64,000 bases of DNA from Chiloscyllium plagiosum (Eukaryota): contig NC_057719.1 of the NCBI RefSeq assembly GCF_004010195.1, positions 36,543,959 through 36,607,958 of the forward strand, read 5' to 3'. The position numbers were made by a program, and so were the translations under genes. The first letter of the stretch is position 1. The number at the start of each line of letters is the position of its first letter. Of this stretch, positions 1 through 64,000 are shown piece by piece. The notes under the pieces are model-generated. The model did not search any database. It saw only the letters and a program-made list of their open reading frames with translations, and was not told the origin of the DNA.

Positions 1-1102
1 TTGATACTTCCAAATTCGAGATTATATACAGAAGAAGACTACGTTATTAGATAGTCTTTATAAATCCGATAGAGAATGTAGTGTCCTACGACCAGTGGGG
101 GTATCTTCCGTCAGTAATATTTATCATTTGCTACATGATGCAGTATCGGGAGATATGGATAATCTGTTTAAAACATGGGATCAGGATCTGGGACTAGAAA
201 TCTCCACAGAAATGTGGAATGATATCTGGGAAAATGCTAGAAGAATTACTATTTGTAACAGAACCCAGGCTATCCAGCTGAAGATACTTCATAGGGCCCA
301 TATAGCACCGGTTTGATTGGCAAAATTTAAGGCAGGATCATCTCCAATGTGTCCTAAATGCAAAATAGAGGTGGGCACTCTTGTACATTGCTTGTGGACC
401 TGTAGTAAGATCCGTAGATATTGGACTAAAGTAGCAAGTACCCTGATAGAAATTTTAGGAACGGAAATTAAAGTGGACCCTGTATCTCTCCTTTTGGGCT
501 TTTCGAACTTTCCCTCCCTGGACACGTATGGGAAGAGACTATTTTCTATTCTTTCTTTCTGTGCAAGGAAAAATATTTTGGTGAACTGGGCGGCTGAGGG
601 CCCCCCTGGACTTTCAAATTGGCACAGACTACTTATGGAATGTATTCCCCTTGACTTCCTTACAAATATGGTGCACCGAAAGACCGAATTATTTTATAAA
701 ATATGGCAGCCCTTTTTGAATTACATAAATACAGATATTTCGGCTATCCTAACAAGGGCTTTTATTTAATTGAGATTACAAACCTGGCTGGTCCGCGGCC
801 CCTCGGGGGAGGAATCCCACACGAATACGGGTTTTATCATATCTGATGCTAACACATCCCGAGCATGTAAGAGACTTAAATATACACCCTGGTTAGTTGT
901 AGGTTAGATTAGTAGATAGTTGAGTTTTGTTTGTTTTTTTTTTCTTTTCGGTTTTTTGTTGTTGTTTTGTTTTTTCTTGTCAAATTTTGGCTATTGTATA
1001 TTTGAGCTAATTGTATATCAATGTTTTTTTCTGAGAGTTTTGTTTATTTTTGTAAACTTGTAAAAATGTTAAATTTCTAATAAAAATATCTATAAAAAAA
1101 AA
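1..1102 (+). mobile_element. L1/Tx1-clade LINE, 3' end (ORF2 C-terminus, 3'UTR, poly-A)
   Basis: One frame from position 2 to 769 reads YFQIRDYI...QLKILHRAHIAP*LAK...CPKCKIEVGTLVHCLWTC (CCHC knuckle)...KIWQPF, with TGA stops at 2-4 and 314-316. T-rich 3'UTR, AATAAA at 1079-1084, A-tail to 1102. Confidence 0.9.
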
Positions 1103-2159
1103 TGGTGCTTTGAAAGACTTTCCAGTACCAACAACATGGAGCAAGCAAAATAAAAATTACGTAAAAATATTATCAAAGACACTGGTCGTACTCCTACTCT
1201 CTATCCGTTAATACATTGAACAACCGAATGTTTGATAGCAGCTACTCTTTAAAAGATTCAACTCTTGCTCTGCGTGGACTGTCATTCACTCACAGAAGTG
1301 CACCCTAGAAACTCCTTTTAGCCTTCATTGGCTATGCGAAAACAAAGCCGATCCATATTTACCAATGACTGGTACAGACATTGTGCCCTAGTATAAACCT
1401 TACCGCTTTTCACCCTCCACCACGAAGTACCTGAAGTAGATGATGAATGGAACTCCCACCAACATGTGAATCAGTATGGAACAAAAAGTAGAGGAGAAAC
1501 AAAACGGGAGTTACACAACTTCTTCGATCAACAAACCTTGCTGGACATCTTATTCCTGGCTGGGTGTTGAGATGGCTCTAGATCACATAAGTGACCTCGC
1601 GTATGACATTGAAAAACTTGCCAACTCAACTGCCCAAGCTCTGAAGCTGGTGAACAAAGAGTTACAGGAGACCCAGATGATGATGCTTTAAAATCTGCTC
1701 GTGCTAGATTTCCTCCTTGCTAAAGAAGGAGGCACTTGTTCAGTTATTGGCCTGGAACATTGCACCTACATCAATGATTTCTCAAAGGACCTTTTGGATG
1801 ACACAGATGTTATCAACAAAACGGGTCAAGGCCCAGGGAAGGTACCTGCTCCACCATCATTTGACTCATGTGGATGGAGTGTCACTTGCTGGCTATGGTC
1901 GCTGTACGAATGGACGGTGTGGGATGTACTGATAGTCCTTGGTCTCATCCAAGGAGTAGACTTTGTCATCCGCTTATGCATGAAATGGACCGTACATTGC
2001 TTTTCACCTAAGCCAAAGAGGAATCTGGTTAATCAACCCTTGTCTACTCCTGTACCTCCATGCCCAAACTCCCATGATGAAATTCAATATCGTTCAGACT
2101 CTGCTCCTCTGGACCTGCCAGAGGAGGCACTTGACTTATTAAGAATACAAATCGACTAA
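1103..2159 (+). pseudogene. env: Endogenous retrovirus env (gamma-type: SU C-terminus plus TM), decayed
   Basis: SU motif HWLCENKADPYLP..DWYRHCALV (~1326-1393). Furin-like site RGETKR|EL. Fusion region LF(P)WLGV (frameshifted). Heptad DIEKLANSTAQALKLVNKEL. ISD-like ML*NLLVLDFLLAKEGGTCSVIGLEHCTYI with TAA at 1689-1691. Hydrophobic TM anchor and Pro-rich tail. Confidence 0.88.
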
Positions 2160-2219
2160 ATGAACTAATTTATACTTGTATAAGCTATGTAGTTGTCATG
2201 AAATAACAAAAGAAGGGAA

Positions 2220-2702
2220 TGAGAAAGTTTATAGCCTTAAATGTTGTCCTTAAGCATTTAGAATTATAGAACACATTTGCTGCATACTGAACATTTGCCT
2301 TATTATATAAAGTTAACTTTTCTCCCAAATTATTGTCCTTCGCTATTATCTATTTAGTTCGGAAAATGCAGTGCTTTCATTAACTTTTGTGTTTGTGACA
2401 GCAACGCCTTTGTAAACCTGTGTATAAAAATAGTTTGTTTTTGATAGTAGGACAGAGTAGCTGGCCAGGGCTCTTGAAAGAAGAGCGATTTCTACACTCC
2501 TGGATTGTTAGAATCCAGTTAGCCTGACTTATAGGTATCAGTGCTATGTTGTAACAGTGATGTTATTAATGATGGAGATAATTAAAATTAAACTGTCTGT
2601 AAAGGTTTTTTTTATTCCAGACTTCTAACGAGTAAGATCTCCGGGACGAACCAAGGCAGGCTTACAGGTCTGACTCCACAAGGGATTCCCTGGGCTGTCT
2701 CA
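2220..2702 (+). mobile_element. ERV 3' LTR (483 bp), preceded by polypurine tract at 2208-2219
   Basis: PPT AAAAGAAGGGAA is followed directly by TGAGA. The LTR ends in the inverted TCTCA at 2698-2702. TATA-like TATAAAAA at ~2423 and tandem ATTAAA at 2581-2592. Confidence 0.8.
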
Positions 2703-3221
2703 TATCTGTACTTTAACACTTTCTTCGCGCTCATTCACTTAGCCATTGCTTGGATGCCTTTTTTCATATTGCCACCTCATTTGCGACTTACAACCTCACA
2801 GTAGTTTGTCTTTTAGTGAAGGTAGGAAGTTAGGCATCTTCGTCCTGGTTGCCAGAATTGAGAAGTCAAAGGAGTGGACATATTGGTGTACAGCACCATA
2901 CTAAATCAATGTCAAATGTACATAATGTGTCAGCAGTTTTTGTGGCAAACACACCACATATGCTTCAGCCAATGGCCATGTCTTAAAATCTAAGGGAAGT
3001 AGTACTTAGTCCAATCATGAGGGACTATGATCAGTCAGGGACTACCACCACAGTCAGTCATAGACATCATTTGATCTCAGTTGAGAGGACTTGGCCATTG
3101 TCAGTCAGCCATTTTGTGGAATCAGGGTTTTGGGGATCCACGTCCTTACAGACCGGGGATTGGGACACGGTCAGCCCTGCAGGTTAAAATCAACCATTCC
3201 AGGGATTAAAGTATTCCAGTT

Positions 3222-3317
3222 GGATTCCTGAAGAAGGGCTTATGCCCGAAACGTCGATTCTCCTGTTCCCTGGATGCTGCCTGACCTGCTGCGCTTTTCC
3301 AGCAACACATTTTCAGC
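3222..3317 (+). ncRNA. Minimal type I hammerhead ribozyme in a short Penelope-like terminal repeat fragment (family A)
   Basis: ggattc-CTGAAGA-AGGGC ttat GCCC-GAAAC-GTC-gattct. Core intact, predicted cleavage after C3255. Confidence 0.75.
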
Positions 3318-5037
3318 AGGGGAGATAAATCAGTCAGGGGGTTGAGGTGTGTCCTCAGTTGGAGGTCTCCTCCCAGGACAATCTGGGGGGTGAGCCACAG
3401 TCAGTAATGGAGATTGGGAATTAAATGTCACGGGGTGGAGTTATCAGGATGCAGTGCTATTCTGCAGCAATTTGGAAAGTCAAGAATGAGGACTGCAGCC
3501 AGCATGTTGTGATAAGGATGGGTCATGCACTATGGGCAGTGTTTGGATTGGACACAAGATGGGGACAACTGTAGATAAAAGGTTGGGAGCAGAAAGAGCA
3601 GTCAACAATTCCTAAACACATGCCAAAGGTCTCAACGGCTGTACAACGGCACAGAGCTGTGTTTTCCTCTCGCATTGAATTTAAGTATCCCAGAACATGC
3701 TCCTATAAGCAATGTGGCATTTCTTGGGGGAATGTGGTGAGGTTTAGAGTACAATGTTTCAGTCGTACTTACAATTTCCCGCTGTATCTGCATGATAAGG
3801 CTTATGCTGCCATCATCTGAATAACATCACTCACCATCCTGACAGAAACTGCATGTGGTTATCTGTTAGTTACCTAGTGAGTTGCAGAGAAGCAGGAGAA
3901 TTGAATTGACTGGAATATACACCAAGATAAATACAGCATAATATCAGGTAGTGATTTTAACCAATTTAAATAATGTCAAATCATGAAGCTTGAGAGGATT
4001 AACAATGTTATCTGAATCTAAAAAATTCCTAGCCACCTATCAATGCACATAATTACACTCTGATGTTTTTTTAAAAGAGTGCTAAGAACAACCATGTCAA
4101 GTGAGCAATTTGTAGTGTATGACAATATCATGATTGAATTGGCTGCTGTGTGCAGAATTCATCACGATGACATGTTACACTAAGCAAATACAGTATTTTA
4201 TCATTCTATTTCCTTGCAAGCTGCAAAGAGATAACTACTGATTATTTTCATGCAAAATTATTAAAACTAATCAATCCTGACAGACATGTGCCACAATTGC
4301 ACAGAAACATATTTATGCTTTAGAATAGTTATTTCCTGTCCATTTCAGAAGCATGGTGATTGTTTTAATTTACTTTCTGACAAAAATGTTTTTCCTTTTG
4401 TTCTAACTCAGGTTCTCATTGTTGTTATTTCAGGGTTCAACCAGTGACACGATCAGTCTATTCAGTAAATAAATACACAGGGGTCAGAAAATTCCCTGCT
4501 TCAATTCCCAGTTTTTGCTCAGTTCATTGTATACATTCACAGGCATATGAAATGAGCCTGACAAAAGGCTTAGATTTATACAGAATTTCCCAAAGGAACC
4601 TTCTGAAGAATCACTACGGTTGTAGTGCAGGAGGTATGGCAGCTAATCTATACTGAGAAACTCAAACAGCAATGTGATAATGCAGCTTTATATATTAATT
4701 AAGGAATGTTGCCCAGGATCGTTGGGATATCTCAAACAAAAGCAAAATACTGCGGATGCTGGAGATATGAAATAACAAAAACAAACTTTTTTTGAAGAAA
4801 CTCTGCAGGTCAGACAGCATCTGTGAAAAAAAGTTAATGTTTCAATAAGACTATTTGGAATTAACGATAACTTTGCTGCTTTTCTTTGAAAAAATACTTG
4901 GTATCATTGATATTGATCTGTGCAGGAGGGTAGACCTGGATTTAATATTTGATCCAAAAGACAGCACTTCCAAAATTACTGTGCTTCCTCAATACTTGGA
5001 TCTGAAATGGAGCTTGAACCCAGACCTTGCTATAGTT

Positions 5038-5195
5038 ATGATGGGAGCTGCTGGTTGGACTGGGATCGACAAAGTCAGGAGTCACATGACACCATAAGCT
5101 TTCAGAGCGCCGCACCTTCATCAGGTAACACTTCAGTGTTCTGAAAGCTTATGATTTCAAATAAATCTGTTGAACTACAACCTGATGTTGTGTGA
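5038..5195. mobile_element. Short Penelope-like insertion with inverted arms and degenerate hammerhead (family B)
   Basis: TSD CTTGCTATAGTT at 5026-5037 and 5196-5207. Minus-strand CTGATGAAGGTGCGGCGCTCTGAAAGCTT at ~5096-5124. Confidence 0.65.
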
Positions 5196-5775
5196 CTTGC
5201 TATAGTTGACAAACAGAAGCACTATTAACACAAAATTAGTTATTGGCTTGAAGTTTAACATTAACTTTACATCACAGTGTTAATGATGAAATTAATTATT
5301 CTAAAATATATAGTGTAAACTCAATGCATCTTGAACAGTGCTATATTATCTGGTCCTAAAGTTGAATACTACTATTCCTAACAGATCTCTCCTTCTTGTT
5401 ACATACAAATCATTGTGCTGCATTCAGGTGTCCAATATATATCTATGTTGAAACATGAAAGCATCATCACTTTGATATGTCTGCACTACAAATGCAAAGA
5501 AATGCCACAGTCATTTCTATAATCAGAAACATTAACTAATAGGCTGGTGTAAATTCTGTAATGTCAGATGTTGCAGCACAAAACCTGTTTTTGCCTTCAT
5601 ATGCAGGATAATTCCAGCTGAAGATCTCTTTATACTAAGAAAACAATGAAATGTTCAATAATGAAAACTACCGCACAACATTTGGTAATCTAGCAGCATA
5701 AACTGCAGACAGCAGCTCCTGCCCTCCACTGGTATTAACGGAATCCCTGAAATGCCATGATCTATTTCTTTGGTG

Positions 5776-5853
5776 AGAGTGTGGTGCTGGAAAAGCACAG
5801 CAGGTCAGGCAGCATCTGAGGAGCAGGAGAAGCATCTGCAGTTCTCATTTTCT
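5776..5853. mobile_element. Very short Penelope-like terminal fragment with inversion junction
   Basis: Perfect 15-bp TSD TCTATTTCTTTGGTG at 5761-5775 and 5854-5868. Sequence is shared with the PLE termini at ~33030-33105 and ~45790-45860. Confidence 0.7.
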
Positions 5854-6899
5854 TCTATTTCTTTGGTGTTTAAATACTTTACTACCTGAGAGACAAGAAA
5901 ATCAATCTACGGGTATCTATATTATCAGCCTCACATGCTGCAGTAAGATGTTAACATTTAGTTTTGTAGGCGTGCTGCTTTCTGACATGGTAACATCATT
6001 CAAACACCAGATTAAACCAAGACTACTAAATTGGCTTTCAAACACAACAGTCCTGATGTTTAGGTCACTAACAAGTTTTATCCTTGGTTAAAAATTGTTT
6101 TGATTCTGTCAGTTCATTCCGTCTTGTTATGTACTGATTCAAAATATGTATATTGTTCAAACATTAATTGCAATACTTTGAAAATGTGGTATTCTAATCA
6201 GCCATGATCAAAGAAAATTGTTTTATAATTTGTGAGTCTGAGATTTAATACATGTTCTGTGCGCAGCTGAAAAAAATGGAGATGCCATAATTAGCAGTAA
6301 CGTCTCATGGATAAAGAACCTAAAGAAACAACAACTCCATTCCTGCTCCTGACTATGGTTGAGGAAATCATTCTGGAAATCTTACATATGTATACTATAA
6401 AATAGGGACACCCAAATAAATCCCAGATACTCACAGGAAGGGAACTGGGTTCTTTAGAAACAGAAGGGGCTTTCTTCATACTTAAGAATCAATCTCATAT
6501 GGAATTGAGATGCCATCAGTGCAATAAATATCAAATCATTTGAAACTTATTGGGATCAATACTTATTTGGCAAAAAAAAGGAGACTAGTTCTGAGAAAGA
6601 ATCTTGATAAAGATTCAAGTAGTTAGAATAATCTATTCTCATTCATCCATTCTTAAAAACAATACACGTCTAACAACTGCTAACAGCAACCTGTATTCTC
6701 GGAACTCTTCCTTAATACATGCCAAGTAACCAGGATTAATAATCATTTATTAATTTAATAATACAGTTCATGAACAAAGTCTTTAAGTCTTATGCAATAA
6801 CACTGGATCTTCTAAGGTATTTAGAATATTAAACCAGATGGCACTCATTTATTAAGATTATAATGCTGCGTAATTAATAAGGCATTATTCTGTTTTAAT

Positions 6900-8220
6900 A
6901 TATGTTTCTATCCATTTAAGGTTACTGGTTCAGAGACTCTTCTTCCACTACTTATCAGGAAGAGTTCCAAAGACTCAGGATCCTTTGTGAAAAGAACTTT
7001 GTCTCATCTCTGAATTGCTTCCAAAGCATTTCCATTCTTTTTAAATAAGGTAGCCAATACTAAACACAATATTCCAGATGTGGTCTCAGCAGTGCCCTGT
7101 ACTTCTTATTTATATATTCAATTCCCCATGCAATAAACAATAACATTCTATTAGTTTTCCTCATAATTTGTATCTTCAGGCTAGCCGTTTGTGATTCATT
7201 CGCCAGGCCACCCACTTCCCTCTGCAACTCTGAACTCTGCAATCTCTCACAATTTAGATTAATTAAAGAAAACCAGCTCTAATTTGTTAATGAGAACTGA
7301 TGTTTAACTAAATTCATTAAACTTTTTTAATGAAGTAACAGACAGGATTGATGAAAGTAAAGCAATTAATGTGGTGTCTATGCACTCCTAAAAGTCATTT
7401 TAAAAGCACCTCAGAAGCAGTGGTTAGCACTGCTGCCTCACAGCGCCAGAGACCCGGGTTCAATTCCCGCCTCAGGCTGACTGTGTGGAATTTGCACATT
7501 CTCCCTGTGTCTGCGTGGGTTTCCTCCGGGTGCTCCGGTTTCCTCCTACAGTCCAAAAATGTGCAGGTTATGGGAACTGGCCATGCTAAATTGCCCACAG
7601 TGTTAGGTTCAGGGGTAAATGTAGGGGAATGGGTCTGGGTGGGTGCGCTTCAGCGGGTCGGTGTGGACTTGCTGGGCCGAAGGGCCTGTTTCCGCACTAT
7701 AAGTAATCTAAAAAGAAACTAAAAAAAAAGCTTGGCAACAGCTTGGCCCGCAGAATAAAAGAGACATTGGCAGCAAGGCTACAATGATGGCTGATTGACA
7801 GGAAGCAGAGTAGCAAAACATCTGATTCTCAGACTGGAGTGGACACAGTGATTTTCCTCACTGATTTTCATATACAAGAATGGCACAATTTCAAAATTTG
7901 CATATCACACAAAACTTGAAGTTTGAGAATAATATGAAGGATGGTATTAAACATCACGAGGACATAGAAAGGTTAACTGGAATGGGCAGACAAGTGGCAG
8001 ATTAGATAGATTACACTGCAGGGAAATGTAAACTGATGTATTTTGATGAGAAGTGATACAACGGAAACATAATTCCAAAGGGTGGACAGAATAGAGATCT
8101 GCAGAATGTGCTCAAATAATTGAAGGTGACAGGTCAGGTTAATAAACCAATAGGAAAGCATAAAAGATACCGAGTTATATAAATAAAGGCATAGTGATGA
8201 CCTTAATTTGGTTGTGGCTG
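6900..8220. mobile_element. Old CR1-type LINE remnants (- at ~6900-7260, + at ~7290-8220)
   Basis: Motif YRALLRPHLEYCV on the minus strand. Degenerate RT-region similarity to other CR1 copies in the window. Confidence 0.6.
7415..7730 (+). mobile_element. tRNA-derived SINE (V-SINE/HE1-like)
   Basis: A-box TGGTTAGCACTG, B-box GGTTCAATTCC, central GTGGGTTTCCTCCGGGTGCTCCGGTTTCCTCC domain, CR1-like tail. Homologous to 25683-25960 and 36765-37097. Confidence 0.85.
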
Positions 8221-9749
8221 TTAATGTGCAATTCTGTGATTAAGGAGCCTTTTTTGAACAAACCCGAGTGAACCAATAGCAATACCAGCAACCAATTTAA
8301 GATAATCAGTCAAGTTCATAACGTGGTTCATTTATAATTATTAGAAATGGCATGAAATGAAAGATAGGGGTGCATGTTCAGGAAACAAAAGGAATACATT
8401 CAAGCCCTTTCCATTTTTTGAATTCTTCAGGAACTTGGGGAACCTGTAGCTCCCCATTGTTTTTTCCATTGCAATATTTCAGCCAATCAGAGACCACATA
8501 CTAAACAATCAGCAGCATTTGGTTTAAACTGTTAGACCTGTTTAAAATTTGGCTTTCTTGTATTTGTCTGAGTGAGTGCCGGATGAATAGCTTTAACATG
8601 CCCCTCTTTTTTGCAATATCCAAGCACTACCAAGCAACTATTTGTCTACAATTGTTAAAAATGGTGGTCTCAGTTAGATGTGGGCTTCATCGGCAAGGGT
8701 TTGTATTGAGAAGTTGTGGTAAGCTGTTCTTGAACCACTGCAGTCAATTTGGTGTTGATACACTCCGCAACGTTGTCAGGGAGTTCACTATCACAGTAAT
8801 TTAAATTTCAGGGAAAAAGGATACTGATTGATGGTAATCAGTCTCTGAACTTGCACTTCATTTTACAATCTGAACTGGAAGTAGATCTCCAGTCAGTTTA
8901 GATTAGTAACTTTAACATAATTTTGATTCAGACAACCTGTCACCCAATAATTACATTTTCAGAGAAATATCATCAGCAATTAAACTTACGTTCCATAAGA
9001 AATACATTCTAGCATTAAAATTGAAAGAGAAAATGCTTTGTGATACTTGGTTACAATTCCCAAGTTTGATTTCAGTCCTAAATGAACCAAACTAGCTTAC
9101 TAAGATTCTAAAGGGAGATAAATGCCACTTCTGCTCTGGTCGACATATTCAGCCAAATGCATGGCTGAATCTTAATGTCCTGAGAGAAATGTGAGATGCA
9201 TGGCCATATAACTTAAAAAAAACTTCAATCCTGTCCTCATAAAAACAAAATCAAGTACACAAATTATGCTTATGATTTAGTCTATTGTGGCTCTATTTCT
9301 GCTGACCAATTCATGTCAGCTAATTCAGCACAGCTCTATTCATACCTAGGGCCTTGCTGGTTTGAATGGCTCATCACTTGCTGCCCTTATCCAGCTGAGA
9401 ATAAGTAAACATGAATTTTAAAGAAGGAAACTTATACTTTGGTAGGTATATGTTCCATAAGCATTTAGTGATCCAGGGAATTTCAATGCCAATGTGTTTT
9501 ACCATAACTTGTTTGTACAAAAAAAATTGATTTTCTCTAGCAGCATAACCATGGTAATTTAACTAATGGTTACAACTTAATTAACAAAGTGGAAAGCACA
9601 CTACATTGACTTGAACAATCAAGAACATTATTCATTTCTTATTAAAATATAAACCTTATTACTAAGGATATGGGTTTTATATGCTCACATTAGAAGGATC
9701 TGGGCTTCACTCAAGAATATTAAATAGAAATTGAGGCTTCACTTGGGCT

Positions 9750-9833
9750 AATTAATAAATAGTAATAATATTAATAAAAAATAGTAATAATATTAATAAA
9801 AATAAATATTAATAAAAATTAATAAATAAATAT
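9750..9833. repeat. AT-rich tandem/low-complexity repeat
   Basis: AATAGTAATAATATTAATAAAA repeated twice plus degenerate copies. Confidence 0.8.
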
Positions 9834-11639
9834 TTTGGAAAAAAGTGAACTGCAATATCATTAATATTAATTTTATTTAATCTTCTTTCTTCTATTGCTA
9901 AATTTTTTTTTCAGTTTTTGATACAGCTATTTTCCCAGTATTTTCCTCCTACAGTCCTTTTGTAATTTGAGTGTTGTATGCATCAGTGAAGGTCTTTCCA
10001 CCACCAGATTTCAAACCACAGCAAACTCAATTGTCATAGCTGGACATAGCTAACTGGTTGATACCCACTGCAATATCCAAGCTGAGCAAGCTGCTGAGGT
10101 CTTGCCTTCAGATAGAAGACTTTGTTACTGCAAACCTCATTCCAAACTCCTTTACTTCAGATTTACATTTAACATCTTAAATTGAATAAAATAATTTATT
10201 AAAAGCACACTGACTTTTTTTGATGCTTTTACTTCCATATAAATCTTCTACATAGCCAGCATGATGTATCCTGAATAATTCAATTCCATAATAGCAAGGG
10301 ATGAAATGGTGATTCTTTCTTTCACACACACAAATATCCCACAGCTCAGGCAATATTCAACAAAAGCTTAGACAATATATCTAATTCTGAAACTAAAGCA
10401 GTACTCCAATTGCAGGGACAATGAGAGATTTTTTTTGCTGAATCTTTATGGGTAATTTTCATAATTGTAGTGAGAATTATTCATTTCTATGTCCTTTGGC
10501 TGTAACTTAGGCTATATATTTTTGAACAAATACATCCAACATTATAATTTCTGTGGTTCTTTTCCCAATCTTTCTCGAAGCAAACTAACTTAGCTAAAAT
10601 ATATATATTTAAAGCAGCACAGTTTATGTGGCATTTAAATTTGCTTCCTACGTATTAATAACATCCTAAATATACAGTGCAATGTATGATTTTCAATATA
10701 TATAGCTTCATAAAGTATTGTTACTATATACAAAAATGTTACTATATTCACCCTTAACTATTTCAAAAGTATGTCATTGATTGTTACAAACTTTGCAATT
10801 TCAAAAGATCTGTTTACATGCTTGTAAAAGCATTTTCTTTCTTCTGATGGATGATAGTTTAAAAAAAGGACTAAAGAATGCAGTGGTTGAATTTTCTTAG
10901 ATGCTCCATTTTTAAAAATATTCAGGATGGAAGGAATTATTTTAATCTTTCTCTACAGGATACATACGGCTGCAAAGATTTTTTTGTTAATTTTCCCACT
11001 TTTGCTACAGCAAAGAGCATGCATTTGCAAACAATAATGACACCGATAGATTAAGCTTTCAATATATCAGGTATAAGTACCTCACAATGTCTGAAAGTAT
11101 TTCACGATAATAAACTGCTTTGAAGTGCACTGACAAGTGCGGACAAAGAGTAAATTTGCTAACACAGTATCTATGTGGAAAAATAGTAACACACCTGTAA
11201 AAAACAGCAATCAATAGACCACAATCTTTTCAACAGATTAGAAAACTGTAAATAAAACTGAAGCATGGTAATATTAATAATACATTGTTTTCGGTTCTTA
11301 CGTCACTGGAATAATGCTCCTCCCTTCACAGTGTCTGAATATTTGTTCTCCACCACTAGTAGCTCTGCATTGTTAAATGCTAATTGATAAACTGGAAAAT
11401 AGTATTCTACACACAAAAACAAACATTTTACACAGAATTCCTGTAACGGTTTAACACAAAATTATACCTATGTAGTTTATTTCAGCTGTTAGAAGTCTTA
11501 TTCAAACAACAACCAGGGCTATAAAGAAGAGTTCACTAGCACCAGCAGGCTCAGTAGATTGGTTTCTAGGATGAGAAGACTGATCATTGATGAAGCGCTA
11601 TTAGATTTAACCCTTACTCTGTTACATTTAGAACAAGAA

Positions 11640-12750
11640 ATGCATTGCAAGTACAGGATTCTAGAGGGTATTAACAGGGAGACACTGGGAGATTCTTTCA
11701 CTGGCTGGGGACATCTAAGTATCAGAATAATGAGTCAATTATTTAGTACTGAGGTGGGCAGAAATTTCTTTACTCTGAGACTCAATGGAAATCTTCATCA
11801 CAATGAGTTTGGTTGTTTCATATTGAATATATTCACATCTGGCACAGACAGACTTCTAATCTCGCATGGAGTCAAATAATATGCTGGGTCCCTTACTGTT
11901 TATGATCTATATAATTAATAATGTTGAGAATGTGGTTGGGGGTAAAATGATAATTAAGTTTATGGATGACACAAATGTTAACTGTGAAGAAGTAGGTTTA
12001 GGTTACAGGAGGATACAGATGGGTGGGTCAGATGGGCAGATCATTGGCAAAAGGAACACAATCCTAAAAAGTGTGAAGTGATCCACTTTGGAAAAAGTAA
12101 CAAGGCAGTACTCAATGAATAGCAGAACACTAGGAAGCTCAGAGGAATAGAGGTATCTTGGTACGATTGTGCATAGATCCCTGAAAACACCAGAACAAGT
12201 TAAGAAGGCATATGAGATACTTACATTTATCAGTTGTGATGTATATAAGATGGGTAGGTTATATTGGAGCTGTACAGAACTTTGATTAGGCCACAGCTGG
12301 AGAACTGTATGCAGTTCTGATTGGCAATCTAGAGGATCTATAGGAAGGCAGTGGTTGCATGGTAGAGGTTGCAAAGGAGATTCACCAGGATGTTGCCTGG
12401 GATGAAGCAGTTTAGCCATGAACAGAGGCTGTATAGGCACAGGTTGTTTTCTTTAAAGCAGAGAAGGCTGAGGAGTGACCTAATTGAAGATTATAAGGGG
12501 CATGTGCAGGGTGGATAGGAAGTACTGTTCCTCTTGGTTGAAGGGTAGATAATGTGATGGTACAATTTTAAGGCCAGGTGGCTTAGACAGAATTTCAGAA
12601 AAACCTTTTTCACCCAGAGGGTTTGGGAATCTGGAATGTATTGTCTAGTAGGGTAGTAGAGGTGGGAAATGTCATGACATTCAAGGCTTTGGCATTAGTG
12701 TATATATTTAAATACAATCTCAATGGGCCAAAGGGTTTCTTTTGTGCTGT
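11640..12750 (+). mobile_element. Degenerate CR1-type LINE 3' portions
   Basis: LGPLLFMIYIIN...KFMDDT and RTLIRPQLENCMQF remnants, with a CR1-like 3' tail. Confidence 0.75.
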
Positions 12751-12777
12751 AAGATATACGGGGTAGATTGGGCAAGT

Positions 12778-14910
12778 GAGTCATAGAGATGTACATCACG
12801 CAAACAGACCCTTCAGTCCAACTCACCTATGCAGACCAGATATCCGAACCTAATCTAGTTCCATTTGCCAGCATTTGGCCCACATCCCTATAAACCCTTC
12901 CTGTTCATATACCCATCCAGATGCCTTTTAAATGTTGTAATTGTACCAGCCTCTGGCAGCTTATTCCATACACACACCACCGTCTGTGTGAAAAAGTTAC
13001 CACTTAGGTCCCTTTTAAATCTTTCCACTCTCACCCTAAATCTATGCCATCTAGTTCTGGACTCCCCCACTCCAGGGGAAAGACCTTGTCTATTTACCCT
13101 ATCCATGCCCTTCATGATTTTATAAACCTCTATAAGCTTCAGCCTCCGATGCTCTAAGGAAAACAGCCCCAGCCTATTCAGCCTTTACTGATAGCTCAAA
13201 CCCTCCAACCCTTTCAAGTTTCACAACATCTTTCCAATAGGAGGGAGACCAGATTTGCACACAATATTCAAAAAGTTACCGAACTAATGTCCTGTCCAGT
13301 CGCAACATGACCTCCCAGCTCCTTTACTTAATGCTCTGCCTAATAAAGGAAAGCATACTAAACCTCTTCTCACTATCCTATCTACTTGAGACTCCACTTT
13401 CAAGGAACTATGAACCTGTACTCCAAGGTCTCTTTGTTCAGCAACACTCCCCAGGACCTTACCATTAAGTGTATAAGTTCTGCCCTGTTTTGCCTTTCCA
13501 AACTCCATCTGCGACTCCTCGACGCATTCACCCACCTGATCAAGATCCTGTTGTACTCTGAGGTAACCTTCGTTGCTGTCCACTACACCTCCAATTTTAG
13601 GGTCATCTGCAAACTTACTAATTATACCTCCTATGTTCATATCCAAATCAATTATATAAATGATGAAAACCAGTGGACCTAGCACCAATCTTTGTGGCAC
13701 ACCACTGGTCACAGGCCTCCAGTCTGAAAAACAACCCTCCACCACCACCCTCTGTCTTTTACCTTTGAGCTAGTTCTGTATCCAAATGGCTAGTTCTCCC
13801 TGTATTCTATGAGATCTAACCTTGCTAACAGGTCTACCATGAGGAACCCTCTTCAACGCCTTACTGAAATCCATATAGAACACATCTACCACTCTGCCCT
13901 CATCAATTCTCTTTGTCGCTTCTTCAAAAAACTCAATCAAGCTCGTGAGACAAGATTTCCCACGCTCTAAGCCATGTTGACTATTCCTAATCATTAAATC
14001 CTATTCCTCAGAATTCCCTCCAACAACTTGCCCACCACCAATGTCAGGCTCACCTGTCTGAAGTTCCCTCGCTTTCCCTTGACACCTTTCTTAAATAGTG
14101 GAATCACGTTGGCCAACCTCCAGTCTTCTGGCACTTCACCTGTGATTATTGATGATACAAATATCACAAAAAGGAGCCCAGCAATCACTTTCCCAGCTTT
14201 TCACAGAGTTCCACGGTACACCTGATCAGGCCTTGGGGATTTATCCACCTTGCTGTTTTTTAAGACATCCCACACTTCCTCCCCTGTAATATGGACATTA
14301 TTCAAGATGTCACCATCTATTTCCCCACATTCTATATCTTTCATGTCCTTTCCCACAGTAAACACTGACACAAAATATTTATTTAGTATCTCCCCGAATT
14401 TCGGCTCCACATAAAGGCTGCCTTGCTGTTCTTTGAGGGTCCTATTCTCTCCCTAGTTAGCCTTTTGTCCTTAATGTATTTATAAAATCCCTTTAGATTC
14501 TCCTTAATTCTATTTGCCAAAGCTATCTCATGTACCCTTTTTGTCCTCCTGATTTCCCTGTTAAGTATGTTCCTACTGTTTTTATACTCTTCTAAGGATT
14601 CACTTGATCTCTGCTGTCTGTACCTGACATATTCTTACTCCTTTTTCTTAACCAAACCCTCAACTTCTTTAGTCATCCAACATTCCCTACACCTACCAGC
14701 CTTTCCTTTCACCCTAACAGGTACATACTATCTCTGAATTCTCATTATCTCATTTTTGAAGGCTTCCCATTTTCCAGCCGTCCCTTTACCTACGAACATC
14801 TGTCCTCGGTCAACTTTTGAAAGTGCTTGTCTAATACTGTCAAAATTGGCCTTCCTCCAATTTATAACTTTAACTTTTAGATCCTGTCTATCCTTTTCCA
14901 TCACTACTTT
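12778..14910 (-). mobile_element. CR1-clade LINE (HER1-like), 5'-truncated, frameshifted ORF2
   Basis: ORF pieces PEDWRLANVIPLFKKG, QHGLERGKSCLTSLIEFFEE, YMDFSKA, VTSGVPQRLVLGPLVFIIYI, KFADDPK. 3' end ...CATCTCTATGACTC. Confidence 0.92.
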
Positions 14911-15148
14911 AGACAGAGTTGAGGCAGAAGATCAGCTATTATTGTACTGAAGGGCAGACGAGATTCTAGGAACATACGGTTTACTCCTGCTCCTCAATCA
15001 GATGTTGTATTCTTATGTTCAGTGTTTTTTTTGGAAGTTCATTAAAGGAGTCAGAATGACATATTGAGTAATAGTATTAATGATGAATGATGAATGGTGT
15101 ATGGTAAATGATCTAATGCTACAGTAAGCATGCCTCATTTACATTAAC

Positions 15149-15364
15149 AACAATAGAAATTGCTGGAAAAGCTCAGCAGGTCTGGCAGCATCTGCAGAAA
15201 GATATCAGAGTTAACCTTTCGGGTCCATTGATCTTTCCTCAGAACCGGAATGGTCTCACTTGACCCAAAACATTAACTCTGATTTCTCTCCATAGATGTT
15301 GCCAGAGCTTTTCCTGCAATTTCTGTTTTTGTTTTTGGTTCACTGCATCTGCAGTTCTTTCAAT
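15149..15364. mobile_element. Short Penelope-like insertion with inverted arms and degenerate hammerhead (family D)
   Basis: Imperfect TSD CCTCAT(T/C)TAC(A/T)TTAAC at 15133-15148 and 15365-15380. Minus-strand gttCTGAGGAAAGATCAATGGACCCGAAAGGTTaac at ~15210-15245. Confidence 0.65.
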
Positions 15365-16314
15365 CCTCATCTACTTTAACTTAGCATTTGGTCACACTGG
15401 GCTATAATGTAATCTCATTTCGCAAATTGTACACAAACAGGATTTGTGAACAAACACTGGTAATCAAGCTTTCCGGTGCCTGCATTTCAGCTCTCATGTA
15501 CTATTTGAGATGAAATAATCTTTGGTTACACAGGGTTGTAACAGTAATTATAAGTTACAAAATCAACTACACTCTAGCCAAGCACAATATGTATTCTTTT
15601 AGCAGGTTAGATGTTTCTCTGTAGTTTTTTTACAATGCATAAATCCATTCCAGAGTAACTGCATATCTCCCAGATTCAGTCTTTCAAACAAGGAATACAT
15701 TTTAAAACCAATTTAGTAAGCATGTCTGTTAGAATGATACATTTCAGTTGTCTTTATACGAATAGCTGCAGAAACAAAATTTTCCACACCCCATCATTAG
15801 GTGAGATACTGTTCATCATTCTTCTTCTGTTCTTTGCTCAAAAACAGGTTTGAACATTGTGTCTTGATATGCACTACAAGTAGGGCAAGTTGGTAGGTCC
15901 TGTAAACCATCCCAAGCATAATGTGGATTGAATCCTGTACTGTTGGCATCAAACTAATCCACATCAACTATCTAGCAACTGAACCAAAACATCTCCAAGG
16001 AGTCCAAGTTGCTGTGGTAACATACATTTGGCGTATGAATATGGAAAAGGAAAACATCATTCCACCCTTTCAGCCTCTCTGCCATTGTAAGATTATAGTT
16101 AATCTAACTGTAAATTCCGATCTGCATTCCCACCTTCCCCTGATAACTTTTCACGCCCTTTGCTTAACAAGAACCTATCTCTGCCTTTAAAATAATCAAG
16201 GACTCTGCTTCCAATATGTTTTCAGGAAGTGGCCCTCTGAGAGGATAAAACTATTTCAATCTTCTAAACAGTGACCCTACTTCTAGACTGTCTCTTAAGG
16301 AAACATCCTCTCTA

Positions 16315-17780
16315 TGTCATAGAGTCATAGAGATGTACAGCATGGAAACAGACGCTTCGGTCCAACCCGTCCATGCCGACCAGATATCCCAACCCAATCT
16401 AGTGCCCCCTGCCAGCACCCAGCCCATATCGCTCCAAACCCTTCCTATTCATATACCCATCTAAATGCCTTTTAAATGTTGCAACTGTACCAGCCTCCAC
16501 CACTTCCTCTGGCAGCTCATTCCATACACACACCACCCTCTGTGTGAAAAAGTTGCCCCTCAGGTCTCTTTTATATCTTACCCCTCTCACCCTAAACCTA
16601 TGCCCTCTAGCTCTGGACTCCCCCACCCCAGGGAAAAAACTTTGTCTATTTACCCTATCCATGCCCCTCATAATTTTGTAAACCTCTAATAAAGTCACCC
16701 CTCAGCCTCCAACGCTCCAGGGAAAACAGTCCCAACCTGTTCAGCTCCTCCCTATAGCTCAAATCCTCCAACCCTGGTAAAATCTTTGTAAATCTTTTCT
16801 GAACCCTTTCAAGTTTCACAACATCTTTCCGATAGGAAGGAGACCAGAATTGCATGTAATATTCCTACAGTGACCTAATCAATGTCCTGTACAGCCGCAA
16901 CATGACCTCACAACTCCTGTACTCAGTACTCTGACCAATAAAAAAAAGCACACAAAACGCCTTCTTCACTATCATATCTACCCTCAACTCCACTTTCAAG
17001 GAGCTATGAACCTACACTCCAAGGTCTCTCTGTTTGGCAACACTCCCTAGGACCTTACCATTAAGTATATAAGACTTGCTTTCCCAAAATGCAGCACCTC
17101 ACATTTATCTGAATTAAACTCCATCTGCCACTTCTCAGCCCATTGGTCCATCTGGTCCAGATCCTGTTGTAATCTGAGGTAACCCACTTCGCTGTCCACT
17201 ACACCTCCAATTTTGGTGTCATCTGCAAACTTATTAACTGTACCTCTTATGCTCGCATCCAAATCATTTATGTAAATGACAAAAAGTAGAGAACCCAACA
17301 TGGATCCTTGTGGCACTCCACTGGTCACAGCCTCCTGTGTGGCACCTTGTCAAAGGCCTTCTTGAAATCCAGGTAGATAATATCCATTGGCTCACCTTGG
17401 TATAACCTGCTCATTACTTCCTTGAAGAATTCTAACAGATTTGTCAGTCATGACCTCCCCTTGACGATAGCATACTGACTTTGCTCTATTTTACTATACA
17501 CATCCAAGTACTCAGAAATCTCATCCTTCACAATGGACTCCAAAACCTTACCCATGAACGAGGTTAAGCTAATCAGTCTGTCACTTTCCATCTTTTTTAG
17601 GGGTGTCATTTTAGTGATTTTCCAGTTCTCTGAGACCACCCCTGACTCTAGCGATTCCTGAAAGATCACCTATAATGCCTCCACTATCTCTTCAGCTATC
17701 TCCTTTAGAATTCTTGGATGTAGTTATCTGGTCCAGATGATTTATCCACCTTCAGGCCATTCAATTTTTCTAGCACCTAT
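16315..17780 (-). mobile_element. CR1-clade LINE (3' ~1 kb) joined to an older CR1 fragment at ~17340-17780
   Basis: VTSGVPQGSMLGSLLFVIYINDLD, KFADDTKIGG, QFWSPSYRKDVVKLERVQKRFT. 3' end CTCTATGACTCTATGAC. Confidence 0.92.
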
Positions 17781-18554
17781 ATGTAGGAGAAACACGGCTT
17801 CATTTCTCCAAAACAAATTCCATAAATCAGATAAACTAAAGTAGAAATGTTGCCTGGAACATTATGAAAAAAAATCATTATAATTCTGGAACCAATGAAT
17901 AATTTCCTGTGAGACAAAATAACTGCTAGAATGTCATAAAGTGAAGCTGCGGATAGCATCACAATGAGCAAAGAAACATTTTTTTCCCCACAACATCATT
18001 TTAGACCTGCCAACACAGTCTAGTAATTTGGCCACTAAATAATAGCACAAAAGATATGTAATGGTGTGACATTTTAAGAAAATTAGATGTTTCAGACATT
18101 GATGTTAACGTCATGCCAGTCTTTTATCACATCAACATAAAATGCAAAGCATTACTCACCGGTGATCTTTGCTGAATGACTGAATAGTTTGTGGACAATA
18201 ATTTACGTTTGTACCTCTGATAAGAATAATTCAATTAAAAGGCTTGTTTTGCTTGCTGATGTCATATACAAAGCATCTTCACTGGTTACAGGGCAATATA
18301 GTTTATGACAAGGACAATGAAAGAAATCTCTGAACTGAAAGCTACTGTTGCATCTGCCATCCTTTCTTGGAAAAAAAAAGCACCTCTTCACAAATGGTTA
18401 ATTTATGTTTATAACATCCTAATATCAACATACTTCATTTCACTTAGTAAGACAAGACTCCCCATACAGGTTGTTTAAGCTCTCTTTTGTATAATCCAAA
18501 ATTTGCAAGATGGTGCACAATTAAAACCAAGGAAGCAGAATTAGTCAGCAACTT

Positions 18555-19495
18555 TTTGTCAATTATATAAATGATTTGGATGTGAACATAGGAGGTATAG
18601 TTAATAAGTTTGCAGATGACACCAAATTTGGAGGTGTAGTGGATAGTGAAGAAGGTTACCTCACAGTACAATGGGATCTTGGTCAGATGGGCTAACGGGC
18701 TGAGGAGTGGCATGCAGAGTTTAATTTAGATAAATGTGAGGTGCTGCATGTTGGAAAAGCAAATCAGAACACTTAATGGTAAGGTCCTGGGGAGTGTTGC
18801 AGAACAAAGAGACCTCAGAGTGCAGGTTTATGGTTCCTTGAAAGTGGAGTTTCAGGTAGATAGGATAGTGAAGAAGGTGTTTGGTATCTTTCCTTTATAC
18901 TGAATACTGGAGTTGGGAGGTCATGTTGCGGCTATACAGGACATTGATTAGGCCAGTTTCGGAATATTATATGCAATTCTGGTCTTCCTCCTATCAGAAG
19001 GATGCTGTGAAATTTGAAGGGGTTCAGAAAAAATTTACAAGGATGTTGCCAAGGTTGGAGGATTTGAGCAATATGGAAAGGCTGAATAGGCTGGGGTTGT
19101 TTTCCTTAGAGCATCGGAGGCTGAGGGATGACCTTACAGAAGTTTATAAAGTCATGAGGGGCATGGATAGGGTAAATAGACAAGGTCTTTTCCCTGGGGT
19201 GGGGGAGTCCAGAACCAGGGGGCATAGCTTTAGTGTGAGAGGAGAAAGATTTAAAAGAGACCTAAGGGGCAATCTTTTCATTCAGAGGGTGGTGTGTGTA
19301 TGGAATGAGCTGCCAGAGGAAGTGGTGAAGGCTGGTACAATTACAGCATTTAAAATGGGTATATGAATAGGAAGGGTTTAGAGAGATATGGGCCAAGTCC
19401 TGGCAAATGGGACTAGATTAGATTAGGATATCTGGTCAGCGTGGACAAGTTGGACCGAAGGGTCTGTTTCTGTGCTGTACATCTCTATCACTCTG
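18555..19495 (+). mobile_element. CR1-clade LINE 3' portion
   Basis: YINDLD, KFADDTK, LYRTLIRP, RRLRDDLTEVYK. 3' tail GTACATCTCTATCACTCT. Confidence 0.92.
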
Positions 19496-22400
19496 TTATT
19501 GCCCATGAAATGTTGTTCTATTCTCCAACTGCACAGAGTAAATTTCTTGGTCTTTTTAAAATCGTTTTTTCTTAATCACCTTACAACATTTTTTACATTA
19601 AAGGTGTTGTATAAATGCAACTTGCCAAATTTTCCTAAATAATACTGCCCGTAATACAGATTAATTCCTTTCTTCATTTTGTCAGTCCTTAAGGAAGAAA
19701 TGAAAGAAGAGGACAATGGAAAAACAATTTCTACCTTCTGTTCCACTCAGTTTATATAGAAGAAATAGATACTTTGCTTGCCTATTAGCAGAAGAAATCA
19801 CTGTTTTATTAAAACACTGGCTGGTGCTGCCCAAATATGTTGGATTTCTTAAGTAAAAGACCTGGACTCTAGTAGATCTAAGTTGGCAAACAGAGCAAGG
19901 AATTTGATACTACTTCATTCTTAACTACTACTTTATTTTAAAGCATTCTCAAATACATGTTGTTAAGGACTATTTAGATAAAGTAGAATTAGATTATCAT
20001 GATGCCTCAATACAATACTCATTAATTTCTTTGGGGATGTCTTTTCATTCTGTTTAAAAAATGATATAAAAGTAACATCTAAAGGCAATTATTTTTATCA
20101 GGTAAAGCAAAGTAAATGTAATCTTCTGCAAATAATCTGTATTTTCAATCCAATAAAAACTAGTTCAAAAGCTCAATCAAAACTAGTTTCTCTATTTGCT
20201 AAAGTTGTTTCCAAAACTAATTTAATTTATTGCTTAAATATTGGTAAAAATGGACAAGAACTTGAAGCTTTTCACCAGGAATTCATCAGAACTAGGATGC
20301 AAGTGATTCGAAAGCAAGAGGAAAACTTTAGCTACATGTCTCATTTCAGCAAAGACAAATTGAATTATAGTCAATTTGTATAGAGATCACTGAAAATGGA
20401 TGGAGTTAGTAGAAATTAAACTAATATAAAATGAGATATCTTACATTACATCAGTTTATTTGACTCTGGAAACATTAGCCAATATGGATACACTATAGTT
20501 ACCTCCACTGCCACAGTTCTGTGTGCTGTTCTTGCAGAGATGAACAGCTAAGCAAGAAGATAAAGAATGAGTTGTGATTTGCGTATGTATTTATGCTAAA
20601 TTTACTGCCAAAGCAGAACACATTTGTCCTACAATCTTTCTATGCTGTCGAATAGCATGTTGCTCTTCATTTTGAGTCAGAATCAATTTATCAGACAAAC
20701 TAACAGATATTCTATCAGTTCTGGTTCGTAGCTCACTTTGGTTATTAGGGTCTGTTACATTAAATTAATTAATACAATAAAATTAATAGTACCATTGTAA
20801 ATGCAATACACATATATATGGAAGGATGGTTGAAGTTTTGAAGCTTCAGTAGCTGTCTGGGGTAATGATCTTGCGGATCATTGTCAGGATGGGAGTTGAG
20901 GAGTTGGATTTGAGGTGGAACCCAGACTCGTGTCTTCTTTCAATATGATCACAAGCTCTGTTCTTTTGGTGCAGGACAATTGGCAGGGAGATGACAGCAT
21001 TATATTATACAACTGAGAGTGAGAAGACAAAGACACGTTATAATTAACAGGATGTCTTTGGCACTGTTAAACCTACAGGACAGCGCTCGATGTCACTTTC
21101 ACTGAAAGAAGGACAGAGACAGAATCTATAACATGGCTCTCTTGTAATGCAGTAGCAGTGTTCCTACCCCTGGACCCTGGCTGAGTTTAAATCCCACCTG
21201 CTCCAGAGATGTGTAATAACATCTCTAAACAGGTTGATAAGAAAAATATACATTTTTAATGTTCCTCACTGTGATACATCCAACCAAATATGGTACAATG
21301 TATTCCCTTTCATATAACAAAATTGTGAGTATTTTCATTTGTGTACAACTTAAATGTTCTTCTAGAATCCTTTAATGCGGAAAACTTGGAACACAGGCTT
21401 TATAACATTGGGCTTGAGACAATCAATCTTTAAACATATACTGTAACTTCCTTTGATTTAGAAATACAAGTGTTTACTTGAACATAGACACTAACACACT
21501 AAATTCAGTTGAAGCCTATGCTTTAAAAAAAGCAGAGCAGAGATATTGCACACTGATGTAATTAATAGGTTGCCAGTTATAGTTGTTATTAGATACAAGA
21601 ATTATTTAAATAGCCAATTTTGCACCACAAGGTGTGTAATCTATTGGTGTAGAAAATGGCTGTTGTCATTTTCCTAATGACAGAGGTCTCACATTTTATT
21701 CCATTTGTATTTATTCTGAATAAATATGTATGAAAAAAGAAATCATTTCTGTCCTTTGCACAAACAGCCCTTTATAGTATTTCATTATCTAGGGAGCGAT
21801 ATGCCTTTACATGACATCTTTCACATCTCCAGAAGTTTCAAGCATTTCATAGATAAGTAAATACTTTTGAATTTTGGGTATTTGTTGAAAATACAATGTA
21901 AACGGCAGACATAAATGATTAGTTAAATTAACTCCCTCCAAGCAGCCAAATCCACCTCCCATTCAGCCCATTGAGTCTGTTCTGCCATTCAATGAGATCA
22001 CGGCTTATCTAATAAAGCTCAATTCCACATTTCTGCCTTTTTCCTGTCATTTTTGACTCCTTGTTAACTTCATCTACTATCTCTTCTGCCTGCAGGCATT
22101 CAAATGTTACTTAGCAGTGAGTCAATATTTCAGATAAAATTTGTATATTATTGCTCAATATCCACTTCTCTGGGATGATGTTCAATTCACTTTCAAAGTA
22201 TACTTGGTTAATATTCCAAAAACACAAGCAATTTACATTTTTAATGCCAAGTCCTCTGCCATAAGTATTAACACATTATTATGTCAGTCATCTTTACAAT
22301 TTATAGTGCATTTCATTAGACACTGCTTCTGTGCATAATATTTCCATAGCTACCTTTTCATCACTTGTCAGGCAATGGTGATCCTGTCTAGAAGGCACAA

Positions 22401-24127
22401 CTACGAATCAGTTATTCTTAAATCAGAGCATTATTAACAGTGGTGACAGAATCTGCCAACATGTCTTTCATTAAATGCCACTACTTAGTTTATAGTTTCA
22501 GTGCAGTAATCATCTTGCTTAGTTACATTTCTTTGACTTAGTAATTTGACTAGTTTGTCACTGCTCTGTGAATCAAGGTACCATGTCATATTTATTGTGC
22601 TATTAAAATTACAACTTTTTTTTTACAGCTTCTATTGTTGATTTGATTTAAGAACAACATGGTCAATTGCATCTACAGAATTCCAATCAGCATGATCCTA
22701 AAACAAGAGACGGTACATCAGCTTTAAGATACAGCAGACTGTGACATGAGACAGCAAGCATCTGGAGCAAATTGGTAAGTAAATGTTTATTGCTGATTCC
22801 TATACGTGGATTTTCTAAACACATAATTAATCTAAAGTGCACTTTACAGAAGACAATGTCACATCATGCATAACCCTGGGAATGACATGAAGTCAATGGG
22901 TGAACACGTTTCAGAAGTTTCTGATAAAATAACTGTACTCAAAGGATATAGCATTCTCAGAATTCTGTTCTGGTTGTTTTCTAGACTAAATACAAACATT
23001 TCCAATGACAGAACTGATATAGCTTAGACAAAAAGAGAAGTTGTAACCTTACAGAAGAAACCTGATGGTTGAGATGTGCAGCAAATCATACTGGACACAG
23101 AAAATTTGATGAACTCGCAAATGCTTCAGCCCAAATTATATTACTTAATCAGCAGAATGTACCTATTAGATTGGCCCTTCTGGGTTAGACAAGATTCCCC
23201 TAATAAAAATTATAGCATCTCTTATTCCTTATATTTTTGAAGAAATATCAATTCCTATTGACTGCATGTCATTCCCAGGATTACACTCGATCCAACACTG
23301 CATTCTGTAAAGTGCTCTTCAGATTAATAAAGTGAGATGTCACTGTAATATGTGATTCACACTTCCATGATGATAACGCTTCAATTATGTTTACTTTAAT
23401 TACTATCCTACTTTCTTTCAGTTGAACTGAAAAAATACTCCTGGTTCCTCAGAATAGGAATTCATAAAAATAACAAAGACTTACAGCATATAGAAAGCCA
23501 TTCTGTGCCAGCCAAAAACAAAAAGTGATCCACCTTCATCCTATTTTCTATTTCTTGGCCCACGACCATTTCTTGACCCACGAATATGAGTGCAAATTAA
23601 CTTAATGTTTAAAAACATGATGAGGATTTCTACTATCCGTTCAAGCTGTGAATACAGGAGAAGAAATCTGACAAAATATTAGTGGATTCAGAGTTGGTAG
23701 AAGCAATGGACAGATGAAAGTCGAGATGAAGGTACTGGAAAGGTTGACTATACTTACAACCAATAAGACACCCTGCCTGGATGATTTGGAACCCTGGTTA
23801 CTGATGGAATGAAGATGGAGAAAGTAGAAGCAAGTTCTTGCCATAATGTTTCAATCTTCTATAGTTACAGGGAAAGTACTAGGGTATTAGGGAGTGATAA
23901 ATGTGACACCATTATTAAAAAAATAATAATAATTCTACCAGACGCAGGGAGAGGCCAATTAACATCAACATTGGACAAGAATTAAGAAAGAACAATCAAA
24001 GCAAAAATAAATATGTCTCAAGGGCTATTAAGGATGGGCAATCAATGGAGACCTAGCTGGAAAGGTCCATTCCCTGAATTCATTAAAAATAAGTTGTAAA
24101 AGGCAGATTGTATTTGCCTAACCTAAC

Positions 24128-24780
24128 CAGTGGTAATATTGCTAGACTATTAATCCAGAAAGCCAGCTAATGTTCTGAGGAGCCAAGTTCAACAGATGTG
24201 GAATTCAATTGATAAAAATTGGAATTAACAATCTATTGATGAAACCGTAGGTGATTGTCAAAAAAGTCCATCTGGTTCACTAATGTCCTTCAGGGAAGGA
24301 AATTTGTTATCCTCACCTGGTCTGGGCTACATGTGAGTCCAGAGCCACAGCAATGCTGTTGACTCTCAACTGCCCTCTGAAGTAGCCTAGCAAGCTATTA
24401 GTTGTAACAATTGCAATGAACTCTTAACAAAGAAAGAAACCAGCTAGACCATTTGGCATCAACCTCAGCACCGGAAATGACAGCAACAGAAGTAGCCCTG
24501 TCGACCCTGAAAAGTCCTCCTTACTAACATCAGGGGGCTAGAGCAGACTAGTTGGCAGTACTAACTCAAGTATGAGTTCAATTCAGGCCAAATCAGATGA
24601 GGATGGCAGATTTTCTTCCTTGAAGGATATTAGTGATCCAGATGGTTTTATTCTGATCATCAACAATGGTTTCTTAATTCCAGGTATGTTTTTAATAGAA
24701 TTTAAATTCCACAATCTACCAAGCTGGGATTCAAAGGTGCCCAGAACATTAGCTGACAGCCTGATTAGTCTAGTAACGGA
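24128..24780. mobile_element. SINE-like repeats (DeuSINE/SacSINE-type), + at ~24128-24420 and - at ~24545-24780
   Basis: GGGAAGGAAATTTGTTATCCTCACCTGGTCTGGGCTACATGTGAGTCCAGA core. Related copies at ~28450-28740 and ~51770-51940. Family name is tentative. Confidence 0.55.
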
Positions 24781-27200
24781 ATCAAACCTCAGTGTCCCAG
24801 TCGTCAGTCATCATTATCTCTGGATAATGTCCTGTGCCACTGGTAAGACAGACCTAGCACAGGTGGCAGGACAATGATATGCAGTCAGAAGGACCTTGTC
24901 CTAACAGTTCTCAACTTTGACTCCGCACCCCATGGTTTTTGGTTAAACATGGGCAAGGAAAACTCCTGCTGATTACCACCTACTGTTCTCCCATGGCTGA
25001 TGAATCAATATTCCTCCAACAACACTTGGAGGAAACACTGAAGGAAGCAAGGGTGTAAAATGCACTCTGGGTGGAGGAAGGATGACCATCGCATAGTCCA
25101 TGTTCAGATGAAATTTTGTCTTCACATTCGACAATACCCTCCAGCACTGTGTGTGGCACTTTTACCACAGACTTTGAACATATCTAGCATCCACGAGATG
25201 CTACAGGCCATCAACAGCAGCAGAACTGTATTCCAGCGGAATTTGCAACCTCATGATCTGGCACATTCCCCAACTTAAGCCAGGGGATCTGCCCTGATTC
25301 AATGAAGACTGCAGGAAGGCATGCTAAGGGCAGCACTAGGCATATTTAAAATGAGGTGTCAACCTGGTGAAGCTGCCAAACACATCCAGTTGAGAATGGT
25401 GGTGGACAATTTAACAACTCATTGGAAGATAAAATTCTGTAAATATCCCCATCCTTAAAGATGGAAGAACCCAACACATCTGTACAAAAAATAAAGCTGA
25501 AACAATCCCACAATCTTCAGCCAGAAGTGTAGAGTGGATGATCCATCTCAGCCTGCTCCAGTGATTTGCAGCAACACAGTTGCCAGTCTTCAGCCAATCA
25601 TTCCACACGATGTCAAGAAATGTTGGAGGCAAAAAGAGTCCCTGACAACACTCTGGGAATAGTACTGAAGACTTCTGCTCCAGGTTAGCACTGCTGCCTC
25701 ACAGCACCAGGGTGCCAGGTTCGATTCCAACCTCGGGCGACGCTCTGTGTGGAGTTTGCACATTCTCCCCGTGTCTGTGTGGGTTTCCTCCCACAGTCCA
25801 AAGATGTGCAGGTCAGGTGAATTGGCCATGCTACATTGCCCATAGTGTTAGGTGCATTAGTCAGAGAGAAATGGGTCTGGGTGGGTTACTTTTCAGAGGG
25901 TCGGTGTGAATTAGTTGGGCCAAAGGGCCTGTTTCCACACTGTAGGAAATCTAATCTAATCCAATCAAACTTGCTGCTCCCGTAGTCAAGCTTTTCCAGT
26001 ACAGTTACAACACTGGCACCTGCCCAACAATGTTATAGAAAATTGCTCAGATATGTCCCGTACACAAAAAGTAGGACAAATCCAACTAACCAATTACTGC
26101 CTCATTAGTCAATTCTCGATCATGAGTAAAGTAATGGAAAGCTATCAAGAAGCAGCTGCTCAGCAAAACCTGTTCAGTGATGCCCTGTTCGGGTTCCGCC
26201 TCCTGACCTCATTGCTGCCTTGGTTCAAACATGGACAAAAAAGATGAATTCCAGAGGAAAGGTGCGATTGACAACCCTTGATATGAAGACTAAGTGTGAC
26301 ATCAGGAGCCGTAGTAAAAGTGGAATCAATAGGATTCAGGGAGAATACTCTTCGCTAGCTCAAGTCACATCTGAAACAATAGCAAGATGATTCTGGTTGT
26401 TGGAGGTCAGTCATCTCAGCTCCAGGACATCTCTTCAGCAATTTCTCAGGAGAGTGTCCTGAGAAGATGGCCCAACCATCTTCAGGTGCTTCATGAATGA
26501 CCTTCCTTCTATCCTAAGGTCGAAGTGGGGATGTTTGATGATGATTGCCCAATGTCCAGCACCTCTCGCAAATCTTCAGATACTGAAGCAGCCCACACTC
26601 AAATGCAACAAGATCTGGACAACATCCAGGCTTGGGATGACCAGTAGCAAGCCGAATCGCACAACTGCCAGGCAATCACCATCTCCAATAAGAGACAATC
26701 TACCCAAAACAAACTATAAGACATTCCATAGTGTTAGCATCACTGAATCCCCCACAATGAACATCTGGGGGAATTCCATTGACCAGCAACTCAACCGGAC
26801 CCACCACATGAACATACTAGCTACAACGGCTGGTCAAAGGGTAGGAATACTATAGCAAGTAACTCACCTCCTGACTCCCAAAGCTTCTTGACCATGCTTA
26901 AGGAACACATCAGGAGTACTGCTCACTTGCTTGGATGATGGTAGCTCCAATAGCATACCAGAAGGTGGACACCATCAAAGACAAAGCAGCTTGCTTTGAT
27001 TGGCACCACATCTACAAGCATTTACTGCCTTGTCCACTGACACTCAGTAGCAATAGTGTGTACAATCTACAAGATGCACTGCAGAAATGCATAAAGTTCA
27101 AGAAGGCAGTTCACCACCACCTTCTGAAGAACAACCAATGATGGGCAATAAATGCTGGCCAGCCACTAATGCCAGTGACCCACAAGTGAACAAAATGAGG
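24780..27200 (+). mobile_element. Degenerate CR1/L2-group LINE of a second family, interrupted by a SINE
   Basis: Remnants NYCLISQFSIMSKVME, FSDALFGFR, GPTIFRCFMNDLPS. The 3' tail GGGCAATAAATGCTGGCCAGCC is shared with ~43600-44070, ~46620-47030, ~50770-51010 and 60060-61110. Confidence 0.7.
25683..25960 (+). mobile_element. tRNA-derived SINE (V-SINE/HE1-like)
   Basis: GGTTAGCACTGCTGCCTCACAGC...GGTTCGATTCC, ending in (AATCT)n. Homologous to 7415-7730. Confidence 0.85.
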
Positions 27201-27544
27201 ATTAATGATGGGAATGCAATGAATGTTGTCCAGCTGAATAGGGTTCCCAATTGTCTAAATGGATAGAATTCCCAAAAATACCACACAAAATTGCAAATCA
27301 AGTGACAGCATGTGGATTTGTGGGATTTTAGGAGACACAGAAACTCTAATTCTTTGCCAACCATGATCAGTAGTTATGCCATGTCCTAAAGCAAGACAAG
27401 CTGATTCTCCTTATTGATTTCAATGCCAGAGTTGAGAAGGACACAAATCTCTGGAAAGGTGTGACTAGCAAGGAAGGGGTAAGGAAAGCAAATACCAACA
27501 GAGTCCTCATTCCAATGAAATGCTTTGAAGATGGTCTGACCAAA

Positions 27545-28935
27545 ACACATAAGACAAAGGAGCAGAGGTCAGCTATTCAGTCTACCTGGTCTGGTCTGCC
27601 ATTCAATGAGACTATGGCTAATCTGATAAATCTCAACTCCATTTCTGCCTTTAAACCATAACCTTCAATTCCCTTACTAATTAAAAATCTATCTCAGTCT
27701 TGAACACACTTAATGAAACAATCTCAACAGCCTTCTACTGTAAAGAATTCACAGATGCACTATCCTCAAAAACAAAAACCCTCATTTCTGTCTCAAATGC
27801 ATGACTCATTGTTCTGAAATTATGCCTTCTGGTCCCAGACTCTCCCATGAGGGGAAACATCCTTTCCATATTTATCTGGTCAAGTCACCTAAGAATGTTG
27901 TATATTTCAATAAGGTATCCTGTCATTCTTCTGTATATCTAGGGCTACAGGACCAATCTAATCAACCCCTCCTCAGAGAACAATATTTCCGTACCTGGTA
28001 CTATCTTAGTAAACCTCTCTGGACTTCCCCTAATGCCAGTATATCTCTCCTTAGATAAGAGGACAAAAACTGTTGAGAGTATTGCAGTTGCAGTCTGACT
28101 AGTACCTTGTATAGTTCTCGCAAAATTCTCCTATTTTGTACTCAATTCCCTCTGAAATTAAGGCCAACATTCTATTTCATTTCCCTATTAACCACTGACA
28201 TGGATGCTAGCTTTTCATGATTTATGGTTGAGGACTCCTAGATTCCCCCTGTTCTATAGATTTCTGCAGTCTTTCTCCATTTAAATGGTATTCAGCTCCT
28301 CTATTCTTCCTACCAAAGTGCATAACCTCAAACCTCTCCACATTACTTTCCATCTGCCAGGTTTCTGCCCACTCATTTGTCAATATCACTCTTCGGGTTC
28401 ATCCTGACCATTCAGCTTCCCACCTATTTTTGTGCCAACTGCAACTGATGATGTAGTGAAATGTCAATTAACTAGCAATCCAGAACCCCAGGCCATCGTT
28501 CAGGACACATCGCTTCAAATCATACCATGGCAGATGATGAGATTTGAATTCAATAAAAAATCTGGAATAATGATGATGCTACCTAAATGGTGAATGTATA
28601 AGTACTGTCAATTGCCATAAATCTTCCTTTCTTACCTGATGGAGCCTAATGTGACTTCAGATCCTTGGCAATGTGGTTGACTTTTATCTGACATCTGGAC
28701 AATTAGGGGTGGGCAAAAAGAGCTGAAGCTCACATCCCATGAACAAATAGATAAAAATGTGTCGACAGCACATTGACTTTCATCAACCAAATCATTGATA
28801 TTGTATAGTAAATACTTTTGGCCCCTGAACTGATCCCTAAGCACATTACTAGTTACAGTTTGTCATTCAGAAAATCTTCCCCTTATCAATACTCTCTGTC
28901 TTCTATTATTTAGTGAATCCTCTATCAACAATATA
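27545..28935 (-). mobile_element. Degenerate CR1-type LINE nested in the RTE, itself carrying a SINE at ~28450-28740
   Basis: Minus-strand CR1 RT-region similarity and a 3' tail starting CATAAGACAAAGGAGCAG on the + strand. Confidence 0.65.
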
Positions 28936-29399
28936 CTACACTCAGAACAAACCCCTTACTTCATCAGAGACTCAAATAAGAGATCTCATGGCAACACCCT
29001 TATTCCAGACATTGGCACTGCCTTGATTAAAACATTGTGCAAGCAAGGAACTGTAAGAATGTTCTCATCACTCATGCCATGAAAGGTGCTGACATCAGCT
29101 GGACCAATGATTGCCTAGCGCAGAGTACAAACTCCACAAACATGGCCCATAAACAGCAGTAGCAGCAAAAGCACTGCTATAGAAAATTCATTATTAATGG
29201 ACTCAAAAATTCTGCGAAAAAAGACCTACACAGTTAGACCACGATAATTCACTGGGTAATGCTCAACAAATAGGACCATAGGCTGTCCAATTTCTGGTAA
29301 AACTTTAAACCCATCATAAACAGCAACTGTGAGGCCAGCCTTAGTTTCTCTACCAGGAAGCAAAGATTGGTTTGATGAGAATGACCAGGAGATGTTTGT

Positions 29400-29982
29400 T
29401 GTGAGATGGCAGGGGAGTAGGGCACGCCAGGCGGAGGTCATCCACTCCACCCATTCTTTTCTTTTTAGTGCTTTTTTTCTCTTCTTTTCTTCTCTTCAAC
29501 TCTCTGTCCCTAGTGATGTTTCCCCGCTTCCAGCAAGTGACAATTCCTAGTCTCTGGCAACGACTCTCAGCTTGGCCCAGTGGCCTCCCGGCCTGGCACG
29601 GCAACCCACAGGTGTGGCGTGGCTTCCTCCCAGCATGGCTTGACGACCTCCTGGCCTGGAGCAGCAATCTCCTCCCGTAGGGGTCTCCCAACGTGGTGTG
29701 GCAAACTTCTGTCCTCTCGCAGCGGCCTCCCAGTATGGCAGCACGGTGTGGAGCCAGGGCCCAGTGTGGACTGGAAGCTAGGTGCTGTCATGGTCTGGGG
29801 TACTGGACTTTTATTTCTGAAATGCTGTATGCTTTATTTCTTTATGGTCTAATATCTTGCAACTGAGGAGCTGTGCCAAGGTACTTTTGTAACTAAATTG
29901 GTGCTGGAATTGGTGATGTATAAACTTTTCACTATACTCATTGAGTATATGTGACAATAAAGGCTATCCTATTCTATTCTAT
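29400..29982 (+). mobile_element. Non-autonomous retroposon with GC-rich internal repeats and GTGACAATAAA-(TTCTA)n tail
   Basis: Interrupts the RTE frame. Repeated GGCCTCCC(G/A)GC..TGG units at ~29580-29745. Hairpin TATACTC-ATT-GAGTATA at 29933-29949, AATAAA, microsatellite tail. Confidence 0.55.
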
Positions 29983-31143
29983 CTAGGAGCTACTAGTTCT
30001 CAAACAAGATGTATTCCTAAAGTGGTAGCATCAACAAAACACGAAATAAAGCAGGAAAATATAGTCCGAGCTCCAACAAAATGTCTGAGATCTAAACAGC
30101 AGATGCTGGTTGGAAAATCAGACAAGATCATCAATGGCCCAAACACCCAAGGAGCTATCCCATTGAGAGTTAGGAACGGGATGGCAGTCATAAAAGACAT
30201 GGAGATAGCAAGCAATCACTTTGATGATCTCGTCAAACACGTTCAGTCCTCTACATGAATGCCCTCAACCTCATCCCACAACATACTACCCGGCAGTACC
30301 TCAGCCCAACATAAGATTGAAAACATGTGAGAACCAACAAAGCCACCAAATTGCTACCAAAATACTGAAATAAGTGGAGAGGCATACTTGACACAAATGT
30401 ATAACTTAACTGTCTCAACCGGAAGGAAGAAAGCATGCCAGGTCTCTCGAAGACACCTTAATTATGACCATCTTCAAGAAAGAAGACAAGGATGATTGTG
30501 GCAACTACAGAGGGGTCAACCTGTTGTCCAGCCCAGGAAACTTCATTGCATGAATCCTCCTCGCTCACTTCCTCCCAGTGACCGAAGAGCTCCTACCAGA
30601 GTCACACCACCAATTCTTCCATTAAGACAGTGGACATGATCTTCACAGCAAGGCAAGTCCATTTGACTGCCTTTGACCTGACAACTGAGAGGGATTATGC
30701 AGCATCCTTCTCAAAGTAACCACCTGCAGAAATTCATCACCATCCCGTGCCTGCTGCACTGGTAGCAGTATTACTAGCTCCCCCCTCCCTGCATGTAAAT
30801 AAGACACAGACAATGTATAGCAGGCACCTCCAATCCCAACAGAAATATCATCAAAACTTTCTCCACAAAAATCCTGCAAATCCAATAGCAGGACAGATGT
30901 TCCAAAATTATTATCCTCTTTTGGGGCAACATACCAGCATTGAGATACTGGTTACTGTCAACCAGCTGCTTTGGGTGGTCCACATCATCCATGTGCCTGA
31001 TACAAGCCAGCGAAGAAGCATCTGCAAAACTGCCAACCATTTTGAGTGCAGAGGTGGAGGGAAAATGCTACAGTGCAATAAATATGCAAAAACTCAAGAC
31101 TCCAACCCACTGTCTCATCAAACTCTACTCATTCCATCTGTAG

Positions 31144-33104
31144 TTGAGAGTGTGGTGCTGGAAAAGCTATTCATCAGGAATGAGGCTTGTGGGCTGGGGG
31201 GGCTGATAAATGGGAGGAGGGGTGAGGTGGGGGGGAAGGTAGCTGAGAATGTGATAGGTAGATGAAGGAAAGGGAAAAGGTAATAGGTCAGAGAGGGGTT
31301 GGAGTAGATAGATAGGAAAGGTGATGGACCGGTCAGGAGGGCGGTGCTGAGGTGGAGACTTGGGACTGGGATAATTATCCCATGTGGTTGCAGGGTCCCA
31401 AGGCAGAAGATGAGGCTTTCTTCCTCCAGACGGCAGGTGGTAATGATTTGGAGATGAAGAAGACCCAGGCCTTGCACGTCCTTGGCGGAGTGGAAGGGGG
31501 GGTGTTGAAGTGTTCAGCCATGGGGTGGTGGGGTTGGTTGGTGCGGGTGTCCCAGAGATGTTCTCTGAAACGATCTGCAAGTAGGCATCCTGTCTCCCTG
31601 ATGTAGAGGCGACCACATCAGGTGCAACTGATACAGTAGATGACATTGGTAGTGTTACGGGTATCTGTCGGATGTGGAAGGATCCTTTGGGGCCTTAGAC
31701 AGAGGTGAGGGGAGTAGTGTGGGCACAGGTATCCGTGGTTAGTCAGTCACTGGATATAGAGAGGTCCAGGAAGGGGACAGAGGTGTCCAAGATGGTTCAG
31801 GTGAATTTGAGGTTGGGGTGGAAGTATTAGTAAAGTTGATGAACTGTTCAACCTCCTCGAGGGGGCACAAGGCGGCACTAATACAGTCATCGATATAGCG
31901 GAGGAACGGATTGGGAGTGGTACAGAAAATGGACTGTTCCACGTACCTGACAAAGTGGCAGGCATAGTTGTGTCCCATGTGAGTGCCCATGGCTATCCCT
32001 TTGGTTTGAAGGAAGTGGGAGGATTGGAAGGAGAAGTTGTTGAGGGTGAGGACCAGTTCAGCCAGGCAGATGAGGGTGTCGGTGAAAGGCTACTGGTTGG
32101 GACGGCGTGAGAGGAAGAAACGGAGGGCTTGGAGGCCTTTGTCATGGCGGATAGAGGTGTACAGACTGGATGTCCATGGTGAAGATGAGGCATTGGGGGC
32201 TAGGGAAACGAAAATCTTGGAGGAGGTGAAGTGCGTGCTGTCTGAAACGTAGGTGGGGAGTTCCTGGACTAAGGGGGACAGGACGGTGTCAAGGTAGGCA
32301 AAGACAAGTTCAGTGGAACAGGTTCAGGCTGAGACAATGGGGTGACCGTGGAAGTCAGGTTTGTGAATCTTTCGTATGAGGTAGAATCAGGCGGTGCAGG
32401 GTTCACAGACAATGAGGTTGAAGGCTGTGGACAGGAGATCCCCAGAGGTGATGAGGTTGTGGATAGTCTGGGAGATGATGGTTTGGTGAGGTAATGGCTG
32501 AGGGGACAATAGGAGGAGTTGTCTGCAAGTTGGCACCTGGCTTCAGTGGTGTAGAAGTTGGTGCGCCAAACTACCACTGTACCCCTTTTGTCTGTGAGTT
32601 TGATGGTGAGGTTGGGGTTGAAGTGGAGGGCACCACCGGATTCTACCTCCTACCAAAGATTCACAAACCTGACTTCCCCGGTCAACCCATTGTCTCAGCC
32701 TGCGCCTGTCCCACTGAACTCATCTCTGCCTACCTTGACACCATCCCCTTAGTCCAGGAACTCCCCACCTACATTTGGGACACCACCCACGCCCTTCACC
32801 TCCTCCAAGATTTTCGCTTTCCTAGCCCCCAACGCCTCATTTTCACCATGGACATCCAGTCCCTGTATATCTCTATCTGCCATGACGAAGGCCTCCAAGC
32901 CCTCCATTTCTTCCTCTCATACTGTCCCCACCCCCCCCGTCCCATTTATCTCTCAGCCCTCCGGCCCACAAGCCTCATTCCTGATGAAAGACTTATGCCC
33001 GAAATGTCGATTCTCCGGCTCCTCGGATGCTGCCTGACCTGCTGTGCTTTTCCAGCACCACACTCTCGACTCTGATCTCCAGCACTTACAGTCCTCACCT
33101 TCTC
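31144..33104. mobile_element. Penelope-like element (RT + GIY-YIG remnants) with inverted architecture: - strand to ~32630, + strand after
   Basis: FYLLPKIHKPDFPGQPIVSACACPTELISAYLD, FTMDIQSLY, AMGTHMGHNYAC, FLRYIDDC and GIY-YIG C-terminus EEESLIFCLGTLQPHG. Imperfect TSD CTCATTCC(A/T)TCTGT(A/C)G at 31128-31143 and 33105-33120. Degenerate hammerhead at ~32981-33008. Confidence 0.88.
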
Positions 33105-33183
33105 CTCATTCCTTCTGTCGCAGGGTTTGCAAATTCAGTCTGGATTTCCACTCTGAAAAGTCATCCTTGATCTCAAGGGACTG

Positions 33184-33282
33184 ATTCCTGATGAAGGGCT
33201 TATGCCTGGAATGTTGATTCTCCTGCTCCTTGGATGCTGCCTGACCTGCTTTGTTTTTCCAGCACCACACTCTTGACTCTTG
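33184..33282 (+). mobile_element. Short PLE terminal fragment starting at a degenerate hammerhead
   Basis: ATTCCTGATGAAGGGCTTATGCCTGGAATGTTGATTC, flanked by AGGGACTG direct repeats. Confidence 0.65.
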
Positions 33283-33329
33283 AGGGACTGCCTAAGATAC
33301 ATAGAGTTTGAGATCAGGGGAAGGGGGGG

Positions 33330-34285
33330 TCTATCTTTGGGAACCCCACACCTTTTTTTTATGGGAACTCATTTATTGTGAACTCTCTCTCATGTCTTCC
33401 TTCAATAATTCTCTCTGCTTTGATACTGATTTACCTTCAAAATAACCAATATTAGTCTATATTTAATCCAATCGCAAATCATATTTCAACTTAATAAAAT
33501 TGACTGTTGCCCAAATTAAAACTTCTACTTGTGCTCTATATTTGTCCTTTTCCATAATTATGATCACTAACATTAAAATGCTCCCTCACCGAAATCTCTT
33601 GCCATTGTGAAGAAATATCATGTTGGATTTGAAACTTTATGTTTCTCTCTCCATAGATGCTGCCAGACCCTCTGAGTTTCCCCAGTATTTTCCCCAGATC
33701 ACTGACATCCAAAGTACTTTGCTTTTTCAGATCACCAATATCCACAGCACTTTGCTTTTAACCCTTTTACCTGCTGAGCCTCATTTCATAAAGCTACATC
33801 CAGAACCTGTCTAATCGCTGCTTGAATTTGCTATATACTGAAAAATACATTTCCCCGAAATGCATTAAGAATTTTGTGCCTTTTAAAATATTAGGGTAAT
33901 TGAAACCCCTGCTGTTTTGCACTTCTTAGCAAATTGTTTACATATTTGATCCTCTTGTAATGGTCTATTGTTCTGATTATATGACGCTCTATAGAATATA
34001 TCCCACGGTAGTATCATTACTGCTTTTTTGTTACTCAGTGCAACCCAATATATTGTCATTTGATGATCCTTCTCGCATGCCATCTCTCCTCACAGCTGTG
34101 ATTGTTTCTTTAACCAATATCACAATTCCTTTCCTCCTTTTTAATTTCCACTTTATCCAATTTTATTTTGAGCTCCCATTCCTGACCTCCTTTAAGCCAC
34201 TCTTTAGAAATGTCAATGATATCATACTTCCAAATACCTATCTGTGCCCTCTGCATATTCACCTTATTCATTGGACTCCGTGAAA
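33330..34285 (-). mobile_element. Old CR1 endonuclease-region remnant, with a short repeat inserted at ~33620-33760
   Basis: RAQIGIWKYDIIDISKEWLKGGQEWEL and EHFNVSDHN resemble the CR1 AP-endonuclease region. Confidence 0.6.
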
Positions 34286-34381
34286 CACATACCAATCACC
34301 AAACAGCTCCTTTTGTTGTTTATTTTCTCAATTCTTCATATATGATTAGTTTCATGACATCCATTCTACTGTACTTAGCAG

Positions 34382-34578
34382 GAGAAAGTGAGGACTGCAG
34401 ATGCTGGAGATCAGAGCTGAAAAATGTGTTGCTGGAAAAGCGCAGCAGGTCAGGCAGCATCCAAGGAACAGGAGAATCGACGTTTCGAACATGAGAAGGG
34501 CTCATGCCCGAAATGTCGATTCTCCTGCTCCTTGGATGCTGCCTGATCTGCTTCGCTTTTCCAGCAACGCATTTTCAG
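34382..34578. mobile_element. Short PLE insertion, inverted arms joined at the hammerhead region
   Basis: Perfect 16-bp TSD CTACTGTACTTAGCAG at 34366-34381 and 34579-34594. Arms ~34415-34495 and ~34496-34580 are reverse complements. Confidence 0.8.
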
Positions 34579-36764
34579 CTACTGTACTTAGCAGCAGATT
34601 TTGTCACAAATCATGCTTTTCTTGTAATGTTCAAATACTTGCTAAGCTTTTGGATCACCTATAAAGCTTTTGATGATTTTATAAAAATGACTTTACAAAC
34701 ACATATATGACTAGAAAATGTAAGGACTAAACCAGTGTATTTTCACACTAGAAATAGTATTCAATTCAGCCCAGACTCTGCAGGAAACAAAAATGCAGCA
34801 GGAAATGCAGAACATCAATGTCATCAAGTCTGACCAGCTATAGCATGGTTAGCTACAAAGCTAACCTTGCTTTACTCTGCCATAGCAATGTGAGGAGTCT
34901 GAATCTCAGCAGAACTCACCCAACTGTAGAATTGTTTTAAACTAACATCATTGTCATAGCTAATTTCTGCTAAATTAGAGGCATTTTAATGTCCTTAAGT
35001 TTAGTGCTGCCAAAATTAATTCCATTTGGCACATTTAGTAAGTAGACAGAGAAGATTTTATCCCATTAACTAAGATGTAATTTGATCACAGATGTCAGAG
35101 GTGAAAGCATCTAATTCTCTGATCCAGTCACCATACACTCTGATTATATTCCATGTTACATTTAGACCTATATGTACATTAGATGCAGGACATTGGAAAA
35201 AGAAGTATGTATTATCCTTTGGAGGTGATATTCTTCTCAATGCAAAATACAAAAACACCAAAATATCAAGATTAGAAAGTTGTAAACACCAAACCCGAGT
35301 TTAAGATAATCAAAAATTGACAACAGAGAGCAAGGCAGCAGGACGAATTAGACTGCTGTTTCAAAAAAAACTGGCACAGACACAATGGGTTAAATTCTCC
35401 CGTCTGTGCTGCTGCTCTGTATACAGCTCGTGCCAGGCTGAGTGAGAGGAAATGGAGTTTTATTAAATAGCCCACAGACTAAAGTCATGAGAAACAAAAC
35501 CACAAGGCAAGTGAATTTAATTCAAGTGAAAGCCAATCCTGACCTCAACTCAATTAGTACCAGCAGGGACACAAGAAAAAAGGCAGACATTTAACTGAAG
35601 TTCTCTTCATGTCATTCCTCTGTGTCCAGCTTGTTTCTCAGTGCCAGCTGTCTATCCTTTAATTTATGTTTTAATTGACAGCCAAAAGCTAATGCCTCCC
35701 TATCAACCTTTCTAAATAACTTGTTACATTACAACAAATAGGGAAAGCATGCCTAAATATTGGAAACAGTGGAACTGCAGATTTCACGGCCTCAAAATTG
35801 TATTCTGAATGTTAAAATCAGAGGGCTTTTTTATCATTACCATCCCTGCCTTACTTATATTGTATTTTGTTTCCAGTTTCAGGCTGGACAGTTCAGGTCC
35901 AGACCTCATGGAAACATATCAGCATCAAAAACCAACTCTGTTCCCATTTAAGATTCAGTTTAGCACTATCTGAGGTTACCTATGTTGACACATGTTTGGG
36001 CACTGCATAGATTTCTCTCTGATTGTCAATTGGGCATCCACCCCATGACTGATTGGGAACATCTCAAGGAGAGAATAATGCCCCAATACCTTGAGCAGGG
36101 TCAAATCATTTGAGAGCACCATGCCAAGTTGTCCTGGTGTCAAATGGAGGCCAATTTTCTGAGGACTGAACTGATGTCAACAGAGGGGCAATGGTTGCCT
36201 CTTGCAAATAACTGACCAGTCTCAGCTGGTGGAGTTTGCGGGCATCCATTCAGGCATCTGCATAGATGGCCACTTCAGAGCTATTTGATTTGGGACAAGA
36301 GTCTTCCATTTGATTCTTAGAAGCTTCTGTATATATTGGTACTACTAATGCATCTAATGGTGGGAATAGGATGGAAAAGATTGGTTATTAAGCATCCTTA
36401 ATAACCAATGGCACCCTTCAATATTGAGGTAACAACCAGAGAAACCCTTTGTCCCTTTTAGCTTTTTGTGTTCAGAGTAGACCTGTCCAGAATCAGAAGG
36501 GTGAGAGAATAGAGAGGAAAACTTTTTCAGTAAGTATCAGCCTCAGAAGTCATCAAATGACATGCTTTCTGAAAGTGTGCTAAGACTAGTTGACAGGTTG
36601 TCTGTGATCTCACTCAAACTGCACTGCACTGCACTTCCCTTACTGTTCAGTTTTCACAAACAGCACTGGGTCAGATTTCACAACTACACCTTGAATTTCC
36701 TCAGTTGAGGTACAGGCGAAGCAGCAACACCCATAATAAGCAGCTACAGGGTATAGGGCAACAT

Positions 36765-37097
36765 GCTGATTAGCACCAATGCCTCACAGGACCAGTAACC
36801 CGGGTTCAATTCCAGCTTTGGGTGACTGTCTGTGTGGAGTTTGCGCATTGTCTTTGTGTCTGCTTGGGTTTCTGCCAGGTGATCCAGGTGCTACAGTCCA
36901 AAGGTGTCCAGGTCCAGTGGATTGGATATGTTAAATTAGCCCATAGTGTGCAGGGATGTGTAGGTTAAGTAGATTAGCCATGGTAAATGTGGCATTACAA
37001 GGTTAGGTTAAGAGTTTGTGTGGGATGCTCTTCAGAGGGTCCGTGCAGACTCGATGGGGATAATGGCCTCTTTCCACATTGCAGGGATTCTATGATT
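36765..37097 (+). mobile_element. tRNA-derived SINE (V-SINE/HE1-like), diverged
   Basis: B-box GGGTTCAATTCC, GTGTGGAGTTTGC core, tail GATTCTATGATTC. Confidence 0.75.
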
Positions 37098-38099
37098 CCC
37101 AAACAAGCAGAAAATGGGCTCACAGACCATGCTGGGAGGAGCTGAAATCCCTAAAAAGAGGGAAAGTCAGCTCTTTCAACAGGAAATGTGGCCTTCTCCG
37201 ATTCCAGCTGCGGCCATTGTCCAGATGTTAAAGATGTTGGCACTGAACCGCCATGAAAGCCTGACCCTCCTGAAAAAAGATATGTTTGATAGAGTTAGTG
37301 CATCAATTTTCCCTCCCTCCTTGTTTGGCTGGCATGAAATTCAAAGGGCAGTATTTAATTGGAGTGGAATCACAACATTCAGGACAAGCATCTTCCTTTA
37401 AGCACACCTCCACACCCCCCCATCTCCGACCATTTGATGACCATATGTTAGAGTGTACACATGTTGCAGTATATTGCAACATGAAGTGGGTCAAGATTAT
37501 TCATGTACTCTGTAATCCATGCTACTCACATCATTACTATTGAATACTGCAGGTTTGATTTGAAGTGCCTCAGAATAACAAGCCATTTAAAGAGCAAAAC
37601 TGGCAATCTTTTAATTTGGGGAATCACTATTTTCTTCAACACTGGAGAACTGTTTCACAGGCTGATAAGACTTGACCTGCCTGGGAAAATAGATTAATAG
37701 TGTGACATTTACAGGGGCTATATACAGCTTAGCTGATATTATTCTTTATTCAATCAATAGCTTGGCTCTTTAGTGGAATATGTATTAGATTATTGTATGT
37801 GACAGTGTGATAATGGCCACACAGGACAGACTGGCCAAACAGGTTCTCCTAATGCTATCACACATAGGGTGCAGCTAATTAAGCTGAACAAGCTAGTTCA
37901 AGTCCCAACTGCTCCAGAGGTGTATAATAACGTCACTGAATACATTGATTAACAAAATAGGTTAAAACGTCTAAAAATTTACTTTTTAAATTAAGTAAAC
38001 TTGTTAAATCTGATTCCTGGAGCAGGTTAAGGCCTATACTACAAAAGCAAGCCCTAAAGAGCTACAAGAATGGAATGAAAAGGTTCTCAAAGTATCAGT

Positions 38100-41000
38100 G
38101 GGAAATAGAGGAGCAAATATGTAGACAGTATGTAAGAATAATAATCGGGTAAGTATACGAGGGGATTTCAACTTTCCCAACATAAATTAGGAAAGTCATA
38201 GTTACAAGGACTTAGAGATGGCGGATTTCTTGAAATGTATCCAGGTGACGGCCCAACAAGCAATGGAGCTGGTCTGGAGAATGAAGCCAGATAAGTATTC
38301 AATGTAGCAGTGTAGAAACCATTTTTGCAAAAGCAACCACAACACGGAACAGTTCAAGTTTATTATGGACAAGGATAAAGATGGCTTGCAAAAGGCAGCT
38401 TTGCAATGTGAAAAGCAGATTTTATTAAAATAAAGCAGTATCTGGCCAAAGTTCACTGGGAACAGCTCCTGCAGGTAAGGCTACAGCGGAGCAGATGAGG
38501 GCATTCAAAAAGGAGCTGGGGAGAATACAGGTCCAATATGTACTCTTTAGGGGGAATATAGCGCAGTATGGTCAAGGAACCCTGGATAACAAAGCAGGAC
38601 TGAATGAGGAAGAAGAGAAAGGCTGTTAGCAGGCCCAAAGTGAGCAATTCAGCTGTGGCCCTCAAGGAATATTGGAAGTGCAACAGGGAACATAAGAAAG
38701 CAACTAGAAGAGCAAAAAAGGTGGCATACAAAAGGACTTGCAAACAGGATTAGGGAGAATCTTAAGGTATTCTACAAAAACATTAAAGGGAAGACATTAA
38801 CTGGGGAAAGAGTACAGGTCATTTGGGACCAAGGATGTAATCTGTCTGTGAAGCCAAAGAATATTCAAAGGATTTTAAATGAATACTTCTCATTGGTTTT
38901 CACTTCGGAAAAGGGGAATGTAGGTACGGAACTCAGGAAAAAGGGCTATGAGGGATTTGTCCAGCTTGACTGTAAAATAAGGAAATTGGAGGATCTGATG
39001 GGCATCAGTGGACTTATCCCCTGACCCAGATGAACTGCATCGCAGGCTGCTTTGGGAATTGAGGCAGGAAATTGCAGAGGCTTGAACACAAATTTTGATT
39101 TCCTCTCCAGCCACGGTTGCTGGGGCAGGGGGGGGGAAGATGTGCTAGAAGACTAGAGGATGGCTAATGTGGTTCTACTTTCTAAGAAAGTTAATAGTGA
39201 TGAACCAGGAAACTACAGACCAGTGAGTCTCATGTTAGTGGTGGGGAAACTATTGGAGAAAACTTTGTAGGAGTGAATTAATATCTACTTAGAAAAGCAT
39301 AAGTTAATCATGGATAGTCAGGCCCATAAAATTTGTTAGAACTTTTCAAAAATGTGTTGTGGCCCAAACCAAACCCCCTCAAAATATGTTAAAATAGCCT
39401 AGACCCTAACCTTCCTTATTTTACAGTAAGTTGTTGCATTCCAGTTGCAATTTGATTGGTCAAACTACTAGACATTTAGCAAAACGCACTTCATTTTTAT
39501 ACTACAGCTAAAATAATAGAAAAATAAAAATAAAAGAACAGAATTGGCTTAACTGTAACTCTATTGAAATGCTTAACAAAATAATATATATAAACTACTA
39601 CTAATTAATACAGTAGTAATCCGATATAGTAACATCACATAAACACACCCTTAGCAAAGGCAAATGCAGTAAAGTAGATTGTCTCACATGCAATTCCAGC
39701 AGCAGGAAGAGAATTTCAGCTTTGGTGTAGCAGAGAGAGAGGAATAAGAGTTTCTACATCCAGATTCAAGATCCTAGCAACTGCTGAAAGCAAAAACTAA
39801 AAATCCTCATTCTATGGGAGCTTGACCCCACCCATTCAGGCTGCTTCTATTGTTCCAACATTTTTTTTAAAAACCCAAGGCCTCACAAGCTGTTTTCCGC
39901 CTGGTTTCAAGCTTTCTTCATAAAAAATCCAGGACAAAATACACCTCTTAAAGGCATAGTATTGTTTCAAATGTGATCAAATGGATGAGGGAAGTTCAGT
40001 TGATATAGTTTAAATGGATTTTAGCAAAGATTTTAACAAAGTCCCACAAGGGAGATTGAGAAGGTTAAAACACATGGGACTCAGGGAAACTTGGTGAGAT
40101 GGATCAAAAACTGGCTTAGTGAAGGACTAAGAGTTGTCACAGAAAATGATAGAGACATAACAATTCAAACATTGAAAGGTATCTGGATGGGTATATGAAT
40201 AGGAAGGGTGTTTAAGTGACTGGAGATCGCTGTCCAACAGTGCACCACAAGGATCAGCACAGGCACCCTTACTACTTGTTATATACATAAATGATACAGA
40301 TGAAAATGTATGGGGAATGTTAAGCAAGTTTGCAGATGATACCAAGATTGATAGGTAGGGTGGTTAATAATGAAGAAAATGGTTGTAGGTTATTGGATGA
40401 TGTACAGATGGGTTTGTCAGATGGACAGAATGGTGGTAGATGCTATTTAACCCTGATAAAAAGTGAGGTGATGCACTTTGGAAGAGGAAACAATGCATGT
40501 CGGCCATTGGTTAGCTTAGAGGGACACAGGGATCTGGGATAATTATTCATAGATCTGCTGTAGAGATTCACCAGGGTGCTGCCTGGGATGGAGCACTTGA
40601 GCAATAAGGACAGAATAGATAGGCTTGGATTCTTTTTTTGAGAGCAGCAAAGGCTGAGAGGGCACATTATTCAGGCATGTAAGGTTATGAACTGTATGGC
40701 CAGGGTAAGTAAGGAGCAGCGGTTCTGCTTGGTTGAACGGTCAGTCATGAGGGCATCTTTTTACGATAAGGGGCATGAGATTCAGAAGGGATTGGAGAAA
40801 AATGTTTTTACTCAGAGAGTGGTGGGAATCTGGAATTAACTGCCTGGGAATGTAGTGTAGGTTGGAAACCTTACAACCTTCAAAAGATATTTGGATGAGC
40901 ACTTGAAATATCAAAATATTCAAGGATATGGGACAACTGACTGGATGATTTGAGTTATAGGGAGAGGCTGAATAGGCTGGAGCTTTGGAGGCTGAGAGGT

Positions 41001-41372
41001 GGCTTTATAGAGGTTTATGAAATCATGAGGCACATGGCTAGAGTAAATAGACAAAGCTTTTTCCCAGAGGTGGGATTCCAAAACTAGAGGGCATATGTTT
41101 AAGGTGACAGGGGTGAGATTTGAAAAGGACCTGAGGGGTAACTTTTTCACACAGAAGGTGGTACGTATATGGAAAGAGTTGTCAGAGAAAATGATGGAGT
41201 CATGACAATTAGAACATTTGAAAGGTATCTGGATGGGTATATGAATGGGAAGGGTTTAGAGAGATATGAGCCAAATGCTGGCAAATGAGACTAGACCAGT
41301 TTAAGGTATCTGGTTGGTGTAAACAAGTTAGACCAAGGAGTCTGTTTGCGTGCTGTATGATGCTATGTCTCT
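38100..41372 (+). mobile_element. Long degenerate CR1 LINE (38100-40940) plus a second CR1 3' end (40945-41372), interrupted by a solo LTR
   Basis: GDFNFPNIN, ANVVLLSKK..PGNYRPVSL, DFSKDFNKVP, KFADDTK remnants. Two CR1 3' regions in tandem. Confidence 0.8.
39355..39969. mobile_element. Solo LTR (615 bp) inserted in CR1
   Basis: TG...CA termini flanked by 4-bp TSD AATG (39351-39354 and 39970-39973). CR1 sequence resumes on both sides. Confidence 0.7.
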
Positions 41373-41731
41373 TCCTGCTATATGACTTTATTACATAATA
41401 AATGCTGTTGAACCATGCCAGAGAAACTTTACAGTAGGAATAGAATCATACAGTACAGAAGAGGCCCTTCAGCCCATCAAGTGAATCACCAAAACTAGGT
41501 ACATTTAGCCAAAAAGGAATTTCCTAGACTTAAATATAGAAAGTATTTCAATATGTCGGAGAAAGAGGTATTCACAATGATGATAATAAATATAAAATTG
41601 TACATGGCATGTATCAAAAATCTGTATTAAAATGTAACTTTATGAGCATCACACTATCCATTATAGAGAGTGCATATCAGGCAGAATCAAATTTAATGAT
41701 TTTGTTTTTTGCAAACACTGAAGCTGAATAC

Positions 41732-42191
41732 TCCGCCTAGGCCATGCAAGTCCTGGGCCTCCTCCACTGCCAAATCCAAGCCACCCAATGCCTGGAGGAA
41801 GAACACCTCATATTCTGCCTTGTGACCCTTCAACCACACAGCCTCAATGTGAATTCCACCAGTTTCCTCATCTTTTCCATCTCCCCACCTTATCCCAGAT
41901 TCAACCCTCCAACTCGATATCGCCCTTTTGAACTGTCCATCTTCCTTCCCACCTATTCGCTCCAACCTCCATTCTGACTTATCACCATCAGCCCCCACCT
42001 TCATTTATCTCAACTGGTAGCCTTCCAAATTACCTTCGCTCCAGCCCCACCTCGTTTATCTCTGAGCCCCCTTGGGCACCTCCCTTCACTCCTACATTTC
42101 TGATGAAGGGCTTATGCCCGAAACGTCGACTCTCCTCCTCCTCTGATGCTTCCTGACCTGCTGTGCTTTTCCAGCACCAAATGTTTTGACT
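41732..42191 (+). mobile_element. PLE 3' fragment (GIY-YIG C-terminus + 3'UTR + hammerhead)
   Basis: MQVLGLLHCQIQATQCLEEEHLIFCLVTLQPHSLNVN. Flanked by CTGAATAC at 41724-41731 and 42192-42199. Confidence 0.8.
42095..42133 (+). ncRNA. Minimal type I hammerhead ribozyme, intact core (family A)
   Basis: CTGATGA(42100-42106)-AGGGC ttat GCCC-GAAAC-GTC. Predicted cleavage after C42127. Confidence 0.72.
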
Positions 42192-42439
42192 CTGAATACC
42201 TGATTGGTCAGGCCAGCACAATTATATAACTACAAAATAATTTATATTTCATGATAAAATCAGATCTTTCTAACTTAAGGATTTTGTCTTCAGGTTCTTT
42301 GTAATCATCACCCTTCAGTTAAATGTACCCTGCATTTATATAGTGTCTGGACTGTAACAGAAAAATATTTCCAGGAATAAAATAAATACATATGCTCGAT
42401 AGCTTTAGCTATAAATTCTGTGATCATGATCTGATTCGC

Positions 42440-43590
42440 CACAACCACCTGATGTAAGAGCGGTGCTCCGAAAGCTACTGCTTCCAAATAAACCTGGTGA
42501 GACTATAAACTGGTGTAGTGTAATTTTTAACTCTATAGCTAAAATCTGAAAGAACTGCAGATGTTGTAAATCAGAAACAAAACAGAAGTTACTGGAGAAG
42601 CTCAGCTATTCTGGCAGCACCTGTGAAGAGAAATCAGAGTTAACATTTCGGTTTCAGTAAGCCTTCCTCAGAACTGATGGTAGCTAGGAAATGTCAGTTT
42701 ATATGCGGAAGGTAGGGTGGCAGAGGGGGATAAAGAGTAAATGATGGGTGGGGATAGAGGCAAAGAGAGAGAAGAATAGTTGGACAGACAACGGAGTGGA
42801 TAACAATCAGGCTGAGAGGATGAATAACTGTTAATGGAGACTGTTAGTGGCTAACAATAGGTAATCTGTAATGGCAGACTAAAAGATTACAAGGCCTAGT
42901 GTGTGGGGCAGTGGGCTAGGACATGGGAGAGGTCAGTCCCTAAACTTATTGAATTCGATATTGAGTCTGGGAGGCTGTAGGATCCCTAAGTGGAAAATGA
43001 GGTGTTGTTCTTCCAGCTTGCATGAGACGAAGATGTTGGCAAGGGAACAAGTTGGTGTGTTAAAGTGGCAGGCACTGGAAGCTCAGGGACTTTTCTGCAT
43101 GCAGAACATAGATATTCTGCGAGGCAGTCACCTAGTCTATGCTTCGTTCCCCCAATGTAGAGGTGACAACATTGTGAACAGCAAATGCAGTAGACTAGAT
43201 TGCAAGAAGTGCACGTGCTACTTTGTCTGGAAGGTATGTTTGGGTCCTTGGATACTGAGGAGGGAGGAGGTAAATGGGTAGGAGTTACACCTTGGGCAAT
43301 TGTAGGCCAAAGTGCGGTGTGGCTGTGGGGGATGTTGGGAATGAAGGAAGAATGGACTAGGTGTCGCAGAGGGAACAGTCCCTGCAGAAGGTGTACAATA
43401 GAGGGGAGGGGAATATGTGTCTACTGGTGACATCTAACTTGAGGTGGTGGAAATAGCTGCTGATAATCTTCTGTATGTGGATCTGGTGGGATGGTAGGAA
43501 AGGACAAGGGGAATCCTATTGCTGTTTGGGAGAGAAGAGAAGTGGTGAGGGCGGAAGTGTGGGAGATGTATCAGATCCAGTTGACGGCTA
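42440..43590. mobile_element. Family-B PLE terminal fragment (+, ~42440-42530) and degenerate family-D PLE (-, ~42545-43590)
   Basis: CAACCACCTGATGTAAGAGCGGTGCTCCGAAAGCTA on +. Minus-strand gttCTGAGGAAGGCTTACTGAAACCGAAATGTTaac at ~42639-42674. Remnants NRIPLVLSYHPT and CPRCNSYPFTSSLLSIQGPKHTFQ. Confidence 0.7.
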
Positions 43591-45780
43591 CTTGCCTTGA
43601 TGAGCTCATCTGAACCAATACTGAAGAGGCGTGACAATATACAGGTCAAAGTAGCTCACTTGGTAGGCACCGCATCCTACACCTTCAACACTCACTGCCT
43701 TCACCACAGATGCATCATGGCAGCAATGTGGACCTTCTATAAGATGCACTACAGTAACACACTAAGGCTTCTCCAACAGCACCTACCAAACTCACACCCT
43801 CAACCACCCAGAAAGACAAGGACAACAAACGCATGGAAATTATGACTACCTACAAGTTTTCCTCCAAGCCCCACACCATCCTAACGAGAAACTACATTGT
43901 CATTCCTTCTCTGTTGCTAGGTCAATATTCTGGTACTCCCTTCCTGACAATTGTTTGTGTCCCTACACCACAAGGACTGCAACAGGCTAAGATGGCCGTT
44001 CACCAACACTTTCTCAAAGACAATTAGGGGTGGCCTAGTCAACACCACCCACATCTCATGAAATATTTTTTTAAACGCTGAGTTTCAGAATTTTTCTTCT
44101 TTTGGGACCTTTTGAAGTAAGGTTGGGAGTTCATATCTTCTTCTCTGCCACAGTTTGGTTGTATTGTGTGATGCACATTGAATGCAGCAAGTGAATTGGG
44201 AGGTGAGAAGGCAAGCATTTGTTTAGGCCACCTCTACTAGATTCCCCTTCAATTCAGCAGTAAATAGTGATGTCCTTCAAAATGGCTGTTTGGTTACTCA
44301 GCCCAGTCAATATTCTGAGCTGTTTGTTTTCAGGATTGAAACTGCAACTTCCAGTATCATCTTACATTTGCAATCTTCCCACCTTTCCCATTGCTACAGG
44401 ACTTATTTGCATTGTAGTTGTGGTGGACAATAGTTTTCCTTCCTGCCTGTGCAAAGGGGCTTTACTGTGAGTACAGCTTGCACCAGTTGACCTCACGCTT
44501 AAGCCTAGAACTCCAATGTCATGTGAACTAGGAAAGTGACCGTGAGGTCTCCAATAGGTTTGGATTCAAAGTTTCCCTTTCCTCGTGGGTTGCAAACCAA
44601 GCTTGATGGGATTCCCCTTCCCTTGCTATTTCATCCAAAGCTGGTAACCAACAATGATAACCCACAGAATATGATATTCACGCCTTTGGTGTGATGATGA
44701 ATTGAGTTAGTTGGGTTGCTTGGTACCTTTCTACACTGGCAGTTACCTTTATGAAAGAAGACATCTGCCCAGGTAGTGTCATGTTTTTCATTTCTCCCTT
44801 CACTAAACCATGGTCGTTGGGAGTGAGCAGTGACAGTTGGGTGCAGATGAGGAACAGTGATCCAATCCATCCTAACAGTAGGATGCAGGTGACTGAAGGT
44901 ACAAAGGTCCTACCTCCGCCTGAACACTCCTTAAAACCTAGGCATTTGTTACTAAATCTTGGTGGCATCAGCTTGGTCTTCAGGAGCCCTGAAGGAATTA
45001 AATCTCTCAGGCTCAGTGCTCCATCGGAGAACATTTATTTGCTGAACTTCTACCATTAGAACAGAAATCCCATCAAGAACTGCCTTTGAGTGAGGGTTTC
45101 CACCTACGTAGCTGCAACTAAATCAAGAGGCTGTGCTTGTCATCTCTCTCTGTGTCAAGCCGCTGCCTGCCACTGTTTGAACATCACCAATAGGGGGATA
45201 TGCAGAAAACTGCTTCACTTAGGGGCCTCATTTGACACTCAGGTAGGAAGGTCTGCTCGTGGCCAACCCTCACTGAACTTAAATTGGGGTGAGAAGGGGA
45301 GACTACGTCCCCTACCCCACACCAGTCTGCTCAATGATGTGGCCTTGTTTGCCTCCTGGAGAGCATTAGGTTCCACCCCGCTGTTGTTATATCCTTCTAT
45401 AATTTAACTCCTATCCAATTCCCTTTCAAAATTACCATTGAATCACTCAACGGACACCTTATTTTAAATATTAACTGTTCAGCGAAAAAGATTTCCTGTC
45501 ATTTTGGTTCTTTAGTCAATCTTGTTAAAGCTGTGCTCTTTAGATATAAATCTTTCAACCATGTAAACCCAAAATTAATGCTAATGCACATCAATATCTT
45601 TATACTTCTGAGTGTACAAAATCTACTGTTGCTGGTTGCTACAAGTATTGGGTGGCAAAAATGTGCTATTCAGCAGGATCTTTCTGTTCAACTGAGTGGA
45701 AAAAACTCTGCCTCTAAAAGAATTGAGAACACAACATTGACAAAAGTTGTGATCGCAGAATCAGACTGGCTAACTAAGTA

Positions 45781-46593
45781 AGAGAAAGTGAGGGCTGGAG
45801 ATCAGAGTCGAGAATGTGGTGCTGGAAAAGCACAGCAAGTCAGGCAACATCTGAGGAGCAGGAAAATCGACGGTTTGGGCATAACCCCTTCATCAGGAAT
45901 GAGGCTTGTGAGTCGGGGCTGAGAGATAAATGGGAGGGGGGGTGGGGTTCGGGGGAGATAACTGCATGTCACTGGCAGAGTGGGAGGGGGAGGTGAAGTG
46001 TTCAGCCACGGGGTGGTGGGGTTGATGGATGTGTCCATTGTACCCGGTGTGGTCTCCTCTACATCAGGGAGACAGGATGCCTTCTTGCGGATCATTTCAG
46101 AGAACATCTCTGGGACACCCACACCCACCAACCCCACTGCTCCATGGCTGAACACTTTAACTCCCCCTCCCACTCCGTCAAGGACATGCAGGTCCAGGGC
46201 CTCCTCCACCGGCAAACCGTTACTACCCCCACACCTGGAGGAGGAACGCCTCACATTCCGCCCTGGGACCTTGCAACCACATGGGATAAATGTGCATTTC
46301 AACAGCTTCCTCATTTCCCCTCACCCCACATTATCCCAATCCCAAGCCTCCAACTCGGCACTGCCCTCCGGACCCATCCATCACTGCCCCCGCTGACCTA
46401 TCACCTTCTCCCTCACCTTCATCCGCCTATCACTTTCCCAGCCAGCCACCTCCCTCCAACCCCAAGCCACTCGCTTTTGTCTCTCAGCCCAGACCCACAA
46501 GCCTCATTCCTGATGAAGGGCTTATGCCAAAAATGTTGATTCTCCTGCTCCTTGGAAGCTGCCTGACCTGTTGTGCTTTTCCAGCACCACTCT
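45781..46593. mobile_element. PLE insertion with inverted halves (GIY-YIG remnants, two degenerate hammerheads)
   Basis: Perfect 15-bp TSD CTGGCTAACTAAGTA at 45766-45780 and 46594-46608. AEHFNSPSHSVKDMQVQGLL and EEERLTFRPGTLQPHGINVHF. Hammerhead remnants at ~45868-45896 (-) and ~46510-46537 (+). Confidence 0.85.
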
Positions 46594-47468
46594 CTGGCTA
46601 ACTAAGTAGTTCACATGATATACAAAGCGCAATGTTACCAATCTTTTGTGGGATATCCTTCACCACCAATGTACTGTGGCAATAGTGTGTATCAGTTATA
46701 AGATGCACTACAGCAACTCATCCAGGCAATTTTTACAATAGCTTCCAAATTCACTTCTGGCACTTAGAAGAACAAGGGTAGCCGATGCATGAGAACGTAA
46801 TTTCTTGTAAGTTCTCTTTGAGTCTCATGCTGACTTGGAACTATGCTGTCACTCCTTCACTGTCACTTGGTAAGAATCCAGTAATTCCTTGCAAATAACA
46901 CTGTGGGTCTATTTAAATCCCAAGGACTGCAAAAGTTCAGGAAAGCAGTTCATCAGTACTTTCTCCACAGTAATTAGGAATGGGCAATAAATGTGAGCCT
47001 AGCCAGCAATGCCCACATAACACGAAAGTAAGAAAAATGAAGATGTAACAGCTGTACTTTAGGATCCACACTTCAACTGATGCATTGTATAATTCTTTGA
47101 ACCACTGCAGTTCTTGAAGGAGTAATACTTCCATTACAGTGTTCGGTGGAAATGTAACTGAACACCATTTTCCATACAAAATCAAACATTACAGCTTGCA
47201 AGTAACTAAATATTCTGTTATTAATTTAGCTTTATGATTTCTAAATAAAATACAGGCTGTTAAAATAGAAATCTCTTTAAAATTCCATTTTTTCATTCCT
47301 ACACACTGTAAATGGCCACTATCAACATCAATGCATCTGCAAAAACTCTAATATTACTTGCTCGCACATACACCCCAATAATATGTCATGAATAGAGAAC
47401 TTGCAATATACAGCATCTCACAAATGCAAGAGGTGCTTGTATACTAATGTTCAGCAGACATATAGATC

Positions 47469-47801
47469 AAAGTTTGTGAGAAGATTTGTAGCTCGGGTGC
47501 TCATTTGTTGTGGTTCTGTTCGCCGAGCTGGGAGTTTGTGTTGCAGACGTTTCGTCCCCTGTCTAGGTGACATCCTCAGTGCTTGGGAGCCTCCTGTGAA
47601 GCGCTTCTGTGATCTTTCCTCCGGCATTTGTACTGGTTTGAATCTGCCGCTTCCGGTTGTCAGTTCCAGGTGACTGCAGATTCAAACCACTACAAATGCC
47701 GGAGGAAAGATCACAGAAGCGCTTCACAGGAGGCTCCCTCACCTAGACAGGGGACGAAACGTCTGCAACACAAACTCCCAGCTCGGCGAACAGAACCACA
47801 A
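47469..47801. mobile_element. Young palindromic PLE-type insertion (family C) with intact minus-strand hammerhead at ~47542-47583
   Basis: Perfect 14-bp TSD CAGACATATAGATC at 47455-47468 and 47802-47815. Near-perfect inverted arms. Minus-strand gca-CTGAGGA-TGTCACCT AGAC AGGGGAC-GAAAC-GTC-tgc. Confidence 0.82.
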
Positions 47802-48884
47802 CAGACATATAGATCTGACATATATTTAGATTGATGAAGGACAAATATCATAACCCATCTTTTCTCTACACAGATAGTTAGATTAACTATTTGTTTACAC
47901 AATTTTGTGTAGATTTCAGATTTTCAGCATTCACAGACTTTTTGTTTAATTTTATTCCATTTATATAGCAAAGGTCATGCTAGCAGTTTATTTTACTCTG
48001 CTGCCATCATCAGGTCAGAATTCATACAAAGGGCAGAATCTTTTAGTCTTAGACTACGAACATACAGACCCCAATCCTGCTGTGCCTGACAGGCACCCAA
48101 CTGGGAGATCTGCTGAGATGTGACCAATAAGGAGGCTGCTTCTGTGTCGACTATCTTGGGCAGATCCCTAAGGTTGAACACCCAGAGGACCCTCAGCCTT
48201 GGAAGGACAGCAGTCCTGCTTCTAGTGATGGGTTCTGACACTGTCAGAGAGAACATTAGGATGCTGACACTTTGAGGTGCCTTCTGAAGTGATATTAAAT
48301 TCAATTAAGTGAATGAGAGTAACAGTTGTGAGGCCTCTGGTTGTGGTGAGGAGACTGATGGCCTCTCCAAACTTGCAGATCAGTCGCCTGTCAACCTAGC
48401 ACTCAGTGTGGGAACCACTCACCACCAAAACGATTTACAGCGGAATGTCTAATTAGCCCACAAACAGGTACTTATTTATGCAGACTGTCTAGTCACTACT
48501 GACAGATGGGTAGCCTCCGTAGGTACTGATTCATCTCCAGGAAGATTGACCGGATGAGAATTTCTCAGATATTTCTCTGGTCCTCCCTTGACAGCTGCCT
48601 CCATGGTACCAGGAAGATTCCACTCAAGAAAAGTAGAGTACTAATATTATCTTAATACTGGTTGCATTCATACTATGAAAGCAAAAGCTGAGAAAATGTG
48701 TGCATTTTCCTTGAGGGACATAGCGATACCAGTCAACAGTGTTGTCAAACAGCTGTGAAATCTCGACTGCAAACATACACTAGATCTTCAATCTAAATTT
48801 GCACAAATTTTATTAGGTTGAAGGTGAAAAATACTCACTTGTATCTACCCTGTAAAAATAATCCAATCCAAAAGTCACATCAAT

Positions 48885-49770
48885 CAGCATTTCTTCTTCC
48901 CTTGGAATGAAGGATAACATGTTTCTATTCTAGTTTGGTGGGTTTTGAAATGGCTGATCAGTCCAATCCACAATCTACAGACTCTATCACAAATAGCACA
49001 TGAAGGGTTGGGTAAATGGGTTGTTTGTAGGCTTCCCCAACAGCTTGATTTCACTCCTGCATGTTCCAAACAAAGTCACTCAATGTGCATGGCACCCTCT
49101 CAAATGAGCTTTTTTCAACTTTGGTCAATCATAAGCCTGGATCTCCCATAAGTCAGCAAGTATGTTTGATCCTTTTATGGCTGCTTTAATGACATTGTTA
49201 AAGCGTTTCCTCAGGGTCCCTGGAAGTCTCCAGCTGTGACTGAGTTCTGAGTATAGCTTCGAACATTGTTTCGCAAGTCTGGTGTCAGGCACACAAATGA
49301 CATATTTCGCCAAGCAGAGCTGGTTTTGAGTGACTCTTGCCTTGATGCTGGGCATGTTGGTCTGCTAGCAGATTGGGAGAATTTTGTGAAGGCACTGTTA
49401 GTAGCACCTCTCCAGCGCTTTGAAGTCCAACCATATAGGAGAGCAGGAATCACTACTGTCTAGTAAATCATGCTCTTGCTCTCGAGTTTAAGGCTCTGGT
49501 CCCCAAATATTTCAGTTGGTCAAAGGCTGAGCTGACACACCTGAGGTGCAGTTGAATTTCATTGCTTATACCCACCTTTGTCGAAAGGAGGTTCCCAAGG
49601 TATACAACATGGACAATTTTCCAGGACTTTGTCACTGATTTTAGCCTAGAGAGGGAGGAGATGTTTCACTGAGTTGATTGGAAGATGACCTTGGTTTTCT
49701 AGGTCTGTAGTGAAGGGCCCATTTTCTCATATGCTTCAGAGAAAGGGTCAATATTTACCTGATGCTCAGG
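48885..49770 (-). mobile_element. RTE-clade LINE 3' portion, degenerate
   Basis: VIPALLYG, LYSELSHSWRLPGTLRKRFNNVIK and C-terminal zinc finger CAICDRVCRLWIGLISHFKTH. AAGAAGA tail. Confidence 0.8.
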
Positions 49771-49824
49771 TAAGTCCAAGTCCAGCCAACTGAGCTGATT
49801 AACCCCCAGTGTTGGTTGGCAATC

Positions 49825-50015
49825 AATTAGCTCAGTTGGCTAGATGATTAGCTTGCAATGCAGAGTGACATCAACAGCGTGTGTTCAATTCCCGCAGCAG
49901 ATGAAGTTATCATGAAGGATTCTCCTTCTCAACCTCCCCTTCACTTGAGGAATGATGACCCTCAGGTTAAATCACCAGTTCTTTCTCCCTGAGACAGCAA
50001 CTCTAATAATCTAAT
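49825..50015 (+). mobile_element. tRNA-derived SINE (second family); homolog at ~56137-56320
   Basis: A-box TAGCTCAGTTGG, B-box-like GTTCAATTCCC. The body CTCCTTCTCAACCT...GACCCTCAGGTTAAA is shared by both copies. Confidence 0.7.
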
Positions 50016-50027
50016 AGTGACCATCAT

Positions 50028-50711
50028 TGATGACAAAGGCTTCTGCCATCCAACAATTATATGATTGACTCCTGGATAGTTAAACAGCTTGTGGATGTGA
50101 ATACCTGGTTAGAAGCCAGCAGACATCCAAAATAGAAGATGCTGTCCTACTCTCTGTAGTAAAAAGCACATCAAGCCTGAGGAAAGCAGTTTATTTCCCC
50201 CACCAGTGGCTATAAGCTGTGGCTTTTAACCAATAAAGCAGAGATCTCATAAGGGCAAACCAGCCACCTTCTGCCTACTGTAAGCAAGTGAAAAATCGAG
50301 GAGCAGCAAATCCTCTCAAACCAAAAGAATCATCGCTGTAAACCTAGTGGGCAGGGATTAATGAACGCGTCCCTATTCTTTCCCTCGACCCATAAAACTC
50401 ATTATTTTTGTATCTCTCTCTCTCTCTGTCTATATGTGTCTGTACAAGGACTTATATAAGCAGGTTAGAGAGTTAGATAGTAGTTTTATATGCCAATGGT
50501 TCATAATTGTTACTTCTAACTGGTATTTATTTATTTGTAATAAACAGTAATCCTTGTTAAGTACAGAAATCTGCTCTGTCCTTCCTATCAGTTTGGGTCT
50601 AAAAGACTGAAAATTGGAGAATTTTGCATACTTTATAAAATCATTATTTTTTTTTGATGACTCCAGGAATAGTGAGGTTTGACTTGTGTATTACCTCAGA
50701 GAGGTGCAACA
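50028..50711 (+). mobile_element. Possible solo LTR
   Basis: TG start and CAACA end, internal (TC)n, AATAAA at ~50539. TSD is not convincing. Confidence 0.35.
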
Positions 50712-51471
50712 CTTTGACAAAAATGCGCAAGAAATACAAGACCCAAACATAAAGCTTTCATTGATTGAAAACCGGGACTCCCACCAACTGGGAACAGCAT
50801 GTTTCCCTCTAAGTCACTCACCATCCTGACATGGACCGACATCATTGTACCTTCACTGTTGAATGGGATCAAAATCTGGGCATTCCCTCCTTATCAGCTT
50901 TGTACAACATGGATTGCAGTAATTCAAGAAGCCGGTTCACCACACACTTTCTCCACAGCAATTAAGGATGGGCAATTATTGCTGGCCGAGGCAGCCATGA
51001 ATGAGTTTAAAAAATCTTCACCACACTCAAGGGAGAAGCAGCAGCCTGACTAGCACCATACAGAACAAATGACAGGTAGAAAAAAATGCAGGAGATTCAA
51101 TAAGTATCATATATCCATCAGCATAATATAAATATAAATCTGAATCTCAATCATGCATGATAAACACCACATTCTGTAAGATTAATACTGTACAGACAGA
51201 TTTCAACACCTCAACCCCAGCAATCAGATGCTTCAGCAACCATAAAAATTGCACCCACCCAGAAATGGAACAATATTCAACAAATCAAAGAAACATGATC
51301 AAAGCTAAAATTTATTATCAGATTTTTTTTTTAAAGTCCTCAATTTAATGATGATATATCTAAATATCAATGGCATTTTGTATGTACAATGTGGTGAGCA
51401 AGTGCACATTAATTATTTACAAATTAGTGAACAGAGCCACCTCGTGGCCATTATCTGCAATACTGTATGAC

Positions 51472-51562
51472 TCAACCACCTGATGAAGGAGCAGCACTCC
51501 AAAAGCTAGTGCTTCCAAATAAATCTGCTGGACTATAACCTGGTGTTGTGTGATTTTAACTT
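51472..51562 (+). mobile_element. Short family-B PLE terminal insertion starting at the hammerhead
   Basis: 13-bp TSD AATACTGTATGAC at 51459-51471 and 51563-51575. cac-CTGATGA-AGGAGCAGCACTCC-AAAAGCTA-gtg (GAAA core changed to AAAA). Confidence 0.75.
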
Positions 51563-51953
51563 AATACTGTATGACATTGACTAAATCAGAATGGGATACA
51601 CCACACAGCAATTTAAAATGGTACATGTGGATAGAAAAGAGTAAAAGTGTGGACAGAAAGTGGACATTTGATGTATGACTTTCAACAACAGACACTGATG
51701 TGGGCAGCAAAGTATTAAATGCATATACATATAATAGGATTTTCAGGCTCACAGTGACAGTCACCTTGAAACTAATAGCAATTGCCTTAAAATCCCCTCT
51801 GTTTCACTAAATTTAAAGAGGAAAATCTGCTGTCCTTTCCTCGTATGGTTGATATGTGACTTCAAACCCACAGCAATGTGATTGATTCTTAAATGCCCTC
51901 TATAACGACCCTAGCAAGCCACTCAGTTTAAAGCAATGAAGAATGAGTAGTAG

Positions 51954-52082
51954 GCTGAAGAAGGGCTTATGCCCGAAACGTCGATTCTCCTGTTCCCTGG
52001 ATGCTGCCTGACCTGCTGCGCTTTTCCAGCAACACATTTCCAGCTCTGATCTCCAGCATCTACAGACCTCACTTTCTCCTCA
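51954..52082 (+). mobile_element. 129-bp family-A PLE terminal insertion starting at an intact hammerhead core
   Basis: 15-bp TSD AAGAATGAGTAGTAG at 51939-51953 and 52083-52097. CTGAAGA(51955)-AGGGCTTATGCCC-GAAAC-GTC(51982). Confidence 0.8.
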
Positions 52083-52113
52083 AAGAATGAGTAGTAGTCC
52101 ATCTACCCTACAC

Positions 52114-53978
52114 TTCCGCGTATAAATAAAGGGTGTCTTGGTAATGGATTATATCAGCCTCTGTGGAGTTATTTCACCATGCAGTAATGGCTTATGTTTT
52201 GCATTGTTATCCAGTGCCTTAATTCAAAGCTATGATACAGGATTGTTTACAAATATTTTGATGTCTGTGATGCTTATGGGAGTTAGTATCCTGTAGTATC
52301 TACTATTTAGAGTCATAGAGATGTACAGCACAGAAACAGACCCTTTGATCCAACTTGTCCATGCCGACCAGATATCCTAAATAAATCTAGTCCCATTTGC
52401 CAGCACTTGGCGCATATCCCTCTAAACCCTTCCTACCCATGCAGATGTCTTTTAAATGTTGTAATCGTCCCAGCCTCCACCACTTCCTCTGGCAGCTCAT
52501 TCCCTGGTAGCTCTGCAATTGTGTTTTTCTTCAGGCACTTATCCAATCCCCTACTGAAAACCGTAATTCCATCTGCCTCCACCACATGCTCAGGTAGGGC
52601 ATTCTAGATCCTAAGCACTGACAGGATAGTGGTGTACTGCAAGGATGAGGAAAGGCTGAGGGACCTGAGGCTGTTTTTGTCAACCAGAGATGTGGATAGG
52701 GTGGAAAATGAGAGACATTTTCCTCGGATGGTGATGGCTAGCACAAGAGGACATAGCTTTAAACTGAGAGGTGATACATATAGGACAGATGTCAGAGGTA
52801 ATTTCTTTACTCGGGGAGGAGTAGGGGCACTGCCTGCAACAGTAGTAGACTCACCAACTTTAACGGCATTTAAATGGTCATTGGATAAACATATGGATGA
52901 GTGTAGGAAAGACAGATGGGCTTCAGATTGGTTCCAAAGGTTGGCGCAACATTGAAGACTGAAGGGCCTGTCCTGTGCTGTAATGTTCTGTGTTCCATAT
53001 ATTCTATGAAATAATTTTCTTTGTGTGATGTTAATGTTAATGTACAACAGAAGCAAATCCAAAGAGATAATTTTGCATTAATTTCTCCATAAAATATAGT
53101 GGATTGAGAAATCACAAAAAAATTAAGATACTGCATCAATTAACTGTGTCCTCATTGCAATTTTATTCAATTAACTCGCCAACATTTCCTTACAAAATGT
53201 ACAAAAGAAACTCAATGCCTTGAGTGTGCAAGGCAGTGAACAGATGAACCATATAAGTTAGAAAGATCCCAAATTCAAGCATTAATTCCTGCTCAGTTAT
53301 CCAATTCCAACCAGAGCAATAAGTGGCAGCAAAACAATTGGTTTCTGTTCTTCTAAGCCAGGGGAGAAGAAGTTAATCTGGCTCTTGTTGATCATGAGCA
53401 TTGGAGGCTGAGGGGTGACCTTAGAGAGATTTATAAAATCATGAGGGACATGGATAGGATAAATAGACAAGGTCTTTTCCCCATGTTGGGAGAGTCCAGA
53501 ATTAGAGGGCATAGGTTTAGGATGAGAGGGAAAAGATATAAAAGGGACCTAAAGGGCAGTGTTTTCATACAGATGGTGGTGTGTGTATGGAATGAGCTGC
53601 CAGAGGAAGTGGTGGAGGCTGGGACGATTACAACATTTAAAAGACATCTGCATGGGTAGGAAGGGTTTAGAGGGATATGCGCCAAGTGCTGGCAAATGGG
53701 ACTAGATTTATTTAGGATATCTGGTCGGCATGGACAAGTTGGATCAAAGGGTCTGTTTCTGTGCTGTACATCTCTATGACTCTAAATAGTAGATACTACA
53801 GGATACTAACTCCCATAAGCATCACAGACATCAAAATATTTGTAAACAATCCTGTATCACAGTTTTAAATTAAGGCACTGGATAACAATGCAAAACATAA
53901 GCCATTACTGCATGGTGACATAACTCCACAGAGGCTGATATAATCCATTACCAGGACACCCTTTATTTATACGCGGAA
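52114..53978. repeat. 390-bp inverted duplication: 52114-52503 versus 53589-53978
   Basis: Arms are reverse complements with about 5 mismatches by manual count. They span an LTR end, unique sequence and a CR1 3' end. Confidence 0.92.
53400..53783 (+). mobile_element. CR1 LINE 3' end; another CR1-type 3' fragment at ~52615-52995
   Basis: RLRGDLREIYKIMRDMDRINRQGLFP. Tail CATCTCTATGACTCTA. Confidence 0.85.
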
Positions 53979-54584
53979 ATTCCTTGACTACGGTACAATC
54001 TCGTCAGAGGCAAATTGCAGAGTGTCAGGATGTCTGACACTCCTGTTTTTTTTCCTTCTTCTCCTTCCAATGCACTGGCTGTGGGCCAGCTAGTTCAGAA
54101 TCAGTCCCCTCCTCCGACACAACCAAGGAGAGTCCTTGACACTGATGCAGCTCCCTCAGAACCAGCTCTCAGATTGAACAGAATCTCTGACGCTCCTGTT
54201 AATTTTTTATTTTCATTACCCCCACACTACCGGCTAACTGCGGTAGTGCTCATTTTTTCCCCAGCACCCATGTTGTGTGCGTGCAGGGAGACACTCCTTT
54301 TTTTTTTACTCCCTGACACTGATCCAGCTCCCTCAGAGCCAGCTCTCAGAGTGAACAGGATGTCTGACACTCCTGTTCTTTTTTTCATTTACTCCCACAC
54401 TACCGCCTAACTGCGGTAGTGCTTATTTTTTCCCCTGCACCCATGTTGTATGTGTGCAGGTGTGGGAGACACTCCTGTTTTTAACTGTCAACTAGAGTTC
54501 CCTGATTGGACCAGGTTAACAGCCCCAATCAGGGAACTCCTATTCTGTGATGTCCACCTGGCTGATCTCATTACAATCATTACA
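53916..54584 (-). mobile_element. Rearranged solo LTR with internal tandem duplication
   Basis: Minus-strand TGTAATG...TCA termini, near-TSD CATGG/GATGG, AATAAA near the 3' end, ~178-bp unit duplicated at ~54133-54480, inverted CCAAT pair at ~54495-54539. Confidence 0.6.
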
Positions 54585-55279
54585 GATGGCACAACTGAAA
54601 AGGAAGGTATACAGTTCATATTAATTGCACCATTAAAACCCATCAAATCATGTAACATTACTTTATGATTGCGTCATAATACCTACTTTCAGCTATCTCC
54701 TTTTTTTATGTTTAGGTATTCATTAGGTTATTTCTATATGAGGAATGGAAAGGAAGTGTACAGATTATGCTTAATGTGATTTAGTCACAATTTTCTTTCT
54801 TTTTCTGAATTTTATAGTGTGTCCCAGAATTACCTCAATTTGAAAACAATCCAAAACTAATTCTATTTCAGTGACTGGACAAATTAATGTAACAATTTGA
54901 TGTATTTCTTCCCATTTATAAGATTTAGTCTATTTATTTACATCATCAGAGCTCTGTAATTAGAATCAGAAATGTATTTTCTCTACAGAATAATAGATCA
55001 TCACTCAAAGTCATTAAATGACCACACACTTGGCTTCTGTGTGCTCTGGGAAAACATTTTTAACTATTGTGAGGAGGTCTTTCTTTAGTCATGTAATTAA
55101 TAGATACATGGAAAGCAGCAGTGCACCACAATCATATACATAAAAGGTCTGTTTCAATTATCACATTGGTGAGCAAATACAAGACAATTAAGGTGCAATG
55201 CAATAATGAGAAAACAAAAATTTTTGTTCAGTTAGCCTAATGTTAATCAATAGGAGAACACAAAATTCTATTATTCAGA

Positions 55280-56085
55280 ACATAATAACAGAGGAAATAT
55301 AGGAAATCATAATGGGCTTTGGCAGTGCCACCACAGTTTATGAATAGGAAACCATGTTTGACAATTGTACTGTAGTTCTTTCAGGGTGTCACTGATGGAG
55401 GAGATAAGAGTGAAACCGGTGGATGTAATATGTTAAGATTTTCGAAGAGCATTTGAGAAGCTACGGTACAAGTGATAATTACATAATATTGCTCATTAAA
55501 GGGGATGACATGGTTGAGGTTTCTGAACTGACCAAAATTAGAAAAGGAAGAAATTAATTATTTTCAGGTTATGCTGCAGCTGTGAGGGCTCAAGTATTGT
55601 GTACAGTTCTGCTCTCCTTACTTGAGAAAGGATGGACTGGCACTGGAGGAGGTGCAAAGGAGGTTCACAGGGTTGATTCTAGAGTTGAAAGAGTTGGCTT
55701 ATGAGGAGAGATTGAGCAGACTGTGACTATACTCATTGGAGTTTGAGGGGGATCTTACAAACATATAAAATTATGATGAGAATAAACAAGACAAAAGTAG
55801 GGAGGTTATTTCATTGGAGGGTGAAACTTTATTTAGGGGGCATTGTCTGAAAATAAGGGGGAGCAGATTTAGGACTGAGCTGAGGAGGAACTTCTTCTCC
55901 CAAAGGGTTGTGAACCTATGGAATTCCCTGCCCTGTGAATGTTTTTAAGGCAAAGGTTCCACCTTTTGGAACAGTGAAGGAATTAAGATTTATGGTGAGC
56001 AGGCAGGAGAGTGGAGCTGAGTCCATGAAAAGATCAGTCATGGGGCCAGATGGCCTACTCCTATTTCTTATGTTCTTATCAACAA
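55280..56085 (+). mobile_element. Degenerate CR1 LINE remnants
   Basis: YCVQFCSPYLRKDGLALEEVQRRFT remnant. Tail CTTATGTTCTTAT. Confidence 0.7.
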
Positions 56086-56351
56086 TGATCTGATTGAAAG
56101 GTGGGACAGATTCGAGGAAGTGATTGACGTACTCATTTAGTTCAGTTAGCTGGGTAGCAGGATTACAAAGCAGAGTAATGCCAACATCATGGGTTCAATT
56201 CCTGCGCCAGCTGAGGTTACTGTGAAGGGTTCTCCTTCTCAACCTTTCTCCTTACCTGAGGCATTAAGACCCTCAGGTTAAAACACCACCAGTCATCTGG
56301 TATGGTAAGTCTATGGTAACTTGTATCCTTTTTTTCACATTTCCTGCGGTC

Positions 56352-56851
56352 NNNNNNNNNNNNNNNNNNNNNNNNNNNNNNNNNNNNNNNNNNNNNNNNN
56401 NNNNNNNNNNNNNNNNNNNNNNNNNNNNNNNNNNNNNNNNNNNNNNNNNNNNNNNNNNNNNNNNNNNNNNNNNNNNNNNNNNNNNNNNNNNNNNNNNNNN
56501 NNNNNNNNNNNNNNNNNNNNNNNNNNNNNNNNNNNNNNNNNNNNNNNNNNNNNNNNNNNNNNNNNNNNNNNNNNNNNNNNNNNNNNNNNNNNNNNNNNNN
56601 NNNNNNNNNNNNNNNNNNNNNNNNNNNNNNNNNNNNNNNNNNNNNNNNNNNNNNNNNNNNNNNNNNNNNNNNNNNNNNNNNNNNNNNNNNNNNNNNNNNN
56701 NNNNNNNNNNNNNNNNNNNNNNNNNNNNNNNNNNNNNNNNNNNNNNNNNNNNNNNNNNNNNNNNNNNNNNNNNNNNNNNNNNNNNNNNNNNNNNNNNNNN
56801 NNNNNNNNNNNNNNNNNNNNNNNNNNNNNNNNNNNNNNNNNNNNNNNNNNN
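56352..56851. other. Assembly gap (500 N)
   Basis: Run of N; the round length suggests a scaffolding placeholder. Confidence 0.98.
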
Positions 56852-57424
56852 ACTGAAAGAGTAGTCAATGCTGACTTGACCCTGTCTTTCGCCGAATCTT
56901 TCAATGGTGGGAATATATCATGTTGATGATCTGACACAAGACTTTGAGAAATTCCTCACTCTTCCACACTCTGTGCAGATGATAAAACTTCACCCAGTAT
57001 GTCTTAAGTACTGAAATTGGCTGTTTAGCCCAATTAATCTGTACTGCCTTTCCTAGTCTCTGTGTTTTATCTCTACTCTTTGACACTCATGTTTATTCTA
57101 CTTCTTCTTATGCACTGATCTAGTTTCCTTTTGAAAACACTGAAGCCATTTTTTTGTGGTAATGCAAATCCTCTGAGAAATTTCTCAATTTCTCTATTTT
57201 ACTTCATGTGCACTTATGATCCATAGTTTTAGATGAGCCCGCAAGTGAAGATATTGGGCAGAATTCAATGGAGCTCGCTAGAGTGAGCATGGTGGTGGAG
57301 GGGCCAGAAAAACTGACCAGCTCATTGGCAGGAAAACTGTTCCACACTTAGTACATTAGGATGTCAATTTGTGCAATTAATAAGCCACTTAAATCCATGC
57401 TTAAATGCTTCTCATTTTTTTAAA

Positions 57425-58240
57425 AATCTCTCTCCTCTCACCTTAAAAATGTGCCCCCAGTCTGAAAGTCTTCCATCTTAGGGAAAACACTACTACTAAC
57501 CATATCTATACCTCTCGTGGTTTTATAAGCTTCTATACGGACATACCTCAACCTCCCATGCTCCAGTGAAAGAAATCCCAGCTTATCCAGCCTGTCTTTG
57601 TAACTCAAACCTTCCATATTCAGCTATATCCTGGTAAATCTCTTCTGAACCCTCTCCAGCTAAATAAAATCCTTCCTATAACTGGGCCACCAGAACTGGA
57701 CACATTACTTCAGAAGAAGCCTCACCAATGTCCTGGACAACCTCAACATAATGTCCCAACTCCAGTACTCAAAGGACTGAGCAATGAAGGTAAGCATTCC
57801 AAACGCCTTTTTACCCACCCTGTCTACGTGACGCAAACTTCAAAGAATTAAATTCCTGAATCCCTCGATTGCTCTGTTCTACAAAACTACCCAAGGCCCT
57901 ACCATTAATTGTGTAAGTCCTACCCATGTTTGTTGAACCAAAATGCAATGTCTTGCATTTATCCAGATTGAACTCCATTTGCCATTTTCAAGCCATTGAC
58001 CGATTTGATCAAAATCCCTTTGTAATCTTAGAAAACCTTCTTCACTGTCTACTATACCACTAATTTTGGTGTCGTTCGCAAACTTACTAACTATGCCTTC
58101 TTCATTCTCATCAAAATCATTTACATAAATGACAAACAAGAGAACCGAGAATCAATTCCTGTGGAATACTGTTGGTGACAGGTTTTTAGTCTGAAAAACA
58201 ACCCTGCAGAACCACTGTCTATCTCCTGCCGTTAAGCCAA
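57425..58240 (-). mobile_element. CR1 LINE fragment
   Basis: FVIYVNDFDENEEGIVSKFANDTKISGIVDSEEGFLRLQRD. Confidence 0.85.
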
Positions 58241-58789
58241 TAGTCAAGCATTTTCATGTGATAGTGAACCCAAGTGACCCAAATACCTTTCAGTTTACCT
58301 GCTGTACCAATCTGCTGCTGGAATCTCAAAGAAGAAAGCGAGACAATGTTTTTTAGGCTACTTTCCAATATTTTGATATTCCCATCGCATTACCCTATTT
58401 TAAAATAGAATTGAGGACTGGATAGCCTTTAATGGATATACAATCGGCCCAGGAAATTACGGTTGATTAAGCTCTGGTAGTGCATTATGGGGCAAAACCC
58501 CAAAATCCAGTATAACTCACTTTGTCGAATCTTAGTGGCAGTGTCACAATAAAGCTTTCTTGAAGTAACTATGTCACAGATCAGTTAGAAGATAGTGTCT
58601 AATCTATTCTCAACACAATCTACCACAACACTCAAGTGCAGAAGAATTTCCCTTACTGCATTAGGATAGTATTTTCATTTGTCATATCAGCCACCACAAT
58701 GTATTAAAGTTTATCTCAGCAAAGATGATAAACTGGTTTCAAAATCTCAAGTTAAGCTACCATCTGTTCTTGACAAAATGGAACCATAC

Positions 58790-59521
58790 CTTTACAGACT
58801 TATCCATGGAAGCAGAGAGCAGTAAATGACTGTGTTTTTGCACAGGACACCAATGTATTGCAGTTACTGGTCCCTTGTGCTCAGAGGTCTGAAAGACCAA
58901 GCATTTTGGAATGTTTGTAACTTTGTATTGGTTTTCTAGGTAAGGCTTAATGAAGTCTGAAATTCTGTTCAAATGACTTAACTGGTGTTCTTCTGTTGCA
59001 GTACAGTTTATCTCAGAGATCAAAACTTCTGTGCTGTCTTTGAAGTCATTGCTTTTAGAAGTTATGTCCTTTTGCCTTAGTCTTTTGGGTATGTAAGGTT
59101 TAATGTTTTGAGCAGATGCCGCTGATGTTTGAAATGCTCTCTTCTGAGCTGAGGGGACCATCTTTACAGGAATTCTGTCAGATTTCCACTTCAGATTCAA
59201 TGTATTTTTATGGTCCTTTTGAGGAAACTGAAAATATGGCTCCTCATTCAAAAACTGCTCTGGAGGTCTTGGAATTAAACAAATATTTGTCTGTGTACAA
59301 TTCTGTGCACTGTTCCATTTGTGTTCCATATGTGCACATTCAGAAGATGCAACTTGTAATGCAAATTCACATCTAGTTGATTCCCATTCTGTGGTAGTTG
59401 GAAATGCAGATTGAAATTTTGAATGAACAAGATTATCTTCTCTCTGAAGAGGAATAACTTCTTCACTTTTGTCATAATCTGTTTCTGAATCTGAGGACTC
59501 ATAAGCAACCAGGGAATCCAT
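58790..59521 (-). CDS. WDR25: WD repeat-containing protein 25, first coding exon (244 codons; spliced gene, downstream exons not found in window)
   Basis: The translation MDSLVAYESSDSE...KPYIPKRLRQ...ISDFIKPYLENQYKVTNIPKCLVFQTSEHKGPVTAIHWCPVQKHSHLLLSASMDKSVK matches recalled human WDR25 motifs (MASLVAYDDSDSE; PYTPRRLRQ; VSEFIQPYLNSHYKETTVP; GHRGPVNTIQWCP; SHMLLSTSMDKTFK). ATG at 59521-59519. Phase-0 donor AAG|GTATGG after 58790. Candidate acceptor ATTACAG| ends at 59584. Confidence 0.93.
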
Positions 59522-60059
59522 ATGGCAATTTGTAATGGATAGAATCTGCACTCCACTCCTGGCACTGAAGCTGAAGAAGTTTCCTGTAATTATAATACTT
59601 TTATTAGTTCAAAGAATGAAAACTGGTTTCTTAGACATTATGATGCATTTTTCTTTCCGTTTCTGAATCTACCATAGTGCCAGCATTTAATATTTATCCT
59701 CTTTTATCATATGGCAGGTGATGTGGGGCAATACATGACATGGGGTTACATTGAAAAGAGAAGCAGCATTTTGGAAGCAGCTATTTTCATAATTCATCCT
59801 CTAAATACTCATTGAGTCCCTCTATTCCTGTGCCATTTTCCCATAATCCTTTCCCTTCAACTCTTGTACAGCTTGCTCATCTCTGAATTGTCTCCTTCTT
59901 ACACTTTCATTCACCAGACTCTAGTGCACCATATCATCTGAGGATGTCAAAAAGCTTTAAGCATGTCAGTGTTGGATGAGGCTATCAGAATGCATTTACG
60001 CTAATTACTAGCAGCGAGTAACTGATTCCCTGACCAGTACACCTCTCCGCTCAACTAGT

Positions 60060-61110
60060 TACTTATTCATTCATGGAATGTGGGCGTCTGCAGCTGGCCA
60101 GCATTTATTGTCAGTTCCTAGTTGCCCTTGAAAAGGCAGTGATGAGCTGCCTTCTTGAACAGCTACAGTCCATGTTCTGTAAGTTCACTTGCAATACCCT
60201 TAAGGAGGGAAATGGTGGTGTTCCAATGTATCTGCTATCCTTGTCCATTTAGATAGAAGTGGTTGTGGTTTTGTAAGGTGATAAGAGAGGATCTTTGGTG
60301 AATTTTTAAAGCGCATCTTGTAGATGGTATACACTTCTGTTACTGGGTATTGGTGATAGGAAGTGGGTGCTTGTGGATATTGTGCTAATCAAGCAGGCTG
60401 CTTTGTCCTGGATGGGGTCAAGTTTCCTAAGTGGGGTTGGTGCTACACCCATCCAGGCAAGTGGGGAGTACTGCATTACACTCCTGAATTGTGCCTTATA
60501 AATGAAGGACAGAGTTTGGAGAGTCAGGAGGTGAGTTACTTGCTTGCTCTGTACACCCTGTATTGATGTGATGAGTTTGGTTAAGTTTCTGGTCAACGAT
60601 AACCTTCAGGATACTGATAGTAGGGGAATTCAGTAACGAAAACACCACTGGATGTCAAGCAATGATGGTCAGATTGTCTCTTATTGGAGATAGTCATTGC
60701 CTGGCATTTCTGTGGCACAAAGGTTACTCGTCACTTGTCAGCTTATTGCATTCGAACATGGACTGCTTCAGTATCTGAGGAATCATGAATGGTGCTGAAC
60801 ATTGTGCAATCATTGGTGAACATCCCCAAACCTGACCTTATGATGGAGGGTCATTGATGAAACAGGAGCAGTGGTTGGGCCTAGGTCACTATCCTGAGAA
60901 ACTCCTACAGAGGTGGTCTGGAGCTGAGATGACTGACCTCCAACAACCACAACCATCTTCCACAACCAGTGCCAGGTATGATTCCAACAAGCAGAGAGTT
61001 TGCGCCCTGATACTCACTGACTCCAGTCTTGCTCAGGCTCCTTGACGCCACACTCAGTTAAATGCGGCCTGATTTCAAGGACTGTCACTCCCCCTCCTCA
61101 CCTCTGGGAT
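60060..61110 (-). mobile_element. Degenerate CR1/L2-group LINE (same family as 24780-27200) in the presumed WDR25 intron 1
   Basis: IYKAQFRSVMQYSPLAWMGVAPTPLRKLDPIQDKAACLI. Tail AATAAATGCTGGCCAGC. Confidence 0.8.
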
Positions 61111-61149
61111 TATTGCGGGATCTACCTTAAAACTTTGTAAGCGGTGGAT

Positions 61150-61570
61150 AGAATGACACTATGTAGCGGAAGTAATTATTTCGGTGAACGCTATCACCGT
61201 CAACGATTAAAGCCTCACAGCAAACTGACCAACTTCCGGTCCCTCCTCCTTTCCGCTCCCCCGCGCAACAACCCGATTGACATTTAGTTCCGAGAGTCAG
61301 GCTGGTTGAGAACGTGTCTGCTCCAGATTCGACAATCTTTCCCCAAAATATTCGGTACGCGGAGGCGGACACGGGAGCCTCGGCGACTCAGGGGCCGGAG
61401 TACCACTTCGGGTGCTCTCAGCGCGGGAGGTGGCGATAGCTGCACGTTTCTGATGCAATCGGGGCCGTGAGTGAGGAGGCGGAGGCCGGCAGGACGGGGA
61501 TGGTCTGAGGGTTAGGGGTAAGACAGGGCCTGGCAATACCAACCCTCTATCCCACCGGGTACGTGAGAGG
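61150..61570. promoter_or_regulatory. CpG island, likely bidirectional promoter of WDR25 (-) and WARS1 (+)
   Basis: Clearest CpG-dense non-repeat stretch in the window, 1.6 kb upstream of the WDR25 coding exon. ETS/GABP-type motifs CGGAAGT (61167-61173) and ACTTCCGG (61232-61239). Strong + strand donor GCC|GTGAGT at 61466/61467. Candidate - strand donor AAG|GTAGAT at 61126/61125. WARS1 identity rests only on the known mammalian head-to-head arrangement. Confidence 0.75.
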
Positions 61571-62794
61571 GGGGGTCAGGACTCAGCCTCCTGCATCAAT
61601 AACATCTATTTTCTGAACTTATTGGCAGGTCCCAATAGTTAAGCTTTGAAGAGAATGTCAGCTCCTCCTGATGGTGAGATGTCTTTACCGGCGACCCCCA
61701 TGGAGTTGTATGAGAAAGTGACTCTCCAAGGGGGTACTGTCCGACTGCTAAAGTCAAACAAAGCGCCAAAGGTGATTTTATCCGAATTATACTAGTGCAC
61801 AAAATTGTTAATACTATCTGTAAGTTTGGCTAAACTTTTAAATTTAGTCTGATGTCACAACCTTTTTGTGTATAAAATGTATTGAAACAATGTGAAATAT
61901 TCAATCATTTCAATAATTATCTAGTTTATTATTCAGTTTTTATTTGCGTCTTTTCTCACTGAGCTGTTTTGAAGGAGCGCTCTTTGAGAGTGCATGGATC
62001 ATTTCTCTGTTCCTATTCATGCCATAACGTTACTCTCAACCAAATACTTGCTTGTGCTCTGAAAGCTTACTAATTATACTTATCAAAGATGTTATCAAAA
62101 GGTTATTATTCTCTTTAAACTTCAAACTTTAGAATATAAAAATAGATAAAACAGAAAAGTTGAAATCTTTCAGTCTCTGAAATCATAATGGCTACAGTAC
62201 AGTAGGAGGCCGTTTGGCCTGTTGTGTCTGTGCTGGCTTTCTAGAGCAATTTGCCTCAGTGTAGAACCAGTAATGACATATGGCAAACCATACATGAAAT
62301 TGCCTTCTACAGCAACTTGTAAAATCAAAGAAGATTCCAGAATGTATGAGACTTAATTGCTGCATGTTATTTTGCTGATTTAATTGAAAGTGCCTTAGTA
62401 CTACTATAGTGGAAATTCAATGTGATTGTGTGTACATGTTAAGAAATTGAATTTTAAAATGTATAAAACCAATAAGTTGTATTGTATTGTATAGCATGGG
62501 CAGGCTTTTCCCCTGTGCTTTGGGTCATCTCTCTGTGAAATGGGCATCAGAAGCCTGTGCTAGGAGGAAATAGTCATCTGTAATTGTCCCCAAATTGCCA
62601 ATTAATTTCAAAATCCCTTTTACTCAGAGGGTTATGAACCATCAGAATTCTCTACCACAGAGGTCTGTGGAGGCTCAGTCTTTGAATATTGTTTTAAGGT
62701 ATTGAATGTGGTCAGGCTTGGCATGCTAAGTGGCCTGTTCCCATTCCTATGTTTGTAATAGGCTAGCAATGGGCTTGCATTGTCACTAAATATG

Positions 62795-63089
62795 GCAGGA
62801 GTCCAGAACTAGAGGGCATAGATTTAGGGTGAGAGGAGAAAGATACAAAAGAGATCTAAGGGGCAATGGTTTTATGCAGAGGACGGTACGTGTATGGAAT
62901 GAGCTGCCAGAGGAAGTGGTGAAGGCTGATACAATTGCAACATTTAAAAGGCATTTGGATGGTAACATGAATTGGAGGGACATGGGCCGGGTGCTGGCAG
63001 TTGGGACTAGATCAGGTTGGGATATCTGGTCGGCATAGACGGGTTGGACCGAAGGGTCTGTTTCCGTGTTGTAAATCTCTATGACTCTA
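62795..63089 (+). mobile_element. CR1 LINE 3' end
   Basis: RGERYKRDLRGNGFMQRTVRVWNELPEEVV. Tail CTCTATGACTCTA. Confidence 0.85.
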
Positions 63090-63563
63090 AGTAAGCTGAT
63101 GAAGCTAGAAATCCAATAACAGACCTTAAACACTGGAGAAGCAAAAACTGCTCTTTCAGATAAATAATGGAGATGATACACCCAAAATAGAGCTGAGCTT
63201 TTTCCAACTAATAATAACTTATTACCTAGTAACCAGGCTGCCACAGTGGTGCTCCACCACAAGGTGGCATGCAACAATAGCTGGAGTCAGGCAGGAAGAA
63301 TCTCAAAGCCAACCTGATTCTTGGCTTGCCCTGAGGGGACTACCTCTAGGAAGCTGAACTGTTCCTGCTATGGATGTGGCTGGGAAATTCTGTTTCACTC
63401 TGAAAATGAACCTTAATAAGGATTTAACAAGGTGCACTACCTGTTTCGAAATGTGGTTGGCGAATGGGCAGAGTGGGGAAATTGGTATGGCAGCTGGCAG
63501 CATGAATTTTATGCATCCACAGATCTCCATACCTACTGTAGCCTGTGTCTAAACGTTTAGCCG

Positions 63564-64000
63564 AGAGTCGTAGAGATGTACAGCACAGAAACAGACCCTT
63601 CAGTCCAACTCGTCAATGCCGACCAGATATCCATTTACCAACACTTGACCCATATCCCTCTAAACCCTTCCTATTCATATACCCATCCAGATGTCTTTTA
63701 AAAATTGTAATTGCACCAGCCTCCACCACATCCTCTGGCAGCTCATTCCATGCACACACTACCCTCTGCATGAAAACGTTACTCCTCAAGTCCCTTTTAA
63801 ATTTTTTCCCTCTCGTGCTAAACCTATGCGTTCTAATTGTGGATTCTCCCACCCCAGGGAAAAGACCTTGTCTATTTACCTTATCCACGCCCCTCGTGAT
63901 TTTATAAACCTCTATAAGGTCACCTCTCAGCCTCCAGTGAGAACAGTCCCAGATTATTCTCTCTGTATTCAAACCCTGCAATCCTGGCAACATCCTTGTA
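63564..64000 (-). mobile_element. CR1 LINE 3' end (runs off window)
   Basis: RLRGDLIEVYKITRGVDKVNRQGLFP. Tail CATCTCTACGACTCT. Confidence 0.88.

Follow-up and report, generated by a model that had tools for sequence, protein, structure and literature searches.

The window analysed here, a stretch of 64,000 nucleotides from the bamboo shark Chiloscyllium plagiosum, contains real hammerhead motifs, and these are very probably the dead-on-arrival end fragments of endonuclease-positive Penelope-like elements (PLEs). At least three unrelated groups of elements are represented: families A and D together (Neptune-type), family C (Poseidon-like) and family B, which is unassigned. The pseudo-LTR of each parent element would have carried a type I hammerhead of the minimal kind, with the motif kept on active masters and decaying neutrally after insertion.

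In this explanation, selection acting on active masters would maintain the motif. In a tandem transcript, two copies would pair their 4-nt palindromes to form a shared helix III and thereby cut slowly, a reaction probably aided by the element's own protein; the dependence on dimers is taken over from the literature, and the one assayed vertebrate PLE ribozyme in the papers examined required its element's protein (PMC11167929). The copies themselves appear to have been written from uncut RNA, because their sequence runs across the cut site. Once inserted, they would do nothing catalytic for WDR25, the gene in which they lie.

Detection of the motifs

We scanned the window with a tiered hammerhead descriptor, using 200 dinucleotide shuffles in 1-kb blocks as the chance control. 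The pattern CUGANGA..GAAA occurs 20 times versus a shuffle mean of 5.8, and 6 times versus 0.56 when stem II must also have 4 bp or more. Adding U16.1-H17 leaves 6 occurrences (shuffle mean 0.115), adding a self-complementary 15.2/16.2 pair leaves 5 (0.02), and requiring 2 bp or more in stem I leaves 3 (0.005). At every tier 0/200 shuffles matched the observed count, a control that excludes random sequence only, because the copies are mutually repetitive and the descriptor was composed post hoc.

Every position at which a sequence-only reading of this DNA had placed a motif was confirmed to hold either a motif or a decayed form of one, and the H17 positions that it predicted (3255, 42127 and 51982) were correct on per-copy scoring. 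An Rfam search of the window returned seven matches at E<=5, none of a hammerhead family. A mir-1253 match at 34449-34547, which scored 48.6 bits where the gathering score is 103, was rejected as a microRNA; the region is a fold-back insertion. Among the 20 raw CUGANGA..GAAA rows, 11 were rejected as chance matches because they lack stem II or UH (5618, 24997, 42293, 36704, 23452, 20289, 8976, 8430 and 7179, plus two with a second GAAA), and one further row takes the wrong GAAA of motif 42671. The family A pattern had no match in metagenome and viral contigs. To a stretch that includes a copy each of families A and B, 80,569 and 96,684 contigs align, with the depth almost wholly on these repeats; a further run, X22, gave none. 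In X21, a single-cell poly(A) RNA library of a type unable to reveal ribozyme ends, no accumulation of molecule ends was listed.

Condition and architecture of the copies

Per-copy scoring covered 13 of the 14 motifs listed in the sequence-only reading; 34496 was excluded because its sequence starts within the core. Three motifs are complete: 3228 and 42100 on the plus strand (family A) and 47579 on the minus strand (family C). The family A copy at 51955(+), previously called intact along with 3228 and 42100, has an intact stem II and core but no stem I, and the term is too strong for it, since the 5' strand of stem I is replaced by host DNA and the 2.1-1.1 position is G.G. All three family B copies are defective, 42449 through A9>U, 51480 through G12>A and 5124 through loss of the 2.1-1.1 pair. 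However, the proposed form of family B agrees with the family-wide contigs (run X2), the majority of which restore the consensus core, with G at 51501 and G at 51496 making up about 70% and about 73% of the summed depth, respectively.

The conserved core (CUGANGA, GAAA and UH) is unchanged in 8 of the 13 scored motifs. The G10.1-C11.1 pair and the extra base after A9 are found in those A and C copies that are complete, as well as in B at 5124 and 51480 and in D at 42671. A loopless 4-nt palindrome, ACGU or AGCU, had been described, and this is correct for A, B and C: ACGU without loop 3 occurs in 3/7 family A copies and in family C, with CpG decay in three other A copies, and AGCU in 3/3 family B copies. 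Both D copies, however, depart from it (AGGU and AUGU), and ACGU in D is conjectural. Helix I has 4 bp in D, 3 bp in C, 3 bp plus 2 in B, and 2 bp plus a mismatch plus one A-U in A, a weak helix for which the upstream sequence was drawn from family-wide loose contig ends; a helix I of 2 bp is described for the minimal hammerhead (min-HHR) of D. virilis (PMC4209133). When the three complete copies were folded thermodynamically, both singly and as two strands, the hammerhead dimer was the minimum-energy fold in 0/3 two-strand tests; we give this little weight, as such models omit short core interactions.

Most copies in the window are broken, or are positioned so that they cannot act, and there is no intact pair able to dimerise in cis; the nearest same-strand pair, 32981 and 33188, consists of two distinct decayed insertions. 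In seven family A copies, positions differing from the majority number 4/77 in the core and 22/315 in the tail (Fisher p=0.80). Outside CpG, the core value falls to 2/70, below that of the tail, a trend too small for this sample to resolve. There is thus no sign, in a small sample, of selection on family A copies after insertion.

Anatomy of the insertions

In family A, the copy at 3224..3317(+) is a solo pseudo-LTR piece with a short 3' end, antisense to WDR25; its hammerhead is complete and minimal (C3 at 3228, predicted cut after 3255), and a target duplication was sought there and none was found. The copy at 41730..42195(+), also antisense to WDR25, is 5'-truncated and contains the end of the GIY-YIG region followed by a complete hammerhead (C3 at 42100, cut predicted after 42127) and a short end. 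Two further solo pieces are 33184..33282(+), with the decayed hammerhead 33188 (A13>G, CpG decay) and a short end, and 51955..52082(+), which starts exactly at C3 and has a long end and a 15-bp duplication. The remaining four A copies are two-arm insertions. At 5776..5853 there is no ribozyme core: the minus arm starts 2 nt past the cut site (short end), the plus arm consists of the tail alone (long end), and the target duplication is 15 bp. At 31146..33108 there are broken RT and GIY-YIG remnants; the minus arm is deleted through the ribozyme (short end), the plus arm ends in the decayed hammerhead 32981 (long end), and the duplication is ~16 bp with 2 mismatches. The fold-back at 34382..34579 has its joint within the ribozyme, a minus arm with the long end, a plus arm with the short end and a 15-16-bp duplication. 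Finally, 45781..46593 has an exact 15-bp duplication, a minus arm with the decayed 45896 (long end) and a plus arm with a GIY-YIG remnant and the decayed 46510 (short end).

The family B copies comprise an old two-arm insertion at 5097..5198, whose core at 5124 lies in a minus arm ending about at the cut site and whose plus arm is 5136-5198, and two solo pieces on the plus strand. These are 42440..42532, with the decayed hammerhead 42449 and AATAAA at 42487, and 51473..51562, with the hammerhead 51480 (G12>A), AATAAA at 51518, a short end and an exact 13-bp duplication. The single family C copy is a young two-arm fold-back at 47469..47801 with a 14-bp duplication; its minus arm has a complete hammerhead (C3 at 47579, predicted cut after 47546) and the long end, and its plus arm (short end) lacks 14 nt that span the 5' core. 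Family D includes a two-arm insertion at 15146..15362 (~16-bp duplication, 2 mismatches), with the decayed hammerhead 15242 in the minus arm (short end) and a plus arm that runs from the core/stem II (long end). An old D-like pseudo-LTR remnant at 33631..33692(+) begins at about G12. A 5'-truncated D copy at 42547..43590(-), whose upper boundary is approximate, contains remnants of a Zn-finger linker (decayed) and of GIY-YIG, followed by the decayed hammerhead 42671, and has a long end. Several arms lie beyond those listed in the sequence-only reading: 5136-5198, 5776-5853, 15247-15362, 31146-31215, 33631-33692, 34380-34495(-) and 47676-47803.

Each of the six two-arm insertions with a target duplication (13-16 bp) combines a long end with a short one. 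The insertion at 5097..5198 is omitted from this count because a duplication was sought there without success and the end of its minus arm matches neither of the known ones. Twelve of 22 arms start within or slightly before the ribozyme, and 0/22 start exactly at the cut. As a tentative and rather unlikely proposal, the insertions may be an in vivo record of the PLE mechanism, in which reverse transcription of a single uncut RNA is primed by the two nicked target strands, each using one of two internal start sites, with the 5' template end just before the core and not at the cut. Such priming would explain why each fold-back has exactly one tail (6/6). Family B RNA would be polyadenylated ~30 nt past the cut; the ribozyme would then lie directly before a working poly(A) signal and could perhaps serve as a de-tailing switch rather than as a device that frees the element.

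Parent elements

The claim that minimal type I hammerheads reside here in PLE pseudo-LTRs was borne out, with RT/GIY-YIG links for families A, D and C. However, the four independent lineages originally proposed reduce to three unrelated groups, because A and D have a common 3' pseudo-LTR: the sequence downstream of the ribozyme is homologous between the two (local score 52 versus a shuffled maximum of 26), and in the same comparison families B and C had no match to other families. Covariation within one window is real only between A and D (C2.1-G1.1 becomes U-A); B and C are unalignable with the others outside the core. The ribozyme was said to lie sense and downstream of GIY-YIG at 42100 and 46510. 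This holds at 46510, as well as at D 42671(-) and in the deleted copy at ~31180(-), but upstream of 42100 the endonuclease is reduced to its last ~40 codons, recognised by 74-78% DNA identity to other copies; tblastn with distant relatives found nothing there. The other broken RT/GIY-YIG fragments, undetected in a Pfam search, were recovered by tblastn with relatives.

The family A RT piece at 32638-32922 is 85% identical to an RT of Chiloscyllium punctatum. On sequence comparison, A and D appear to follow Neptune-type RT/GIY-YIG remnants, an assignment made via relatives because the linker is decayed in the window copies: a CX5CxxC linker is present in P0104 and P0106, the closest full-length relatives of A/D, and the CX2-5CxxC linker is intact in P0104, P0106 and P0108. 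The family C hammerhead is located where the ORF for a distant reverse transcriptase of PLE type begins; the ATG is at 47573(-), and the frame corresponds to residues 19-41 of the RT P0118 (21/23 identical), which ends short of the linker region. From this architecture and from the identity of only 28% between the P0118 RT and the family A RT, representing the Neptune-type group, we infer that family C is Poseidon-like. No coding remnant of family B was found in the window by tblastn with relatives, so its PLE origin is argued from shared anatomy only.

Host gene

One WDR25 exon was detected in the window, the first coding exon at 58790..59521(-), with a GT donor next to it at 58789; the gene is transcribed from the minus strand. 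Every hammerhead motif in the window is intronic, downstream of this exon. This bears out the earlier suggestions of a shark host, of a single intron holding all motifs (a further WDR25 exon might be concealed by the 500 Ns at about 56350-56850, a gap) and of several PLE lineages (A+D, B and C) adjacent in that intron.

Alternative explanations

Two of the three complete copies (3228+ and 42100+) are antisense to WDR25, which argues against the co-option of one or more copies for cutting or regulating its pre-mRNA. The third, 47579-, is complete and on the host sense strand, a point in favour of co-option; however, it has no dimer partner, its insertion is young (the arms and the duplication are near-perfect), and pairing of the motif with whichever arm is transcribed first has a predicted probability of 1.0, leaving stem II pairs at 0.0. 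We consider co-option extremely improbable. It is also improbable, though less so, that the short copies form a non-autonomous retrozyme or SINE-like family spreading itself as ribozyme-processed monomers or circles. Many copies of just 90-130 nt do have their own target duplications, a few contigs join the long end head-to-tail to the core (from 52086 to 51955, at depths of 36 and 51), and non-LTR retrozymes derived from PLE pseudo-LTRs have been reported, including in one cartilaginous fish (10.64898/2026.07.22.740005). On the other hand, the window has no tandem array, that is, no consecutive units with complete ribozymes; the unit ends are off the cut site, unlike what is expected of ribozyme-made monomers; and copies with RT/GIY-YIG remnants close on identical ends.

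A less remote alternative, though still somewhat doubtful, is that the motifs are protein-assisted rather than dimer ribozymes, or are mainly a structured 5' module (a promoter, a start-codon region or a protein-binding site), so that jumping could do without cleavage. In the anole Poseidon element, the hammerhead cuts only when the element's protein is present, insertion in vitro is unaffected by catalytic mutants, and no RNA-seq reads end at the cut site (PMC11167929); in Xenopus, 8/9 dimers do not cleave (10.64898/2026.07.22.740005). The absence of arms beginning at the cut site points the same way, as does the family C ATG, which overlaps A9-G10.1. However, the loopless palindrome is retained in unrelated families with two sequences (ACGU and AGCU), a fact accounted for by a dimer helix but not by a role as promoter, and slow dimer cleavage has been reported (PMC4209133; PMC6765202, citing Lunse et al.).

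Comparison with known systems

The class is already published, and our findings add little to it. Cervera and De la Pena described min-HHRs in the pseudo-LTRs of metazoan PLEs in 2014 (PMC4209133), and as that paper already reports several families per genome with compensatory changes, these features are not new. The motifs here agree with that description in being type I with loop 3 absent, a palindromic 15.2-16.2, an extra base after position 9 and G10.1-C11.1, in forming multiple consensus families per genome, in being mainly single motifs in truncated elements, and in occurring as close-set pairs on opposite strands. They differ in their host, no shark being found in the parts of its text examined or in supplement file 2; in family A, moreover, helix II has 4 bp and helix I is very short. 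What is uncatalogued in the openly accessible papers examined is the shark families alone. The value of the window is instead as material: tens of thousands of sharp-ended copies permit a genome-wide test of whether the ribozyme cut is ever used in making the inserted RNA, and of how the one-sided tail and inverted arm of PLEs originate.

Like the non-LTR retrozymes (10.64898/2026.07.22.740005), the families here have a type I hammerhead of PLE pseudo-LTR origin, but the tandem units with a ribozyme in each are not seen in the window. Family C resembles PAc, the Anolis carolinensis Poseidon element (Frangieh et al. 2024, PMC11167929): the ORF opens where stem II starts, the cut falls 28 nt into the ORF compared with 26 in PAc, and two alternative ends, 37 nt apart, lie inside the ORF start. 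In family C, however, activity is predicted only, and its clade is put forward from architecture and RT identity. Families A and D have the order of Neptune-clade PLEs (RT, linker, C-terminal GIY-YIG and pseudo-LTR; PMC8557442), although the linker, a Zn-finger in that clade, is decayed here. In the canonical PLE insertion unit, there is an inverted 5'-truncated arm and a one-sided tail of 30-40 bp (PMC8557442, PMC3846280); likewise, the six two-arm insertions with a duplication each carry the tail on a single arm, their duplications being longer than the 8-10 bp of the rotifer examples examined.

Hammerhead motifs in the window

All 14 motifs that the sequence-only reading had sorted into four hammerhead families (A to D) are found at their places in the window sequence. 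Motifs are named here by the coordinate of C3 and the strand, and positions within them follow the standard hammerhead numbering. A descriptor tightened in tiers, from the bare core motif through stem II, U16.1-H17, and the palindrome to stem I, gave 20, 6, 6, 5, and 3 matches per tier, against means of 5.8, 0.56, 0.115, 0.02, and 0.005 in 200 shuffles. No tier was equalled by any shuffle (0/200), although this control rules out random sequence only, since the motif copies are akin to each other. An Rfam search of the window returned no hammerhead family.

Base-by-base scoring took 13 of the 14 motifs, leaving out 34496, whose start lies inside the core. Complete motifs number three of the 13 (3228+, 42100+, and 47579-), and every B and D copy is damaged. 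The earlier description of 3228, 42100, and 51955 as intact thus holds for the first two but not for 51955, in which stem I is unpaired: this copy begins exactly at C3, so that host DNA takes the place of the other stem I strand and does not pair. With the natural upstream sequence, taken from family-wide loose ends, family A stem I has two pairs followed by a U.U mismatch and a single A-U pair.

Elements carrying the motifs

Upstream of families A and D, and read in their direction, lie broken RT/GIY-YIG sequences (31376-32931, 43109-43526, and 46030-46291) and an endonuclease end at 41730-41941, recognised by DNA similarity. The family A RT piece is 85% identical to one Chiloscyllium punctatum RT, and full-length relatives of the A/D elements contain a CX5CxxC linker, a type that marks Neptune and Nematis (PMC8557442, partial text). 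In family C, an ATG overlapping A9-G10.1 opens a reading frame that aligns with the N-terminal end of P0118, a second RT of C. punctatum (21/23 residues identical); P0118 shares 28% identity with the family A RT. No coding remnant was found near family B in the window.

Over the 3' pseudo-LTR, A and D are homologous (score 52 versus a shuffled maximum of 26); the same comparison relates B and C neither to A/D nor to each other. Because A and D share this region, the four families proposed as independent reduce to three unrelated groups, two of them linked to proteins of Penelope-like elements (PLEs).

Family B carries AATAAA at 51518-51523, 10 nt past the predicted cut, and likewise at 5160 and 42487. 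In X21, a single-cell poly(A) RNA library (one sample, of which about 2% was read), an A-run follows 51538 in 363 reads, 15 nt past this signal, and depth crosses the cut site (1363 at 51501 and 1141 at 51519, one mate direction). Alternatively, the A-run may reflect an A-tract in the genome next to a truncated copy. The arms bearing AATAAA, few as they are, are all antisense to the host gene WDR25 (3/3), and the sole sense arm ends before the signal.

Insertion anatomy

Fifteen pieces total 5,777 bases, or 9% of the window. Six insertions consist of two inverted arms flanked by 13-16 bp duplications (5776-5853, 15146-15362, 31146-33108, 34382-34579, 45781-46593, and 47469-47801). In all six, one arm has a short end, lying +73 from C3 in family C and about +85 to +95 in A and D, and the second arm is 30-40 nt longer, a pattern expected 1.6% of the time under independent ends at even odds; a seventh, 5097-5198, was excluded from this count, having no duplication and an atypical end. 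One-sided tails have been described for PLE insertions (PMC8557442 and PMC3846280, partial texts).

Twelve of the 22 arm starts lie in the interval from 10 nt upstream of C3 to G12, eight far upstream, and two past the cut; none falls exactly at the cut site, the nearest being 2 nt past it. Alignment covered 20 of the 22 arms, but for two A arms the reference was short or a deletion ended the alignment, and the starts of these and of the two reference arms were taken from other sequence comparisons. Since arms mostly start before the cut, the inserted RNA would have been mostly uncut.

In two arms part of the ribozyme is lost to internal deletions: the family C plus arm lacks 14 nt of the 5' core (47738-47740), and a family A minus arm is deleted from stem II to mid-tail (31170-31180). 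Long hairpins are predicted in the WDR25 intron RNA at 34380-34579, 47506-47803, and 15146-15362 (-148, -276, and -99 kcal/mol, respectively), and such fold-backs are possible sources of double-stranded RNA.

Family-wide sequencing data

DNA contigs from two runs of one study were compared with 51400-52120 at 85% likeness, giving 80,569 and 96,684 matches, with nearly all depth over the A and B copies. The contig majority restores stem II and G12 of family B. Among the variants listed inside the ribozymes, the best supported affect N7, loop II, and CpG sites, a distribution that, short of a formal test, would fit master elements keeping the structure.

Some contig joints lead back to C3. Those from the cut position (51982->51955) have 6 letters in between, at depths of 45 and 90, and those from the long end (52086->51955) have 5, at depths of 36 and 51. 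They represent rare head-to-tail copies at other genomic sites, which could dimerise in cis. Family A or D ends also often adjoin the family B short end (51557->51955 and 51557/52045, 15-25 contigs per listed joint), with one case within the window (42532-42547), hinting that the elements insert next to each other.

Host gene and activity of the window copies

The first coding exon of WDR25 is the minus-strand frame 59521-58790 (95% identity to the C. punctatum protein). That protein revealed no further exon in the window, where a 500-N assembly gap (about 56350-56850) could hide one; barring this, the motifs lie within one shark intron of >58 kb, as had been proposed. The transcript reads the minus strand, so plus-strand motifs, including 3228, 42100, and 51955, are absent from the pre-mRNA.

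Among seven family A copies, the core is not better conserved than the tail (4/77 versus 22/315 positions differing, p=0.80). No two complete motifs lie close together on one strand in the window: 32981 and 33188, which form the sole same-strand family A pair at close range, are both decayed and antisense to WDR25, and the palindromes of 42100 and 42449 are incompatible. The complete host-sense copy, 47579, is predicted by folding to pair fully with its own opposite arm, which is transcribed first. The window copies are neutral remnants.

Other repeats in the window

A 390-nt inverted repeat (52114-52503/53589-53978; 99% complementary, 1085 nt apart) is either an assembly artefact or a DNA-transposon-like element of recent origin. 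Repeated LINE remnants, which we take to be CR1-like, lie at 12.8-13.7, 16.3-17.3, 18.5-19.5, 40.6-41.4, 53.4-53.8, 57.5-58.1, and 62.7-63.9 kb, with a Pfam RVT_1 match at 13287-13769 (E=2e-4). A repeat at 7422, 25683, and 36768 is presumably SINE-like with a tRNA-like head. The 155-aa open frame 1692-2159 (+) seems to us to resemble the transmembrane part of retroviral env, and the frame 317-769 (+), with a cysteine/histidine knuckle, presumably the end of an L1-type ORF2; Pfam gave no supporting match for either.

Mechanism and comparison with known elements

Most likely, the parent elements retain a minimal hammerhead in which the palindromes of two copies on a tandem transcript would pair to form helix III, the paired ribozymes cutting slowly. 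The dimer step is drawn from PMC4209133 and the review PMC6765202 (partial texts), the former finding dimers weakly active and a monomer inactive. In one Poseidon element the cut is protein-assisted and dispensable (PMC11167929, in part), and one of nine Xenopus dimers was active (preprint 10.64898/2026.07.22.740005, in part). Our boldest reading, from six insertions, is that uncut RNA would be the template on which both target strands are primed, at two internal start sites.

What the sequence-only reading caught is real but belongs to a known kind; the member families are new and their copies mostly dead. The portion of PMC4209133 consulted already describes multiple families within one genome that show compensatory changes, single motifs left by truncated elements, and pairs on opposite strands. 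The literature searched contains no shark-specific description, and supplements and repeat databases may list such families; the Xenopus preprint, as far as its consulted text goes, sampled one cartilaginous fish. All sequence features tested appear to agree with the minimal type I hammerheads of PLEs, which have no loop 3 and a palindromic 4-mer (here ACGU in A and C, AGCU in B), or to lie in the published range. Family C resembles the anole Poseidon element, in which the ORF also begins at stem II, and its predicted cut lies 28 nt into the ORF versus 26 nt in anole Poseidon (partial text of PMC11167929).
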